From IMG/VR virus record IMGVR_UViG_3300028845_000328: 64,000 bases of DNA; one strand, 5' to 3'. Below are positions 1 through 64,000 of the stretch, piece after piece (position 1 is the first letter of the stretch; every line of letters begins with the position of its first letter). The notes below the pieces were generated by a model that was given only the letters and a program-made list of their open reading frames with translations, was not told the DNA's origin and searched no databases. Made by a program: the position numbers and the translations under genes. The stretch comes from a virus.

Positions 1-92
1 AAATTAGTTTAATATATCTAAAAATAATAAGAATTGAGCTCCCATTTAAATCGCATTAAACAAGAGCTCATTTTTACTAATTACACACTATT

Positions 93-269
93 TTACTTGC
101 GGCGGAATGGCCAGGCTTTGTAACCATAGTCTTCCGCTCGCATTAACTTTCCGGTTTTGTAGTGTTTATACTCTTTAACCCAGCTGATTTTCTGGATTAC
201 CAACCGACCATTTATTTCAGCAATATTCGGTAATTCATGCTGAACCTTCTTATTTTTGTTCTCTTTCAT
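93..269 (-). CDS. Small basic protein (58 aa) downstream of ImmA
   Basis: Within track ORF 93..395; start re-called at ATG 269, preceded by GAGG; C-terminus YKHYKTGKLMRAEDYGYKAWPF. Confidence 0.5.
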   Translation of the reverse strand: MKENKNKKVQHELPNIAEINGRLVIQKISWVKEYKHYKTGKLMRAEDYGYKAWPFRRK

Positions 270-432
270 CGAGACCTCAAATATTTTATTCCAGAAGGCT
301 TTTTTTTGTTGATTTTTAGCCGGTATCTTCCGATACTTACGTTGACTAAGCGTTGGCATAAAAACCAGCAAATCCCCGCCCTGGTGTGGGGGCATTAAAA
401 CGATCCTCTATCAAATGTAATTGGTAGAGGGT

Positions 433-996
433 CTATTTCATTCCAGAGACTGCCTCATATCTATAGCTAGCTGTACTTGCTGAAACATTGAATAGATACT
501 GAATGGAATCCGATGAGCCTCCTTTGCTAATTATTCTTTTAATATGATTAAAAGGCATTTGTATCGCTGCTGAGAATTTATTTGCCTGACACTCAGGATC
601 TTCATAAGGTCTTATTAACTTTCGATCCAGCTTAACAATGTGTCCAAATTCCTCTAATCTTGTTAAAATCGATCCCGTATGAAGAACTACATGACCTACT
701 TCATGGCAAGCTGTAAAATTTGCACGAGGTTCTCCACGTTCAAGCCCCTCATATGTTTTAGAACTTAAAACCAATTTCCGATTTTGGAAATCTGTATATC
801 CTTCTATTCCTGGGGATAAATCTTCAATTGCAAACTCGAATCCATATTTATCTCTCAAGAATCCTTTTTCAAGAAGATCCATAATCGGAAATTCTTTTGG
901 TTTCATTAATAGTTCCTGTCTAAATGCTCTTATAAAATTTTCTGACTTTTTCTCAATTTCAGAATTTGAAAGTGGTTTTACTTTGCATACATCCAT
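433..996 (-). CDS. ImmA/IrrE-family Zn metallopeptidase (DUF955-like)
   Basis: HExxH motif CHEVGH plus downstream ECQANKFSA (ExxAxxFA); start overlaps the XRE gene stop. Confidence 0.85.
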   Translation of the reverse strand: MDVCKVKPLSNSEIEKKSENFIRAFRQELLMKPKEFPIMDLLEKGFLRDKYGFEFAIEDLSPGIEGYTDFQNRKLVLSSKTYEGLERGEPRANFTACHEVGHVVLHTGSILTRLEEFGHIVKLDRKLIRPYEDPECQANKFSAAIQMPFNHIKRIISKGGSSDSIQYLFNVSASTASYRYEAVSGMK

Positions 997-1340
997 TATT
1001 CCTCCTTATTTATAGCGCTAATAATTCTTTCTATATCTTTTTCCTCAAAAGCATCCCATCCACGTGCCAAGGCAAAAGCAAGATTTTCTTTCCCTTTAAT
1101 CTTCAGTTCAATCCTATCTCTCTGGTTTACGGAAGCATTCAGAAGCTCTTCATAAGGAATTCCAAGTATCTTTGAAAGTTTATGCAACATTTCCTTATCA
1201 GAAGGGATATTTCTCTTTCCAAGCTCAATATCTGAAATATAAACAGGAGAGACCCCCAGCTCCTTCGCGATTTCCCCCATACTCATTTCTTTTTCTTCAC
1301 GAGCCTTCCTGATTTTCATGCCAAAAGGTTCTATTTTCAT
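996..1340 (-). CDS. XRE-family HTH regulator (ImmR-like)
   Basis: FGMKIRKAREEKEMSMGEIAKELGVSPVYISDIELGKRNIP is a typical XRE HTH. Confidence 0.85.
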   Translation of the reverse strand: MKIEPFGMKIRKAREEKEMSMGEIAKELGVSPVYISDIELGKRNIPSDKEMLHKLSKILGIPYEELLNASVNQRDRIELKIKGKENLAFALARGWDAFEEKDIERIISAINKEE

Positions 1341-1534
1341 GGCGTATCACACCCCTATTAGCATGAAAGCATGATTGCTTATATGCTGTCAAGCTAAAAA
1401 TAATATTTCAGCAAGTTGCGGAAAAAAATAGCGAAAATATTTCGTATTCAATTACTTATCAAATGTTATGCTATTTCGTGCGATCAATTGATCAGACGCA
1501 CTTTCGTTGACTATAATATATCAGCCAATTTCGC

Positions 1535-2041
1535 CTAACGTACAATATCAGTAGGATTTATTTTTGGCTTCGGGATAAGTAATCCGGGCAACCCATTTCT
1601 CATGATCCAGAGGAAGAATCCGATTAATGCGAGCAGGATAATCCCGATCACTGCATACCACTGGAATTTCATTCCGGACGCCTGCCCTGCCCCCTCAGAT
1701 TTCCTAGCGATAATTTTATCTTTCTCTTCGTTTTTTTTTCGCTCGATGTCGAGAGCGGTTTCGAGTTCATTTATATATCTGGACTGTTCGGATATTTTCG
1801 TGGAGCATTCAGTGAGTTTGTCGGTTATCCAATTTCGTAGATTCTTATCTGGAATTTGTGAGGGGTCTTTTTTGATTTCTGTAAGAACTGGTTTCACATC
1901 TATCGTGAAATCAGGTTTGTGCGGAATCGTCGCGCAAGAAAACGCCGCAAGCAAAGCGGCAATCATCGCTAAATTCTTTATTTTTTTAAGGAGAGAAATG
2001 AATAAATAATTATTCCTGTATAAATTCTTTGAAATTCTCAT
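1535..2041 (-). CDS. Putative unimolecular spanin-like lipoprotein
   Basis: Lipobox-like LLAAFSC, coiled-coil middle, C-terminal TM segment WYAVIGIILLALIGFFLWIM; lies at the end of the lysis cassette. Confidence 0.55.
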   Translation of the reverse strand: MRISKNLYRNNYLFISLLKKIKNLAMIAALLAAFSCATIPHKPDFTIDVKPVLTEIKKDPSQIPDKNLRNWITDKLTECSTKISEQSRYINELETALDIERKKNEEKDKIIARKSEGAGQASGMKFQWYAVIGIILLALIGFFLWIMRNGLPGLLIPKPKINPTDIVR

Positions 2042-2083
2042 AAGTAAAAATCTCCTCTAAGATTTGTAAAATTTTTTTTAGCA

Positions 2084-2209
2084 TTAATTCAAATAAAATC
2101 CGTCTTCAGTATGATGCAGAATAATTCCGTCTTTTATATAAAAAGTCTTCGTATGGATTTTTTGGCAATCAGAACATTTTGATTGTAGAAATATCATTTG
2201 GACATTCAT
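2084..2209 (-). CDS. Small CxxC protein (41 aa, below track cutoff)
   Basis: Hand translation MNVQMIFLQSKCSDCQKIHTKTFYIKDG...; fills the gap between neighbouring genes. Confidence 0.3.
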   Translation of the reverse strand: MNVQMIFLQSKCSDCQKIHTKTFYIKDGIILHHTEDGFYLN

Positions 2210-2235
2210 AATTTTTATGGAATATCTCAAAACCA

Positions 2236-2433
2236 TTATCTGTTCTCCCTGTAAATTGTTTTCAAAAAATCGAATTGTTTCTCGGGGAGCCTCTCGTGCT
2301 TGATTGCAAACGCCCTGATCGAATCTATAAATTTTCCCTGCTTTTCAGGCATTATGCAATAATTCAAATGTTCCAACATTTCCATCGCACTGTTGAATGA
2401 GGCAGAGCCTTTTCTTATTTGTTTCCCATCCAT
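2236..2433 (-). CDS. Hypothetical protein
   Basis: Track ORF; GAGG-type SD upstream; collinear with the operon. Confidence 0.5.
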   Translation of the reverse strand: MDGKQIRKGSASFNSAMEMLEHLNYCIMPEKQGKFIDSIRAFAIKHERLPEKQFDFLKTIYRENR

Positions 2434-2567
2434 CGCTTGTCCTCAACCTCTTTAATTTTCCCGCAATCCCTACATTTGAATTTGTAATAGGTATGATCTG
2501 CATGAACTCGATGAGATACTAATAGATAATTATGCAAACCAATCCAGCACAGAAATTTTTCAATCAT
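2415..2567 (-). CDS. Small prophage Zn-ribbon protein (DUF1660-like, 50 aa)
   Basis: Hand translation MIEKFLCWIGLHNY...FKCRDCGKIKE; start overlaps the holin-like gene stop. Confidence 0.45.
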   Translation of the reverse strand: MIEKFLCWIGLHNYLLVSHRVHADHTYYKFKCRDCGKIKEVEDKRWMGNK

Positions 2568-2979
2568 TCTTTGCCTTCGGTTTCAAAACATTATATTTAA
2601 GGAGGATTTTTTTCACCAATCCTAAATATAGAATATTTGAGAAAATAAATGTTATCAATAGATTCAAATTATAATTGAAAAATTCAATTTGAAATCCCTT
2701 GGAAACCAAATAGAAAATATCGGCAACCCCAGCCCCTATCGTTGCAATCAGGAAAATTACCAGTCGTTTCCGTAACCTTCTTTTTTTGGGATTTTTCGGT
2801 GCGATTATTTCCGATTCGCTCCACGGGCTTTTATTCATGATATAGAATCCGATTCCCATTATAGAGATCAGATACAACCACTGGACTGTCTCGAAGAAAA
2901 AATAAGATAGTCCAATCTTGACCCAGTTCCATAGTACCGGAAGAGCAGTGTTTGTTAAAAATGTAATAATTATTTCCAT
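2560..2979 (-). CDS. Putative holin (multi-TM)
   Basis: About 3 hydrophobic segments and a basic C-tail; directly downstream of the endolysin; GGAG SD. Confidence 0.55.
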   Translation of the reverse strand: MEIIITFLTNTALPVLWNWVKIGLSYFFFETVQWLYLISIMGIGFYIMNKSPWSESEIIAPKNPKKRRLRKRLVIFLIATIGAGVADIFYLVSKGFQIEFFNYNLNLLITFIFSNILYLGLVKKILLKYNVLKPKAKND

Positions 2980-3021
2980 TTACGAACTCCAAAGTTAAAT
3001 ATAATTTTTCTTATTTAAGTT

Positions 3022-3050
3022 TAATCCGCTAAAGTAAAATTAGCGGATTA
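3022..3050 (-). terminator. 11-bp stem-loop overlapping the endolysin stop codon
   Basis: taatccgctaa / ttagcggatta inverted repeat; U-tract is weak. Confidence 0.35.
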
Positions 3051-3524
3051 AATCCGTATCCATTCCGTCCCTTCGATAAAATCTTTTAAATCATGCTTTC
3101 TTAGGCATTCCTGCCAAGTCAGCCCAAATGTTCGTTCCAGGTGCGGGTAATCCTTGAATTTTCCACCCCAGTCACCTCCAGATGAAAATCCAATAGATTT
3201 GAAGGCATCGACTACTTGTTTCCAATCCGGTAAATTATCACTGTTTAAATCTTTATTTCTGTCCCATGTTACGTCTCTACCATCAGGCAATAATAGGCAG
3301 AAATCTATAGCAAGTCCATAATTATGGAAACTTTGTCCAGCTTTAGCATTTGTAACACCTCCCTTCCTGAATAGCTCGTCTTGTTCTGCAAACGTTCTGA
3401 TTCCCTGCGCGATTCGGATTGCTATGCCAAAATCTAAAAGTTCATAATACAGTTTCTCGACATCAGACCTATTTACCGGGTGAAGTCCGGCAATTTTTGC
3501 TAAAGTGAATTTATCAGCATTCAT
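3048..3524 (-). CDS. Endolysin, peptidase M15 (L-Ala-D-Glu peptidase type)
   Basis: RTFAEQDELF, SFHNYGLAIDF and DYPHLE motifs; start re-called at MNADKF with a GGGAG SD. Confidence 0.9.
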   Translation of the reverse strand: MNADKFTLAKIAGLHPVNRSDVEKLYYELLDFGIAIRIAQGIRTFAEQDELFRKGGVTNAKAGQSFHNYGLAIDFCLLLPDGRDVTWDRNKDLNSDNLPDWKQVVDAFKSIGFSSGGDWGGKFKDYPHLERTFGLTWQECLRKHDLKDFIEGTEWIRI

Positions 3525-3525
3525 T

Positions 3526-3699
3526 TTATCTCCCATTAATTCTTTTAATCGATAAAGAATCTTTTTCCTCTTTTTCAAATTCTTCCTGCCGTCGGATTGA
3601 TCTGAGGAGTTCTTCAATTAAAAGTTTTACCGGTTCAGCAGTTTCTGGATTCTCCCGTAAAACAATTTCAGATTTCTCGAAAAAATAAACGAAACTCAC
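3526..3699 (-). CDS. Hypothetical protein (57 aa)
   Basis: Part of track ORF 3526..3780; GTG start overlaps the upstream TGA. Confidence 0.45.
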   Translation of the reverse strand: MSFVYFFEKSEIVLRENPETAEPVKLLIEELLRSIRRQEEFEKEEKDSLSIKRINGR

Positions 3700-3887
3700 G
3701 GCTTTTCCTTGCAGGTGCAGACTGACTTCCGATCCAAATCCCAGCCGAAATTGGAAAATTCTTTTCCCTGTTTTTCGCAAATTCTATAACACCTGCCAAG
3801 GCCTACATCAATCGTAAATGTCACGCAAGCAAAACCGAAAAAAGCTATCAGAAAAATCCATTCGAATGTTGAAATTAACTTAATCAC
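3696..3887 (-). CDS. Small membrane protein with Cys-rich tail
   Basis: N-terminal TM segment, CxxxC...CxC; overlapping start and stop codons. Confidence 0.5.
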   Translation of the reverse strand: MIKLISTFEWIFLIAFFGFACVTFTIDVGLGRCYRICEKQGKEFSNFGWDLDRKSVCTCKEKP

Positions 3888-4162
3888 GTTCTTATTCCAA
3901 TCGTTCGTTCTATCTCGTAAATTCTAATTCCATGACTCTGAATATTCTTACTCGTATCCTCTAATCGATTTTTCAGAATTTCATGCTCGGAATCATTGTG
4001 TGTTGTAATACTCTCAATGAATTTCCTCATCGAATGAATTTCCTTTGTATTATTCTCAACTACGATTGTGATTTTATCGACCTGTGTTTTGAGTGCGAAA
4101 AACATTGAGACAGCACCTATAACAACACCCAGAATTGTAATAACATTCTCAATCCCAATCAT
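3884..4162 (-). CDS. Membrane-anchored coiled-coil protein (holin/antiholin-like)
   Basis: N-terminal TM then heptad-rich region; first gene of the lysis cassette. Confidence 0.5.
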   Translation of the reverse strand: MIGIENVITILGVVIGAVSMFFALKTQVDKITIVVENNTKEIHSMRKFIESITTHNDSEHEILKNRLEDTSKNIQSHGIRIYEIERTIGIRT

Positions 4163-4686
4163 TATGCTACTACCCCGGCAATTTCCGCAACCGTTGTTTT
4201 GGAATAAACCAAAGCCTCTTTACTATACCGATTCAATTTGATCGGCTTCACAAATGCTCGCATCGCGTTCAAAAGATTCTGTGCCTTAGTTGCATCGAGA
4301 GAAAATGCTTCCCTGGTTTTCGTGAGCCAGGTTACAGGGTATTCTCCTATTGTGATAGTCTCTTCGAGTAATCGTCGAGTGTCCCCGTCGCAATTGAAAA
4401 CCTTCCCATCATAAGTGCACCCGGCAGAAATATCCGAGTCGTGTTTTGTTACAATCTCTGCAATTTTGATTTTACGAAAATCTTCGAGATTATAGAAATT
4501 TGTCGCAATCCTTTCCGCTTGCGTCTGGTCAACAATCTGGCCAGCGCTTACTTTTTTCCCCGGTATCGGGAATTGCTCGAGTATTACCAATCTGGAATCT
4601 GCGGACGCTAGTTTTTTCAAGCCAGCCAAATCATCCGATTCCGCAACTACTGTCCCTGTGTTATTTTCTAGTCTTACGAGTTTCAT
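4162..4686 (-). CDS. Tail fibre assembly protein (DUF4376-like)
   Basis: YDGKVFNCDGDTR ... VTWLTK ... pattern; directly downstream of the fibre gene. Confidence 0.6.
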   Translation of the reverse strand: MKLVRLENNTGTVVAESDDLAGLKKLASADSRLVILEQFPIPGKKVSAGQIVDQTQAERIATNFYNLEDFRKIKIAEIVTKHDSDISAGCTYDGKVFNCDGDTRRLLEETITIGEYPVTWLTKTREAFSLDATKAQNLLNAMRAFVKPIKLNRYSKEALVYSKTTVAEIAGVVA

Positions 4687-4694
4687 AATTTCTC

Positions 4695-6224
4695 CTATGG
4701 ATTGTATTCTTTGGCGTTGAGATACAGTTTTACTCCCAATGATCTATCGCGCGTTCTAATCCCGGTACGTGGGTTGCCATTGGTTCCGTCGGTGACCGGG
4801 CCATGAATCTCGATGTAGCCTGGCGAGCTTTCTGGTGTTTGTGAACCAACCAGGAATTCCGGATCACCGAGTTCATCCCATCCTCTACCTAACATAATTT
4901 GATTAGTTTCAACGCCCGGATATTGAGAATACATACTATGGTAATGGCCCTGAAGGCGATCTCGTACGCGCAGTCCAGTAATCCCTGACCGCAGCACAGA
5001 ATCGTCTACCCGTCTCCATCTAGCTGTTGTTGCACTTGATGTCCCACCGGAAACATCTCGCCGGAATGGATAGATTTCTATTTTTGCGCCGGAAATTGTT
5101 CCAATTGGATTCGAACCCCCGGAATATTGGACTCCGAGTTTCAGGCTAACAGAATTTAGAGTATTAAGTATATCATTATTTGTAAGTTTGATATACATTT
5201 CAGTTCCGGCTGCAATCTTTCCAGCCCCGTCTCCAATATCTGTAACGGCCTTAACAACGAATCCCCAGTTGTCAACTAACGCACCATTGACAGCCGCCGA
5301 ATCAGTGTCATACAATAAATCCTCCAGTAGTGATTCCAGAAGGGTTGTTGCCTCCGTTCCTGACAACTCTAATTCAACTGTTGAGTTTGCGTCGTATTTT
5401 GTGGCAGCGATTACATCAAACTGCGATACCGAATTTATTTCCATTTTAGACGCTCGTAGAAACGGAACGAGTTGTGTCCAATTTGCTAGAGCAAGAGATG
5501 TGTGGTCAACTGATATATCCAGAAATGGTTTTGTCTGTGATGGGAGAATTTTTTCAAGAGAAGCGAAAATGAAATAGTTGCCATTTAGCATTTCATTTAC
5601 ATCCTCAATGAGCGCTACAGTTCCTGATTTATTCTTTGGCATAACCATTGAGTTGAGGGACGGTCTAGTTACCTCAATGATATTTCCGAATGCTGCATCT
5701 TTCTTAAATCGTAGCCACTCTATTCTTCCAACTGTAGGTGTTGGGTAGTTTGCTGTTGTATCATATTTTTCGAAAACCTTGATATTGTAAGATCGTCTTT
5801 GGGTAGCCGTTGCCTGATATTTGTTCCCAGCCGAGACATCAAAAAATTGCAAAGATGCTGAATCTGAAAGAGCCTGCTCCAATTCAATTTCAATTATTCC
5901 CCAGTACCCGGCAGGAGTCGGATTAATCGTGAGTGGTTCTAAACTGTATATTTTGTTATTATCAACCAAGGCTCCACGTCTTGTATTGATGGCAGAACTG
6001 GTGAACGATAATACTGTCCCGCCGAAAAAGATTTTTTCAGTCGCGCTTGAATCAAATAGTTCTCGAAGGAGCATCGTGAGCGATTCAGGATAAGAATGTA
6101 TATCATCTTCAAGCCCGTAAACATTACCGATAGTTTTTGAGTTTAGTCTTTGATTAGCGTTATATACTACACGCTTCTGCGTAGAGTCGGCTGTCATTGT
6201 AATTGTTTGCGTTCCGGTTGCCAT
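4695..6224 (-). CDS. Tail fibre / receptor-binding protein
   Basis: Position after the baseplate genes; C-terminal RDRLQGHYH...GNPRTG collar/tip-like motif. Confidence 0.65.
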   Translation of the reverse strand: MATGTQTITMTADSTQKRVVYNANQRLNSKTIGNVYGLEDDIHSYPESLTMLLRELFDSSATEKIFFGGTVLSFTSSAINTRRGALVDNNKIYSLEPLTINPTPAGYWGIIEIELEQALSDSASLQFFDVSAGNKYQATATQRRSYNIKVFEKYDTTANYPTPTVGRIEWLRFKKDAAFGNIIEVTRPSLNSMVMPKNKSGTVALIEDVNEMLNGNYFIFASLEKILPSQTKPFLDISVDHTSLALANWTQLVPFLRASKMEINSVSQFDVIAATKYDANSTVELELSGTEATTLLESLLEDLLYDTDSAAVNGALVDNWGFVVKAVTDIGDGAGKIAAGTEMYIKLTNNDILNTLNSVSLKLGVQYSGGSNPIGTISGAKIEIYPFRRDVSGGTSSATTARWRRVDDSVLRSGITGLRVRDRLQGHYHSMYSQYPGVETNQIMLGRGWDELGDPEFLVGSQTPESSPGYIEIHGPVTDGTNGNPRTGIRTRDRSLGVKLYLNAKEYNP

Positions 6225-6226
6225 TG

Positions 6227-6868
6227 TTAATCTCCCAAAAAGTCCTTATCTAAATAATCTAAATCCAAGTGTAAAATATCGGCAGAATTTGTATCGGTTA
6301 TCACACCGGCATAAACCCCTACACCGGCAGCTTTCAATTCATAAATAGTTCGCATTAAAATTGGGTTCAAATCTTCTGAAGAATTGAAAATTATGTAAAG
6401 AGCGTTAGTTTTGTGAGTCATAACAGCGCCAACGATTTTATTTTTCATTGCCGGAACATCCAGGTGACACACGTCAAGAAAGCATCCCAAATCTGCTGCT
6501 TCCTTAATAACTGTGCTTCCTCCTGGAGGTAATAGTGAACGAATAATTGGAATTGTTCCTATGATACTCAGGATTTTTGCAAAGATTTTTGCCCTATAAT
6601 CTTCATCGGTGAGGGATGTATCGTTTTGGATCCCGACGAATTCTCCCCAATCACGGAGTAAAAATCCTGTAGCCATTGTCAATGGAAACTCCTCTACAAT
6701 CCTTTGCATGAGCCGGTTATGCCATTCAACCGAATTATGAATCGCTCCTTTATTTATATCGTTGATGTTTTTTATTTCAGTTTTTTCTACAGAATCATTG
6801 TCATATACAATTGCTTTGAATTTTTCTCCAAACCTGCCAAATAAACTCAAATGTTGAAATAGACTCAT
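6227..6868 (-). CDS. Baseplate wedge subunit (gpI / Mu gp48-like)
   Basis: LRDWGEFVGI...LTDEDYRAKI motif; follows baseplate J. Confidence 0.7.
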   Translation of the reverse strand: MSLFQHLSLFGRFGEKFKAIVYDNDSVEKTEIKNINDINKGAIHNSVEWHNRLMQRIVEEFPLTMATGFLLRDWGEFVGIQNDTSLTDEDYRAKIFAKILSIIGTIPIIRSLLPPGGSTVIKEAADLGCFLDVCHLDVPAMKNKIVGAVMTHKTNALYIIFNSSEDLNPILMRTIYELKAAGVGVYAGVITDTNSADILHLDLDYLDKDFLGD

Positions 6869-8019
6869 GGCCGTGGAATCCTCGCAATTAGGCTATTCGT
6901 AATTGTCCCGCCACCGGTACCGCCGATCTTCGGGACGCTACCGTCTGGAACAGAAATGTCCGAGACTAATCCAATCAATCGAATTCTTAAGAAATCAGGA
7001 TGGGCGCTTACACCGGCAGCTTTCACTAAATCCAGTAGAACGTCACCGCCATTTGGCTGGCGGTTAACATATTTCATTATTGCATCATCTGCAAACGCTG
7101 TGATTTGCGGGTCTGTCAATAACGTAGAATCAAGAACATCTAGCTCATAAGTAATATTTACTGGCTGAACAAGTATTGAAGATACATATAATCTCGTACC
7201 ACCTGCCCTATAACCGAGTTCCTCGGTTCCGAGTATCCCTGAAATTCTGTTTTCTACCGCTGTTAGGATGGTAGGATTTACGATTGCGGTACCATCAGAC
7301 ACATAGATATTTATCCAGCCTGTTTCCGGGTCGCCTGTATATGGATTGATATTCTCAGTAACATAGGATTCTACAACTCCTGGAACCGTTTTCACTCCAG
7401 AACGAATTCCCGATAGTGTTGAGCGGGCTAAATTATTGATGAAGTCTTTCCACCGTGCTTGCCTGGATTGCTCCGATTCTATTTCGGTCCCGCCAGAAAT
7501 CTCGAACGGATTAAATATTCGTTCAAATGTTAGCTCTTCACCTGTTTCAGAAAAAATATCGCCATTTCCTGCGTCTGTATCTATTGCGAGAGGATCAAGA
7601 TTATAGTTCGTTCCGGATTCTTCTGCAATAATATCAATGTCTATTTCGGTATCGCCAATATTCAGAACTGTTGTATTTGCAGTTTTGTATGATAACCCAA
7701 AAAGAGTAATTGTCAATACTGGAATGGGTATGTTTGACAGATGGCCCGTATTCTGGTACCGGATGAATCCGGACGCCTTATTCCCTGGTAGTAAGCCGAA
7801 ACCAAACGAATCGTAACAGTTGTAATTACGAGCATACTGATACCCAGCGAAAAATTCTGCTGAACTCCTTGCCAAAGTTAGGGCAATCGCTTCAACAAGA
7901 GTCCTTATCCGTGAGCCTGGTTTCCAGTTGGTGAGACGAATTTTTCTCCCGACAATAAAGCCAACCATTGAGGAAAAATATCCTAAAAAACTTTTCGGTG
8001 TATAGGGGGAAACGGCCAC
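6865..8019 (-). CDS. Baseplate J / gp47-like wedge protein
   Basis: PGSRIRTLVEA, GGTEIES, RSTLSGIRSGVKTVPGV and GYRAGG motifs; start re-called at GTG 8019 (track start 8052 falls inside the promoter motif). Confidence 0.85.
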   Translation of the reverse strand: MAVSPYTPKSFLGYFSSMVGFIVGRKIRLTNWKPGSRIRTLVEAIALTLARSSAEFFAGYQYARNYNCYDSFGFGLLPGNKASGFIRYQNTGHLSNIPIPVLTITLFGLSYKTANTTVLNIGDTEIDIDIIAEESGTNYNLDPLAIDTDAGNGDIFSETGEELTFERIFNPFEISGGTEIESEQSRQARWKDFINNLARSTLSGIRSGVKTVPGVVESYVTENINPYTGDPETGWINIYVSDGTAIVNPTILTAVENRISGILGTEELGYRAGGTRLYVSSILVQPVNITYELDVLDSTLLTDPQITAFADDAIMKYVNRQPNGGDVLLDLVKAAGVSAHPDFLRIRLIGLVSDISVPDGSVPKIGGTGGGTITNSLIARIPRP

Positions 8020-8027
8020 GAGTAGAG

Positions 8028-8057
8028 GACGAAATTCATACCCGACAAACAAAGCAA
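8028..8057 (-). promoter_or_regulatory. Late-promoter-like motif TTGCTT-N17-TTTCGTC
   Basis: Matches the recurrent motif; 8 nt upstream of GTG 8019. Confidence 0.65.
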
Positions 8058-8070
8058 CTATTTTTTATTG

Positions 8071-8100
8071 TTGCAATCAAATACCGATAGCCATTTCGTC
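8071..8100 (+). promoter_or_regulatory. Late-promoter-like motif TTGCAA-N17-TTTCGTC
   Basis: Matches the recurrent motif; 10 nt upstream of ATG 8111; divergent from the 8028..8057 copy. Confidence 0.7.
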
Positions 8101-8110
8101 TATTCTCGAT

Positions 8111-9967
8111 ATGGGAAAAATTGCAGACGCTGTCACACGGGCGACGGGTGGATATGCTCCTACAGGGATATATTCACTTGAATTTCTTACAAAATCAGGA
8201 ATATTTTCAGGGATCCCGCTTGGTGAATATTTCTTTCTTCTCGGCCTGGAAAGAATGGAACAATCTTATAATTATAACATATCCGTTAAACCGACATACG
8301 GTGGGACAGCGATTGTAGATAACGGGAATTCAACCTCTGACATCAATTTATCAGGTCAATTCTGGGGTCATTATCAAGGTGCACCTGTCAGAAAACCAAT
8401 GGGTGGATTACTAGGGATTGCAGGGGCTGCTTTGGGAGAATTGGAAAAACTTAATCCGTTCAAAAAATCCGGATTTCTGGATTTCCTCGATTTAGTCTAT
8501 CTCATGCAAGAAATTCGGGACGATGAAAAGACATTTTCAAGAGTCCCCAGTTTCTCTCCATTCTACCCAACTGCGTTTGACATATACCTCAAAGGGAATT
8601 TCTACTCCCCTTTCAATTTTGAAGATGTTCAAATGGTTTTTCATGATTATGATAGAGACGCCCATTGGGAAGTTGTATTTTCTCCAAAAGGCGGGTTCAA
8701 AATATCTCAGTCAAAAGATGACCCATTCACATATTATTTTTCACTTAGCCTGATCGGGGTAAAGGATGTTTCATCAATAGCTCCATTCAGAAGAATGCCA
8801 CTACCAGACCCTAAATCAATGGTCAGAAATGTTCTAACTGGAATAAATGATCTTTTTTCGGATTTATCTGAACCGTTAAAATATCTAGCAAGCGTAGCTG
8901 ACCTATACCACGATATTGCAGGCTTGGCAGAGAATCTAAAAAAGGATTTGAGGGCGTTCGAAGCTACAAATAAGGAATCTATCCGGACGCTTCAAAAAGC
9001 AGGAGGCCCACTAAGGAAAAAGTGTAATCAATTTCAAGAATTGGTTACGCAACTATTTTTCGCTGGTCAGACTACCCCATCGCTTGCAGGAATAGACCAA
9101 CCCTCTAGTCCATTGACGACCTCATCGTCACCAGATGAAATTGCTGCAGGAGACAAAGGAGTTCCTACGAATCTTACCGACAATGTCCTCACCGATGCAA
9201 ATGGAAACGGGAATTTAATAGAAACAGATATTGCATTAGACCAAACAGTCCAGGATGTAACTTCTTTACAGATTGAACTCGAAAATCTAAATGCAGCTTT
9301 AATTCTTCTCGATAATGCAAATCTTTCCGCAAATTACTCATACGAAACTTTCTCTCCGGGTATGACTTTAGAAAATCTTGCAATTAAATATTATGGATCA
9401 ATAGGCGGAATAACTCAACTAATTCAGGATAACGGAAAATTATTTATAGGGAAGAAAATTGAGGATATTTATGGATTGCAAATCAGAGTCCCTTCCAAAA
9501 AATCTTATAATTCTATCGATACCGGGGTAATTACGGAACAACGGATTCTTAATGATTCGGATTCCAAGAAAACGCAAGAAATATTAGAATCATGGTTTTT
9601 CGGCGAAGATATTGCTTTCGATAGGGAACGCGATATTGAGGTTTCAAACGGGGACTTAGGTACTACCGTAGGTCTTGATTGCTTGGTAGACAACACTCTC
9701 GACAAAATGCGAATTATGCCCGGACAAATTCCTGCCCATCCGGATTTAGGAGCAATGGTCAGACCTGGCTCTGTCCCAGACAATTTTTTAAATCTTGTTA
9801 TTCCAAAGAAGATTCTAGCAAATATTGAAACTGATCTTGGAATACAGTCAGCAAGTATTATATCTCTTGAAATTAATGCTGATAAGGTTGAATATGTCGT
9901 TCAAATTACGCCGATAGGAGGGTTCAAATCATTCACATTGAGGCGTGTCAGGGGAATTGAAGAGTGA
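8111..9967 (+). CDS. Tail tube-initiator-like / LysM-like / gp25-like baseplate fusion protein
   Basis: LysM/gpX-like PGMTLENLAIKYYGS; C-terminal GDLGTTVGLDCL...AHPDLG...DLGIQS gp25-like segment. Confidence 0.6.
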   Translation: MGKIADAVTRATGGYAPTGIYSLEFLTKSGIFSGIPLGEYFFLLGLERMEQSYNYNISVKPTYGGTAIVDNGNSTSDINLSGQFWGHYQGAPVRKPMGGLLGIAGAALGELEKLNPFKKSGFLDFLDLVYLMQEIRDDEKTFSRVPSFSPFYPTAFDIYLKGNFYSPFNFEDVQMVFHDYDRDAHWEVVFSPKGGFKISQSKDDPFTYYFSLSLIGVKDVSSIAPFRRMPLPDPKSMVRNVLTGINDLFSDLSEPLKYLASVADLYHDIAGLAENLKKDLRAFEATNKESIRTLQKAGGPLRKKCNQFQELVTQLFFAGQTTPSLAGIDQPSSPLTTSSSPDEIAAGDKGVPTNLTDNVLTDANGNGNLIETDIALDQTVQDVTSLQIELENLNAALILLDNANLSANYSYETFSPGMTLENLAIKYYGSIGGITQLIQDNGKLFIGKKIEDIYGLQIRVPSKKSYNSIDTGVITEQRILNDSDSKKTQEILESWFFGEDIAFDRERDIEVSNGDLGTTVGLDCLVDNTLDKMRIMPGQIPAHPDLGAMVRPGSVPDNFLNLVIPKKILANIETDLGIQSASIISLEINADKVEYVVQITPIGGFKSFTLRRVRGIEE

Positions 9968-11454
9968 ACGAAGTTTATTCCACGAAGTCTCATTTTGATG
10001 TAATTGTTCTCCAATTCAAACCGGATAATCCTGCAAATTTAAGTAGTCGTTTCAAGACGGATGAAATTCAGGAGATCGGATCAGGAATCAAGATTCCTAC
10101 CGAGTTCATAAACTCACTTTCCTATTCTGACCATATCGAAAATAGCTCATTCTCAATTTCAATTTCTGATGGCGGAATGAAATGGATTGAAACACTAACC
10201 GGGAAAATCCGATTAAGGGAAATTTTAGACGAAGGGACAATCATCGTAATTACAGAGAACGGAAATAAGAAATTTGCAGGTAGGGTTAATTCAATTACTG
10301 ATTTAGGAAGCATTGAGGGTGAGGAAAACTATAAAGTTTCTGGAGGCGGTCTGGAGACTGCAATTAGTGAACAAACAATTTTTATAGATTATTCAGACGA
10401 AACAAAATCTACACTCGAAAAAACACCCGGAGTTGCGACGAATCTATCGGGAAAGATAAAAGCAGTTCTGAAAGAAATTGTAAAAGTAATCACAAATGCA
10501 AAAAACCCTACACTAATGCTCAAGAGTTTGTGCGATGCTGCAATCAATCAGTTATTGTCAAACGGGAAATACGGAGGATACCTTTTTAAACATATTTTAG
10601 ATTATGCCAATGGAACTTTGTCAAATGACACATACTCCAATAATTTTCTACATACACTTCAATGGCTAAACCAAGTTGGTTTTGGGAATACAATTTCATT
10701 CTGGAACTTAATGACTTCAATTGCCAAACCTCCATTATACGAGCTATTTGTTCATTATGATTCTGCAAGTGATTTGCATATAGATTCAGAGAAGACATTG
10801 GGAAAAAATGGGGAACTAACAGGGATAGATACAAGTATTTCAGCGCCTTTTGGTTACCTGGTTTTCCGGAAAACTCCACTAGACAAAATAAGAAATGAAT
10901 CCACGGATACCGGATTTGCGGTGAAAGTCCCTTGCAATATTTTAAGTTCCTTTGATTTTTCGTCTTCAACAAATAATATCTTTTCAGGAGTTCATATAAA
11001 TCTTGGTATTCTTGACAATATGACTTCTCTTGTCCTTAACCCTGTTACCTACAACCCAGTTTTACTTGGGAAATTCGGGCAGAGAGTTTTTAATGTAACG
11101 TTGGACGGGATCGGTTTTCCCAAGGACGCAACGACTGAAGCAGACAAAAAATCATTCAAGGATAAGATTGCTTCAATTCAGGATTTGCTTTATTCTGTTT
11201 TTGGTCAGGGTGACAGAATTGTGTCAGGATCAATTCACGGAACCTATATGAGAGGGATTTGCAAGGGACAATACATGGAAATTGTTTCCCCAAATGAAAT
11301 GGATTCTTTACCCAAACGATTGAGGCGGTATGACCCGCACTTTTATATCACAGGAGTCGATGTTACTTGGTCTCCTGGTTCAGGAATGGCAGATATGACA
11401 CTATCGGTAAAATGGGGAAGGAAATCTAACAGGAAAGAGGATTCAAGCTTTTAG
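9964..11454 (+). CDS. Baseplate hub protein (gp27/gpD-like)
   Basis: Size, position and beta-rich C-terminal fold pattern (FYITGVDVTW...MTLSVKWG); translationally coupled to the upstream gene. Confidence 0.55.
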   Translation: MNEVYSTKSHFDVIVLQFKPDNPANLSSRFKTDEIQEIGSGIKIPTEFINSLSYSDHIENSSFSISISDGGMKWIETLTGKIRLREILDEGTIIVITENGNKKFAGRVNSITDLGSIEGEENYKVSGGGLETAISEQTIFIDYSDETKSTLEKTPGVATNLSGKIKAVLKEIVKVITNAKNPTLMLKSLCDAAINQLLSNGKYGGYLFKHILDYANGTLSNDTYSNNFLHTLQWLNQVGFGNTISFWNLMTSIAKPPLYELFVHYDSASDLHIDSEKTLGKNGELTGIDTSISAPFGYLVFRKTPLDKIRNESTDTGFAVKVPCNILSSFDFSSSTNNIFSGVHINLGILDNMTSLVLNPVTYNPVLLGKFGQRVFNVTLDGIGFPKDATTEADKKSFKDKIASIQDLLYSVFGQGDRIVSGSIHGTYMRGICKGQYMEIVSPNEMDSLPKRLRRYDPHFYITGVDVTWSPGSGMADMTLSVKWGRKSNRKEDSSF

Positions 11455-11816
11455 AATTCCAACTTAGAATACCAATCCTCAAGTTCTTCATCTGAAGAAG
11501 TTTTCCGGAAAGCATGGTTTGTAAAATTGCATCCACAATTGGGGTGAGATGTGGCACATAGCCAATAGTCCTCCGGGGAACGGCCTACATTATTCTTTCC
11601 GGGCCATACTGCAATTGTTACACCATTTGGGTCATTAATTACAGAGTCATCCCCTCCATAATAATCAGACGATTCGAAGTCATCCCTACTTTTGAAAACT
11701 CTAGCAACAGTCCCCCAATGGCTAGAGCAAAAAACACAGGAAACCCTTTTTTTTCCCTTCAAAAATTCGTGCGTATGCGTTTCCGGTTCGTCTTTATAAT
11801 TATCCCAAAAGTTCAA
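11451..11816 (-). CDS. Stand-alone MuF-like C-terminal Cys/His module
   Basis: CVFC ... WPGKNNVGR ... HPNCGC; N-terminal EFLKG tag. Confidence 0.55.
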   Translation of the reverse strand: MNFWDNYKDEPETHTHEFLKGKKRVSCVFCSSHWGTVARVFKSRDDFESSDYYGGDDSVINDPNGVTIAVWPGKNNVGRSPEDYWLCATSHPNCGCNFTNHAFRKTSSDEELEDWYSKLEF

Positions 11817-12544
11817 TAGTGTTTCACCATTTCCGATAATATTTTTGAAAGATTATTTTTTGATGTAGTTAAATCTGAGTTCAATGAGGTGAAGGTGGCT
11901 GCGTTATTCGGAACTCCCGATGGATTTCCTGGAGCGCTACATGTCACGGTTATCAGTTTTATGGCATCATTCATAGCTTTGATTGTGTCAATCAACTGTT
12001 CTAACTGTGTTTTCAAGGTCTCTCCCTGCACTGCCTTTTCGAGTGAATTTATTGCTGGAGGGGAATTGACATTGATTTGAAATCGTATGGCTCCGGTTTT
12101 ATCTACGTGCTTCAAAATACCCTGATCCGCCCAAATCGTTTTATGGCCTGACTCATGACCGGCAGAGGTTTCATCCGGCTTATAATCGGTATTCGCATTT
12201 AGGTGCGCTTTTGTTGCCCGTCCTCCGTCAAACGGATAGACCTTTGTTATGATAGGATTGTCTCGCCTGTTTTGCAGGAATTCGACAAGAACAAATTGTC
12301 CAACGTAAAATCCATTTTTGAATCCAGATTGAAATCCTTTTTTACCATAATAAGGACCAGGTAAACGCAGCTTTTCGATCACTTGCCCATTGTGTAATTT
12401 CACATCGCAGCGATATTTAAGCTTAGGATATAATTTCCAGATTTGTCCAGGCTCCGGCCCGTTTAGAGCTGATGGCATTGACGGATTGCGTGCGTCCCAC
12501 TGAACAACTTGCCGTGGTCTGAATGATTCAAATAAATCCGACAT
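11813..12544 (-). CDS. Baseplate central spike (gpV-like)
   Basis: OB-fold-like N-terminus GQFVLVEFLQNRRDNPII; HESGH motif; AVQGETLK pattern. Confidence 0.7.
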   Translation of the reverse strand: MSDLFESFRPRQVVQWDARNPSMPSALNGPEPGQIWKLYPKLKYRCDVKLHNGQVIEKLRLPGPYYGKKGFQSGFKNGFYVGQFVLVEFLQNRRDNPIITKVYPFDGGRATKAHLNANTDYKPDETSAGHESGHKTIWADQGILKHVDKTGAIRFQINVNSPPAINSLEKAVQGETLKTQLEQLIDTIKAMNDAIKLITVTCSAPGNPSGVPNNAATFTSLNSDLTTSKNNLSKILSEMVKHY

Positions 12545-12551
12545 AGATTGT

Positions 12552-12582
12552 GACTGTATTCATGCTTTATTCGGGCAATCAA
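12552..12582 (-). promoter_or_regulatory. Degenerate promoter TTGATT-N18-TACAGTC ahead of the spike gene
   Basis: 7 nt upstream of an SD-less ATG at 12544; only a partial match to the late motif and could be sigma70-type. Confidence 0.35.
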
Positions 12583-12608
12583 GCAAAATTCTGTTTGTAC
12601 TTTTAATA

Positions 12609-12637
12609 TTGAAATAAAATTATTGGTAAATTACAGT
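12609..12637 (+). promoter_or_regulatory. sigma70-like promoter TTGAAA-N17-TACAGT
   Basis: Canonical spacing, upstream of ATG 12656. Confidence 0.5.
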
Positions 12638-12655
12638 AGAAGTTGAGACGATTAT

Positions 12656-12919
12656 ATGAACATGAAATTGAATAGGTACGATATTAGTAAGATTCAAAAA
12701 TTACGGTATAAAACTGGAAAGAAAATTTTAGAACTGGAAATCAAAGAAGAACTTCCTTTTTTTGCATTCAAAATAGATCACCCACACAATCTCGAAGGCG
12801 AGAATCACCCGGTTCATGTTTTGAATAATTTAAGAGAAGCAATTCTGAAGGTACAGCAACTTAGCCTATTTAATGTCTCCATTGAAATAGACTTTGATGA
12901 GTCCCTTGAAAAGGATTGA
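12656..12919 (+). CDS. Island paralog 1 (unknown function)
   Basis: MKLNRYDISKIQKLRY ... VSIEIDF, shared with paralogs 2 and 3. Confidence 0.7.
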   Translation: MNMKLNRYDISKIQKLRYKTGKKILELEIKEELPFFAFKIDHPHNLEGENHPVHVLNNLREAILKVQQLSLFNVSIEIDFDESLEKD

Positions 12920-13357
12920 TCAAAATCCGAATACTTTGAACTTTTGCATTACTCCAAGCAAAATCAGAATAATACTCAAGCTCATTAAAAGATAAACCAA
13001 AATCAGATAAAATCTCTTTCTTGCATATATTTTCGCAATAGCTTCTTTTATATCTAATGGCTTATGCTTACTTACCTTACTTTCAATCGGCATAATTGAA
13101 ATGAATGAAAGAGTCATCGTGAGAAATAATATCAAAAGGGTTGTTACATATAAAGACGAAGGGAATCCTTCCATCTTATCGTTAATTGCAAACATGATCG
13201 AAAAGAGAGCAACCGAAAATGTAAATAGCCTGTTCAGGCTATCATTCAATACAAGAAGACTTTCTTTCGGGAACTGCAACGCCCATTCAGAATAAAAAGC
13301 ATTTTCAGGGGATGGTGGTGTCGATAGAAATATCTTTTCCTTAATTTTCTTTTTCAT
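12920..13357 (-). CDS. 3-TM membrane protein
   Basis: Three hydrophobic helices; its stop abuts the stop of paralog 1. Confidence 0.6.
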   Translation of the reverse strand: MKKKIKEKIFLSTPPSPENAFYSEWALQFPKESLLVLNDSLNRLFTFSVALFSIMFAINDKMEGFPSSLYVTTLLILFLTMTLSFISIMPIESKVSKHKPLDIKEAIAKIYARKRFYLILVYLLMSLSIILILLGVMQKFKVFGF

Positions 13358-13538
13358 TTATAACCTCAATGAATTGAATAGGATTTCCGCACTTATTACA
13401 CTGTCCAGTACAAATTCTTTGTCTTGGTATTTCAAGAGATTTTTTTGTTTTCATGAAAGTTTCCATCACTTCAAGCTCATCAATGTTATATTCCCCTACG
13501 TTTTGACAATTCCAGCATGTTATTTTAATAGATTTCAT
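13341..13538 (-). CDS. Small Zn-finger protein
   Basis: CWNC ... CNKC; overlaps the start of the 3-TM gene. Confidence 0.55.
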   Translation of the reverse strand: MKSIKITCWNCQNVGEYNIDELEVMETFMKTKKSLEIPRQRICTGQCNKCGNPIQFIEVINEKEN

Positions 13539-13652
13539 TTTCTGATTATCGGATATTTCTGGAAGAGAGACAGATTGTTTTTCATTTCCAAAAAAGGATT
13601 TGTACTTCCATCCGGAAAAATATTACTGTTTTATTTCATTGGAGACGAAAAT

Positions 13653-13937
13653 ATGAAAGTGAGAGTAAACCGCTACAAAATTGCAGATATTGAAAAAATC
13701 CGTTATGTAATCAAGGGGAAAGAATTTGACAAGACAGTCGAATTGCCACTTAAAAGGAAATTATCACAATTTGACTTAGATAACCGAGAGGCTCAGGAGT
13801 CTTTGTCAATGATCCTGAAAATAAACAATTTCATAGACGCACTAAAAGAACTTACCAAAGTTACTGAAATTGAGCTTGAGGTAGAATTCCCGGACGAGGA
13901 AAAGTATCACAAAGAAAGAGGATCCCGAAATGAATGA
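13653..13937 (+). CDS. Island paralog 2 (unknown function, 94 aa)
   Basis: Start re-called at ATG 13653 with a GGAG SD; MKVRVNRYKIADIEKIRY ... IELEVEF. Confidence 0.7.
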   Translation: MKVRVNRYKIADIEKIRYVIKGKEFDKTVELPLKRKLSQFDLDNREAQESLSMILKINNFIDALKELTKVTEIELEVEFPDEEKYHKERGSRNE

Positions 13938-14121
13938 GAAATTAGAAAAAGAAATGAATGAATGCCACTCATGGATTTTACCAAAAGGGACACTCATTCA
14001 TTATGAAGGGATTCCTTATCGCTTAGGGATGGATACCGATGTGTTCGGGAATACTCCGATTCAACCGGATATGACTTATCCATCTGATGACGAGATAAAG
14101 AAATTTTTTAAAGATTTATAG
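13930..14121 (+). CDS. Hypothetical protein
   Basis: Track ORF overlapping the paralog 2 stop. Confidence 0.5.
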   Translation: MNEKLEKEMNECHSWILPKGTLIHYEGIPYRLGMDTDVFGNTPIQPDMTYPSDDEIKKFFKDL

Positions 14122-14198
14122 GTTTTTCTTTACCCATTCAGATAACCTCATCCGGAATTAAGCCTCTAATATCTGATAAAAATATAGCAGAAAAATGG

Positions 14199-15182
14199 TT
14201 ATTCTTTTTTTTCTGGAGAATGCCCTAATAATTTTTGTTCGCTATTTTTTAATAATTTATTTTTGTCTTTGAAGTTAGGAATATCGAAAATTGGATCATT
14301 ATCTTTATCATCTTCAATAGCTTTATATATTTCTAACCCTTTATCAATAAGTTTACTCATTTCCTCTATAGAAAATTTCAGATTATTTTTGTAATCATTG
14401 ATTTCAGTATCACTTTTTTTATTAATAGTATCTGGATATTTTTTTTCAATTTCAGACAATGCCGTGTTAGTTCGCTCAAGTAAACTAGCCTCGTAATTTG
14501 TCTTTATTATTTTTAAAAATTCTTCTTGTGCTGCATGACTGGCATTATAAGATTTTATCATTACCTCCATAGTTTTAGCCTGATGATAATCTTTAATATA
14601 TAAATCGAAACTTTGCCTTACTACTTGAGTGAAAATAAAAATACCAACAGCAGTTGATACATAAATATTAATCCACTTTGAACCCACATCAAAGCCTGTT
14701 ATCTCTATTTCGGATTCTCCAAACAATGGAAGTAAAACTATTTTGTCCATTGTATTAAAGAAATTAGAATAGTCGGAAAAGCCTTTTAACTGAGGAAGTA
14801 AAATACTGAAAGAATCCAAATCACTTTTAATAATTTGATCTTCTAAAATTTCTTTAAGGAGAGTTGCATTTGTAACAATACTGCTAATAGAATTTTGGAT
14901 AGAGTTAGCAGTCCCGGTATCAATATTTATTGCATCTAATTTGAGATTATTAAATGGTTCAAATTTAAAAATAGATTCAATCTTCCCTGTAAAAGAGGAT
15001 ATATTTGATAATTCCTTAAATGATTCGAAAGCTTTTTCTAAATTAGAGATACGAGTAATTTGACTATTTATTGTTTTGTATTCTATTTTCTGTATAGGTG
15101 GAATGTTATTATTAAGTAAATCTAAAGTATCTTTTAATCTCATATTTCCACGTAAAACTTTTAAAATTGATTTGTCAAGCAC
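14199..15182 (-). CDS. AT-rich accessory protein of unknown function
   Basis: 327-aa ORF, visibly lower GC than its flanks; no motif recognised. Confidence 0.65.
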   Translation of the reverse strand: MLDKSILKVLRGNMRLKDTLDLLNNNIPPIQKIEYKTINSQITRISNLEKAFESFKELSNISSFTGKIESIFKFEPFNNLKLDAINIDTGTANSIQNSISSIVTNATLLKEILEDQIIKSDLDSFSILLPQLKGFSDYSNFFNTMDKIVLLPLFGESEIEITGFDVGSKWINIYVSTAVGIFIFTQVVRQSFDLYIKDYHQAKTMEVMIKSYNASHAAQEEFLKIIKTNYEASLLERTNTALSEIEKKYPDTINKKSDTEINDYKNNLKFSIEEMSKLIDKGLEIYKAIEDDKDNDPIFDIPNFKDKNKLLKNSEQKLLGHSPEKKE

Positions 15183-15327
15183 ATCAAAAAATTACTTGAA
15201 TCCTAAAACTAACCTCTCAAATTCTGGTCATTATGAAAAAAATCATCCTATTCCTGATTTCTTTCTTGTACAATTCTAACTGCATCCAAGAAATTGTCTT
15301 ATTCAATAATCAGAGGATACCGTTAAT

Positions 15328-15621
15328 ATGAAAATGAAACTACACCGATACAACCTAAAAGAAATCAAAAAGTTAAGATATACACTAAAGCAAGATGGGA
15401 AAATCATAGAATTAGATTTGGATAAAAGAATAGAAGTCCGGGATTTATATAATCCGCCATATCCGCCACCTGAGTTTATAGGGCATACACATCGACTTCT
15501 GAATGAACTTAAAGCAATTCAAGAAAGCAATCAAGTTGAAATCGAAATAGAATTTCAGGAAAATAATTTTGAATTTTTACAAGAACTATTTAATGATAAT
15601 ATAAAATCCAAAGAGGCATGA
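15328..15621 (+). CDS. Island paralog 3 (unknown function)
   Basis: MKMKLHRYNLKEIKKLRY ... VEIEIEF; GAGG SD. Confidence 0.7.
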   Translation: MKMKLHRYNLKEIKKLRYTLKQDGKIIELDLDKRIEVRDLYNPPYPPPEFIGHTHRLLNELKAIQESNQVEIEIEFQENNFEFLQELFNDNIKSKEA

Positions 15622-15622
15622 A

Positions 15623-16501
15623 ATGAAAATATTAATCCTAGCACTCACACTCCTACTAACCCTCCACCTCTTCCCGCAGTCAGAAGCTCCGAAAACACAG
15701 CCTGAGAAAGAACAGAGTCCCCAGGAAACCGAAAACCAAGAGCCTGCCAAAAGCGCAGAGGAACTCGCCGAGGAAAAACGCAAGGCAGAGTTTGAAGCCG
15801 AAAAGAAAAAAATTGTCTCAATCTGGGAAAGGGATTCCCAAACAATTCTTGGTATCATTGGAGAGTTTTTATTAGCGAGTCGAGAAAATATGAACGCTAC
15901 TGAATTGCAAAAAATTGAAAATAAAAAACAATTTAAGCAAAAACTAAAAGAGTTAAATAAGAAATATTATGGAGCTACTATAAAACTGGAACGTGTTATT
16001 CTCAGTGAAGTAAACGAAGAAACAAGATTTACTGATTATGGGAAAAAGTATATTAAAAAGATAATATCAGAACTCAAGGGCGACCCATCCAAAAACAGTA
16101 TTTTGCTATTAGGTGAAGATATATCAAAGAATATTGTTTTAGGCTTTTATTTAATGTCACAAATAAAAGCCTGCCAGAAATGTGAAGAAAAAACTGGTTA
16201 TTTTGAGGCAATATATGAGATACCAATGCCCACATTTAATGAATTGGAAAATAGAATTTCATATTCCAACACTGGAATTAAACTTAAAATTTGCGATACA
16301 AAATACTGTTATATAAATAGCAGCGATAGAAATTATTGTGAAGGCGTAACCGATGATTACTGTGGACTTCTTTCCGTAAAAATAAAGAAAACAATAAAAA
16401 CAAAACAGAAAGCCCTCTCTTTAGAAAAGGGCAAAATTTACCATCTCAATTCTAAGATAAGCTATTTTAATGAAAATATGGAAATGATCATAGACGATTA
16501 A
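15623..16501 (+). CDS. Exported protein with signal peptide
   Basis: MKILILALTLLLTLHLFPQS signal-like N-terminus, Q/E/P linker, several Cys in the C-terminal half. Confidence 0.6.
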   Translation: MKILILALTLLLTLHLFPQSEAPKTQPEKEQSPQETENQEPAKSAEELAEEKRKAEFEAEKKKIVSIWERDSQTILGIIGEFLLASRENMNATELQKIENKKQFKQKLKELNKKYYGATIKLERVILSEVNEETRFTDYGKKYIKKIISELKGDPSKNSILLLGEDISKNIVLGFYLMSQIKACQKCEEKTGYFEAIYEIPMPTFNELENRISYSNTGIKLKICDTKYCYINSSDRNYCEGVTDDYCGLLSVKIKKTIKTKQKALSLEKGKIYHLNSKISYFNENMEMIIDD

Positions 16502-16573
16502 CTCTTCTGTGATCATTGCTTTCGAGATATACAGTAAAATTTTTCTTTTTTTAGACCTGTATGACCAATTCTT

Positions 16574-18502
16574 TTATTTAGATTTAATTCCAAATTTTTC
16601 TTTCATACTTTTATATTCCCCGTTCAACCACTTCAAAGCACCCAAAAATTCTTTTGCTATCGCCTGCTGTTGCGCAAACGCATCCCGAAAAACATCAAGT
16701 GTCGCCGCTGCTGTATCAGTTGCATTTTGTGTTCCGCGATAGCTTTGACCACTAACGCTTTCAACTTTGTTAGAAGCCGAATCCGCTCCGGTAGCTTTTT
16801 TGTTTATCTGTTCGTTAATTTCCCAAATATTTTTCCCGGTTTTAGCCCTCTCGTTAGCTTCGGTCGCTGTAGATATTCCCAATTGTTTTTCGAGAATGCC
16901 TCTAGTTTCAGGGTCAAGGTCTTTCATCAAATCTTTCATGAAGCCCATATTTGCTTTACTCGTTATCCCTTCTTCTGCACCAGCCATAGCGCCTAAAAGA
17001 CTTTTTCCCGAATTCAAATGTCCTGCCATAGCGATTGAGTTCATGAGGCTGCCTGATTTTTTGAATCCCTGATCAATACCCGAATATACAGAACTCAGTC
17101 TGGCATCCCTGACACCAGTCATTGCAAGACCGCCAAGCACGTTCGATACATCGGATGTTTTCTGAATTCCCATTCCGGATGTGTATGCGTTTTCGGAGAG
17201 TCCGGAAACAGTCTGAAAAAACTCGGCCTGTCGTAGACCGGAAAATCCTGAATGAATTGCATCTGACATAATTTTTTTCATGTCATCTTTATTTCCACTG
17301 AAATTTCCATACTTTTCCATTTTGGCAAAAAGTTCAGCTCCTTGAGTCCCGCCAATTCCTTGGGATAAACCGAATTTCATACCTCGCGTAACGCTATTAT
17401 CCTTATTATATATGTAACGCTGCTGTTCATCCTCCTCCCATTTTTTCCATTTCATTTTTCCATCTTCATTTAGGAATTGGATTTCCCCTTTTTTGTGCAG
17501 ATATGTTTGTGTTGGGTCTTTTTTTAGTATTGAATTATAAACATCTGCGTCACCGCCTATAATTCTAGAACGGGATATTCCAATTTTAGCCAGCTCTGCA
17601 TTTGAAACTAAACTACCACCACCGGAAATATATTTGCCATAAACATCAAGAGTTGAATCCTGAGACTGCATAGATTGCTGGTGCATCCCAGCCATTGATG
17701 AAACCATTGATAGATATGCTCCAGCAGCAACACCTAATCCCAGTGGGATAGCATTTGCAGCGTTTCCAATTTTAGTTAACATTCCACTTTTTCCAGATTC
17801 TGGGTTAATATTAGTCTGTATCGGATTTGTAGGCATTGCTGGGGACCCTGTCAATTTCCGGATGGTTTCCTCTGAAGCCGGACGTAGCGGAGACATCCCA
17901 GGAATACCTGAGTGTCCGGGAAAGCCGGGAATCAGTGGAGAGCTGCCACGTCCTGGCGAACCAGGCATACCACCCTGAAACCCCGGAAATCCTCCCATAC
18001 CCGGCATCCCGGGAATACCTGAGATTTTACCAAACGTCGCGCTTTTGAAAATCGCATTTGCAAATGTTACACCTTTTTTACCGATAGTACCTACACCATC
18101 AATGTGCGTACCCTTGAACTTATCAGCGTCGGCTTTCATCGACTTCTGGATCATTTGCATAATTTCTTTCGGTGGAGCTTCAGCTTTTTGCTGTTTCTTG
18201 TATGCCTTTGTAAAGCCATCGCTAACTTTCTTGAAAGATTCGATTTTCCTTGTAACCACACCGGAAAATTCTCCGGACTTTAACTCAGCCGCGTCCTGCT
18301 TAAGCTGCCCTCCTATTGATTGTCCAGTCTGGTTGCCTTCGCTGATAGCCTGTGTCGCACTTCGTTCATCCCTTCTTAGGATTGAGTCTTTCGGTGGTTT
18401 TCTGCCACTGTGTTGCTCCATAGCAAACCGTCTTTTCATCTCATCGCTCATAAGAGCATACAACCTGTCTGCTGATAATTTAACCGATTTGTCTATGGCC
18501 AT
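16574..18502 (-). CDS. Tape measure protein
   Basis: Follows tube and chaperone genes; Gly/Ala/Met-rich helical composition. Confidence 0.75.
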   Translation of the reverse strand: MAIDKSVKLSADRLYALMSDEMKRRFAMEQHSGRKPPKDSILRRDERSATQAISEGNQTGQSIGGQLKQDAAELKSGEFSGVVTRKIESFKKVSDGFTKAYKKQQKAEAPPKEIMQMIQKSMKADADKFKGTHIDGVGTIGKKGVTFANAIFKSATFGKISGIPGMPGMGGFPGFQGGMPGSPGRGSSPLIPGFPGHSGIPGMSPLRPASEETIRKLTGSPAMPTNPIQTNINPESGKSGMLTKIGNAANAIPLGLGVAAGAYLSMVSSMAGMHQQSMQSQDSTLDVYGKYISGGGSLVSNAELAKIGISRSRIIGGDADVYNSILKKDPTQTYLHKKGEIQFLNEDGKMKWKKWEEDEQQRYIYNKDNSVTRGMKFGLSQGIGGTQGAELFAKMEKYGNFSGNKDDMKKIMSDAIHSGFSGLRQAEFFQTVSGLSENAYTSGMGIQKTSDVSNVLGGLAMTGVRDARLSSVYSGIDQGFKKSGSLMNSIAMAGHLNSGKSLLGAMAGAEEGITSKANMGFMKDLMKDLDPETRGILEKQLGISTATEANERAKTGKNIWEINEQINKKATGADSASNKVESVSGQSYRGTQNATDTAAATLDVFRDAFAQQQAIAKEFLGALKWLNGEYKSMKEKFGIKSK

Positions 18503-18503
18503 T

Positions 18504-18869
18504 TCATTCCCCTCTTTCGTCTTTCAGTAATTTTTCCAACTGACTGATATAGTCTGCTTTTTTCGATTCTGCAATTTTTACCCGAACATCCTCGAAACCA
18601 ACCGCGTCGCCGGCTCCGATGAATTCGAGAGGGTCTGCATTTCTTGCCCTTTCAAGTTTTCTGGAAATGTCGATAAAATTCTTGATACTCTTGAAATCTT
18701 TGAATAACGAGTCGGCAAGGAAAATTCCATATTTTTCTTCCGGTTCGAAGTCTCCTAGATCACTGTATCCTTTCGGCAATATCCTGTACTCTCGCAGGAG
18801 GTACAGGTTCATTAGCAGGTCTTGATTCTGGAGTAGTTTCTCTATTTCCGCCTCTATCGTTATTTTTTT
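18504..18869 (-). CDS. Tail assembly chaperone, frameshift (GT-like) portion
   Basis: Frame of track ORF 18504..18812 stays open up to 18869, bounded by a TAA immediately 5' of an A9 run. Confidence 0.65.
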   Translation of the reverse strand, partial: KKITIEAEIEKLLQNQDLLMNLYLLREYRILPKGYSDLGDFEPEEKYGIFLADSLFKDFKSIKNFIDISRKLERARNADPLEFIGAGDAVGFEDVRVKIAESKKADYISQLEKLLKDERGE

Positions 18870-19188
18870 TTAACGATTCTTTGAAGGCATTGAATCGTTT
18901 CACGTACTCAGTAAAGACCTGCAAAACAAGCTCTTCGTCTTCGCATTCCGCAAAATCGATTTTTTTGAATTGCTCTGGCCGATCAGAGATTACATAATTC
19001 AGCGTTTCCGCCATCATTGCAGAAGAGTAAACATGTTCTGGTATAGATACGACTGGCACGCCTCCAAGCCTCATGGCCACTCTGACGGATATATTGGTTC
19101 TATCGGAAGGCTTTGGAAAAGTTCCTCCAAAGCGTAGTCCGTTTACAACGAAAGTGAAATTTCTTTCTAAATCAGGAAACAAGGACAT
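18760..19188 (-). CDS. Tail assembly chaperone (G-like)
   Basis: Lies between tube and tape measure; contains the slippery TTA AAA AAA AAT. Confidence 0.7.
   Translation of the reverse strand: MSLFPDLERNFTFVVNGLRFGGTFPKPSDRTNISVRVAMRLGGVPVVSIPEHVYSSAMMAETLNYVISDRPEQFKKIDFAECEDEELVLQVFTEYVKRFNAFKESLKKNNDRGGNRETTPESRPANEPVPPARVQDIAERIQ
18863..18871 (-). other. Putative programmed frameshift / slippage site (A9)
   Basis: A9 run where the +1(-2) frame opens. Confidence 0.6.
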
Positions 19189-19190
19189 AT

Positions 19191-19634
19191 TTAGTTATAC
19201 GCCTCCATGTGCTGAATCTTCACAATCTTAAACGAACAATTCCGGCTGGACGGCTGCGTAGAGCCAATGTTTGTTTTTTGTGTGTTCAACTTGGCAATTA
19301 CCCGCATGATTCTTTTCCCAGTAGACTTCTCCCGGAATTCTACCAAATGGCCTTTGGTTGTAAGAATATTCTGCATGTCCGGGAGTTTTATTTTCCCCGG
19401 GTCTTTGTTGTCCGTAATGATCCAGAGCTTGCATGAAAACGAACCTTCGAAAAACAAAGCCTTTATGTCCTTTGGGTTGAAGTCACCGATTGCCCGAATA
19501 TCCGTCTGGTTATAGTTCTCATCGATGTCCACATCGTCCATATAGGCTACTGCCTTATCGTCCACGTAAACGAGAGCGTTTGACCCTACGAGAATCGAAG
19601 TATCAGGAATTTGCCCTATTGAAATATCTTCCAT
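19191..19634 (-). CDS. Tail tube protein
   Basis: 147 aa directly after the sheath; DIRAIGDF motif typical of myovirus tubes. Confidence 0.8.
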   Translation of the reverse strand: MEDISIGQIPDTSILVGSNALVYVDDKAVAYMDDVDIDENYNQTDIRAIGDFNPKDIKALFFEGSFSCKLWIITDNKDPGKIKLPDMQNILTTKGHLVEFREKSTGKRIMRVIAKLNTQKTNIGSTQPSSRNCSFKIVKIQHMEAYN

Positions 19635-19645
19635 TTATTCTCTCC

Positions 19646-21430
19646 TTACGCCTTGCCCTGCAAAGGATAAAGGCTTAAAATATAAAAGATGAAATTGATC
19701 GGCAATACGACATTCCCTTGCAAATCAGTAAATGACCATGTGTCACCATCAATCCGGATTCCGATTTCTTCCTTGAAAGCTTTTATACCAAGCTCTGCGG
19801 ATCCCATGAGAAAGCCTTCTTCAACAAATGTCTGGAGTGAACGCTCCACGTATCCGATCACATCGGATACCCGAACACCCTGAACAAGTGCTTGATCGTC
19901 GACCGGAGCTCGTCCAGTGAACCGGCTATTGAATCCTTCCCGAAGTCGTCTTACCATCGTTAAGGCAACAGCGACAGATGATTTCTCATTAAGTACGATA
20001 TTGTCCTTTAGTTCAGTTGTTACCGACCTCTCGATTATCCACGCTAGATTTGATGGGTCCTGACGAATTACAAGACCACCGTCACGAATACATTGGTCGC
20101 CAATAAGCCCATGAAGGTTTTCCATCGAACGAAGGATATTCAGTTGCTTCCACGTAGGAGAATGTCTCGGAGAATTTGAGGCAGAGATCGCATTGTCAAT
20201 CACTGACAACATGAATCCGGGATAGGTTTTTTTATTTCCGTCAAGTCCAAAGAACTCAAACTTTTCAATCCCATAGTTCATCCAATAAACGCCCATTGTT
20301 CTAGCTTCTGAACGTCTTTCGTCAACTGTCTGAACAAGATCGCCACCACAACCACAAATAGTTTCTTTCTGGCCGTCTGGAGAAATCATGTCGTATCCGG
20401 CTGTTTTCCAGGCCACTTTGTCTGAAAGAGTAGATGTGAGGAGGTTCCTGTATAGTCCGGAAACCTTTTTACTGAAAGTGATTGCATCTTTTACTGCGGT
20501 GCCACTGGGGGTTCCGGTTACGCCACCTTGCGTTAGAAAAATTGGACTGGTTGTTCCAGCAAGTGCCTTCCTTGTAGCTCCAACTGAAATTTCAGCGAGT
20601 CCTGAATTCAAGAGAAAGATTTCCTCTTCATACAAGTCTGCATAGATTGTGGCGGCAGTTGTTTTTACAGAGATATTATCTGCTGCTTTGATATGGTCAA
20701 GTTTTCCACAAGCAAATTCCGGAGCGTCAATGAGATTTGCTACATATCCTGTCTTGGAATTGATAAAATCGACGGCCTCTCCTATAGTCGGATAGTCTGC
20801 ATAAAGGACGTCGAGACTCGTTGAACCATCAGTAGGAGGAGTTCCAGAAAGAGTCACGTTGATTTTAGTTGCATCAATTGTGATCTTTGCCACTGCCCCG
20901 TCACCGGTATATGTAATATCAAATACTTTCCGTTCAAGTTTTGGAGATGTTTGACTACCGGAAGCATCACCGATCTCAATCGTTTTCGAAGCCGAATTCT
21001 TCTTTACTCTTACTTTTTTCCCGTTTGGGCCGGGTATCGGATAAGAAATCCGATGAGTTTCTCCAGTTTCAAGAGATAAAAAATCAGAATAGGCTTTCGT
21101 ATTCGGACAAATATTCAAAATCTTGAATAGCTGCGGGCCACCAGCAAAATCGTCTTCGCTGGATGGAGAATCTGCTAAATAAATAGCCTCAAGTAGCTCC
21201 CCGCCACCGAGAACTTTCTTGGCATCTTCGAAATTCGTGAATAGCATATAGCGTTCATCATCAGTAAGAGTAGCATCATTACAATTAACGCCATTGTTTG
21301 CTTTCCCTATAATGACCTGAGTGAATTCATCTTGTGAAACCCCTTGACTTACGCTTGGTGCGCGAAACTTTCCTCTTGCCCCAGGCCCCACATACGATCG
21401 GCCTTCGAATACTTTTCCTTTTACGCCCAT
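19646..21430 (-). CDS. Contractile tail sheath protein (Twort/K-like)
   Basis: N-terminal FEGRSYVGPG, GGGELLEAI and C-terminal sheath pattern (LRRLREGFNSRFTG-like, INFI). Confidence 0.9.
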   Translation of the reverse strand: MGVKGKVFEGRSYVGPGARGKFRAPSVSQGVSQDEFTQVIIGKANNGVNCNDATLTDDERYMLFTNFEDAKKVLGGGELLEAIYLADSPSSEDDFAGGPQLFKILNICPNTKAYSDFLSLETGETHRISYPIPGPNGKKVRVKKNSASKTIEIGDASGSQTSPKLERKVFDITYTGDGAVAKITIDATKINVTLSGTPPTDGSTSLDVLYADYPTIGEAVDFINSKTGYVANLIDAPEFACGKLDHIKAADNISVKTTAATIYADLYEEEIFLLNSGLAEISVGATRKALAGTTSPIFLTQGGVTGTPSGTAVKDAITFSKKVSGLYRNLLTSTLSDKVAWKTAGYDMISPDGQKETICGCGGDLVQTVDERRSEARTMGVYWMNYGIEKFEFFGLDGNKKTYPGFMLSVIDNAISASNSPRHSPTWKQLNILRSMENLHGLIGDQCIRDGGLVIRQDPSNLAWIIERSVTTELKDNIVLNEKSSVAVALTMVRRLREGFNSRFTGRAPVDDQALVQGVRVSDVIGYVERSLQTFVEEGFLMGSAELGIKAFKEEIGIRIDGDTWSFTDLQGNVVLPINFIFYILSLYPLQGKA

Positions 21431-21446
21431 CTATGACTCCTTTTTC

Positions 21447-21719
21447 TTATTTCCCGTAAAACTCCTGAAATGCCTTCTCGAAATCTGATTCAGCTTTGAA
21501 TTCATTGAACCGTGGTCTATTTTTTATGCAGAAATTCTTAAACGCGTGAGTCATTGAATACCTCTCCAATTCCGGTTTCGAGGATATGAATTTCTCAAGA
21601 GGATTTACTTGTGCAGCATCCGGTAATTTCTTTTCCTCGGTAGGTTCTGACTGATTGCTTCCATTTTCCGGTAGTTTTTGTTCGTCAGCTTGGTTGTTTC
21701 TTTTATCGCCTAATGCCAT
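21447..21719 (-). CDS. Small protein preceding the sheath
   Basis: Track ORF; first gene after a promoter motif. Confidence 0.6.
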   Translation of the reverse strand: MALGDKRNNQADEQKLPENGSNQSEPTEEKKLPDAAQVNPLEKFISSKPELERYSMTHAFKNFCIKNRPRFNEFKAESDFEKAFQEFYGK

Positions 21720-21747
21720 TTGTCACCGTCCGATTTCGATAGAGAGG

Positions 21748-21777
21748 GACGAAAAACATAGGCTGAAAAAAATGCAA
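21748..21777 (-). promoter_or_regulatory. Late-promoter-like motif TTGCAT-N17-TTTCGTC
   Basis: Matches the recurrent motif; heads the tail operon. Confidence 0.7.
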
Positions 21778-21800
21778 TAAAAAATTAAAAGATTTTGTTT

Positions 21801-22595
21801 TTAAATTAGAGCTGGGTTCGTGCCAAATCCTTTCAAGCCTGATAAATTCGATTTTGACCTATCCGACAGGGAAACATCTGCCTTCCTGATAAGAGGTTCT
21901 TCAGACAGCATAAAGATTCTTCTGATCTGGCGAACTTGTAATTTTACTTCAAAACCAAATGCGCCTCGCCCTATCTGTGGAGCTTCAATATTCAATTGAG
22001 GACTCCCGTTTAACAATACCGTAACTTTGAATCGTTTATGCAAATCCGTCTTAATAAATGGCAAAACAGCATCGACGCCTTTATAAATGTCCTGTGCAGA
22101 TTTTCTAGCTGAAGACCCTAATGGCCCTGACCAACCTGAAATCATCACATTCGATACAATGTGGCCCGTAACAGATTCAACCTGCTTAAATGCCCTGGAT
22201 TCTAATGATTTCTTGTATAGGGCATACGAGATGTTTTCGTATTCTGAATCTTTCTTGTTTTCACGCTCCATGTATGCCTGAATCTTATTTTTTATCCTTG
22301 AATCGAATCCGAAGTAGTCAGTATTTCCTCCGAGATCGTCTGCGTTCTCATCGTTCTCCCATTCAACACCGATTTTCGGGAAAAAGTTGTCTCCTTCATT
22401 ATTTTTTCCATAATCAGAACTGTTATTTTGTGCAAATGTATAGACAGGATGTCCGTATGTGACAAGGCTCTTTGTTTTTATACCGCGTTCATCCAATCCA
22501 GTCATTGGAAGAAATTTATTCAGAGCTTCGATAATCCTGAATTCAGGATCGCATTGCCACATTGATAGAATTAAGCCATTTTGATAATTATCCAT
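21801..22595 (-). CDS. Tail terminator / head-tail joining protein
   Basis: Position before the sheath; FFPKIGVE pattern. Confidence 0.5.
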   Translation of the reverse strand: MDNYQNGLILSMWQCDPEFRIIEALNKFLPMTGLDERGIKTKSLVTYGHPVYTFAQNNSSDYGKNNEGDNFFPKIGVEWENDENADDLGGNTDYFGFDSRIKNKIQAYMERENKKDSEYENISYALYKKSLESRAFKQVESVTGHIVSNVMISGWSGPLGSSARKSAQDIYKGVDAVLPFIKTDLHKRFKVTVLLNGSPQLNIEAPQIGRGAFGFEVKLQVRQIRRIFMLSEEPLIRKADVSLSDRSKSNLSGLKGFGTNPALI

Positions 22596-23388
22596 TTCGT
22601 TTCCTCTTCCTTTTATTCACATAATCCAAAATGTCTGCAAATAAAGCTTCTGCCAATTTGTTGCGAACTTCTGAATTTGCCATGACTGTATCTGCAACTT
22701 TCTGAAGTGTTTCCACAAATTTCTGTGGTTTGACGGCCGGATATGGCTTCCAATTTGATTCGGACGTAACCATAACAAGATTTTTCGTGACAGAACTTGA
22801 CCCGCCTTTTTCATTTTGTTGTCTAAAAATAACTGTGTTCTTTCCACCAATATATTTATCCCTTACCTGAACAGTAGAAGAAGCATATTTATTTCTGAGA
22901 ATAGTTTGCCCATCCTCCCCTTTCTCGCGATAAGTCCCTGTTATAGTAAGAACTGTCCTAAGCGACTCTTGTGGTTCAGTACCTCCTCCGGTTCCTGAAC
23001 TATTTTCTCTTGGGTTCATCGGTACAATTAAATATTTCTTCCCGTTGGCGCTGATTCGAACTTTTCGGGATTTCATCAGGCTGGCAACTATATCAAATTG
23101 CGGTCTCCCATCTTCTACTACCTTTTCGTAATTTTTGTTTCCCTTCGTCGGCTGATAGTAAATTTGGAAACCCAGCCTATTACGTTTGACTACGATTTGA
23201 CCATTTTTCAGATATTGAGCGCCCCACCAACCAAGACCGCCATCGTGAACCCTAACTCCGGATCGCTTTCCTGCCAAAAACTCCCATTTGTTTTTTATTC
23301 CTACAGCTTCTGAAAAAAGAAGTCCCCAGAACCGTCTGAAATCGTTCGGATTTGTGCTTACCCTTGGGAGAATATCAGCTATGTTCAT
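22588..23388 (-). CDS. Neck / tail completion protein
   Basis: Position and basic composition; KYLIVPM pattern seen in Twort-like neck proteins. Confidence 0.5.
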   Translation of the reverse strand: MNIADILPRVSTNPNDFRRFWGLLFSEAVGIKNKWEFLAGKRSGVRVHDGGLGWWGAQYLKNGQIVVKRNRLGFQIYYQPTKGNKNYEKVVEDGRPQFDIVASLMKSRKVRISANGKKYLIVPMNPRENSSGTGGGTEPQESLRTVLTITGTYREKGEDGQTILRNKYASSTVQVRDKYIGGKNTVIFRQQNEKGGSSSVTKNLVMVTSESNWKPYPAVKPQKFVETLQKVADTVMANSEVRNKLAEALFADILDYVNKRKRKRNG

Positions 23389-26126
23389 GTTTTTTTCTTA
23401 TATTTTGCGCTAAATTCTTTGATCGCCTGAGATGTTTTTGCTTGACTTGTTTTTTCCTTTGTGGTATTTTCAGAAATAGAGGAAGGGGAAGTCGTCTTGG
23501 ACGTTGAGTTTCGGGGGGAATTTCCCACTGTTACGTCCCCAACCTCGCCTTTTTGCTTGAACATTGTCTTTGGAACAAAGTCATTTCCTTTATTTCTAAC
23601 TTCTTCCACATAGAAAAATAGGTCTTTAATTGCCTTTTCATATCTTATCGTTTCAAGCCCCTGATGGGATTTTCCAACAGAATAAATTCTATTAGGATTT
23701 CCAATTATTTCAGGAATTTTTTGGAAATCTTCCTTTTTGACAGGTAACTGTCCTCTTAATTTTTCACGTCTTTCATTGCCATGCGAATTAAGAATATGTA
23801 TAACTTCATATTTAGTCAATAAATGCGATCCATCGGTTACAATTATTCCAAATTTTTCTTTTAGAAAGTCAGCCTCTTTTTTATCTATTTTTTTGATTAC
23901 TATTTCCTTAGCTGTGTTATCGCTAGAGGAAAAGCATTCATCAACAAAGTTTCTAATTTTTTCCTCAACCTGCCCTACGTTATCTTTTTTTGCGGTAATT
24001 TCAGATACTTCTGACCAACCATCAGCATTCTTCTTGTGTTTTTTCCCATCCGACCATGTATGGATTTCTCCGATATTAGCCTTAGAACGTTTTCTGCCTT
24101 TCAAAAATTCTAAGATGAATATTGCATTCTTGGATTTGAATAATAGCTCCGGTGTCATTGAATCAACTTTCAACTCGCTGAATTTTTTTTTCAGTGAATC
24201 CCTAAAAGCGGAAATCGAATTTATCACTACAGATAGCTTTTCCAGTTCCGTTTCGAGTGACGACTCTCCCTTGGTCGCTATAATCGAGGCTGCGAGTTTC
24301 TTAGCGCTATTTTCATTCAAACTTGTTACTGTGTCCCCAAGATATTTCTGGATAGGTTGTTGAATTTTCTTCAATAGATTTTCAAAGCCAACGGTTGCAG
24401 CTTTTGCAGAATCCTCACCTCCTGAGTATTTTATCGCCTCTCTTTCTACATCACTTTTTCCGGATGAATCTACAGAACCGAAATTGAAAGTTTGCGATTT
24501 GAGAGAAGAAATATACAACTTTACCTGAGAAGGAGTTATTCCTTTTGATTTATTCTGAGAATACCAATTAAATGCTTTTCTTTGAATCGTGCCGTTTTGG
24601 GTGCCGTCATCGTTCAAGCCATATCTTCCTAATACAATGGCAATTGTTTCATTAAGCGATTCTTTTTTCTCTTTTGACCCGTCATTTGAATCATCCTTCT
24701 TACGGATATTGTATTTAGCGTCCGTTCTGAGTAGGTCTTTCAATTCCGGAATAAGATTGTTTAGAGCAATAGTTCCTTTTACATATTCCTGAGATTCTCC
24801 GGTTCTTTGTGCAATTTCCTGTATAGTTTTACCCTGTTTGACCAGTGAGTCGTAAGCCTTTGCATCATCCAACCGTTCGACCTCGCGCCGATTTTTGTTA
24901 GCCGATACCTGTGCCAAAAGCCTGTCTGCTTCAGAATTATATTTTTCTTCAACAACTGGTACAGAAAAGTCGTTCGGGAGCAACCCATCTTTGATTAACT
25001 GTGATACTGCTTCAAACCTATGGTGTCCATCGACTACCCTATATTTCCCATCCGGTCCTTTATCGACCTTGAGTGGTTCCGCAACGTCATAACCATTTGC
25101 AAGAATGGAGTCTTTTATTCCGGAAATTATTTTTTCGTTGAAGTGCTTCTTGTCGGTATATTGCTCAATGGTCGTAATTTCAGAAGCTGGAGCATTTTTA
25201 ACTCTTTTTGAAACTTGCTCTTTCTTTTTTTCTTCGATTTTCTCCTTAATCTTCCTTATTTCATTAGATTTTTTTGTATTTTCGTCTTGACTTGTTTTTT
25301 CTTTTGTGATATTTTTGAATTTAGGGAGAGGGGGAACGTTTCCGGACGAAGGAGAGGGGTTGTTCTCAGGGACAACATCATTAGCTCGCCCCCCGACCCT
25401 TCTTTTATACATCGTCTTAACCGCTAATTCCTTACTTCCTGTCCTTACTTCTTCAACAACAATTAATATATCATCAATCCTTTTTTCATAACGAATTAAA
25501 TTGAGACCTGTTTTACTAAACCCACTTAGAAGTTCTATTTTATCAGGCAATATTAAAATTTCAGGTATTTTTTCAATATCTTCAGATGTTACTGGTAGCT
25601 GACCTCTTGGAATTTCAGTAGAAGCATTCCCATGATCTTTTATTATTTTTCTAACAGTATCATGGTCTATTGAATGTTTATACAATTTTACTTCATTGGC
25701 ATTGACGCCAATCTTTTCTAATATATCCTCTTCTTCTTTTGATATTTTTTTTATATATCTCCGTTTAAATCCACTTTTTACAGATAGTGCATTCTTTATA
25801 AAATCTTCGAATGATTCTCTATCATTAGATTCACTTGCGCTGCCGGAAATAACGGGAGGTTTTTCAGGTGGTTCTTCATTTCTACCACCACGATTAGAAA
25901 GTGCTAAGTTCTCTTTCGGAACGTTTAAAGAAGATACTATTTCATCATCTTTTTTGTTATTTACTACACTGAATTTTGTAGGATGAGATTTGTCATAAGC
26001 AGCTTTCGAATACCAGTATTTCCAGCGTCCATTACCCCACTCACGCTTATAGTATTTTGATCCTTCTACTTGCTGGCCTTTTCGGGCCTTTAGGAATTCT
26101 TTTATTATTTGGAGAGATTCGCCCAT
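23385..26126 (-). CDS. Polyvalent protein: tag - PBECR3-like - ParB-like - TWxDG - PBECR3-like
   Basis: Two HG...RGQLPV..ED..KIPEI...IRYEK...VEEVR...KTM.K domains flank a ParB core VVDGHHRFEA. Confidence 0.75.
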   Translation of the reverse strand: MGESLQIIKEFLKARKGQQVEGSKYYKREWGNGRWKYWYSKAAYDKSHPTKFSVVNNKKDDEIVSSLNVPKENLALSNRGGRNEEPPEKPPVISGSASESNDRESFEDFIKNALSVKSGFKRRYIKKISKEEEDILEKIGVNANEVKLYKHSIDHDTVRKIIKDHGNASTEIPRGQLPVTSEDIEKIPEILILPDKIELLSGFSKTGLNLIRYEKRIDDILIVVEEVRTGSKELAVKTMYKRRVGGRANDVVPENNPSPSSGNVPPLPKFKNITKEKTSQDENTKKSNEIRKIKEKIEEKKKEQVSKRVKNAPASEITTIEQYTDKKHFNEKIISGIKDSILANGYDVAEPLKVDKGPDGKYRVVDGHHRFEAVSQLIKDGLLPNDFSVPVVEEKYNSEADRLLAQVSANKNRREVERLDDAKAYDSLVKQGKTIQEIAQRTGESQEYVKGTIALNNLIPELKDLLRTDAKYNIRKKDDSNDGSKEKKESLNETIAIVLGRYGLNDDGTQNGTIQRKAFNWYSQNKSKGITPSQVKLYISSLKSQTFNFGSVDSSGKSDVEREAIKYSGGEDSAKAATVGFENLLKKIQQPIQKYLGDTVTSLNENSAKKLAASIIATKGESSLETELEKLSVVINSISAFRDSLKKKFSELKVDSMTPELLFKSKNAIFILEFLKGRKRSKANIGEIHTWSDGKKHKKNADGWSEVSEITAKKDNVGQVEEKIRNFVDECFSSSDNTAKEIVIKKIDKKEADFLKEKFGIIVTDGSHLLTKYEVIHILNSHGNERREKLRGQLPVKKEDFQKIPEIIGNPNRIYSVGKSHQGLETIRYEKAIKDLFFYVEEVRNKGNDFVPKTMFKQKGEVGDVTVGNSPRNSTSKTTSPSSISENTTKEKTSQAKTSQAIKEFSAKYKKKT
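23441..23470. repeat. 30-bp direct repeat, copy 1 (28/30 identical to 25286..25315)
   Basis: cttgacttgttttttc[c/t]tttgtg[g/a]tatttt, encoding N(T/I)TKEKTSQ after each PBECR3-like domain. Confidence 0.8.
25286..25315. repeat. 30-bp direct repeat, copy 2
   Basis: See copy 1 at 23441..23470. Confidence 0.8.
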
Positions 26127-26135
26127 TGAGGTATG

Positions 26136-26165
26136 GACGGAAATAGGAAATGTTTACAAAGTCAA
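26136..26165 (-). promoter_or_regulatory. Late-promoter-like motif TTGACT-N17-TTCCGTC
   Basis: 9 nt upstream of an SD-less ATG at 26126. Confidence 0.65.
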
Positions 26166-26331
26166 TGATTTTACGGTTCGTTGATAATCATTTCAACACC
26201 CTCTTTTTTCTTTGGGTCAAAATTTCTAGGGAGTTTTCCGTATTTAGCCTCTTCCTCTTCCATTACTCTATTCCAGTTCTTATCAATCAGTTCAACAACG
26301 TCGATTCTTCCAGGGATTTTTTTTTCTTCGC

Positions 26332-29265
26332 TCATTGAATATTCCTCTTAACCCATTCTGAGTCATGTTCTTGGACGTGTCCATCCTTTTTAGAATAGAG
26401 AATTTTCGGTTTTTCGCCCAATTTTGAATTTCCAGTATCAAATACATGGAATTCATCTACGAGATGAGATACATTGCTAAAAGAATCCGGAATCTTAGGG
26501 TATGAATCCACAATGAAGTTTTCTGGAACATATCGCCCTACTTTTTCCGCTCTTTCGATGGCTCTCGGGATAGCGACTTCTACTGGACAATCCGCGAAAA
26601 GAAGTTGAATATGATAATCCTGTTTTCTGAGTTCAGGGATAATATCAATATATGATTTAGCTTTAGCACCTGTTCCGTCTATTACCAGATTCTTTCTTTC
26701 AGCAATAGCTTGAGCACGGATTTTCTTAACTAAATATGATGATTCCTCATGTGCCATCATGGCTGCCGATCTTACTCTGTCTCTCACAGCAACCCGATAT
26801 TCTGGAATTCGTTCCTTTACTGAATCAGCATCAGCATTCACAAATTTTGTCTTATCAAATCCGATTGAATTAACCATAGAAGATTTTCCTGATGCAGTTC
26901 CCCCCATCATCATTATAACCGTTGGGGTTTCATCTTGAGCAACCGGTTGAACCCTTGAAAGATAACTCTCCATGATTTTATCATGGAGTTTCCTTCTTTC
27001 CGGATTAGGCTCTCCTCCTCCGGATGGGTTACTTGAAAAGTAGGTTTCCCATGTTTCATTTGATAGACCAGCCACTGAGTCATTCCATACCCCTTTCCTG
27101 GGAATGATTTCTGGTGGATTTTCCATCATTGCTTCGGCTTTTGCCACTTCGATTTTTGATTTCATTAAGGAATTACTTTTAATAGATGCTACTGCTTCGA
27201 TCGCTGATGATAATTGCTTTTCAGGAAGTTCTCCGCGTTTTAACGCTTTGAGTGAATTGATCGCTGCGTTTGCCAAGTTCTGACCTGTTTTTAATCCGGA
27301 ATCCAGAGATTCAAGCGCGCTTTTCTTTTCCGCTCTCCCTTTTCTCAAAAGATCCCCGATTTTGTGCTGGAATTCTTTTAGCTTTTTATTTTTATTTATT
27401 GCAAACTGTTTTCTTTCCTTGTCCATACCAACTTTTTTTATCGACTGAGGGATAGATTTTCTTTTTAGATTCTGGACTTTGGCTTTCAATTCAGCAAGTT
27501 TCGAATCTAAATTCCAAAGTTTTTTGAAAGTTGCTGTTGGAAAACCTTTCGGAGTTTGCCCGAAATTCAAGGTCCGCAATGTTTCGGTTAATCGTTCAAC
27601 CTGGTTTTCCTTTTTTGTTTTCTGGTTTTCTGATTTATTCTGTTTCAGTGAGCGGATTGCTTCGACTGCCGGGTTCTGATTTAATAGTTCACTCTCTTGT
27701 AATTTTTCTTTCGGTTTGGCAGTTTTCTTTTTTGCATAGACTGCATCAATTGCCAATACTCTTGCTTTGTAATCAGGATATTTATCCAAAAGACTTGGGT
27801 ATTCCCTCAATACTTTTACTGGGATCGGTGTGCTGTTTTGCATTGCCTTTTCGACCGCTGCCCTATGCTCCGAACGATTCCCACCTGTTTTCTTCGTATA
27901 TTCATTCAAATCAGCTTGATGTGCCGCTTTTAGGTCTGATCCTCCAGGTAACTGCTGCCATGCGTTTTCTGAGACTTTTTTGTACCGATTCCCGTCTGCC
28001 CAAGTCCGAATTTCACCGATCGCTCCCTTTTTCCCCTTTAGGAAATAAATCAAGTGAGTGCCATCATTTATAGGATTGCTTGCTGACTTTGATTTTGCAA
28101 ATGCAAGGTCAGCGGCAAGGAAAAGGAATACACTGCCGGACGGAAGCATGACTTTGATATGATCCTCTACCTTCTCAAGAACTTTTGCGATATGGCCTCG
28201 ATTTACTCGTCCCTCAAGCGGACGTTCTATTCTTACAATATCGCCGGATGTGGCATTTTCTACATTCCACATGTCTTTTCTTTTATCTGGAGGAGTATTT
28301 TGTATCCTTGATCTGGCACGTTCTTTTGCCTGAGATTCGAATTCCTTCCATCTCCCCAATGCTTCAGCCGCTTTTTGTTCGTATGTTTTAGTACTATTCC
28401 CGGAACCAGATTTTTCATCTTTTTTTACTTGTTCATTCTGTTGTGGCGATGATTCGCCTGCTTGTTTTCCTTCAGACACAAGAACCCAGCCAGTAGCTGT
28501 CTTTCTGTGTTTTGACCCGTCTGACCAAGTATGGACTTCGCCAACACCGGCAACTGAAGCAGATTTGTGGAAGAATTTTTTAACTCTTTTAGTTGTATCT
28601 GAATCACTTAACCATTTCTTGAATTGGTCAATCGTCATAGGAATCAGTTCTCCTAAACCTTCCCAGCCATTTTGATAATTTTCTAAGTAGGCATTTTCAG
28701 CTTCATCTTCGGTATTGTAACCGATCATAACCTTATGTTCATCGAATTCACCAGATGAAGGGTTCATTTGGTTTATAACAAATACGATTTCTGATTTTGA
28801 ATTAGGCCCTATGAAACAATCTACATGGTCTCCATCATTGCCAGTAGTTCCCTTGATATACCCATAATGTGAATACATCTTACTTTTCCATTTAATCCCT
28901 TTTGAATCAATGCCGGATCGGAATGAGCCTTTTGGGTTTTCTATTGTAATGTCAAGTCCATGAATTCTGGTATGAGCTTTTTTGTAGTTACCGGCTTCCT
29001 TTTGTCCCTGTGTTGGTGAATGATTTACTTCTGACTTATCGATTATAATTTTTGACTTCATCATTTTCGGGAGTTTTCCAAAATAGTCGTTTAGTTTTGA
29101 TTTAAACTTTTTGTATTTTAAATAACTATTTTTTTGAGATGGGAATCCACCTGGATTTTGTAGTGCCCCACCGTTTGTTACCGTCGCTACATCCGTATTT
29201 CCTAGATTCGCAGTCAGCATAAAATAAAAACCCCGGATTTTACGCCGGGGTTCTCCTTTTTTCAA
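26332..29265 (-). CDS. Polyvalent protein: InPase-like - TWxDG x2 - Zeta-toxin-like P-loop kinase (start uncertain)
   Basis: GNYKKAH...IENPKGS...HYGYIKGT..NDGDHVD...FDEHKV; C-terminal MGGTASGKS...DADSVK...AHEES...VIDGT; the annotated start overlaps the MCP terminator, so the true start may be ATG 29220 or later. Confidence 0.8.
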   Translation of the reverse strand: MKKGEPRRKIRGFYFMLTANLGNTDVATVTNGGALQNPGGFPSQKNSYLKYKKFKSKLNDYFGKLPKMMKSKIIIDKSEVNHSPTQGQKEAGNYKKAHTRIHGLDITIENPKGSFRSGIDSKGIKWKSKMYSHYGYIKGTTGNDGDHVDCFIGPNSKSEIVFVINQMNPSSGEFDEHKVMIGYNTEDEAENAYLENYQNGWEGLGELIPMTIDQFKKWLSDSDTTKRVKKFFHKSASVAGVGEVHTWSDGSKHRKTATGWVLVSEGKQAGESSPQQNEQVKKDEKSGSGNSTKTYEQKAAEALGRWKEFESQAKERARSRIQNTPPDKRKDMWNVENATSGDIVRIERPLEGRVNRGHIAKVLEKVEDHIKVMLPSGSVFLFLAADLAFAKSKSASNPINDGTHLIYFLKGKKGAIGEIRTWADGNRYKKVSENAWQQLPGGSDLKAAHQADLNEYTKKTGGNRSEHRAAVEKAMQNSTPIPVKVLREYPSLLDKYPDYKARVLAIDAVYAKKKTAKPKEKLQESELLNQNPAVEAIRSLKQNKSENQKTKKENQVERLTETLRTLNFGQTPKGFPTATFKKLWNLDSKLAELKAKVQNLKRKSIPQSIKKVGMDKERKQFAINKNKKLKEFQHKIGDLLRKGRAEKKSALESLDSGLKTGQNLANAAINSLKALKRGELPEKQLSSAIEAVASIKSNSLMKSKIEVAKAEAMMENPPEIIPRKGVWNDSVAGLSNETWETYFSSNPSGGGEPNPERRKLHDKIMESYLSRVQPVAQDETPTVIMMMGGTASGKSSMVNSIGFDKTKFVNADADSVKERIPEYRVAVRDRVRSAAMMAHEESSYLVKKIRAQAIAERKNLVIDGTGAKAKSYIDIIPELRKQDYHIQLLFADCPVEVAIPRAIERAEKVGRYVPENFIVDSYPKIPDSFSNVSHLVDEFHVFDTGNSKLGEKPKILYSKKDGHVQEHDSEWVKRNIQ
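29221..29252 (-). terminator. Rho-independent terminator after the MCP gene
   Basis: aaccccgg-N8-ccggggtt stem followed on the minus strand by TTTATTTT. Confidence 0.8.
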
Positions 29266-29279
29266 GATTCAAAAACATC

Positions 29280-30821
29280 CTAAGACAGTGTCGTAGGTAG
29301 ATTTTTGATGAGATAGAATCTCATTGGTTGCAATACGGCCAGACCACCGTACCACTCAACCATACCAGCAAGCTTTCTCTGATAAACTGCGTTCGGAGTA
29401 AACTTAGTCTGAATGAGAGGTAATAGTCTCAACATATGGTATGTCCTCTTCTGGTCAACGGCTGATCTTGAATTGTAATCTCCGATAACTCCTTCCGTGC
29501 ATCCAGGAACCCATTCATTTAGGTCTTGGTATGCTGTTGTAGGTGTTGCGGCTTTTAAAATCCTTTCAGTGAGATGGAACTTACCGCTTCCAGGGTATGA
29601 TTCACGGAAAATCTGGAAATATGTGCATGGTTCTCCGGTCCCGGCTGGAGTTATCACAAGATTAATTGCTTTCCCCTTGCTCATTACGCCAGCAGTTGTT
29701 ACAGTTGCTGACTGAGCAGAACGTCCGAACCTGTTGCAGGCAACAACGATGTAGGAGACAACCGCATCAGCTCCATTAATATCCTTGGAATCCTTATCCT
29801 TCCATTTTGATCCACTCACAGTTCCACCGGTTACCGCTGCGGTAAAGGTTGGAGCATCTGGAGCTTTCGAATTTGTTTTTCCTGGCTGAAGAACGTTATT
29901 TGCGTCTCTGTACGAAGGCAGTTCGACAAGATGACGATTCATCCAAAGGTCTGTTTTAAATTCTAATTTTCCGCCTTTAATCGGCGCTCCGATAAGACCT
30001 GGAATATTATATCCTACAGTCGGATTTTGAACATTCATCACAAATTCTTTTGCACCTACATAATAAGAATCGAGAACATTCTTCACGCCATCATGCAACC
30101 AGAACTCATTTGCAAGACCAAATTTTGTTCTGATATTCACGCAAAGTTCCTTGATAGAACTTATTGCGGGGAAAGTACCAGCCGAATCAAATACCTGACC
30201 GTTATTTACCAATTCCGTAACGAATCCATCGAATTCGAGCGAATTGATAGATTTGTTTCCATACCAGGTAGCATAGGCCAGAGTTCTCATTACTCTGTTA
30301 ATTGCGCCTTGAACCTGAATTGCTTCCGGGTCGTAGTTTCCTGTATCTGAAACATTCAAAACTTTAGATACTGCATAACCTTCAGCAAGAAAAGAAACCG
30401 ATTTCGCAATCCTTTTAATGATTACGTCTTTGAATTCGGCGTCATCTGTTTCACCGACGAATGAGAAATCACCGTTTCCTCCCCAGTCCAGAATTTGTCC
30501 GTAAATATTCAGAGTAGACTTAGTATCTTTATTAAACATTGAATTCAGGAAGTTGTATTCATCTGAATCCTGCGCCAATAAAACCATAGTCTCATCTACA
30601 TTGTGCATAGACAATGCAGCACCATTCTGAACACCAGTTAAGTCGGTTATCCCAGTCGTGTTCGCATTAAACGATTTTGCAAATTCCCGGACATCCTCAA
30701 GATTTGTAAACGTCGGCACGATTGCCATTGTTACAAGTACGCCACTCCCAAGCAGGAACCCTGCGAACAAGAAAAGCGCACTAATAACCCCCATAAAAAT
30801 ATTTGTTTTTTTTGTCCTCAT
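29280..30821 (-). CDS. Major capsid protein (Twort/K/A511-like) with hydrophobic leader
   Basis: KSFNANTTGITDLTGVQNGAALSMHNVDETMVLL resembles Twort-like KSF.TG.GIT...Q..AGALR; LEFDG motif; GGGAGG SD. Confidence 0.85.
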   Translation of the reverse strand: MRTKKTNIFMGVISALFLFAGFLLGSGVLVTMAIVPTFTNLEDVREFAKSFNANTTGITDLTGVQNGAALSMHNVDETMVLLAQDSDEYNFLNSMFNKDTKSTLNIYGQILDWGGNGDFSFVGETDDAEFKDVIIKRIAKSVSFLAEGYAVSKVLNVSDTGNYDPEAIQVQGAINRVMRTLAYATWYGNKSINSLEFDGFVTELVNNGQVFDSAGTFPAISSIKELCVNIRTKFGLANEFWLHDGVKNVLDSYYVGAKEFVMNVQNPTVGYNIPGLIGAPIKGGKLEFKTDLWMNRHLVELPSYRDANNVLQPGKTNSKAPDAPTFTAAVTGGTVSGSKWKDKDSKDINGADAVVSYIVVACNRFGRSAQSATVTTAGVMSKGKAINLVITPAGTGEPCTYFQIFRESYPGSGKFHLTERILKAATPTTAYQDLNEWVPGCTEGVIGDYNSRSAVDQKRTYHMLRLLPLIQTKFTPNAVYQRKLAGMVEWYGGLAVLQPMRFYLIKNLPTTLS

Positions 30822-31588
30822 TAGTTTCCTCCCTGAGACGATATTGATTTTAAAAAATATTTATTCGCTTGTTCAGTTAAAACTCCTTTACTTTCGTAAG
30901 TAGTTACATCTGACAGATTTAACTCTCTATTCCTGACCCCTTGTCCTAAAATTGATACGATTTCGTTACGACTCTTGCTGAACTGAGAAACCGGAATATC
31001 ATCAGCTTTTGTCGCAGGAACCTTTACATCCACGGGTTGGCTACCGAATTTATCAAGTTGCGATTTCATAAATTCGATTGTTTTTCCAATCCCAGTAATT
31101 GTTTCAGACATTTTTTTATTCTCTACGATGAGAGCTGCAACTGCCTCATTCTGTGTTTCAACGTCGAGCTTATAAGCCGCGAAAGATTTCTTGAATTCGA
31201 TCATTTCTTCTGATAACTGTTTCCCGTTGCCTTTTCTCATCTCTGCTTCCTCGGCTGGCCCGGAAGGCGTTTCAGGCTCTTTTTTATTCTCTACACCTGC
31301 AAGAGCGCTGGATACTACATCCCAAATCTGCGAACATTGCTCATCTGTGAGATTTTTACTCTTACAGAAAGCCTTAATTGATTCTTCGGTAGCCTGCACT
31401 TCGCCGCCTTCCAGTTTTGCCATTAGTTCGTCAAGAACTGCATCATCAATGTCCGCTTGAGCTGGCTCAGCAGGAGTTTCGTTTGTCCTTTCTTCCGGCT
31501 TTTTCTCTGGTTCAACAGGTTTTCCGTTTTCTGATTTAAAAAAATCTTTCATTTTTTCCATCAGTCCTTCTTTTTTCTCTTTATCCAT
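30821..31588 (-). CDS. Head scaffolding protein
   Basis: Acidic and coiled-coil, between protease and MCP; multiple F-x-K-S sites. Confidence 0.7.
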   Translation of the reverse strand: MDKEKKEGLMEKMKDFFKSENGKPVEPEKKPEERTNETPAEPAQADIDDAVLDELMAKLEGGEVQATEESIKAFCKSKNLTDEQCSQIWDVVSSALAGVENKKEPETPSGPAEEAEMRKGNGKQLSEEMIEFKKSFAAYKLDVETQNEAVAALIVENKKMSETITGIGKTIEFMKSQLDKFGSQPVDVKVPATKADDIPVSQFSKSRNEIVSILGQGVRNRELNLSDVTTYESKGVLTEQANKYFLKSISSQGGN

Positions 31589-32441
31589 TGCGTTCTCCGT
31601 TTTCTATAATCATTTGTGTTGCAAGTTTTTTAGCATAATCACGACCAAAGCCATAGCTCCTGAAATGGTCATAATATAATTCATAATCAACTGTCTGGCC
31701 TGGAATAATTTTTTCTAAAAGTTTTGCCGTTGCCCAGAGTTTATAATCAAGCGATGATGTTATGAATTGGAAAATTCGTTGCTCGGCCTCTTCCGAAATT
31801 TTTTCGAATGGATATTGGATAGCGACAGATTGATCCATTGGTTCTTCATCCAGGAACTCAGTTGCAATGGACGATTTCAGCATTTTAATTTCTGTTTCGC
31901 TGTTAATAGCTTCCCCGGCCGGACAAATTGCAACGTGAGAAATTCGCGCACGGTCATAAGTTTTATCGCCATATTTTGCTACTGTTTCCGGTTTTGGTGG
32001 ATAAAATCCACCTCCTGCACTCGCTTCTAAACCCTCATATCCGGCTTTAAGTAATGGGACGTACGGGGCTATGAATGGATTCTTCGCATTCCACTTGCTT
32101 TGGCAATATAGAGAGTCTCCTTCAATGAAGAATTTTTTTCCAGATGGGATCCCTATAATTGCTTCATTCCCCAACCTTTCATTATTTAATTTTTCTTGTA
32201 TGGAATTCGATTTCTGGAACGGAAGTAACCTGGAATAGTGGTTCCAATCCACAACTGCTTTTTTATTGGAGTAATCAATGTCTTTTTGATTTTTCCAGGC
32301 CTCCGGCAGAATCATTTCGCCTTGAGCGTCACGGGTTGGAGTTGACACTAACATGATAGTATTAAGATAGTCACCATCCCGCTCAACTTCTACGATTGAG
32401 GAACTCTTAATAAAAGGGATAAATTTTGCTTTATCTTGCAC
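31581..32441 (-). CDS. Prohead protease
   Basis: STPTRDAQGEMI...VDWNH...SAGG...SHVAIC pattern (herpes/HK97-like His/Ser fold). Confidence 0.75.
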   Translation of the reverse strand: MQDKAKFIPFIKSSSIVEVERDGDYLNTIMLVSTPTRDAQGEMILPEAWKNQKDIDYSNKKAVVDWNHYSRLLPFQKSNSIQEKLNNERLGNEAIIGIPSGKKFFIEGDSLYCQSKWNAKNPFIAPYVPLLKAGYEGLEASAGGGFYPPKPETVAKYGDKTYDRARISHVAICPAGEAINSETEIKMLKSSIATEFLDEEPMDQSVAIQYPFEKISEEAEQRIFQFITSSLDYKLWATAKLLEKIIPGQTVDYELYYDHFRSYGFGRDYAKKLATQMIIENGERNG

Positions 32442-32841
32442 TGATTGTCCTCCCTACCCTGATTTTTTTCGTTCCTGCTGCTTTCACATCAATTTGTGTG
32501 GGAGTAAATCCAAGGAGATCAAACTCTTCAGCTTCAAGCCAAACACCTGAATTATTAAATTGAACCTGAATTTTTGCCGGATCACCAGCTACGATGCCGT
32601 TCGCCATATCAGAATCAACAAATGTCCCGCGTATAAGAACTGCGTTTATATCCGTAAACTGTGAAATAGGAATATTTACAGGAGTGATCTGCGTATCATC
32701 GATTGTATTGTCTATGATAAAGGAATCCTCCATCTCTCCCCTTATGAATTCATAGGTATGGACTGATTCTGGGAGCGGAATTTTACTACCGTTATCCATG
32801 ATTTTTTCAGTTAGTACTGAGACTCTGATTTTATCAGACAT
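32431..32841 (-). CDS. Putative virion protein
   Basis: Beta-rich ORF in the head operon. Confidence 0.55.
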   Translation of the reverse strand: MSDKIRVSVLTEKIMDNGSKIPLPESVHTYEFIRGEMEDSFIIDNTIDDTQITPVNIPISQFTDINAVLIRGTFVDSDMANGIVAGDPAKIQVQFNNSGVWLEAEEFDLLGFTPTQIDVKAAGTKKIRVGRTISAR

Positions 32842-33126
32842 CTATCCTACCTCCATAAAAAATCCGGAGACTTCTAAAATACCTGTGAAATTGAAAGCTT
32901 CCGCCGACCAAGGAACTGTATATTGGAGATTTCCCGATCCATTCCTATTGAATGATTCACCTTTTGAGTTAATGTAATTGCAACTCCATGCACCTGAAGC
33001 TCTCACTTCTGTGATGCAGTAGAATTTTTTTGAGTCAATGAGATTCAAAATCCCTGCGGTTCCCTGCAATGTAAAATTATTTTGTAGGGAACTGCGTTTT
33101 AGGTCTTGTGGGTGAATAAATTTCAC
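32842..33126 (-). CDS. Putative virion protein
   Basis: ORF in the head operon, translationally coupled. Confidence 0.5.
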   Translation of the reverse strand: MKFIHPQDLKRSSLQNNFTLQGTAGILNLIDSKKFYCITEVRASGAWSCNYINSKGESFNRNGSGNLQYTVPWSAEAFNFTGILEVSGFFMEVG

Positions 33127-33926
33127 TATTGAATTACCGTAATCCTAACAGTATCAGTTATTGCCCAATCTACACCACCAGAGTTATCTATCGTAAGCCG
33201 GTTTCCGGAAATAGTTACAGAGCCGTCCCACGCTTTAGCGACACCAGGAGTAGATGTAACGAATACCTTGGCTTCCAGCAAAGTTGGAGGAGAGTCAAAA
33301 AGAAAGTGCATTGTACCTGTTGCTACTTCTTGAGCAGTAGGAATCCTGGAAACAGAGTGTTCAACTCCAGCCCCTGGATTTTTTCCTCCAAAGAAATTGG
33401 CAGACGCAAAAGCGTTATTTGCTCCGGCCAGTGCTTCAGAACATGCTCTACCGAATGCTCCAGGAGTTTTCCATACAATAATAACCTCATTTGCACTGAA
33501 TCGGATTGCTGAAAAATTCAGGGCAGACATTGAGTTGATTTTATTTGCAATGGCTGTAGAAGCATTTGCTGGGGTATCATCTGCATGGCCAGTGATTGCA
33601 ATATTTCCTGTATTTACACCATCAGCAGCTCTATCGAACTCAAAAACAGTCCCATCAATTGAAACCGTTTCTGTATCTGCGACATTGGAAGCAAGCCTGA
33701 GAATATTAATGTCGCAGACTCCAGGGTCATTTGTTACGAGTGTCAGCCGTTCCCCATTCCAGTAATATGCTCTTTTAGTGTCAGTTTCATAAATAAAGAA
33801 AGGATCGGTTCCTGACTTAAGAATGAGTGATTTTCTCTGGCTGGAAGTAATTTTTAGTGAATTCTTATCAAAATAACTTTGTGCAAATTGCACTGCCGAT
33901 GCAAGGTTTGAGCTGTGCGTATTCAT
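33126..33926 (-). CDS. Putative head decoration / fibre protein
   Basis: Small-residue, beta-rich; first gene of the head operon; AGGGGG SD. Confidence 0.55.
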   Translation of the reverse strand: MNTHSSNLASAVQFAQSYFDKNSLKITSSQRKSLILKSGTDPFFIYETDTKRAYYWNGERLTLVTNDPGVCDINILRLASNVADTETVSIDGTVFEFDRAADGVNTGNIAITGHADDTPANASTAIANKINSMSALNFSAIRFSANEVIIVWKTPGAFGRACSEALAGANNAFASANFFGGKNPGAGVEHSVSRIPTAQEVATGTMHFLFDSPPTLLEAKVFVTSTPGVAKAWDGSVTISGNRLTIDNSGGVDWAITDTVRITVIQ

Positions 33927-33966
33927 TTAGTCCCCCTGAAAATATTGTAAAACATTTCAAGGATGT

Positions 33967-33997
33967 GACGAACGACATGACCTATATTTTATTGCAA
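33967..33997 (-). promoter_or_regulatory. Late-promoter-like motif TTGCAA-N18-GTTCGTC
   Basis: Near-match heading the protease-scaffold-MCP operon. Confidence 0.55.
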
Positions 33998-34007
33998 GTT
34001 TTTTTTG

Positions 34008-34037
34008 TTGACATAATTATTTTTTTATGGTTTCGTC
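34008..34037 (+). promoter_or_regulatory. Late-promoter-like motif TTGACA-N17-TTTCGTC
   Basis: 9 nt upstream of GTG 34047; divergent from 33967..33997. Confidence 0.7.
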
Positions 34038-34046
34038 TTTCTGTCA

Positions 34047-34385
34047 GTGGGCAATACTCCGATACAAATACAGGATTTGGATAGCATAGATAGAGAGATT
34101 TTTAGTTATAATGTCTCTCAGGCAGAGTTTTTTATGATTCATGCAACTATAGATAGGATCGTAGAACTATCCCAATCAAATAAACTAATGGTAACTCCGT
34201 CACAGATCAGAACTTTAAAAATTATCAGAAAAAAACCTACTTACCTAACAATATCTCATAGAAATTCAATCATTGCGATCTTGAATTCAGTGATACTCCG
34301 AAATAGAGAAAAACGAGGGCAATTGTATGAGGCTTTATCCTATAAATCGAAAGCAATTATTCCGAGAAAGAAACAATCTTCGTGA
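34047..34385 (+). CDS. Hypothetical protein
   Basis: Track ORF directly after a promoter motif. Confidence 0.55.
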   Translation: MGNTPIQIQDLDSIDREIFSYNVSQAEFFMIHATIDRIVELSQSNKLMVTPSQIRTLKIIRKKPTYLTISHRNSIIAILNSVILRNREKRGQLYEALSYKSKAIIPRKKQSS

Positions 34386-34509
34386 AAAATTTTTACAAGC
34401 TTACCAGCTTTTAGACACTAACGAAAAATCCGCAGTCAAAGCTCTAAAAAAACTTGGGTTTAAAGTTGAGTGCTGGGAATTACTGGAAGATAAATGGGTT
34501 CTAAATTAG
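34327..34509 (+). CDS. Hypothetical protein
   Basis: Track ORF overlapping the previous gene. Confidence 0.4.
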   Translation: MRLYPINRKQLFRERNNLREKFLQAYQLLDTNEKSAVKALKKLGFKVECWELLEDKWVLN

Positions 34510-34568
34510 TATTCTCGGTTGATCAATTGGTCAGACGAGAATACTAACTATAAATAAGTTTTTGTGAA

Positions 34569-34823
34569 CTACAGCCTCTTTATGTCAATTGCTCTTATCT
34601 GATCAACGCCCTTTTTAGGATTAAATGAAGTTATTGTTTTGAAAGTGACGCGAATACCTTCTTTAATATTTTTCTGATGTATTGAGGAGTCTTTTCCGAA
34701 AAAGAAATAGTCCACTTGATCCTGATCGTTCGTGATGAAACCATAACCACCCTTTTTCCCGGGCTCGGCATTATGGTCATACTGAAAGTATTTTTTAATT
34801 GTTCCAGTTAAATAATTACTCAT
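34569..34823 (-). CDS. Cold-shock-domain (OB-fold) nucleic-acid-binding protein
   Basis: GTIKKYF...GYGFIT...DYFFF (RNP1/RNP2-like), EGIRVTF, AIDIKRL. Confidence 0.75.
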   Translation of the reverse strand: MSNYLTGTIKKYFQYDHNAEPGKKGGYGFITNDQDQVDYFFFGKDSSIHQKNIKEGIRVTFKTITSFNPKKGVDQIRAIDIKRL

Positions 34824-35416
34824 TTTGATTTTCTTTCCTTTAAATTTTTTATATCAACAACTTTATTTGAAAAAATAAGTTCTCTATGGTGATGTAATAT
34901 TGATTCTTCTGAATTTCCAAATGAAATTAATTTTCCAATTGAATTGAATCCCTTATTGAAGAAAAACATCGCAACGCCTCGATTCCATGAACCGTACGAG
35001 TAAACTTCTACAATAGGAGGATGGTTGGATATGATATGGATACTCAATGCTGCAAACGACTGAATAAATTGTGACAAATGGAAGAAATTAGCATACATTA
35101 CAAAAAAAACAAACCCAAACAAAAACCATGAATACACCCATTCACTATTGTAACAATATATGGACAAAGCGGAGAGGATGATTATTTTCGCAAAGAACTG
35201 AATGAATCCGTTTATCATAAATCGATTTAACAGAATAGAAAATCTTTCCTTATATCCACCCAGTCTAAAAAAAAACATCACGGTTTTTTCGTGCCATCGA
35301 TTCATGTGTTTGTTGTAAACATTCCGAATCAAACTTAATTTCTCGAAATGGTTTTTGATTATTTGCTCCCTTACTCTTTTCTTTTCAAAATTTGTTGGAC
35401 TGTATTTTTTTGACAT
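34820..35416 (-). CDS. Membrane protein
   Basis: Two central TM segments; start re-called at MSKKY with a GGAG SD. Confidence 0.55.
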   Translation of the reverse strand: MSKKYSPTNFEKKRVREQIIKNHFEKLSLIRNVYNKHMNRWHEKTVMFFFRLGGYKERFSILLNRFMINGFIQFFAKIIILSALSIYCYNSEWVYSWFLFGFVFFVMYANFFHLSQFIQSFAALSIHIISNHPPIVEVYSYGSWNRGVAMFFFNKGFNSIGKLISFGNSEESILHHHRELIFSNKVVDIKNLKERKSK

Positions 35417-35432
35417 TTTCTCTCCTTTAATT

Positions 35433-36386
35433 TTATAACATGGCCATACGGATTGGATTGTATCTTGAGCTGTGATTTTCATACCATTGTTTCAACTTAT
35501 TTTCTAATTCCAAAATCCTGGCTCCATACATTGCACTGGTTGCTGATTGAGTTGTCGAAATTGATTCAGATAGCACACCTACACCGATTGAGAACGATGC
35601 TACGCCGGCTGCTCTACCATCCCCGAAAACAGACATTACCTTAATCGCGACAATCATACCTATCACCTGCCTAAGGTCTGCGGGGACTCTGTCAGCAGAA
35701 TCATAACCGGCGATATAGTCTATATAATGTGTTGCCGGTAATTTTGTAGCCGGATAACCACCGAATACTCTAGTAGAGCGCATGGCAACATTTTTGTTGT
35801 AGGAAAACCCAAGGCCTAATGCACCAACATTTCTTAGTTCAGCAGTTTCGTATTTGATCTTTGCTCGGCTGGTCATATCCATAACAATACCGTTTGGTTC
35901 GCCATTTTCGTCTTGTGCAACCGGATTCACGAAATCCCAGTTCAATAGCCGTATTAATGGCCTGTGTCTTAGCTCAATGTAGAAGTTATTCCCTAAATCT
36001 TGATTCTCATAGTCATGCGCATCATACCATTCCGCGTGTGGCTCAATATATCTAGGTATATTCCCCTTCGGACGGTATCTGTAAACAGTAGGGTAGATTT
36101 CGTGTTGTAGCTCTCTTGATAATGCCTTTGTGGTTTCGTGAACCCAACCGCGAAGGTTTTCATCTGTTATATATGACCCGTCTACAGTTACAAGCCGTCC
36201 ATTTCCGTTCATCCATGAATACCGAATTTCATCTGGAGTTACTATTTCTCCCCAACCGATTCCTGGGCTTGGAATTTGCAATGATGGGTCAAGCGGATTC
36301 CTTCCAACATATAACCGTTCCAGTAAATTTCTATTTGCTTCACGATCCGGATTATCGAACAAGAATCCTTTCTTAATCTTAGCCAT
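35433..36386 (-). CDS. Head-tail connector / head completion protein
   Basis: YIAGYDSADRVPADLRQVIG...SIGVGVLSES adaptor-like pattern. Confidence 0.7.
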   Translation of the reverse strand: MAKIKKGFLFDNPDREANRNLLERLYVGRNPLDPSLQIPSPGIGWGEIVTPDEIRYSWMNGNGRLVTVDGSYITDENLRGWVHETTKALSRELQHEIYPTVYRYRPKGNIPRYIEPHAEWYDAHDYENQDLGNNFYIELRHRPLIRLLNWDFVNPVAQDENGEPNGIVMDMTSRAKIKYETAELRNVGALGLGFSYNKNVAMRSTRVFGGYPATKLPATHYIDYIAGYDSADRVPADLRQVIGMIVAIKVMSVFGDGRAAGVASFSIGVGVLSESISTTQSATSAMYGARILELENKLKQWYENHSSRYNPIRMAML

Positions 36387-39300
36387 TTGAGTCCGCCTTC
36401 TTCGATTTCAGAAAATTGAACATGATTATTTTGGCTCTCGCTCCTGATTTTTTAATTTCCTTTACGCCAAGCATTTCAAGAACTTCGGCAATATGATTTG
36501 TTACAATTTCACTTAGGGAAAACTTTACTCTCTTCGCCTCCGTTTCCTTCAATTCTTTTTTAAATTTCTCGATATATTCATCTTTCTTCGTAGTTTGTAA
36601 TTCTCGCGATTGCTCTAATAGCCTATCAGCTTCATCTTGAGATTTTTTGACAAATGCGCGTGCAGTCTCTACCGCATTAAAGGATTTCCTCTCCAATTGC
36701 TGAGTTTTGATACTTATTTTTGTTTTTAGAGCAGAAATATCTTTCTTAATTTTGTCAATTTCTGCTTTATTCTCTTTCAGGAAATCAGCTTCATCGTCAT
36801 AACGCCACCAACTATTTCCTACTTCCTTTCCAGATTCTTCATATTTATCAGGGTTCTTTATGTATTCCATGAATAAAGGGACTTCATCCAGTGATTCCTT
36901 TAGTGAAGTGCTTCTACTATCGAGAAGGTTTTCAGCTTCATCTAGATCATCTAAAATTCCTTGAACAGCAAACGCCCTTGACTGAGCATCCTTTGCTTGT
37001 GCTCTGATCCGCCCGCTTTCTTCCTGCAATACCAATTTTGCCTTTCTCTCAGGGTCTTTAATAATATCATATTTCAACTCGTCTGGGTTTATTTCAGATA
37101 CATCGATTGCAGGGGATCCAGTGTTTTTAAAAATATCATTAATCCGAGATATTTTTTCTCCCTGTTTTTGGTATAATTTTGAATCAATCGAATCCTCCAT
37201 GAGAACATCTACCCACATTGTTTTCTTGAGCTTATTTCCTGGTCTGTGAGCGCGTCCGCGTTTTTGAACTTCGGTTGTTGGATTCCAGTCGATCGAAGTA
37301 TTATAGGCTATCCCGGTATATTTATTGAGGGAGACACCTTCCTTGATTACATCAGTTCCAAGAATAATCCTGCATTTGCCATCCGGATTATTGAAATCTT
37401 TTGTGATTTCTGTAAACCTGGAGAGACCTTTCGCTTTCATTGAAGAATCCCTTGCAGGTGTAGTTTTGGTTTTTGTATCCATTATTTCGATAGCATCACC
37501 AGGAATTCCTTGGTCAACCAGATATTGTTTTATTTTCTGTATATGCTCCACACCCTTCGGCATGAACATGATTTGACCTGGGATAGGTTCGCCTGGTCTT
37601 AGCTCCCGATGCTTATAGTATAATCCTGCAATCGAATCTGCAATAAATTTTAGTTTTGGGGAACGCTCAACTACATCGGCAGTTCCAAGATGGTTAATAT
37701 CAGAGAATTTTTTCCAAATATCTGCTTTTCCGGGTTTCACCAATGCAGGAGATATTCCCATCATTTGTTGCGTACCAATTGAAACTAAAGGCGCTGCACC
37801 GGATGGTTTTCCAGAAGGGTCTTTTTCATCATACATTTCTTCAAGACGATCTCTCATAAGTTTCTGTTCTTCTGATAGAGGCAATACGACAGCCTTCATT
37901 TTTAATTCTGGGCGCTCTACTCCATTTTCATCCCCTTGCTGAAAATCGAAATACTCCCTTACCAAAGATTGGAAGGCGTGACCATTTTTGAAATTCCGGA
38001 CAACTTGCTTTTGCTTTATTTCCCCATTCCCCTCAATTGTATTCTCCCATGTAGTTTCAACAAATGTAGCAATGAAATCCCTGATATTGTAAATCCCCAT
38101 GTCTCGAAGACGTTTTTTTGCTACGATGGAAAGAAGAGAATATACCTGTAATGGATTATTTGTAAATGGTGTAGCTGTTAGTAAAAGTACATTTCTGTCT
38201 TGATTTTCTTTAAGTATGTGTTGAGCTGCAAGATATAGTTTTATCCCCCTTGCGGATGGGCTTCCACTTGTGATCCCACTAAACTCATTTGCCTTTACGG
38301 AGGCTTCTTCTTCATCAGAACTAAGCTTATTGACTCCTCCCAATTGGTCTTTCTTCTTTATATCAACAAAGATATTGTTAAAATTGTGAGCTTCGTCCAC
38401 TGTTATCATGTCGAATCCAGCGTCATCAAATTTCAGAGCAGCTTCAGTTCCAATAGTTGCCACGCCAACCAATTCTTGTATCTGTTCGTCGTCCTGGGCT
38501 TTACCGCGCTTCCCTTTTTCATTGTCTGGGTTGACTATCTGATCTTTTAGGTCATTTGTTAACTCATTGAATCGATTTTCAGAAAAACCAAATCTCTGGA
38601 ACGCATCATAAGACATTATCGTTACAGTGCCATCATCAACTTCGAATTTTCCAGAGTTAGATTTCAATTGGTCATTGAGTTCTGGAGTCCCGATCATTTG
38701 TGATTTTACATTCGGGAAGCGTTCCTTGAATTCAAGTGCCCATTTTTGGAGAACAGATGTAGGTACCACTATCAGAGGTTTTTTAGCTTTACCTGTTTGG
38801 ATAGAAGACACGTTGGCCATCATACCAGTCCATGTTTTCCCGAGTCCGACTTCATGGGTCGCGCATCCAACACCTTTTGTCATATATTCCCCGACAAATC
38901 GCATCTGAATACCTCTGGGGTCTTGATCCTTATCCTTATATTTTCGATTCATCCCTTCCAATACAACTGGTATTTTATTCGAATCAATCTTGGCTACTGA
39001 ATTGAACTGGTCATTCCATTTCTCTGAGAGTTCTTTTTGGTCTTCGTCGGAAAGAATTTCATTTATAAATTGTTTGAAAAGTTTCTCAGCCTGAATCTTG
39101 CGTTCTTTCCTTCTTCTCTGATTCTCCTCAGCGTCGCGACCTGTGACCTTCTCGCCCAATGTGTAGGATTTAATATCCATTGCCGAGCAATCAGTCCCCT
39201 GGAAATATTCCCTTGGCAATCCACCTTCGTAATGAGACAGACCTCTTGAATATCCATAGTCCCGATAGACAGGAGTTCCCAAAACATAATCGAAGAATTT

Positions 39301-42180
39301 TTCAGTTATTTTTTTTCCATCTTGAAAAACCAAAGATTGAACAAATGGTTCAAGTGGAGACAAAACAAGTTTTGACATGTCTATCTTCTTTGGAGTAGCC
39401 GATTCGAGAGCTTTTTTTTGCCTATGATATTGCTCTTCTCCATACTTGTTGATAATGCTATCCTTTGATTTTTCAAGCGCAAATAGCTTGTCTTTGATAT
39501 TCCCGGATTGGTAGATGTATGCCGGCACGAAATCAAACTCTCCATTTCTTCCTTCTACCAGAGCCATCCGATCCTTATCAAAAGGGAGATTTTTTATTCT
39601 ACCGATTGGATCCATGTTTCTGACAATCTCAATATCTTTTTCATCGAAAGACTTATTGAATTTCTTATTAAATTCAGCCTGTGTGTAGAGATTTCTAGGG
39701 TCTATTATTGATGAAGAGTCTTGGATTTTTTCCTTCTTAATTGCCTTAGTCGATTTCTCAGCATTTTTGTTCCCCTTAAGACCTTCTGAAATGGAATTCT
39801 TTGTTTCCTGACTCATCGGTTCTTTAGGTTTTGGCAATTCTAAAGCTATAAAATCTTCAACGTTTCCTTTGATAAATGTTTCTTCCCTTCCAAATCGATT
39901 AATCCTTTTTTCTTCAGAACCAATTATATGCTCCGGATTTTCTTGAAAATATTTCCCTCCGAAAACCAACTTATTATCCTTCTTATTAGAACTGTTTTTC
40001 CTTAAGATAATAATATCGGTTCCAATCCCAGTATTTCCGAACGAACCTTCAGGGAGACGATACGATTCCAAAAGCTCAGCCTTCTCGAAGATTTCCTTTT
40101 TCCAGTTTTCCTCTCCTGCATTCATGAAACTGGACGGTACAACGTAGGCTAAAACTCCACCTTCTTCAAGAGTATCAAGGCCCCTAGAAATGAAATAGTG
40201 TTCATATCTTTTATACCCCTTTCCTTCAATCGCTTTATATCTTCCAGTCATCGCTCCATAAGGAGGGTTTCCAGCAACTAGCCCGTATTTTTTACCAGAA
40301 TATTTATTCCCTAGTGACCGATTTTTCTTATCGATAAACATGGTTTCAAAGGCATTATCTGAAACATTTGCATCTGGGTGAAGAATTCTTGCAATCTGAT
40401 AGGCAGTGTTATCATCAGGATTGTATTCAAGCATATCCCAGCGGTAATTCGTATTTTCGGCAAATCGTCCTATTCCTGCGGCTGGCTCAAGAGCATCCAC
40501 GTCTGGTTTAACATAACGAGATACTATTTCCTGCATTTTTGAAATTACCTTCCTCGGAGTAAAGAACTGGTATAACATCCCGCGAGTAGCTTCCGCATCT
40601 TTATTTGTAGTCTGACCGCCAGAACCCTCATACCTCCGAAGGATTTCCTTTTGTTCATCAGTAATTTGGTATGGAGGCGTAGAAGATAAAATTTGCTTGC
40701 ATTTTTCGTTGATTTCGGCCTGTTTTTTTTGCGACCACTTTTGTTTCACACCAGAAACAGCGTCAATTGCAGAATCGTTTATTTTTTCAGGCAAAGAACG
40801 GTCATCTTTTTTAGCGTTCTGATTTCCTTTCATTGCCTCAGATCGAGACTCAGGATGTGGTACGAGGTAATTATTGTTGTTGACAGAATTCCACCATTGG
40901 TATAAATTACTTTTTAGGGGAGAAAGTTTCCGGCCTTGATTAGTCGGGGGAGCGCTCCCCTTATTTATTATCTCTGATTCAACGAACTCATTGTCATAAA
41001 AGTAATCACCATTATTATTTTCACGGATGATTATTCTGATAAATTCATCTTTTCCATTAATTCTTACCTTTGAACTATAATTATGATAAGCAATAATATT
41101 TTTGTCTTCATTTTTCATATTGGATTCACTCCACAAATAAGTCCCTTTTTGCAATAGTTCTGGTAATTGCGGGATGACACTTATTGTTCGGTTATCAGCA
41201 CTGTGAAAGAATATTTCCTTGAATCCCTTAGTTGAAAATTTGACTTTCCTGCCATCTTTCGTTATAGGAGTTTCGTCTCTTATTTTATCGAATTCATCTT
41301 TTGATATTTTCAGCCTGTCCTTAACATTCAAATTCGGAGGCAACCAACTGGAATCTATGATAACCGGTTCTTGACCAAGTAGTTCTTTCTTTTTTTCTTC
41401 TTTATCTTCTGGTTGCTGTAAGTAATAATTGGATTTTCCAAGCCTTATTCGTCCGTCGCCTCCAGGTTTCCCAAATCCGATTCCAGAATCCCTGCGTATG
41501 CTATCAGGTTTTCCAGCGTTACCGTTTTGTTCTCCATTTTGCAGATTCTTTCCAGTTGCGTAGATACCCACTCCTGACTGTAGTTTTTGAGTTCCAGAAA
41601 CTGGCTCTCCTGTATTTCCTTGTATAGCTGGTCCGATAATTTCTGATCCATTATTTTGCCTCTTCCCATAAATATGATAGAGCTTTCGGAAAATTGACGA
41701 TTTGTAACCACTTTCGGAAGATGTTTTCGATTCTGTTTTTGCTATAACAGCAGTGGCGTAATTTCCGGTCGTTTCGTCCATTTCTTTTGCAACCGGAGTA
41801 TTTTTGGCAACATTTGCAAGCTTTTCCTCTTCAGCAAACCTTGCATCGTATTTTTCCTTGAACTCAAAGTATTTTGTAAAATGTCTTGTCCATTCAGGCA
41901 AGCTGATTCCATCTGTACCGATATTTTTTTTCTTGTACTCATATATGGCTACATGCTCCGGACTACTCGATTCTCCTATGTTGAAATATTGAAGTAGCTT
42001 ACTAATTAATGTTTGGTGGTTTGATTGATGAGTCGCTGGGTGCTCGCTATCATATTCTGTCTTTGTATACCAGTATTTCCAACGGTTATTTTTCCATTCC
42101 CGTTTGTAATATTTGGCTCCCTGCCTTTGTTCGCCTTTGCGACTCTTCAAAAATTCTTTTATCGTCTCATTTGCATTCAT
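36379..42180 (-). CDS. DarB-like polyvalent protein: tag - LPD3-like - adenine MTase - SNF2 helicase
   Basis: LEPAAGIGRF, GNPPYG, HEVGLGKT, DEAH, EVQKRGRAHR; upstream VKFSTKGFKE...GDYFYD LPD3-like domain. Confidence 0.85.
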   Translation of the reverse strand: MNANETIKEFLKSRKGEQRQGAKYYKREWKNNRWKYWYTKTEYDSEHPATHQSNHQTLISKLLQYFNIGESSSPEHVAIYEYKKKNIGTDGISLPEWTRHFTKYFEFKEKYDARFAEEEKLANVAKNTPVAKEMDETTGNYATAVIAKTESKTSSESGYKSSIFRKLYHIYGKRQNNGSEIIGPAIQGNTGEPVSGTQKLQSGVGIYATGKNLQNGEQNGNAGKPDSIRRDSGIGFGKPGGDGRIRLGKSNYYLQQPEDKEEKKKELLGQEPVIIDSSWLPPNLNVKDRLKISKDEFDKIRDETPITKDGRKVKFSTKGFKEIFFHSADNRTISVIPQLPELLQKGTYLWSESNMKNEDKNIIAYHNYSSKVRINGKDEFIRIIIRENNNGDYFYDNEFVESEIINKGSAPPTNQGRKLSPLKSNLYQWWNSVNNNNYLVPHPESRSEAMKGNQNAKKDDRSLPEKINDSAIDAVSGVKQKWSQKKQAEINEKCKQILSSTPPYQITDEQKEILRRYEGSGGQTTNKDAEATRGMLYQFFTPRKVISKMQEIVSRYVKPDVDALEPAAGIGRFAENTNYRWDMLEYNPDDNTAYQIARILHPDANVSDNAFETMFIDKKNRSLGNKYSGKKYGLVAGNPPYGAMTGRYKAIEGKGYKRYEHYFISRGLDTLEEGGVLAYVVPSSFMNAGEENWKKEIFEKAELLESYRLPEGSFGNTGIGTDIIILRKNSSNKKDNKLVFGGKYFQENPEHIIGSEEKRINRFGREETFIKGNVEDFIALELPKPKEPMSQETKNSISEGLKGNKNAEKSTKAIKKEKIQDSSSIIDPRNLYTQAEFNKKFNKSFDEKDIEIVRNMDPIGRIKNLPFDKDRMALVEGRNGEFDFVPAYIYQSGNIKDKLFALEKSKDSIINKYGEEQYHRQKKALESATPKKIDMSKLVLSPLEPFVQSLVFQDGKKITEKFFDYVLGTPVYRDYGYSRGLSHYEGGLPREYFQGTDCSAMDIKSYTLGEKVTGRDAEENQRRRKERKIQAEKLFKQFINEILSDEDQKELSEKWNDQFNSVAKIDSNKIPVVLEGMNRKYKDKDQDPRGIQMRFVGEYMTKGVGCATHEVGLGKTWTGMMANVSSIQTGKAKKPLIVVPTSVLQKWALEFKERFPNVKSQMIGTPELNDQLKSNSGKFEVDDGTVTIMSYDAFQRFGFSENRFNELTNDLKDQIVNPDNEKGKRGKAQDDEQIQELVGVATIGTEAALKFDDAGFDMITVDEAHNFNNIFVDIKKKDQLGGVNKLSSDEEEASVKANEFSGITSGSPSARGIKLYLAAQHILKENQDRNVLLLTATPFTNNPLQVYSLLSIVAKKRLRDMGIYNIRDFIATFVETTWENTIEGNGEIKQKQVVRNFKNGHAFQSLVREYFDFQQGDENGVERPELKMKAVVLPLSEEQKLMRDRLEEMYDEKDPSGKPSGAAPLVSIGTQQMMGISPALVKPGKADIWKKFSDINHLGTADVVERSPKLKFIADSIAGLYYKHRELRPGEPIPGQIMFMPKGVEHIQKIKQYLVDQGIPGDAIEIMDTKTKTTPARDSSMKAKGLSRFTEITKDFNNPDGKCRIILGTDVIKEGVSLNKYTGIAYNTSIDWNPTTEVQKRGRAHRPGNKLKKTMWVDVLMEDSIDSKLYQKQGEKISRINDIFKNTGSPAIDVSEINPDELKYDIIKDPERKAKLVLQEESGRIRAQAKDAQSRAFAVQGILDDLDEAENLLDSRSTSLKESLDEVPLFMEYIKNPDKYEESGKEVGNSWWRYDDEADFLKENKAEIDKIKKDISALKTKISIKTQQLERKSFNAVETARAFVKKSQDEADRLLEQSRELQTTKKDEYIEKFKKELKETEAKRVKFSLSEIVTNHIAEVLEMLGVKEIKKSGARAKIIMFNFLKSKKADSNG

Positions 42181-42188
42181 TGGATTTT

Positions 42189-42218
42189 GACATATTTAAG
42201 AATTATTCGTATTTGCAA
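42189..42218 (-). promoter_or_regulatory. Degenerate late-promoter-like motif TTGCAA-N17-ATATGTC
   Basis: 8 nt upstream of an SD-less ATG at 42180. Confidence 0.5.
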
Positions 42219-42221
42219 GAA

Positions 42222-43676
42222 TTATTCCCAATAAGAATCAAAACCAATGCAAAATAGCAAGGTCTCTGTCGCTGTGGCTGTACCCTCAAGAACCTTTGAA
42301 CAAATTGCAATAAATTGTGACGGATATATTACTATTGGAGAATCGAATTTAACATAAATCCGATCTTCCGCTTTTCCACCTACAGGCGTTCCAACTGGCA
42401 AGGTTAAAAATCCTAATGGCACCTTACGTGGAGCCTTGGTTGTATTCGTTGCAAATGATCCTGATTCAGCAGTAGCTAACGATACGGCTGTATGCCCGAA
42501 TGCTAGAGCCATTGCAAAAGAGAAAGGAGTCGTTGCAACGGGGACGACCTGATTTACTACATCAATCCAAACACCTTTGACATATAGGTTTCGTCCCGTG
42601 ATATTGATAGTTGGATTTGGGTTCTGGAAAGACGAAATAATAATATCCGTCGGACTTGCAGCCATTGCATTCGCCTTAAATAACCCACCCAATCCTGTTC
42701 CCAATGCTGCTGTTGTATTGGTTGCTGTTCCAGTTGTTGGCTGTGCGGTATTTGACCATTGCGCGGTCTGTCCCATTGTATTTCCGTTCTGCCCTTGATG
42801 GCCTGAGAAACCTTTTCCGGCCTGAATATCTGAATAATGTTTCGGATTGTTGAGGTCAGCAAGCGAAATCTGAATATTGCCACACTTCATAAGTGCTGGA
42901 GTTCCCGGTACAACCCCAGTGTTAATCGCTTGTATGGAAAAAGGGAGAGACCCGGCGATGAACGGTTGTGAATTTCCAATTGGTGTCTCCATTACATCAT
43001 ATAGCACATCATCTATCCACAGCTCTGTTTCTGTATTTGTGACAGATAAAACAAAATGATAATTCTTTCCAGGAGTAATCGTAAATCCTGAGATTAGACC
43101 CGATGTTGTTTCGATACCATTGTAATTGAATACTAATTCAAGCCCGGCACTGCTTAAACGGACATAGACCCCGTCGTTTGGTATGGAAGCGGCGGAAGGA
43201 TAAAATAATCCAAATTCGAATTTTTGATTCGCTTCAATTGTCCCTGAGACTGAAACTAAGAAATCAATATACTGGGCAGAACTTCCTACAACAGAAAAGG
43301 TCTGATTGGTTTGAAGTGAACAATATGCCCCGGCAGAAGATGATAGATTATTGTTGATCTCAAGAAAACCCCCGGATTGGGCCATTGTCATTACAGAAAA
43401 GACATGCTTCCAAATAGACGTATTTTGGGCCGGAGCGTTGAAGTTATCCTCGAAAAGAATCGTATCTAATCCTACTCGCAATCTGTAATCTGTTGATACC
43501 TCTGGTGATTTGAGAATTACATTCCCTGTAATAGAACCGGGATCATTCTCGGAAAAATTTCGTATCCCTCCCATTTGTTCAGCAATGTTTGTAAGAGCAA
43601 CTTTTAGTTGATCAAATGTGTCAACCTCTGCGACTCTACCATCGGTTTTGCCCATCAATTTTGTAAACCAGCTCAT
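42222..43676 (-). CDS. Virion structural protein with lectin/LamG-like domain
   Basis: YHFVLSV...ELWIDDVL beta-sandwich pattern; start re-called at the ATGA overlap. Confidence 0.55.
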   Translation of the reverse strand: MSWFTKLMGKTDGRVAEVDTFDQLKVALTNIAEQMGGIRNFSENDPGSITGNVILKSPEVSTDYRLRVGLDTILFEDNFNAPAQNTSIWKHVFSVMTMAQSGGFLEINNNLSSSAGAYCSLQTNQTFSVVGSSAQYIDFLVSVSGTIEANQKFEFGLFYPSAASIPNDGVYVRLSSAGLELVFNYNGIETTSGLISGFTITPGKNYHFVLSVTNTETELWIDDVLYDVMETPIGNSQPFIAGSLPFSIQAINTGVVPGTPALMKCGNIQISLADLNNPKHYSDIQAGKGFSGHQGQNGNTMGQTAQWSNTAQPTTGTATNTTAALGTGLGGLFKANAMAASPTDIIISSFQNPNPTINITGRNLYVKGVWIDVVNQVVPVATTPFSFAMALAFGHTAVSLATAESGSFATNTTKAPRKVPLGFLTLPVGTPVGGKAEDRIYVKFDSPIVIYPSQFIAICSKVLEGTATATETLLFCIGFDSYWE

Positions 43677-44182
43677 GTCCACCTCCAATCTATTTTAAAA
43701 GTTCCTTTTACCAATCCGATCATATTATAAGCATTTATTTTGAATCCAACACCCGCGACTATATCTGATACTACAAATCTAAATGCAATGGCCGCGAATT
43801 TATGCGCATTCTCATCGTTATCAGGAGTCGAACGTGCGACCATAAATGCCTGTATATTGGATGTTTCCAAAATTCCAGCCTGACCAGTAATAGTAACTGA
43901 CCCTTCCTGGGTCGGGATTGCCCCGAAGTCAAGAACCGCAATCCCTGATGTGTTTACTGCTATTTTCCAGTCACTATTTGTTATCCCGCCAATAAGTTGA
44001 TATTGTTTCCCCTCCGATTGAACAAATACAGTCATCCCCTCACGCCTGCGTTGGGTTGAAATGGCATCTCTAGCTGTGAGGTCGGGAACCTCTCTATGAC
44101 CGCCAAGACCATATTTGGAGTCATGCGTCGGATAGGTGTCCGTTGGTGAGGCCGGGACTATTTGAGATGTTACTTTGGGCAT
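43673..44182 (-). CDS. Virion fibre/appendage protein
   Basis: GGHREVPDLTARDAISTQRRREGMTVFV repeat-type domain common in phage fibres. Confidence 0.55.
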   Translation of the reverse strand: MPKVTSQIVPASPTDTYPTHDSKYGLGGHREVPDLTARDAISTQRRREGMTVFVQSEGKQYQLIGGITNSDWKIAVNTSGIAVLDFGAIPTQEGSVTITGQAGILETSNIQAFMVARSTPDNDENAHKFAAIAFRFVVSDIVAGVGFKINAYNMIGLVKGTFKIDWRWT

Positions 44183-44237
44183 CTAATTTCTCTTTTTAGT
44201 TCTGAGATATGATATGATTGAATTGTCAAACATTTTA

Positions 44238-45764
44238 TTAACCAACCCTGAACCTCCAGTCACCTGCGGATGTGTCATAAATAGAACGATAGCATTTGTA
44301 GTTTTCCAGGACAGAGTATTCATTAAGTAGCGGAATCGTGATAAATGGATTGAAATCAGAGATAATTTCAAAAGAGTTATCAAGATCAAAGATGCTTGAA
44401 ATAGATTGAAAAGAGTTCGGAATGCAAATCCATAGATACATTTGTCCCGTGCTTGCACCGAACAAATAATCACCAGATGTTTTATCTTTATATGCAAAAT
44501 TCTGTAATGCAATTATTTCTGAACCATCCAGTATGTCGTCTCCGTAACCCCAATAGATTTTTTTTGTTGCCGTCGCAGGAGATACAGTTATTTTACTCCC
44601 TTCAATATCTGCGTCTGATTCCGTAAGAATGCTATCAAAAATTTCTCCAATGTCAATTGTAGTTTGAGACTGCCGTAGAATCCATTTTCTCGGCTGATTT
44701 TTTTTTGCCAATGCCGATATAGTTGATGATGGTAGAACTACGAATTTTGGATTATATCCATAAACGATAGTCAGTTTATCTGGAATGTTTTTTGTTTCTA
44801 CCTTCACAAAACGAAAATTCACTATTGAATACTCTTGATCGCTGAAGCTTTTTTTTTCTGAATGCAGGGAATAGATTTCCCTAAGCGGAGTATATTTCAC
44901 AGGGAATAGCCCATTAGAATTTCTCCTAATTACCTCTGTCTCGGTCGCAAGCGACAATGTGGAAATAACAATATCACCCTTTGATAAATTAATGTTTGAC
45001 CCAACAATTGCGTCCAAATCACCGGCCTGAATATCAAAGCTTTTATCGGCAAGCCTTTTATCCCGCGAATCAATCGTTCTATACCCTAGCTTTATTGGAG
45101 AATATGTTAGAACTGAAATGTTGAATTTTCGACCCTTTTCTGAGGGAACTGGGAGAATAATATTTTTGTAATCAGTTAGGCACTCCTTCAATTCAGTATA
45201 ACTGCCGTTAGGTTCCATTCTCCAAACAGATAGAACCTTGACAATAATATCTGGGTAAATTCCTAAGTCCAAAATTTTTCCATCTTCATTAAGACCGAAA
45301 TCCCTATAATCAATTTTCTGTACTGCATTGACCTCATAATCACAATCTACCTGCATGTAGTCCTCAAATTCCGGATTCGGTTTTATTTCGATTGTATTTC
45401 CCGAAAATCTAATAACTTCTAATTTTATATTTCCGCCAAAATCGTAATTTCTGAAAACCTCAAGCGTTCTGATTTTACTTATAGGGCCGAAACGGGTATA
45501 GAGAAGACTTCCATCCATATCTTGATTTTGGAGTGTCTCTATTGGCAGGCGCCGCGTCCTATCTACACGATATATTAATTGTTTATCACTTGGCAATGGC
45601 ATCCTATTTTCTTCTGTATTTTCTGGATTCGGAAGTGGCCTGATCCAAATAAACGATTCCCCTTGGCGTTCAATCAGATCATCTGGTGGATTTGGATTAA
45701 ATACAGAAGGTCCAGGTGAAACCTCAAACGGGTTCGATCCTCCGGTTAAATACCGCTTAGCCAT
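44238..45764 (-). CDS. Head closure-like structural protein with C-terminal extension
   Basis: IERQGESFIWIR N-terminus; GDLDAIV...KGDIV; C-terminal beta domain. Confidence 0.5.
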   Translation of the reverse strand: MAKRYLTGGSNPFEVSPGPSVFNPNPPDDLIERQGESFIWIRPLPNPENTEENRMPLPSDKQLIYRVDRTRRLPIETLQNQDMDGSLLYTRFGPISKIRTLEVFRNYDFGGNIKLEVIRFSGNTIEIKPNPEFEDYMQVDCDYEVNAVQKIDYRDFGLNEDGKILDLGIYPDIIVKVLSVWRMEPNGSYTELKECLTDYKNIILPVPSEKGRKFNISVLTYSPIKLGYRTIDSRDKRLADKSFDIQAGDLDAIVGSNINLSKGDIVISTLSLATETEVIRRNSNGLFPVKYTPLREIYSLHSEKKSFSDQEYSIVNFRFVKVETKNIPDKLTIVYGYNPKFVVLPSSTISALAKKNQPRKWILRQSQTTIDIGEIFDSILTESDADIEGSKITVSPATATKKIYWGYGDDILDGSEIIALQNFAYKDKTSGDYLFGASTGQMYLWICIPNSFQSISSIFDLDNSFEIISDFNPFITIPLLNEYSVLENYKCYRSIYDTSAGDWRFRVG

Positions 45765-45972
45765 TTGGCCCCACGCAATGCAAATTATCTTCCCTGCAAA
45801 AATTCAGACATTCATAATAATTTTCCGAATAAAAAAGAATTAATCCATCTGGAATTCTGGTTACCTGGTATCGGATTACTCTTTTAGAAATTTCATAGTT
45901 CCCAAACTTTAAAAGAGTTTTATAATATTCAACCCATACGATTCCAACCTTTACTCTATCCGAATCTGTCAT
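45757..45972 (-). CDS. Hypothetical protein
   Basis: Track ORF, translationally coupled. Confidence 0.45.
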   Translation of the reverse strand: MTDSDRVKVGIVWVEYYKTLLKFGNYEISKRVIRYQVTRIPDGLILFYSENYYECLNFCREDNLHCVGPNG

Positions 45973-46451
45973 TCCCTGAATTCCCCCAATTTTATTTTAT
46001 TTAGAAACCATTCGATATAAAGTGCTAAATCCTGATCAGATAGTTGAGCAGCATCATAATAAGGAATAGTTTCACCGTCTTGTTTCTTGACGTAAAGAAG
46101 AACGGCGCTTACTAGCTGGTATTTTTTTCTGTAAATATCGCCATAAATTTCCTCAATCATACTTTCCGGTGAACGAAAATAATCTTTTAATTTCCGGAAC
46201 GGATTTAATATAACTGAATGTGGAGGTCTTTTGGCTTTATGCAATTTAGTTGCATTTTTTTTTGCTTCTTCGATTAAGAACTCCAGTCTATCAATCAAAT
46301 CTATAAAAAGACACTTCCAATTCCAGTTTCTCCAATATTCATTATCATTGGGACTACCAGGAGAAATATTTGAAATTTTTACGGAATCCCTTCCTTTGCT
46401 TATTTCATTTCTTACCCCTTCAAATAGTTCATTTATTTCAAATTCAGTCAT
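45969..46451 (-). CDS. Hypothetical protein
   Basis: Track ORF, translationally coupled (TAATG). Confidence 0.55.
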   Translation of the reverse strand: MTEFEINELFEGVRNEISKGRDSVKISNISPGSPNDNEYWRNWNWKCLFIDLIDRLEFLIEEAKKNATKLHKAKRPPHSVILNPFRKLKDYFRSPESMIEEIYGDIYRKKYQLVSAVLLYVKKQDGETIPYYDAAQLSDQDLALYIEWFLNKIKLGEFRE

Positions 46452-47458
46452 TACAATCCTCTAATTCCACGCTGAAATACAAGATACTCAATCCCGGATT
46501 CATGTGCAGCCATTATCACACCAGCGTTATATGCCATAGCGGATTCAGTGAATGCAAATCTTTTAAAATTTCTATTCAACCTCATTGTTAATAGTTCTGA
46601 TTCCTTCCCATTAAGTATCTGTAAATACTCATCTTCAGACATTTTACCTTTTTCTACAAGCGAATAAAGGTCAGGGAAGGCCATTTCTGACTGCAATTCT
46701 TCTACCGACTTATTGTCTCTTATCGAATCAGCTATCATGTCACCCCACATTTTTCGCAGGTAAATGTAAGGCTTTCCTCCTCTCTTGGGTTGGCCGTTCT
46801 CATAAATAATATTTCCATTTTCATCTCGGTCATATACTGCTATCCAATCTGCTGAATTAGATTTTGACCATGTTTCTGCAAGATTTCGAATCCTGTTTTT
46901 GTCGAGCTTGTCCTCCATCAATTCCGGATCATCCAGGCCAACTCCAAGCTTAAACGTAAAAGCCCTATCGTAATCTTCAATTCCCATTGAATTCACTGTT
47001 TCCACTGGCAGTTTTAGCGCACCCGTCAGATAACCAGACAAATATCCCAGAAAAGTTCCAGTGTCTCCTATTTCTTTATAAACTGGATTCCAGTCATTTT
47101 CCAGATACCTAAATAGCCAGTCATCATATTCCTCTGAATCAAATGTTTTGATTTTGTTTTCAGGAGGTATGTCGCCTGAACCAGAATTATCTATTTGCAA
47201 ATCAACTTTTGGCCTACCTTCCGTACGCGGTTGTTTATCAAATAGCTTTTGTAAAAATTTAGGAAGGTGTCTCTTCCCCCAACTAAAGAGACCTTTTCTG
47301 ATGTATAAATCAGATGCCTTGATACTGATTTTATCAGGGCCAAGCGCCTGATATTCAATCCATTTCAAGTAGTCGGCAACCAATAGCTGGAATTGCCGAC
47401 CTGCTCTCGATTTTAAGAACGGACTTTCCTTAGAGTCCCAGGGATTGGAATAGATCAT
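46451..47458 (-). CDS. MuF-like minor head protein lacking the C-terminal Cys/His module
   Basis: RNFKRFAFTESAMAYNAG resembles the MuF RIAxTE...N.G motif; ends about 20 aa later; near the portal. Confidence 0.6.
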   Translation of the reverse strand: MIYSNPWDSKESPFLKSRAGRQFQLLVADYLKWIEYQALGPDKISIKASDLYIRKGLFSWGKRHLPKFLQKLFDKQPRTEGRPKVDLQIDNSGSGDIPPENKIKTFDSEEYDDWLFRYLENDWNPVYKEIGDTGTFLGYLSGYLTGALKLPVETVNSMGIEDYDRAFTFKLGVGLDDPELMEDKLDKNRIRNLAETWSKSNSADWIAVYDRDENGNIIYENGQPKRGGKPYIYLRKMWGDMIADSIRDNKSVEELQSEMAFPDLYSLVEKGKMSEDEYLQILNGKESELLTMRLNRNFKRFAFTESAMAYNAGVIMAAHESGIEYLVFQRGIRGL

Positions 47459-48056
47459 CCGTTGCCTGAGCCAATTGCGATAATTTTGTTTCTACGGAGG
47501 TCCCGACTGTTTTGTAAATTGAGTCAACCTGACCGGAATATTGGGTAAATCTTTCCGTATGTGCAATTTTTGCAACTGCTTCGGACAAATCAGAGACAAT
47601 TTTCCCTGAATCTTCCAGCCCTTCCGCGGCCTTATCCAATATAGCATTCATCACGCCGGATGACCTAACCTGCAAATTACGGTTAGGCGCATCCATAATA
47701 CCGGAAACCAAAGCGAATAATTCTGACTTTGCATTTCTGTGGATATTATCGATAGACGATTGAATAAATTGTTTCCCGTCTTGGTTAGGCTGAACCGTCG
47801 GAGAAGTCTGCGGTTCGGGTGCTGATCTCTTGTCAGCCTCATGCTTTTTTTTCTCTTTTCTTGGCTCGGATTTCTCATTTTGTTCTTCCTGTAAAGTCCC
47901 AAGAATAGAATTTGTTTCCTCATCCGACAACCCTTTATCAAGACAGTATTTTTCAACCTCGGCAAGAGTTTTAAATTCATTTGATTGAATTCTCTCTCTG
48001 ATTCCCGATAACTCATTCTCAATACTGATTTCCCGTGTTCCGTTTTGTTCTGTCAT
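47430..48056 (-). CDS. Hypothetical protein
   Basis: Track ORF with an AAGGG/GGAAGG-type SD. Confidence 0.6.
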   Translation of the reverse strand: MTEQNGTREISIENELSGIRERIQSNEFKTLAEVEKYCLDKGLSDEETNSILGTLQEEQNEKSEPRKEKKKHEADKRSAPEPQTSPTVQPNQDGKQFIQSSIDNIHRNAKSELFALVSGIMDAPNRNLQVRSSGVMNAILDKAAEGLEDSGKIVSDLSEAVAKIAHTERFTQYSGQVDSIYKTVGTSVETKLSQLAQATDDLFQSLGL

Positions 48057-48081
48057 ATTTTCTTACCTTCCCTTTTTAAAA

Positions 48082-49830
48082 TTATTGATTTTTGTGTTCC
48101 GCAATCGCTCTTGCCGCGATAGATTGCTCTGGGTCATCGTGGACTGAAGATGTTTCGTTTTCTCCACCAATAAAATCATCATCTCCCCACGGCAACTGTT
48201 GCTCATTCCCAGAATTCAATTCGTCTGGCAGTTGTTGGGTTTGCTGAGTATTCTGATCGACCGTGAAAACCTTTGATATTTCCTGCGATACATATTGATT
48301 TCCTACCAACATGCCAAGTTTTCTGAACTTTTTGGCTTCATCCTCGGTAATGATACCATTCCTGAGTGCTTCATTCGCCTGGTCTTGCATTGTTGGCAAA
48401 TCATTTTCTTTTAGAATTGAATCAATATTCCTATAAGTTCGGAATTGTTTTTCATGAAGGTCGGCTTTTTTTGATTCATCGTTTGTTTTTACTCCTACAA
48501 AAACGATTTTTGAAGGTAACTCCATCTCTGGGTCTATAATTTCATTTAAACAATCCTCATGAAATGTCATTATAGACCCGTGGATTCGATCACGAGAGAA
48601 GTTTTGCCTTCCATCCATTGAAGGCTCCGATAAAGAGCTGGATTGATTCAGACGTAAACCAAGTTGAGCTGGGTCCATTCCATGTCGAGCAATGATCAAA
48701 GAAGCTGTCATTTGCAGTAATTTATCAAATGCAAAATCATCTTCGACATCTAAATTATGAACCTGCATATCCCCAACACCGAACATCATCGGCAACCTGA
48801 AATTTGGTCTAGGGCCGTAAAATTGATTTTCCCATTGAAGTTCGAGGCGCTCTTGATCCGCTTTCGTGAGCTGGTTCTTGGTTGTTATTATTGCCCTTGG
48901 TGGATTTCGGTGATTGAAACGGTCTGCATTCCATCGCAAGGAGTTTACCAATGCCATTATCTCAGTAATGCACGATTCAATCGGAGAATATCCAAAACCA
49001 CGCATCCGAACATCCGAAAGATTATTCTTATGACGATAGATAATTCTTCCTGCTTCGAAAACTTCAGTTACCGAATTTTGAATCATTTGCACGTGAGTGA
49101 TTCTTTTGTCTCCACGGTACCCTTTTCTTGGATCGACTCTATAGATACTCCCTGGGTCGATATACCGAATATCGCAAAGTTTTCCAACCCTGTTATAGGT
49201 TTTTAGATAGGCTATCGCATCAATGGCAAGTGTGTCACGAGTAGCCATTTCAAGCACTTCTCCCATCCTGTCACGTTCTCTCCAGTCATGTGTAGATTTG
49301 TCTCCCATAATCAGCAGGATATTTGCGATATTCTCAAACTCATTCATTTGTTCTTTTGTTGGTCTCTCATCTTTCCGCTTTAGTTTTATTTCAAAGCCTG
49401 GGTCTTCCTGATATTTCGCATACATAGAGCAATCGTCTGAAACGATCTGGTGAATTGCCCCAATTAGAGAGGAAGAGTAGGAAATATTCCGCAAATCATC
49501 CGTGGTTATCCGGAAAATTGGTCTGAGTTGGATTCCTTGATTATACATAATGAGCGATTCGTCATTGTATAACGGATTTTTCCTATCCTTAGCTGATTTC
49601 AGGATTTCGTACATTTGGTTATTCAGGTCAATCGCCTGACTAAAAGCTTGCCTTGCTGGTTCATAAAATGCTGATTTCCGGAATAATTCTATCGGCATGG
49701 TTTCCGGGTCACCGGATTGTGTTTTTTCGATTGGAGTTGCATTTCCGCTTACAAGCTTTTCTCGGAATTCTTTAGGTATTCGGTTTAAGCGATTTTTTTC
49801 GTAGTTTGCACCACGCGGTCTTCCAGCCAT
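48082..49830 (-). CDS. Portal protein
   Basis: IRYIDPGSI, GFGYSPIE, FDKLLQMTASLIIARHGMDPAQLG; follows terL. Confidence 0.9.
   Translation of the reverse strand: MAGRPRGANYEKNRLNRIPKEFREKLVSGNATPIEKTQSGDPETMPIELFRKSAFYEPARQAFSQAIDLNNQMYEILKSAKDRKNPLYNDESLIMYNQGIQLRPIFRITTDDLRNISYSSSLIGAIHQIVSDDCSMYAKYQEDPGFEIKLKRKDERPTKEQMNEFENIANILLIMGDKSTHDWRERDRMGEVLEMATRDTLAIDAIAYLKTYNRVGKLCDIRYIDPGSIYRVDPRKGYRGDKRITHVQMIQNSVTEVFEAGRIIYRHKNNLSDVRMRGFGYSPIESCITEIMALVNSLRWNADRFNHRNPPRAIITTKNQLTKADQERLELQWENQFYGPRPNFRLPMMFGVGDMQVHNLDVEDDFAFDKLLQMTASLIIARHGMDPAQLGLRLNQSSSLSEPSMDGRQNFSRDRIHGSIMTFHEDCLNEIIDPEMELPSKIVFVGVKTNDESKKADLHEKQFRTYRNIDSILKENDLPTMQDQANEALRNGIITEDEAKKFRKLGMLVGNQYVSQEISKVFTVDQNTQQTQQLPDELNSGNEQQLPWGDDDFIGGENETSSVHDDPEQSIAARAIAEHKNQ
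49687..49717. repeat. 31-bp direct repeat, copy 1 (in the portal 5' end)
   Basis: ttctatcgg[c/t]atggtttccgggtcaccggat, 30/31 identical to 50006..50036; palindromic core TCCGG-N4-CCGGA. Confidence 0.85.
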
Positions 49831-49837
49831 GCAAAGT

Positions 49838-49867
49838 GACGAAAATAACAGAATACTTAATTTGCAA
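49838..49867 (-). promoter_or_regulatory. Late-promoter-like motif TTGCAA-N17-TTTCGTC
   Basis: 7 nt upstream of the SD-less portal ATG. Confidence 0.7.
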
Positions 49868-49993
49868 TCAATTTTTTTATTATTTGCAAATACAATGTTT
49901 CAATACTGATTCTATTGGTTTCTCAATTTGTATATGATTCTCAAAATATTTGCAAATTGAGGAAAAATCGGAAAACTAATGTTATAGTTAATG

Positions 49994-50347
49994 CTACGTT
50001 AGTGGTTCTATCGGTATGGTTTCCGGGTCACCGGATGGAGGACTAACATATCCAGGGAATTCAAGAAGTTTAGAGATTATATTATAATCCATAGCAAGAG
50101 TTCGTGCATGAGACCGCAAAAAATTTAGGTGTATAGAATCTACTTGGAACCTGAATCTCCTTATTAGTTTTTTTAAGATTGGAGAACCATTTTCATCAAT
50201 TTTAACAATTCCTTCATTATCTACTTCATATTCTTCACATTCACCAGTCTCATCGTCAGCTTTAAATACATTTGGGACGATATAATTTTTATCTAAATCA
50301 AAAACGTTAACATATCTTCCTATTAAGGTATCTCCTGAAATAATCAT
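49994..50347 (-). CDS. Hypothetical protein whose C-terminus copies the portal peptide SGDPET(I/M)PIE
   Basis: GGAGGAG SD; contains repeat copy 2. Confidence 0.6.
   Translation of the reverse strand: MIISGDTLIGRYVNVFDLDKNYIVPNVFKADDETGECEEYEVDNEGIVKIDENGSPILKKLIRRFRFQVDSIHLNFLRSHARTLAMDYNIISKLLEFPGYVSPPSGDPETIPIEPLT
50006..50036. repeat. 31-bp direct repeat, copy 2
   Basis: See copy 1 at 49687..49717. Confidence 0.85.
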
Positions 50348-50476
50348 ACTTATTTCTCCTCCATTTATTCAATTAATATTAACTCATTTTTAGAGTTAAT
50401 TGTTTCTCTCCTTGGAAATCTGATGTTTTTATCTATTCCAAATGAAAGCTTCCTTCATTTTCCAATCTACTCCTAA

Positions 50477-52210
50477 TTAAAATCCACGTTTTTTTGCTTG
50501 TAAACGGCGTAGTGATTCCAGAGATTTCCCTACGATATTCTGTTGTTCTATCTTGTCGCTATTTATTTGTCCTGGTATAGTTATCGTCGATTGATCAGGT
50601 GGAGAAATGAACTGAACCATTGATCCGGCGTTCTCTTTTATCAGGCGAACCGACATTTCCAAAGCGTCAGGACCGTCCTTTTTCATGTATGGGAAGGAAT
50701 CTAACTGACCGTGCAAAATGACCGAATCATCCCGAATTTTTAACTGCCCAGAAGCTATCATAGGTTGCAATTGGGATTCTATCCTTTTAATTTTGTCTCC
50801 GGAATTCGAAATCCCTACGATCGGGACTAAAATTCTATCTTTCGGCATAAGTCCATCGACTTGATTCATGCAAAGTTCATTGTAATCTTCAATTTTCTCC
50901 TTAAAATTCTCAACGAAATACTCCTGCCCTCCGTTATCTTCTATTCCGCAAACAGCCCACGGAAATATCCTCAAAGCGCTGATTAGGTCTTTCATTATCT
51001 GGTCAGGCCGGCGCCGTTGAATATCAGAATAAAGCTCCAGGAATTCTCCGTTAGGAGAAAGCCCGACTCCTTCAATGGCAGAAAAATCCGATCTTTCTGT
51101 TTTCCCCTGAGACAAATCAACCGCAAGCGCATTAACCCATCCATCAAATGAGGATGGTCTATGAAACTTCCATGTCCTTATAAGTCCTTTAAATTTCTGA
51201 CCGACCTCTGGCAGTGGTTCGTTCTGCCTCTCCTGAGCAAATGTAACAGGATCATCTTCTCGCTCCTTAAGAAGGGTGGCAAGTGGGGCTCCCGCTTGCC
51301 AGGTAGAAAATTCTTGTCCGTTTGAATCAGTTTCGAGGGCCTTGTATTTTTTCCGTATCCAAGATTTATACCTATCCGAGTTGAAAACATACTCTCCGAC
51401 GCAATTAGGTGCAATTGTTGTGTAGGAAAGGATTACATCTATTCCCCAGACAGCTCCAAGCTTCAACGCTGCCCGTTCCAGCCACCGGTATTTCCGTGTC
51501 ATGGTTGATTCAGAGGCTACATCTTTTTCCTCGTCCGGGTCGTCCAGTAAGAGCGCGTCTGGTCGTATATGCTTATATCGCTTACCACGGATTGCATTTC
51601 CCCAGCCCTTTGCGATACATCGAAAACCTCCTGAAAATACCAGATCAAAATCCGACCAGGACACATTTTGCCCTTTAATATCCTTTTTTGGGAGTAATTC
51701 AGGGAAATCATTCTGCAATTTCTGATTGTCTTCAATCTCTTCCTGTATTTTCTGAAGAAACTCTTTTGCTTGAGTGAGTGTCGAAGAAATCAGTATCGGA
51801 AATTTCCAAGTTCCAGTAAGAAGTAGCCATAATACACCGCAAAGAGTTAATATCGTGGACTTCCCAAAACCCCTTGATAGAGCGACAAGAGAACGGATAG
51901 GGTCCCTGTTTTTTGTTCCGTCCCTATTTTTCCTAGATCGGTAGGACTGAATCAGATTTATAAGTTCCATTTGCTGATCACCGAATCTGATTGAGAAATA
52001 GTTTGGGAAATAGTGCCGGCAGAAGAACAAGAAAGAACCTCTTTTTCCGGTTGCACGCCTCCTACAGATATTTTTTTCTCTATTTTCAGCAGATGTCTGC
52101 CTCTTTGAAAGCCGCGCCTTTACATTATTCACAGCTTCAGCGAGTATCGCAGGGTCAACATTCTCGTAAGGAGTTCCTTTTAGTAATTTTTTCAGAGCTA
52201 AATTACTCAT
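50477..52210 (-). CDS. terL: Terminase large subunit
   Basis: Walker A SRGFGKST, Walker B LLLDD, nuclease AVDLS...SDFSA...DGPDA. Confidence 0.95.
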   Translation of the reverse strand: MSNLALKKLLKGTPYENVDPAILAEAVNNVKARLSKRQTSAENREKNICRRRATGKRGSFLFFCRHYFPNYFSIRFGDQQMELINLIQSYRSRKNRDGTKNRDPIRSLVALSRGFGKSTILTLCGVLWLLLTGTWKFPILISSTLTQAKEFLQKIQEEIEDNQKLQNDFPELLPKKDIKGQNVSWSDFDLVFSGGFRCIAKGWGNAIRGKRYKHIRPDALLLDDPDEEKDVASESTMTRKYRWLERAALKLGAVWGIDVILSYTTIAPNCVGEYVFNSDRYKSWIRKKYKALETDSNGQEFSTWQAGAPLATLLKEREDDPVTFAQERQNEPLPEVGQKFKGLIRTWKFHRPSSFDGWVNALAVDLSQGKTERSDFSAIEGVGLSPNGEFLELYSDIQRRRPDQIMKDLISALRIFPWAVCGIEDNGGQEYFVENFKEKIEDYNELCMNQVDGLMPKDRILVPIVGISNSGDKIKRIESQLQPMIASGQLKIRDDSVILHGQLDSFPYMKKDGPDALEMSVRLIKENAGSMVQFISPPDQSTITIPGQINSDKIEQQNIVGKSLESLRRLQAKKRGF

Positions 52211-52757
52211 CCCGCACTTGAGTTTCCAGTACTTTTTCCTCTATGAATTGCTCAAGACCAGCGAGTATCTTTTCACGCGCCTTCTCCTCCTTGGCCTTGG
52301 TTTCATCCTTCATTAGATAGTGCGAATTATTCAGGTAAGAAACAACAACAGATACTTCTTTAGGAGAAAGCTTGCCTCTTCTTTTCTTCATAAACTGAAT
52401 CCAATCGATCAGGATGTCATACATATCGAACGCTATAGAATCCGATTGTATTCTGAGAGCTTCGATTCTACGTTTTGTTTCATCCTTGTAGGCATTCTGG
52501 AATTTAATTCCGACTGGTTTATCTGAATATAGCCAGTGATGAATAGTTTTGGGCGGAATATTGAGTTCTTTTGCAGTTTCTACTATTGTAAACCCGTCAA
52601 TTAGAAAACAGATAGCTCGATATTGTTGAGAAGAGACAGATGTCTTACCACCACTATCTGAACTTTCTTCTTCGGTTAGTAGGTATGAGAACTTTGAAGT
52701 CGGTTTAGCGTTTTTCTTCTTTATCCTGATTTTACCTGATTTTTTTCTCACAGCCAC
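52203..52757 (-). CDS. terS: Terminase small subunit (HTH)
   Basis: HTH TIVETAKELNIPPKTIHHWL; immediately upstream of terL. Confidence 0.7.
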   Translation of the reverse strand: MAVRKKSGKIRIKKKNAKPTSKFSYLLTEEESSDSGGKTSVSSQQYRAICFLIDGFTIVETAKELNIPPKTIHHWLYSDKPVGIKFQNAYKDETKRRIEALRIQSDSIAFDMYDILIDWIQFMKKRRGKLSPKEVSVVVSYLNNSHYLMKDETKAKEEKAREKILAGLEQFIEEKVLETQVRDE

Positions 52758-52855
52758 AGTAGCATTTCAGATTAAAGAATTTATTATGTCAAGTAATTTA
52801 ATCTTCTGTATCCAATATGCGAATTCAGCAGCTACATGCTCCAGAATTTGTTAAA

Positions 52856-53743
52856 TTATTTATGCTTTTCCAATTCATCCAGAAATTCCCGAACAACCCG
52901 CGACCGCTTGACCCATTTGAATATGTCCTGCTTGGAGTTCATTATCGCTCGTGCATATGCCTCCGGACCGCCTTTCGGGAAGCCTTTGGCAAACGATCTG
53001 GCATCTGTTAGCGCTGAATTGATTTTAGTGGAATATTTTTGAGATATTTCGGATATTTTTTCCTGCTTTTCCGCCTCAATATCTTTCGCATGTTTGAGCC
53101 GGGTGAGATAGGATTCGAGATTTGAGTTTAGTTTTTCGATAAGCTCTTCGTTGTCTGGGAGCTTATATTTTTTGCTGGAGGCATTATCGCGCCGAATCTC
53201 ATAGATATATTTACGGAGCGTATCGTATGGTTTCCAGTAAAAATCTTTTGCAATTTTTTTTATATTGCCCTCTTCCTGAAGGGCCGCAACTCCTCCAATC
53301 TTGGGATCCTCAAGAAGATAGTCCAATCCGTATTCTTTTATGAGAATGCTTTTAAAAACCTCTTTGGAAAAAGGCTTAGCGTTGTCGTTATCGCCATAAA
53401 GTACCTCAAATTTGCACTCCTCATATGGTGTCAGTAGCTGGGCGCATGGTAGTTTATAGTTTTCCGGTAGTCGTTTATTTCGTACTAGTTTTAATGATCC
53501 CTCAAATCGTCTCCGGCCCTGATATATCCAGTGCTTTCCGTGTTTATTTTTTTCCTTAGAAACAAGCAGTGCCTTATGTTTCGGTAGTTTTTTTATACCG
53601 GCCAGTCCTGCCGTAAACGCTAATCGTTCCTCTTTTTCATCCTCAGTTTCAACCGCTCCCCTAATTACCCTTTCCGGATTATCCGGGTGAACCTCTAATT
53701 GATCTAGCGATAACTCAATAATGTTTGTTGTTTCGTATGCCAT
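52856..53743 (-). CDS. ParB/Srx N-terminal-domain protein
   Basis: LDQLEVHPDNP...WIYQGRRRF. Confidence 0.65.
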   Translation of the reverse strand: MAYETTNIIELSLDQLEVHPDNPERVIRGAVETEDEKEERLAFTAGLAGIKKLPKHKALLVSKEKNKHGKHWIYQGRRRFEGSLKLVRNKRLPENYKLPCAQLLTPYEECKFEVLYGDNDNAKPFSKEVFKSILIKEYGLDYLLEDPKIGGVAALQEEGNIKKIAKDFYWKPYDTLRKYIYEIRRDNASSKKYKLPDNEELIEKLNSNLESYLTRLKHAKDIEAEKQEKISEISQKYSTKINSALTDARSFAKGFPKGGPEAYARAIMNSKQDIFKWVKRSRVVREFLDELEKHK

Positions 53744-53821
53744 TTATAACACTCCATTTTGACCGAATTTTTAAATGGGCGTTAAAATAGTAGTGTTATT
53801 TATTTCGGATTGCTAGAGACA

Positions 53822-53850
53822 TAAAAACGACTGGTCATGTGGTCAGTCGT
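53822..53850 (-). terminator. Rho-independent terminator after the Dam-like MTase
   Basis: acgactg-N10-cagtcgt stem plus a T-run on the minus strand. Confidence 0.55.
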
Positions 53851-53874
53851 AAACGATATTCGGATGATTAGTAG

Positions 53875-54360
53875 TTACCGGCAAGCGTAGGGACGCAGCA
53901 CCATAATCAAACAGGGCTGAATATCCGAACTCTTAACCGGGTTTGGTGTATTATCTTCAACGGCAAGCCACCTGATTTTACCAGCGTATCGTATTTCCGC
54001 TCCATTATCTTCAAGAAATGAAATAACCCTCACCTGATAAATTGGGAAAATCAATACGCTGGTATTGCCTTTGTCCCTTTCCGCAAGTGCTTTTCGCGCC
54101 CATGCCATCGGTCCTATTTTGCGTTTGCCAGGTTCTTTTGCCATTCCTGTAAATGGTGGATTTACCCAATTACTTTTACCCCAATCAACTTCAAGCCCAT
54201 CAAAACCTTCGGGCCGTGGAAATGGGCAAGGGTCAAAGTCAAAATTGAACTCATCATTTAATGGTTTCAATTTATCAGGTGGCATCAGCCAGTAATGTCT
54301 TTGGTCAGCCCTGTTTGACGTATCAATAAATTCAGGACCGAGAACGCCAGCCGGTAACAC
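53875..54360 (-). CDS. Phage N6-adenine DNA methyltransferase (Dam-like, PF05869 type)
   Basis: WLMPP...FDFDPCP...DGL..DWG..NWVNPPF. Confidence 0.85.
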
Positions 54361-54365
54361 AGCAC

Positions 54366-54605
54366 CTAAAACGCAAGCGGCGGACGGACAACAAACGGGC
54401 TATCAAATAAATGTTCATTTTGTATATCCATTGTTTCAACCGATGCAGAAGATGGGTTCAGAAAAATACACCTTGAAGCATATTCACCAGAAGCATCACA
54501 TCTTACAGGTATTCTAACTTTTGCAGAAGTATGAACTCCATCTCCTTTTTTGTCTACTTGCATTGATACCTCGTACCAATATGTGCAACCTTTATGTGTT
54601 TTCAT
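54366..54605 (-). CDS. Hypothetical protein
   Basis: Track ORF. Confidence 0.4.
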
Positions 54606-54716
54606 GTTTTAAATTCCCATTAATTAATTTAAAGTTTTAGCACGACTTATTTTTTTTAGGCAAATATTTTCTTGCTGTATCAAATTCAAAAAATCCTAAT
54701 TGTGGATTATGCGGCA

Positions 54717-55484
54717 TTAAAATAATCGTAACTGACCTATAAAATTATTAAATCTTTCTTCCTGCGATGAAAAGAAATACTCACCTATCTCGCATCCAAT
54801 AAAATCTAATCCGGATTCATAAGCGGCAATCCTAGAAGATCCGGAACCTAGATGAGTATCTAGGATTTTCATGCCTTTTTCAGAAAAATCTGCAAATATA
54901 TTTCTATACAATTCTACTGGCTTTTGAGTAGGATGAATTTTCTTCTCTGCATTCACACCACCCGTATTTGAAATACGGTACATTTTAGCTGGTTTATCAA
55001 ACGAAGTCCAAGCCATCTCCCATTGAGAAAAATTATCCCAAGGCTGGCATTTGTCCCAACAAATAATACATCGAGTTGCAGGCAGAGAAAAATAATTTCC
55101 TCCGAAAATAATTTGATTTTTGGATACACGGAAAAGTTCATTGAAATATTCCAGAGAAGGTTTTTCCTTATCCCACTCACAAGACATTGTATTTAATGCC
55201 CTGTTCCTAAGTTTTCCGGCTCCTTGATTTAATCGTCCTTTTCGTAATTTACATGCGGTGCTCTCACCAGGATATTGAACATGCCCCTTACGGTTCGGAT
55301 TCGAGCCCATAGACATATTCGGAGCATTAATCCCATATGGTGGATCCACAACCGCTAAATCAAAATATTTATCAGAAGTTCTTTTCAGAAGTTGCATGCA
55401 ATTCTCATTCGTGACTACTGAGATAGGGGATACAAATCTTCCGCCAAAATCATTTCGCATGCCAGGGAAAAGTTGTAATATCAT
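54717..55484 (-). CDS. Beta-class N4C/N6A DNA methyltransferase
   Basis: VDPPYG, HPTQKP, ILDTHLGSGSS. Confidence 0.9.
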   Translation of the reverse strand: MILQLFPGMRNDFGGRFVSPISVVTNENCMQLLKRTSDKYFDLAVVDPPYGINAPNMSMGSNPNRKGHVQYPGESTACKLRKGRLNQGAGKLRNRALNTMSCEWDKEKPSLEYFNELFRVSKNQIIFGGNYFSLPATRCIICWDKCQPWDNFSQWEMAWTSFDKPAKMYRISNTGGVNAEKKIHPTQKPVELYRNIFADFSEKGMKILDTHLGSGSSRIAAYESGLDFIGCEIGEYFFSSQEERFNNFIGQLRLF

Positions 55485-55879
55485 TTTTCAATTGAATTCT
55501 GTAACCTATTGAGACAGGTCTGACTGATAATAATGTCTCTCACGAGTGCCGTTACATTCACGCCCTTTTTGGATGCTTGCATTTTAAGCTCCTCGTTAAT
55601 TTTCTTTGGGATGGGGACATGCAGAACGGTAGTTGTATATTCGCGCTTCCTTCGTTCGTCGATAATGGGCTGGTATTTCCCAGATTTTCCAGGTTCATTG
55701 CTGATTTCCGAAACCAATATATTTTTTCTGCGTATATATTGCCTGAAGGCAGGATAGCTCGGTATAAAATCCCGAAGGTCATCTGCCCAAATATTATCGA
55801 GCGAGCGCCCATTGGCAATCCCAGTTTTTACTAGGTCTTCCATCCAATTCGGATATTGATTTACTGATTTTCTTGACAT
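55481..55879 (-). CDS. Putative transcription regulator (C-terminal ribbon-helix-helix-like)
   Basis: VLHVPIPKKINEELKMQASKKGVNVTALVRDII. Confidence 0.5.
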   Translation of the reverse strand: MSRKSVNQYPNWMEDLVKTGIANGRSLDNIWADDLRDFIPSYPAFRQYIRRKNILVSEISNEPGKSGKYQPIIDERRKREYTTTVLHVPIPKKINEELKMQASKKGVNVTALVRDIIISQTCLNRLQNSIEK

Positions 55880-56526
55880 CTACTAACCTCCAATTTCCGT
55901 TTCCGCTCCCTTGATTGCCTGGAAAATCTTTTCTGCAATTTGTGGAACAATTGAGTTTCCCAGGGATTTAAAACGGTGTGTTCGATTGGGTATCCCATCA
56001 TATATTCGACAAAATTCGGTTGCAACCTCAGGCCAGTCTTGGTCCCACCTGACATATCTCGCAATATTGTCTCTACGTTTTTCTGCCCTGGCTTTTTTCT
56101 CCTGTCCTGATACCCTGTTCGAGCATCCCGCGCGCAGGGTGTCGGTATTAATTCTAAAGCCATTAATAGTGATTTTCCGAAATCGTTTCTTCTTCCGTTC
56201 TCGTTGTTTTGAGTTACTGTTGGCAATAATCCATACCCTATCTCGCCTATGGGGAGCGTTGACGGCAAGAGCCGGTATAATAAACGATTCGACTTCGTAA
56301 CCAGCACTTTCCAGGTCAATAATCGTTTGCTCGAAAACCACTCCGTTCTCGATATTAACAAATCCCGGAACATTTTCAGCGACGATCCATTTTGGTTTAA
56401 TTTCGGATATGACTCTAAACATCTCTCCCCAGAGATAACGGTCATCTGACGAGCCTCTCCGCTTCCCGGCAACGGAAAATGGCTGACACGGGAATCCTCC
56501 TGAAATAATGTCAACTGATCCTGCAT
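55861..56526 (-). CDS. C5 methyltransferase beta-subunit-like overlapping ORF (motif IX)
   Basis: GAGGAG SD 6 nt before the ATG; LQPNFVEYMMGYP motif IX-like; +1 frame inside the alpha gene. Confidence 0.7.
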   Translation of the reverse strand: MQDQLTLFQEDSRVSHFPLPGSGEARQMTVISGERCLESYPKLNQNGSSLKMFRDLLISRTEWFSSKRLLTWKVLVTKSNRLLYRLLPSTLPIGEIGYGLLPTVTQNNENGRRNDFGKSLLMALELIPTPCARDARTGYQDRRKKPGQKNVETILRDMSGGTKTGLRLQPNFVEYMMGYPIEHTVLNPWETQLFHKLQKRFSRQSRERKRKLEVSRCQENQ

Positions 56527-56701
56527 ATATCTCTCCTCTGAATTTTTTTATATCAAAATATCTTTTTGTTTCCGGGAAATGTTTTTTTAAAATCATATTG
56601 CAAAACAAATCCTTCTCGACCGAAAATATATTCTTAAATCCTACCCTCTGCGCTGCAAGGTCAAAACCTCCGATCCCTGAAAATAGTGAGGCATGATTCA
56701 T
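55883..56701 (-). CDS. C5-cytosine DNA methyltransferase alpha chain (motif IX absent)
   Basis: LFSGIGG, GGFPCQ, ENV, HRRDRVW, LGNSIVPQ. Confidence 0.9.
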   Translation of the reverse strand: MNHASLFSGIGGFDLAAQRVGFKNIFSVEKDLFCNMILKKHFPETKRYFDIKKFRGEIYAGSVDIISGGFPCQPFSVAGKRRGSSDDRYLWGEMFRVISEIKPKWIVAENVPGFVNIENGVVFEQTIIDLESAGYEVESFIIPALAVNAPHRRDRVWIIANSNSKQRERKKKRFRKITINGFRINTDTLRAGCSNRVSGQEKKARAEKRRDNIARYVRWDQDWPEVATEFCRIYDGIPNRTHRFKSLGNSIVPQIAEKIFQAIKGAETEIGG

Positions 56702-57006
56702 CCACGTAACTCCTTGAAAACCATCTCTGTCAATACCGGGTCTCGCTCTGTAATCATGTGGCTATTCAGGCAGGACAAAACAACTTCGTTGAAATCAGAT
56801 AGCTCTTCCACTGTTTTATAATGCCTGCGTTTTTTACGGTGAGAGAAAGTGAGGCCGAGCAATTGAGAGCAATCCTTAAATATAGAACGGTCAGTCCTGC
56901 ATACCTCACAATAATCAATATTCCTTTCCCTGAATAAATCAGATAGAATTGCATTGGATATGACATTCATTTCCTGTCGTGATAATTTAGTTTTTTTCAT
57001 AATCAT
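56698..57006 (-). CDS. HNH-like small protein
   Basis: CEVC...TFSH...LSCLNSH (degenerate). Confidence 0.45.
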   Translation of the reverse strand: MIMKKTKLSRQEMNVISNAILSDLFRERNIDYCEVCRTDRSIFKDCSQLLGLTFSHRKKRRHYKTVEELSDFNEVVLSCLNSHMITERDPVLTEMVFKELRG

Positions 57007-57095
57007 AAAAATCTTCTATAAATTTTATAGTGCTTTTCCTATTTCCGTATATGTATTTATAAGAATATTTGTTGCTCTAGTTGACGCGTATTTTC

Positions 57096-57575
57096 TTATC
57101 GCGTGTGACAATAAAGCATTTTCTGCAAAAACATTCGCCTTAAAATTTGCTGATTTTTTTTTTTGTAAAATTTTCCGTTACTATAATAATACAAACCGAA
57201 GCCATTCTCGATTTCGTTTGGTTTGATCAAATTAACGGGGCAAACATAATAGCGCTCTCTGCCAAGATGTGGATGTTGTTTTATAAATTCTTTCAGAATT
57301 GGGTTTCCGAAAAACAATTTCGTATAAGTATCTTTTACAAATTCTATTCTTCCAAAATATTTAACATCAAATTCTTTTCTGCAATATTTTTTTGAATCTT
57401 TTTTAAAATCCTGATAATCAACTTTTATCTCGAATAGAATCGAGCCACCACCTTTGAATGCAATAACATCTGGAAATTCGAATGTAGCAAACGATTGATA
57501 CTCGTATAGCACCACCTCATTTTTTGGGCATTGCCATTGAGCTGTTTTTTTGCAAAGATCGTAATGTAAATCCAT
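57096..57575 (-). CDS. PD-(D/E)xK nuclease-like protein (MmcB-like)
   Basis: FPDVIAF...FEIKVDYQDFKKD. Confidence 0.65.
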   Translation of the reverse strand: MDLHYDLCKKTAQWQCPKNEVVLYEYQSFATFEFPDVIAFKGGGSILFEIKVDYQDFKKDSKKYCRKEFDVKYFGRIEFVKDTYTKLFFGNPILKEFIKQHPHLGRERYYVCPVNLIKPNEIENGFGLYYYSNGKFYKKKNQQILRRMFLQKMLYCHTR

Positions 57576-57926
57576 CTATTTTTTATTTTCTCTCAATTTC
57601 AATTCAAGCCGCGAAAGTGCATTCCAGGCCAAGTGCGGCGCATGTAATAATCCAGAATCCCTATCATTATCACTACCATTTATCTCAGAAAAATAGTGGC
57701 GTAATAATGCTCTCGTATAACGCTTCTCTCCCTCAGGTACTTCCAACCATGAATTTTCAGCATATTTTTTAGCACCAAACTCAGCTACCTCTACGACTGC
57801 CCTGATTGCATTGCTCATCGAATCAAGAACTAAATCATAACGAAGTTTCCCGTAATCAAGTTTGGCTCCTAAATCGTGCGCACCTCTGCCAGTAGGATCA
57901 ATTTCATTGCTGTCATTTTTTCCCAT
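57576..57926 (-). CDS. dATP/dGTP diphosphohydrolase-domain protein (DUF5664-like)
   Basis: KLDYGKLRYDL...FGAKKYAENSW...ALLRH...DSGLLHAPHLAWNAL. Confidence 0.85.
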   Translation of the reverse strand: MGKNDSNEIDPTGRGAHDLGAKLDYGKLRYDLVLDSMSNAIRAVVEVAEFGAKKYAENSWLEVPEGEKRYTRALLRHYFSEINGSDNDRDSGLLHAPHLAWNALSRLELKLRENKK

Positions 57927-57927
57927 T

Positions 57928-58521
57928 TTATATCCTCTCCAATATTGTCGCTAACCGCGCCCTGTGATTTGTGCTGATTACAATTCCGATCATTCCAACC
58001 AGCTTCCAATCTCTTTTAGAAAACATCGGAAACACCTGATCCAACCATACCAAGTGACCTCCGGTTTGTAAAACTTTATGGCATTCTTTTACGACTGTAT
58101 TTCGTTTGATTAAACAAGTCCCATAATGTTCAGCGTCTTCCTGAGAATATGGTGGATCGGCAAATATTGTTTCGAATGATTGGCTGAAAAATTCAGAGAG
58201 TTTTTCGGCTTCCCCTATTATTTGGGCATTTGAATTTATTCTGTCCCGATCAAATGTAATATCTGAACTTGTTGCCTCTAGTTTCCCAGAAAATACTAGT
58301 TTCCCAGAAAATAAATGCAGGCGAATTCCTTTTTCAGTTGCCGGAAACAAAACATTCATGCGTTTCAAATATCCTTTAGGATAAGCCCCATAATAGTTGC
58401 TTGTATTAGTATAATCGTTTCCCATAAACCAAATATCCTCAATACGATCGTTGAATATCCTGAGAGGGGGAAATTTTGGGAAGGTTTTTTGGTACAGTTC
58501 AGCGCGATCTTGTAATATCAT
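57928..58521 (-). CDS. SAM-dependent DNA methyltransferase-like protein
   Basis: HLFSG, FADPPY, LQTGGHL. Confidence 0.7.
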   Translation of the reverse strand: MILQDRAELYQKTFPKFPPLRIFNDRIEDIWFMGNDYTNTSNYYGAYPKGYLKRMNVLFPATEKGIRLHLFSGKLVFSGKLEATSSDITFDRDRINSNAQIIGEAEKLSEFFSQSFETIFADPPYSQEDAEHYGTCLIKRNTVVKECHKVLQTGGHLVWLDQVFPMFSKRDWKLVGMIGIVISTNHRARLATILERI

Positions 58522-58687
58522 TCAGCAATCCCTCATTTTCTTCGTTTATTTTTAGGGCTTCCTGACCATTGCAAAGATCAAACCAGCTAGTCCCGTCATA
58601 ATTAACTTTGAACAAATCCTCGGTTAATTTGGTTAGTGTTCTTTTATATTTTCTCATATTTATTTTTATTCTGCACCACAGCAGCAA
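58499..58687 (-). CDS. Hypothetical protein
   Basis: Track ORF; real start may be MRKYK. Confidence 0.4.
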   Translation of the reverse strand: MLLWCRIKINMRKYKRTLTKLTEDLFKVNYDGTSWFDLCNGQEALKINEENEGLLNDITRSR

Positions 58688-58860
58688 TCTGCTATATTAA
58701 TAATTTCTCCACTATTATCAACACCCCAAGCTCCACAGGTGCAATCTCCTACTATTTGTTGTAATCTACGGATTTCCATATCTTCGATTTCATCGTCATC
58801 TAATTCTGGCTCATCATCAGGATAATTAAAACAATTACAATTATTACAACAATGCTCCAT
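58666..58860 (-). CDS. Small Cys-rich acidic protein (64 aa)
   Basis: MEHCCNNCNC...CTCG...CCCG portion of track ORF 58666..58989. Confidence 0.45.
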   Translation of the reverse strand: MEHCCNNCNCFNYPDDEPELDDDEIEDMEIRRLQQIVGDCTCGAWGVDNSGEIINIADCCCGAE

Positions 58861-58861
58861 G

Positions 58862-59218
58862 TTAATATACCAGCCCGTGTGTTTTCCACTGCTTCGGTAT
58901 TTTTGAACACGCCCAGGGAGTGCCGTTCGACAACTCACCCTCCCTATCGTTATATGACATGCAAAAGCAATCGTCGGATTTCGGCTCATCCGGTTTTATT
59001 CGGAAACAAAATGTCCGCGAAATTATCGCTACCATTCTGTGCATGGAGTCTATGCGAGATTCCGGATTGTCCAGTGATCTACGACTGACTGTTATTCTGA
59101 TACTCGAATTGTATTGGAAAACAACAGCGCAAACTGCAATTACAGATAATAGTAAGACCAAGATAAAACTCGTCACCAATTGAACTTTAAATATTTTTGA
59201 TTCACTCATCATAAGCAC
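58862..59218 (-). CDS. Membrane-anchored hypothetical protein
   Basis: N-terminal TM; fills the gap between neighbouring genes. Confidence 0.4.
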   Translation of the reverse strand: MLMMSESKIFKVQLVTSFILVLLLSVIAVCAVVFQYNSSIRITVSRRSLDNPESRIDSMHRMVAIISRTFCFRIKPDEPKSDDCFCMSYNDREGELSNGTPWACSKIPKQWKTHGLVY

Positions 59219-59613
59219 CTATCAATTATATTTTTTGCTTCTTCAAAACCAACTGCAAATTCCGCGTTAAAAAAATTTAACCTGAAGGATTTGATTTGCT
59301 CGTATTGCTCCACAACATGATTGTTCGAAATCAGGTTGCCATCTTTCTTCCAGATATTTTTCGCTTTGAGTTCCAATGCCAGAAATTTTCCAGCATGGAA
59401 TATCAGCAAATCCGGAATAGCTCTTACAACACCCATCTTTTTCGCCCTTGCCCGAACCTTGAAAGACTTTTGTCTTGCACCGTTATGATACGTCGAGACT
59501 ATGATTGCTTTTGGGTAACGCAACCTGATATATTCAACTACTGCTATTTGCAACCGATCCTCTGGGTTGTCTCGCAGATTTCGTCTAACGTTCATTTCTT
59601 GAATTAATCTCAT
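59209..59613 (-). CDS. VRR-NUC-family nuclease / resolvase
   Basis: EDRLQ...GVVRAIPDLL...ALELKA. Confidence 0.85.
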   Translation of the reverse strand: MRLIQEMNVRRNLRDNPEDRLQIAVVEYIRLRYPKAIIVSTYHNGARQKSFKVRARAKKMGVVRAIPDLLIFHAGKFLALELKAKNIWKKDGNLISNNHVVEQYEQIKSFRLNFFNAEFAVGFEEAKNIIDRCL

Positions 59614-60134
59614 ATTTTTCTGAACTCCACGACATTAACAATAGGGTTTAAAACCCAAGACTCTTTCCCGTTGATAGACCACCAAAACTCTTTAAATGCC
59701 TCTCGCTGGGATGTCTTCAAATTCCGTAATTCAGTTTCTTGCGTTCCGTAATATGCTGTACCTCTAGCAATATAATGCAGAAAAATCCCTTCCAGCATAA
59801 TGTCTGAATCTGAAATATCCTGTAATCTTTCCTGCCGAATGCAGGTAATTTCCAGCGTGATTCGCGATGCCTCTCGCGGCATGAAAAATGACGGTTTCCA
59901 TTTGCTAACCCCAATGGCATTTTTTGTGCCGGGATGATCAGAATAATCGGCTTTATACAAATATTTAGGCTGAGACTGGTCTTCCCTGCATTCATCTATT
60001 GCAAAAGCCTCCCTAACCCATAACATATCGCCAATCTGATAATTTTCGTGTTGCACACGGCGAGTCATTGTTTTATTTCCGCTTTGGATTGCGCGAATCA
60101 TTTCGGTAGAAAATATAATTGGATGTTCTTTCAT
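59610..60134 (-). CDS. ASCH/PUA-like phage protein
   Basis: PIIFSTEMIRAI..GNKTMTRR...GDMLWVREAF...WKPSFFMPREASRI. Confidence 0.8.
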   Translation of the reverse strand: MKEHPIIFSTEMIRAIQSGNKTMTRRVQHENYQIGDMLWVREAFAIDECREDQSQPKYLYKADYSDHPGTKNAIGVSKWKPSFFMPREASRITLEITCIRQERLQDISDSDIMLEGIFLHYIARGTAYYGTQETELRNLKTSQREAFKEFWWSINGKESWVLNPIVNVVEFRKI

Positions 60135-60595
60135 TTCCCTACCGCGCTTTTATCTGGAAAATTGAATAGATTTCCTTGCGCACGTTCCCCAGATATATAT
60201 TCGTTGGCGCGCATTGCCAAATTATTTAGTCGTTTAATACAAGCGTCAGTCAAGATGCTTTTTGGGTCATCGCCTTCAAAGAATTTATGTGGGGTGTTTA
60301 ATACAAGAGGTGCATTAGAATTGTCCAATGTTTTTAGTGCTGTAATAGTGGCGCCTTCTCTGTTGCCATGACTAAACGAAACACCGGAAACAAAATATTT
60401 ATCCAGACATTCCTGGTCATCTAATTCGCACATATCCAGAACATCCTCTAACAGAAACTGTAATGCCTGAATAAACTCAGGCTTAGCAGGATCAATAGAA
60501 TTTATTTCATACTCGTCACCACTGACCGGCTCTGTATACCTGATAGTAGTTCTTCCATCTTTGAACTTTACTTTGTCGATTTGAAATTCTTTCAT
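60131..60595 (-). CDS. Conserved phage hypothetical protein
   Basis: Track ORF with a GGAG SD. Confidence 0.6.
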   Translation of the reverse strand: MKEFQIDKVKFKDGRTTIRYTEPVSGDEYEINSIDPAKPEFIQALQFLLEDVLDMCELDDQECLDKYFVSGVSFSHGNREGATITALKTLDNSNAPLVLNTPHKFFEGDDPKSILTDACIKRLNNLAMRANEYISGERAQGNLFNFPDKSAVGK

Positions 60596-60607
60596 TTTTA
60601 TACTCCT

Positions 60608-61087
60608 TTAATTTATTTCTAAAACAGATGTAAAAACTTCGTCTATTCTCCGCAAAAAACTATCCTCTATATCAGGATAAATCTTTGTGATTTTATGGTT
60701 TGAGTTTCCAATAACTTTTATTTCTCTGTGACAATACAAAAAATCAAAAAACGCATAGTATCGGGATAAAATGTAATCTTGTTTTTTTATATTGTTCCAA
60801 TTATACAAATTGAATAACTCATCAATTAATAGAACATCGAGGCAAAGAACTTTTCTTAGGAGACCTTCAAAATCTTCTGATTTCGAGAAGTATAAAATTA
60901 AATCATGTTCTGTAAAAAAACCTATTCTGTATTTATCTTTTTGCGTATAAAAAGAATGTCCAATTGAATATGGTTCCTTCGATCCATTAGATAAAATCCA
61001 ATCAAGAAATAGTTTCGTTTTTCCTGATCCTGATTTTCCGATTATCAATGTCGATCTTTCTGGAATAGATGAGTTTTCAATTTTCAT
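60608..61087 (-). CDS. DnaC/IstB-like ATPase (helicase loader)
   Basis: GKSGSGKT, LLIDEL; directly after the initiator. Confidence 0.75.
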   Translation of the reverse strand: MKIENSSIPERSTLIIGKSGSGKTKLFLDWILSNGSKEPYSIGHSFYTQKDKYRIGFFTEHDLILYFSKSEDFEGLLRKVLCLDVLLIDELFNLYNWNNIKKQDYILSRYYAFFDFLYCHREIKVIGNSNHKITKIYPDIEDSFLRRIDEVFTSVLEIN

Positions 61088-61968
61088 ATATTGTTCCTTG
61101 GCACATAGCCACCTTTGTTATCGCGTCTCGGTTCTGATACAAGTTCGTTCCACAGCTTCACCAAATAAAATGCTGTCGGTTGTGATTTTTTCCAAAAAGG
61201 GTTATCGATGGAGTTCTTTTTGAGTTTCCATATTTCCATTTTTTTGCGCACCTGCTCGAAATCTTCGGCAACCAAATCTACCAGTTTATAAATCCACGGA
61301 TCATCGATTACATCGTTGTAAGTGCTATGAGTCTCCTCCCTGAAAAAGCCGGCTATGATATTTTTTATTTCCGAATATCGTTTTTTCCTCAAATCAAATT
61401 CATCAGGTGGGTCAGGAGGTGGAGGAGGAGAGTTCTTTATTTCTTCAAATTCTCTCTTCTCTCTTCTCTCCCTAGTACTTATATTAGTATTTGTTGTTTT
61501 AGTACTTATTACCGTTCGGTTTACCGCGTCGGTGGAACCGCGTCCCGTCAACCGCGTCGGTAAATCAAACGCGGTCTCATAAAATGGTAACGTTAGGTTG
61601 TTATCCGTGTCTATTTCTGGAGCCTTGGTAATCGTTGTGGGTTCTGTTGCTGGTTTGTGGTTTGGGTTAAGCTCTGGGTTTTCGTAAATAACGTAATCGG
61701 TTTTGTATTTCCCGTCTGATAGCCGATAGGATATTTTCTCTATGTATCCCTGCTCTACCAACTGGTTGTACGCCTTCCTGTGCGAACACAGACCGTTAGA
61801 ACTGTGTTTTGCCATCTCTGATAAAATCGGGTTAAAATTATCTGGCCTGGACAAAATCAGAGTAAAGAGTCCTTTAGCCTCAAGAGATAAATTTTTATTA
61901 AACAGATACCGATTATCGATAACGGTATAATTTTTGTTTTTTTGGACGCGGAAATATCTTTGTCTCAT
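61084..61968 (-). CDS. Phage replication initiator (N-terminal HTH)
   Basis: NYTVIDNRYLFNKNLSLEAKGLFTLILSRPD...ELVEQGYI-like pattern. Confidence 0.85.
   Translation of the reverse strand: MRQRYFRVQKNKNYTVIDNRYLFNKNLSLEAKGLFTLILSRPDNFNPILSEMAKHSSNGLCSHRKAYNQLVEQGYIEKISYRLSDGKYKTDYVIYENPELNPNHKPATEPTTITKAPEIDTDNNLTLPFYETAFDLPTRLTGRGSTDAVNRTVISTKTTNTNISTRERREKREFEEIKNSPPPPPDPPDEFDLRKKRYSEIKNIIAGFFREETHSTYNDVIDDPWIYKLVDLVAEDFEQVRKKMEIWKLKKNSIDNPFWKKSQPTAFYLVKLWNELVSEPRRDNKGGYVPRNNI
61441..61575. promoter_or_regulatory. Putative replication origin inside the initiator gene (iterons plus AT-rich tract)
   Basis: ACCGCGTC at 61523, 61537 and 61551 (14-bp period), inverted copy at 61568; adjacent TAGTACTTAT x2 AT-rich stretch. 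Confidence 0.6.
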
Positions 61969-62198
61969 GCGGCTACCCTCAGCATATCGTCTAAATATTT
62001 CTCTGCCCGATCAAATCCGTAATCATCACAATCAAGCTGAAATACTTTTGTATTTCCGGAATAGATTGTGATTTTGTCGTCGATCCATAGTTTTATTCTT
62101 CTGTGGTCGCTGATAAATCGCAGATAGCAGTTCGGATGATCCGTGGAGGAGAATCCGAATTTCTCCACAAGATTTTTTTCTTTTTCTTCATGTATCAT
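61965..62198 (-). CDS. Hypothetical protein
   Basis: Track ORF, coupled to the initiator start. Confidence 0.55.
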   Translation of the reverse strand: MIHEEKEKNLVEKFGFSSTDHPNCYLRFISDHRRIKLWIDDKITIYSGNTKVFQLDCDDYGFDRAEKYLDDMLRVAA

Positions 62199-62251
62199 TT
62201 TTTATTTGTCCTTATAATTGTTTAATATGTCGCATTTTGATTTAAAAAAAA

Positions 62252-62854
62252 TTATTCTCTTATTTCGAAAAATTTTTTAACAAATTTTATTGTCTCAAAA
62301 TATAATTTTGCGTTTTTATTCTTTCCGTGAGTCTCTTTTATTTTCTCTCGGAATTCATTCTCCGTCCCATTAAAACAACCTGTGGAAAAATTCAAAAATC
62401 CGTTAGAATCTAAACAAACTGTTAACGTTGATAACCTTGATCCCAAACAAGATACAGTAATATAATCGTTTGTTTTTTTTATGAGACAATTTGAAACCCG
62501 CGCGTTGCCGTAAACCAACGCATCGCCGTAAACCCGCGCATTGTCTGAGACCCACGCATCGCCTGAGACCTGCGCATCGCCGTAAACCCGCGCGTTGTCG
62601 TAAACCCGCGCATTGCCGTAAACCCGCGCATTGTCTGAGACCCACGCATCGCCTGAGACCTGCGCATCGCCGTAAACCCGCGCGTTGCCGTAAACCCACG
62701 CATCGCCGTAAAGATTTTTTTTATTCTCGACGTATCCTCCGAGATCACCAGTTTTTACTCCATTTTTTAAATTTTTTAGAGCACGTATCCTGAATAACAC
62801 GATACCGAATTTCTCAATTTTATCTTCTGTTACAAATTCATAATATTCATCCAT
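62252..62854 (-). CDS. Hexapeptide-repeat (left-handed beta-helix) phage protein
   Basis: GDLGGYVE..KNL then about 12 x (Y/S)G(N/D)A(R/W/Q)V; start re-called at MDEYY with a GAGGAG SD. Confidence 0.8.
   Translation of the reverse strand: MDEYYEFVTEDKIEKFGIVLFRIRALKNLKNGVKTGDLGGYVENKKNLYGDAWVYGNARVYGDAQVSGDAWVSDNARVYGNARVYDNARVYGDAQVSGDAWVSDNARVYGDALVYGNARVSNCLIKKTNDYITVSCLGSRLSTLTVCLDSNGFLNFSTGCFNGTENEFREKIKETHGKNKNAKLYFETIKFVKKFFEIRE
62495..62712. repeat. 18-bp coding tandem repeats with an exact 73-bp duplication (62525..62597 = 62615..62687)
   Basis: GC-rich units such as ccgtaaacccgcgcattg; 90-bp super-period. Confidence 0.85.
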
Positions 62855-62903
62855 AATATCAATTCTCCTCATGTAAAACCGGATATTTCTATCCGGATAA
62901 AAT

Positions 62904-63077
62904 CTACTTCCCAAGTGCCTCTGTATATTCAGATGGCAAACCAAGCTTTTTATTGATCGCATCGATTTTCTTTTCCAAAGCTTTAATCGTCTTATAGCTC
63001 TTGTCGTTAATCGATTCGACTTCTTTTTCCAGCTTTCTTTTTTGCTTAATTAACTCTTTTTCGTTTTTCGCTGCCAT
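62904..63077 (-). CDS. Small coiled-coil protein (57 aa, below track cutoff)
   Basis: AAGGAG SD; MAAKNEKELIKQKRKLEKEVE... Confidence 0.55.
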   Translation of the reverse strand: MAAKNEKELIKQKRKLEKEVESINDKSYKTIKALEKKIDAINKKLGLPSEYTEALGK

Positions 63078-63188
63078 TTGTTTTCTCCTTTAATAAATCC
63101 TCTCCTATCTCATTCGCCTAACGGCTGAATATGGGTCAGTGGTCACAATCAATACGTGATTGCCCTGAGAGATAGCGAGAGTATTGCG

Positions 63189-63929
63189 CTAATTTCGGTT
63201 CTGCCTGAACGTTCCCTGAATTTCCTCTGATATACTAAGTCCTGGAAACTTTTTCAAGCCCATGGACTCCACCCACTTCTTAATTGTATTCAACTCAAAG
63301 GATACAAAATTAAGCGAGGCCCTTTTATTCAGAATCTCTTTCAAGAAAACTTCGGGATCAGTAACCTGAACAACTATTTTCTTTTTCTGTGAAACCGAAC
63401 CCGTTGAGCTTCGCGTAATTTTATCAATTGCAGGCTCGGCAATTTCTGTAGGAATAGAAAGTGTTTCGAGTTTTTCCTGAAGTTCTTCCGCTTTTTCCTC
63501 TTTACCATTTAAAGCCGCTTTTTCAATTTTCTCTTCGAGTTTTTTTCTTTCGGCTTCTTCTCTGGCTCTACGTTCGTCATCCAGTCGTTTCTGTTCTGCA
63601 ATCCGGATTCGTTCTTGCTCTGTGAGGTATACGGAAATCTTTTTCTTTACGATTTTTTCAGCTTCTTCAATCGGAGAAATCATTTCGTTTTCTCTCGCCA
63701 CGATAGATTTCCATGCCTTGTGAGCGTTGGATTTCATATCTGCCCAAAATACTGTGACCTTATCCCGTTGACGTTTACACTCCAACACAAATTCAGAGGC
63801 GTTTTTCAACGTGTCCTCTGAATCGACAACAATCGACTCAACTGTCTGGGTTGTAAGCTCAATTTCTTGGGATAGCTCGACCTCCTGGTCTATTTCAATC
63901 CCTGCCTCTTCTTTAGTTACCGCACTCAT
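63189..63929 (-). CDS. Conserved phage coiled-coil protein (recombination-region type)
   Basis: GGAGAG SD; VDSEDTLKNASEF...KSNAHKAWK pattern. Confidence 0.65.
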   Translation of the reverse strand: MSAVTKEEAGIEIDQEVELSQEIELTTQTVESIVVDSEDTLKNASEFVLECKRQRDKVTVFWADMKSNAHKAWKSIVARENEMISPIEEAEKIVKKKISVYLTEQERIRIAEQKRLDDERRAREEAERKKLEEKIEKAALNGKEEKAEELQEKLETLSIPTEIAEPAIDKITRSSTGSVSQKKKIVVQVTDPEVFLKEILNKRASLNFVSFELNTIKKWVESMGLKKFPGLSISEEIQGTFRQNRN

Positions 63930-64000
63930 ATTTTTCTCTCCTTAAAATGATTTTAAATACTTTTCAAACTGCTTTTCAATGTGCCACTTGTTGACAAGAT

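Follow-up and report, generated by a model that had tools for sequence, protein, structure and literature searches.

The window, a 64,000-nucleotide stretch of viral DNA, corresponds to the late region of an LE1-like myophage of Leptospira. Its head proteins and three giant polyvalent proteins are enriched in a short motif, F-x-K-[SAG], and we judge it an even call that this reflects T4-like capsid targeting and prohead-protease processing in an HK97-type system, in which the polyvalent proteins would be packaged and cleaved. The sequences further suggest that the resulting fragments may be injected at infection. The features concerned are collected in Table 1, with predicted cuts marked by an arrow.

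Table 1 Head-region and polyvalent features of the window, with candidate cleavage sites
Feature	Position	Strand	Description
PBECR3-ParB(HTH)-PBECR3 polyvalent protein, 913 aa	23385..26126	-	Pfam PBECR3 (two stretches, E=2.5e-35), HTH_ParB
913-aa protein, internal tag module	23976..24119	-	EFLK↓G and beta mini-domain, ahead of second PBECR3 copy
913-aa protein, N-terminal tag, type A	25983..26126	-	13-aa leader, EFLK↓A, aromatic-rich hairpin (KYYKRE...WKYWY)
913-aa protein, candidate cuts			K13↓A14, K676↓G677
InPase-Zeta polyvalent protein	26332..29220	-	ORF to 29265 (977 aa); likely start Met16 at 29220 (962 aa)
InPase-Zeta internal tag module 2	27922..28065	-	YFLK↓G, then beta mini-domain
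InPase-Zeta internal tag module 1	28447..28590	-	FFHK↓S, then beta mini-domain
InPase-Zeta candidate cuts, 977-aa numbering			K70↓S71, K234↓S235, K391↓S392, K410↓G411, K702↓S703
InPase-Zeta N-terminus MLTAN...	29146..29220	-	resembles mature MCP N-arm SFNAN...
Terminator-like hairpin	29226..29255	-	11 bp stem and T-run, between MCP gene and first cargo gene
Major capsid protein (MCP), 513 aa	29280..30821	-	phrog_752; 73% identical to LE1 MCP
MCP predicted maturation cut	30672-30686	-	K49↓S50, EFAK↓SF; conserved column
Scaffolding protein, 255 aa	30821..31588	-	F-x-K-S at residues 16, 74, 132, 173, 203, 245
Prohead serine protease, 286 aa	31581..32441	-	T4 gp21 fold (modelled); His68, Ser141
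Protease, candidate self-processing sites			K12↓S13, K77↓S78, K189↓S190; conserved
DarB-like polyvalent protein, 1933 aa	36379..42180	-	LPD3 (9e-19), Eco57I/N6_Mtase, SNF2-rel_dom, Helicase_C
1933-aa protein, C-terminal leader-plus-site	36382..36423	-	FNFLK↓SKKADSNG; no mini-domain downstream
1933-aa protein, N-terminal tag, type A	42037..42180	-	EFLK↓S, predicted cut K12↓S13
335-aa head-module protein	46451-47458	-	phrog_3759
335-aa protein, candidate site	47408..47419	-	PFLK↓S, residues 14-17; motif position
Portal protein	48082-49830	-	Pfam Phage_portal, phrog_12
Portal, candidate site	49672..49683	-	LFRK↓S, residues 50-53; EFRK↓S in LE1 portal

Motif enrichment and the prohead protease

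Observed F-x-K-[SAG] counts in the window proteins were compared with those expected from 2000 within-protein shuffles, the motif having been defined post hoc, after inspection of the data. All instances named in the sequence-only reading were found in the proteins given, and the scaffold holds a sixth copy, AFCKS, that had been overlooked. The scaffold carries 6 motifs versus 0.24 expected (P<0.0005), the protease 2 versus 0.25, and the five head proteins together 11 versus 1.29 (P<0.0005). The three polyvalent proteins pooled carry 10 versus 3.43 (P=0.002), of which five or six are paralogous copies of one repeated module and therefore not independent. The tail block has 3 versus 2.03, and no excess is seen in the remaining 61 proteins (13,973 aa; 11 versus 10.65), so that the excess is confined to head and polyvalent proteins. 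A tighter definition, F[LI]K[SAG], gives 6 versus 0.44 in the polyvalents (P<0.0005) and 1 versus 1.79 in the rest; with the broadest, [FLIMVYW].K[SAG], the polyvalent count of 34 versus 26.8 is not significant (P=0.09). Some motif instances are located inside folded domains, and at least one falls within the methylase domain of the 1933-aa protein (IFEKAE, residue 698) and probably has a structural role.

Its modelled fold and catalytic residues identify the 286-aa protein as a prohead protease of the HK97/T4 gp21/assemblin fold, with predicted activity on MCP and scaffold. In a Foldseek search with its AF2 model (pLDDT about 80 over residues 14-175), the top three matches were T4 gp21 (5JBL; probability 1.0, TM 0.58-0.62), followed by herpesvirus proteases. 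Against Pfam it matched no family at E up to 10 and did not reach the Peptidase_S78 gathering score; its pairwise match to the Kayvirus protease, which passes Peptidase_S78, is weak (E=0.001). Across 12 aligned sequences, the Kayvirus protease among them, K12, H68, S141 and K189 do not vary. The gene sits between portal and scaffold/MCP, and the window, LE1, clade B and Kayvirus all have the protease, scaffold and MCP genes in this order, with their stop and start codons overlapping. A complex prediction of the protease catalytic domain (residues 1-180) with an N-terminal tag, run without controls, gave a median score of 0.01, with one run at 0.50, and carries no weight either way as to binding.

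The proposal that the motif is the cut site of this protease is very probably right for the head proteins, given the fold, the catalytic residues and the invariant K↓S column of the MCP. The K49 and F51 columns do not vary even when Kayvirus GH15 is included in the alignment, a K↓[SAGT] stands at the same position in 20 more distant MCPs, and phi-x-K↓A occupies the cut position in about 15. The related loci came from an alignment-based search of genome contigs, a single-sequence MCP search having returned none. Orthologous scaffolds hold 4-10 such sites each (LE1, clade B, L049, L052, L053, Kayvirus). The enrichment in protease and scaffold, itself evidence for a cut site, recurs in relatives: per-protein scans flagged only these two proteins at P<0.01 in five of them (L021, L026, L028, L035, L042). 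In L033 only the protease was flagged, the scaffold having gone unscored because its ORF was not called. LE1 also keeps the 335-aa protein's site, as KESPFLR↓S, ahead of the start annotated for gp12. The label MuF-like, earlier given to that protein, finds no support: the protein has no Pfam match, and phrog_3759 is a family of unknown function.

The protease most likely cuts after Lys, at hydrophobic(P3)-x-Lys(P1)↓Ser/Gly/Ala(P1'), with Phe at P3 in the LE1-like clade. It would break the scaffold into peptides at six sites, trim itself, take 49 residues off the MCP and probably trim the portal and the 335-aa head protein.

A leader and mini-domain module on polyvalent proteins

Each of the three polyvalent proteins combines several unrelated conflict-type domains in one polypeptide, as in the class of Iyer et al. 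2017. In the InPase-Zeta protein, whose form on record is the 962-aa one (P0002), Pfam places InPase at 87-219 (1e-58) and Zeta_toxin at 769-946 (1e-26); the 1933-aa protein joins an N6-adenine methylase to a C-terminal SF2 helicase. No peptidase family was found in any of the three at E<=0.01 (Pfam). The genes are located within the head operon, the 1933-aa gene between the portal and protease blocks and the other two directly downstream of the post-MCP terminator; LE1 has an annotated terminator at the matching place. The 913-aa gene also adjoins tail genes, and RefSeq labels LE1 gp25 a 'tail protein'.

At their N-termini, the 913-aa and 1933-aa proteins share 68% identity over 44 aa and are otherwise dissimilar; the same is true in LE1. 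This type A tag is conserved in LE1 gp26 and gp15, with P1' (A, S or G) as the only freely varying position. The two leaders end in EFLK↓A and EFLK↓S, comparable to EFAK↓S in the MCP, PFIK↓S in the protease and YFLK↓S in the scaffold, which are themselves inferred sites. Internally, homology blocks between the window and LE1 polyvalents have a boundary at the motif, which also brackets Pfam domains (the InPase domain is flanked by two copies); this bears out its earlier placement at N-termini and domain borders. LE1 gp26 terminates just past the motif corresponding to the 913-aa internal module, and a motif 3-10 residues from the C-terminus of the 1933-aa protein is kept in LE1, L006, L017 and L020.

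The motif does mark the polyvalent proteins, as the sequence-only reading held, but not as a free-standing four-residue tag: it is part of a larger unit, repeated at N-termini and domain junctions, in which a leader helix, hydrophobic-x-K and G, A or S precede a three-stranded beta mini-domain. In LE1-like phages, F-x-K-[SAG] stands at a fixed distance ahead of all 17 non-redundant mini-domains. In the AF2 model of the 913-aa internal module, a helix ends at the Lys and is followed by a linker and three strands with pLDDT about 90; the helix is a low-confidence prediction. As a cargo address, the unit would comprise a short leader helix ending in F-L-K, a flexible linker starting at S, G or A, and a small Trp-rich mini-domain.

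A profile of the module found 366 protein clusters among 1.84 billion representatives, none covered by Pfam. It is mostly N-terminal on effector-type proteins, with about half of the first modules no more than 40 residues from the N-terminus, and the carriers include DarB-like methylase-helicases and PBECR RNases as well as Zeta, InPase, ART, NUDIX, RelA/SpoT, PBECR1 and topoisomerase IB domains. Outside the LE1 group, K-[GAS] stands 5-9 residues ahead of the mini-domain in 90% of 182 non-redundant modules, and P3 is L, I, F, V or M in 159 of the 162 that have K-[GAS] and could be scored upstream. Of 147 aligned modules, 143 have the Lys, and a small residue comes next in 93%. In its most frequent form, [D/E]-L-E-K-[G/A], the motif matches ELEK↓A, the MCP maturation site in related head modules, and five family members start right at P1' (MA(N/K)KAxIGE). 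Near-invariance of K-[GAS] across hundreds of clusters fits a structural role equally well.

Tag segments matched nothing in Pfam, even at E up to 10, and just two families in PHROGs, both of unknown function; a word-based homologue search with residues 1-55 of the 913-aa protein returned the self-match only. The fold search of the mini-domain in the PDB gave no significant match, the best being a phiKZ capsid chain (8y6v_I, 34 residues, E=0.6), followed by WW domains. A tblastn search of 50,697 phage records found the module in two phages only, LE1 and Chryseobacterium phage MA9V-3, and hence no well-studied virion proteome has it. The tag on polyvalent proteins was previously unannotated, and neither Pfam, PHROGs nor PMC5512222 describes it.

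Covariation with head sites and competing readings

The hydrophobic P3 residue of the tags follows that of the head sites in the three clades covered: mostly F in head sites and F in 14 of 14 tags in clade A, mostly I and I in 3 of 3 in clade B, and mostly L and L in 3 of 3 in L049. In all six genomic contexts inspected (L046, L049, L051, L052, L053, MA9V-3), tagged proteins lie in or beside a K↓S-type head module, a count taken without a base-rate control. Head modules of this type may simply be widespread. The same six contexts hold a scaffold or protease-scaffold fusion with 7-25 phi-x-K-[SAGT] sites; in five of them shuffles gave 9-25 versus 2-6 expected (P<0.005), and in L049 the sites were counted only. 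All four contexts with a readable MCP have a K↓A or K↓T site in it. No tagged cargo proteins were found in the Kayvirus region examined.

The InPase-Zeta protein appears to resemble the MCP in another way. When the MCP arm is compared with all other proteins, the best local match in six of six clade-A phages is to the N-terminus of this protein, in register and with scores of 36-78. For the window alone, the score of 36 is not significant against shuffled controls (null mean 34). The mimic is conserved and follows MCP sequence changes, and the proteases of Kayvirus and L042 carry a similar one immediately after a K↓S or K↓A site. The P3 covariation, the family members starting at P1' and this mimicry strengthen the cargo reading. 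In the mechanism that we propose, leader or N-arm mimic would draw the polyvalents into the assembling prohead, where the protease would strip the leaders and cut at internal units. The products would be separate modules (InPase, Zeta-type kinase, PBECR3-ParB and the second PBECR3) and a nearly full-length methylase-helicase, all of which would exit with the DNA at infection.

The most serious competitor, unlikely in our view, takes phi-x-K-[GAS] in the polyvalents as a structural part of a helix-plus-beta-meander adaptor, for example a WW-like docking module; the motif would be a protease site in head proteins only and the likeness coincidental, and the polyvalents might or might not be packaged. 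Conservation of the Lys and the small residue across what must be many different phages is what such an adaptor would show, as is the fixed distance to the mini-domain if both form one folding unit; four-residue motifs are also easily matched in Lys-rich proteins, and the WW-domain fold matches, weak and non-significant as they are, point the same way. Against an adaptor stand tags that track the P3 preference of each clade's head sites and share their P4-P1' consensus with MCP maturation sites, family members that begin exactly at P1', and a leader-plus-site without mini-domain at the conserved C-termini of the 1933-aa protein and LE1 gp26. The AF2 model also puts the Lys where a helix ends and a linker follows, outside the confident fold.

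Rather improbable is that the polyvalents are late-expressed and unencapsidated, acting in the producing cell or in tail or baseplate and processed by their own or host proteases. The label of LE1 gp25 and the tail genes next to the 913-aa gene would fit, and embedded peptidases are the usual processing route according to Iyer et al. (PMC5512222), but no peptidase domain was detected here, the genes sit among those for portal, protease, scaffold and MCP, and homologous effector-type carriers adjoin portals and head modules elsewhere. Moreover, two of the proteins share an N-terminal unit, like T4 internal proteins, and the third copies the MCP N-arm. We give hardly any credence to chance, or to a signal in the DNA itself, for instance a short recombination hotspot encoding F-L-K, as the source of the recurrence. 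The post hoc choice of motif favours the one, and module borders that are also inter-phage homology breakpoints, as expected of recombination sites, favour the other. Chance was rejected on the shuffle tests, in which the remaining proteins served as control, and the enrichment recurs in unrelated relatives. A recombination signal was rejected because the codons differ freely among copies (TTT/TTC, TTA/TTG/CTA/CTG, AAA/AAG, TCA/TCG/AGT/GGG/GGC/GCC), which implies selection on the protein.

Known capsid cargo systems and implications

The head genes have a close parallel in the Herelleviridae (A511, Twort, phage K), which share the protease-scaffold-MCP order, a homologous MCP (phrog_752) with Lys↓Ser in the same column, and a scaffold and protease rich in phi-x-K-S; unlike Peptidase_S78 proteases, that of the window falls below every Pfam threshold. 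Loessner and Scherer reportedly found in 1995 that cleavage of a Lys-Ser bond removes 23 residues from the capsid protein of A511. In HK97, the cut in gp5 falls at Lys103↓Ser104.

In T4, internal proteins carry a common leader that is cleaved (PMC12373910), and the injected cargo counters host defence (PMC12373910, PMC9026906). As with T4 IPI-III and Alt, unrelated cargo here carries a short N-terminal leader whose end matches the prohead-protease consensus site of the phage itself, the scaffold (the core in T4) holds many copies of that site, and the protease has a gp21 fold. The site differs, phi-x-Lys↓small here and (L/I)-x-Glu↓ in T4, the leader here precedes a conserved beta mini-domain absent from T4 leaders, and the cargo consists of giant multi-domain enzymes, known from sequence alone. 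The unit is also internal, unlike in T4, and would therefore split polyproteins. In giants of the phiKZ/SPN3US type, a protease motif is likewise common to MCP, scaffold-like proteins and those ejection proteins that are packaged and lose their propeptides (PMC10052503, PMC7411985), although cleavage there follows Glu, belongs to another protease and MCP lineage and was shown by mass spectrometry, whereas here it is predicted only.

The 1933-aa protein resembles P1 DarB in its LPD domain, N6-adenine methylase and SF2 helicase and in its place in a head gene block. The N-terminus of DarB is needed for encapsidation and its first 30 residues suffice for capsid targeting (PMC9024508). P1 Dar proteins have no recognisable N-terminal consensus (PMC9024508), whereas two cargos here share one that bears the protease motif. 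Cleavage of the P1 MCP follows Glu120, so the P1 protease differs in specificity. The domains found here (PBECR3, DdrB-type ParB, InPase, Zeta kinase, LPD3, the methylase-helicase dyad) are those of the polyvalent proteins of Iyer, Burroughs, Anand, de Souza and Aravind (2017), which are likewise predicted to be packaged in virions and whose domains need release (PMC5512222). Those authors proposed processing by embedded zincin-like or assemblin-like peptidases (PMC5512222); none was detected here, and we propose the prohead protease in trans. An embedded peptidase (MPTase or assemblin-like) occurs in about a third of polyvalents and is not obligatory for the class. The reading would explain domain release in polyvalents that have no peptidase domain.

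A wider generalization, possible but more doubtful than the packaging of the window's own proteins, is that the unit is a general capsid-cargo address for Lys-specific HK97-type proteases, that polyvalents are true polyproteins split inside the capsid, and that N-arm mimicry is a second, independent loading route. Polyvalents would then be end-to-end fusions of individually tagged cargo, and the mimicry route would serve InPase-type cargo here and the protease itself in Kayvirus-like phages. The tag would also be portable, a means to load foreign proteins into such capsids. LE1 (Leptospira biflexa, for which shuttle vectors exist) and MA9V-3 are cultured carriers, which makes the idea directly testable. 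Injected phage proteins are known for only a handful of model phages, from mass spectrometry. A sequence-readable tag tied to head-protease specificity would make them predictable from genomes, and a single profile would then show which effectors are packaged and injected by hundreds of uncultured phages.

The late operon, its prohead protease and the sites in head proteins

The window carries, on its minus strand, the late operon of an LE1-like Leptospira myophage, to which all genes of interest belong. In order, it encodes the small and large terminase, the portal, several small proteins of the head, a protein of 1933 aa, the candidate protease of 286 aa, a 255-aa scaffold, a 513-aa MCP, the 977-aa and 913-aa proteins and then the tail sheath. 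Gene order is the same in Leptospira phage LE1, whose host is L. biflexa Patoc 1. The window's MCP shares 73% identity with its LE1 counterpart and ~25% with Herelleviridae capsid proteins. The domain content of the three large proteins is classic for polyvalent proteins: PBECR3 and ParB-HTH (913 aa), InPase and Zeta kinase (977 aa), and LPD3, N6-adenine methylase and SNF2 helicase (1933 aa). The putative cargo genes 3' of the MCP gene vary in length and domain content among close relatives (977 and 913 aa in the window, 885 and 859 in LE1, 739 and 866 in locus L006, 451 in L017, 613 in L018), whereas the flanking MCP and a downstream gene of 250-266 aa stay constant among L005, L006, L017, L018 and the window. 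Hence, gain and loss of modules concentrate in this region.

The predicted model of the 286-aa protein matches gp21, the capsid protease of T4, in fold (probability 1.0), His68 and Ser141 are invariant over 12 homologues, and the homologue in Kayvirus GH15 passes Pfam Peptidase_S78. K12 and K189 are also invariant in this alignment, have S, A or G as the next residue, and are candidate self-trimming sites. A511 and HK97 are cut at Lys↓Ser. In the MCP alignment, which reaches from this phage to Kayvirus, Lys49 and Phe51 do not vary, about 15 more distant MCPs have phi-x-K↓A at the Lys49 position, and the Kayvirus scaffold has seven phi-x-K-S sites. An unbiased per-protein motif scan (P<0.01) of six further relatives, comprising pathogenic-Leptospira prophages, Kayvirus and a high-GC phage, flagged only protease and scaffold in five; in the sixth, L033, the protease alone was flagged and the scaffold ORF is uncalled. 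Taken together, the gp21-like fold, the invariant His, Ser and MCP Lys49, and the enrichment in relatives make a strong case that the motif in head proteins, as the sequence-only reading had proposed, is very probably the site of the prohead protease.

Two side observations concern these sites (coordinates in the table). MCP residues 1-31 comprise a basic stretch and then ~25 hydrophobic residues, signal-anchor-like, ahead of K49↓S50; this leader is kept in all MCPs of clade A (LE1, L017, L018, L020) and absent from the pathogenic-Leptospira prophages (clade B) and Kayvirus, and Met32 is an alternative internal start. In LE1, KESPFLR↓SKAGR, with Arg at P1, stands in frame 5' of the annotated gp12 ATG and corresponds to KESPFLK↓SRAGR of the window's 335-aa protein; a TTG is present upstream, and the gp12 start is probably annotated too far downstream.

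Coordinates of features in the window and in related loci (strand where given)
Feature	Genome or locus	Position	Strand
121-aa ORF	window	11451-11816	-
Variable cargo genes 3' of MCP	window	23385-29265	
Modelled mini-domain	window	23937-24164	
Terminator-like hairpin	window	29255-29226	
MCP residues 1-31	window	30728-30821	-
Candidate protease	window	31581-32441	-
Site 5' of annotated gp12	LE1 (L001)	~10470-10520	
680-770-aa prophage protein	L021	5330-7609	
680-770-aa prophage protein	L031	5351-7669	
680-770-aa prophage protein	L002	15871-17925	
Protease-scaffold fusion	L051	16018-17778	
Protease-scaffold fusion	MA9V-3 (L054)	14715-16313	

The sequence-only reading had also claimed that F-x-K-[S/A/G] tags are common to head and polyvalent proteins, and every instance it listed was found in the window proteins. 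Against 2000 within-protein shuffles, F.K[SAG] occurred 6 times in the scaffold (0.24 expected, P<0.0005), 11 times in five head proteins (1.29 expected, P<0.0005) and 10 times in the three polyvalent proteins (3.43 expected, P=0.002), the motif being chosen post hoc and several polyvalent copies being paralogous to each other. The tail block (3 versus 2.03) and the other 61 proteins (11 versus 10.65) stayed near expectation (both n.s.), so a frequency no higher than in tail or early proteins, which the sequence-only reading had named as grounds for rejecting it, was not observed. F[LI]K[SAG] was found 6 times in the polyvalents (0.44 expected) and once in the remaining proteome (1.79 expected); the broadest version of the motif was not significantly enriched in the polyvalents in the shuffle test. 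Chance as the origin of the recurrence is effectively excluded by the shuffles and the scan of relatives. Codons at the motif vary from copy to copy, so the constraint acts on protein rather than DNA, and a DNA-level signal is likewise effectively excluded.

A tag unit in polyvalent proteins

Rather than being scattered, the motif in the polyvalent proteins stands at the head of a unit that recurs. The 913-aa and 1933-aa proteins, otherwise unrelated, have N-termini with 68% identity across 44 residues, made up of a 13-residue leader, EFLK, A or S, and an aromatic-rich hairpin. This unit is also found in LE1 gp26 and gp15, and in the alignment the residue after Lys is the sole freely varying position, restricted to A, S and G. 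Three more units are internal to the 913-aa and 977-aa proteins, with F-x-K-[S/G] followed 6-9 residues on by a GE(I/V)(H/R)TW(S/A)DG...K...GW mini-domain; among LE1-like phages the motif precedes the mini-domain in 17/17 non-redundant copies. AF2 (121 homologues) gives a low-confidence helix ending exactly at the Lys, a linker and a confident three-stranded meander (pLDDT about 90), with two conserved Trp on strands 1 and 3, as in WW domains. The best PDB fold match of the mini-domain model, non-significant at E=0.6, is 8y6v_I, a 34-residue chain in a phiKZ capsid reconstruction, followed by WW domains.

The position of the motif at domain borders, also part of the sequence-only reading, is borne out. 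In the 977-aa protein, K70↓S71 and K234↓S235 flank the InPase domain (87-219) on either side, and K702↓S703 precedes the Zeta domain (769-946). BLAST blocks shared with LE1 start at the motif (977-aa residue 68) or stop at it (913-aa residue 674); LE1 gp26 terminates just past a motif copy, and the window's 913-aa protein adds a mini-domain and a second PBECR3. The 1933-aa protein ends in FNFLK↓SKKADSNG, conserved in all clade-A orthologues. Beyond the head and cargo proteins, F[LI]K[SAG] occurs only once, at residue 18 of a 121-aa ORF (HEFLK↓GKKRVSC...), where Cys-rich sequence takes the place of the mini-domain; this could be a further small tagged protein or a chance match. In LE1-like prophages of pathogenic Leptospira, proteins of 680-770 aa have an N-terminal tag of the form (H/Q/L)ILK↓(G/S), a variant of the mini-domain (GH.S...DG..W.K) and, at the C-terminus, a methyltransferase or LPD1 domain; they are candidate tagged cargo in prophages of pathogenic and intermediate leptospires.

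A 48-position profile of the internal units, searched against 1.84 billion representatives at E<=0.001, matched 366 clusters. Outside the LE1 group, K-[G/A/S] stands 5-9 residues ahead of the mini-domain in 163 of 182 non-redundant modules. Where enough upstream sequence could be scored (162 modules), P3 is L, I, F, V or M in 159 and P2 is Glu in about half. The commonest form, [D/E]-L-E-K-[G/A], is identical to the ELEK↓A MCP sites of related head modules. About half of first modules lie <=40 residues from the N-terminus, and five carrier proteins start directly at the residue after Lys (MA(N/K)KAxIGE), as expected if the mature form begins there. Carrier domains include Zeta, InPase, ART, NUDIX, RelA/SpoT, PBECR1 and topoisomerase IB. 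The unit has no Pfam model, and in PHROGs it occurs in families of unknown function only.

Tagged proteins adjoin the head module in 6/6 genomic contexts read, a count with no base rate to compare; in one, the cultured Chryseobacterium phage MA9V-3, at least four lie just upstream of a protease-scaffold fusion gene. The scaffold or fusion in these contexts has 7-25 phi-x-K-[SAGT] sites (9-25 versus 2-6 expected in the five shuffled loci; L049 is a count only), and in 4/6 the MCP could be read and has K↓A or K↓T. The fusions of L051 and MA9V-3, single proteins of 530-590 aa, have 21-25 such sites versus 4-6 expected.

Similarity to the mature MCP arm

A strong terminator-like hairpin 3' of the MCP gene overlaps the TTG that opens the 977-aa ORF. 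The true start of this ORF is almost certainly Met16 (MLTAN...), matching LE1 and a 962-aa database record. Read from Met16, the protein aligns without offset to the N-terminus of the mature MCP (SFNAN...). In 6/6 clade-A phages, nothing else in the locus matches the MCP arm as well in local alignment as this type of N-terminus, and in L017 and L020 arm and N-terminus have an 11-mer in common. In the window by itself the similarity scores no better than shuffles, so the case for mimicry draws on conservation across phages. The proteases of the Staphylococcus Kayvirus GH15 (residues ~160-190) and of related locus L042 open their C-terminal part with a near-copy of the mature MCP arm, directly behind FMK↓S or LTK↓A (SFLTGHGTSPDTQVDAGAL versus SFQTGYGITPDTQIDAGAL), which may be how the protease itself enters the prohead. 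This suggests that arm-like peptides are a general entry route into this prohead type.

Proposed packaging and its alternatives

The analysis shows the motif statistics, what the protease is, that the sites are conserved, and how the module is built and distributed; from these we infer that the polyvalent proteins are encapsidated, cleaved and injected. A leader or arm mimic would carry cargo into the prohead, and the Ser-His protease would cut after Lys in phi-x-K↓small, taking off leaders, splitting the 913-aa and 977-aa proteins at internal units, trimming the methylase-helicase at both ends and destroying the scaffold at six sites; the cargo would exit with the DNA. The terminator would keep cargo dose below capsid-protein dose. 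Reported capsid diameters are 80 nm for LE1, with 73.6 kb, and 65 nm for LE3 and LE4, with 48 kb (PMC6078989); by rough estimate LE1 has some spare volume, negative-stain sizes being too coarse to lean on.

Loading and processing of the polyvalents is plausible. In the main rival reading, K-[GAS] serves the structure of an adaptor domain and is unrelated to the protease. The near-invariance of K-[GAS] over hundreds of clusters fits such a role, but the carriers that begin at P1' and the C-termini that bear the motif without a mini-domain speak against it, as does covariation at P3. Clades differ in the residue they favour at P3, and tags follow head sites: mostly Phe at head sites of clade A (tags 14/14 Phe), mostly Ile in clade B (3/3 Ile) and mostly Leu in L049 (3/3 Leu), the direction that a shared protease predicts, in a small sample of three clades. 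A second rival is that the polyvalents are expressed late, without packaging.

Packaging and cleavage of the polyvalents would follow the same logic as the T4 internal proteins and Alt, whose shared leader is cut by gp21 (PMC12373910), the ejection proteins of phiKZ and SPN3US (PMC10052503), and P1 DarB with its N-terminal capsid signal (PMC9024508). Iyer et al. predicted packaging of polyvalent proteins and assigned their processing to embedded peptidases (PMC5512222), whereas we propose that a Lys-specific prohead protease of the HK97 type processes them in trans. New here, besides this proposed route, are a conserved, sequence-recognisable tag unit missing from domain libraries and an apparent mimicry of the MCP arm.
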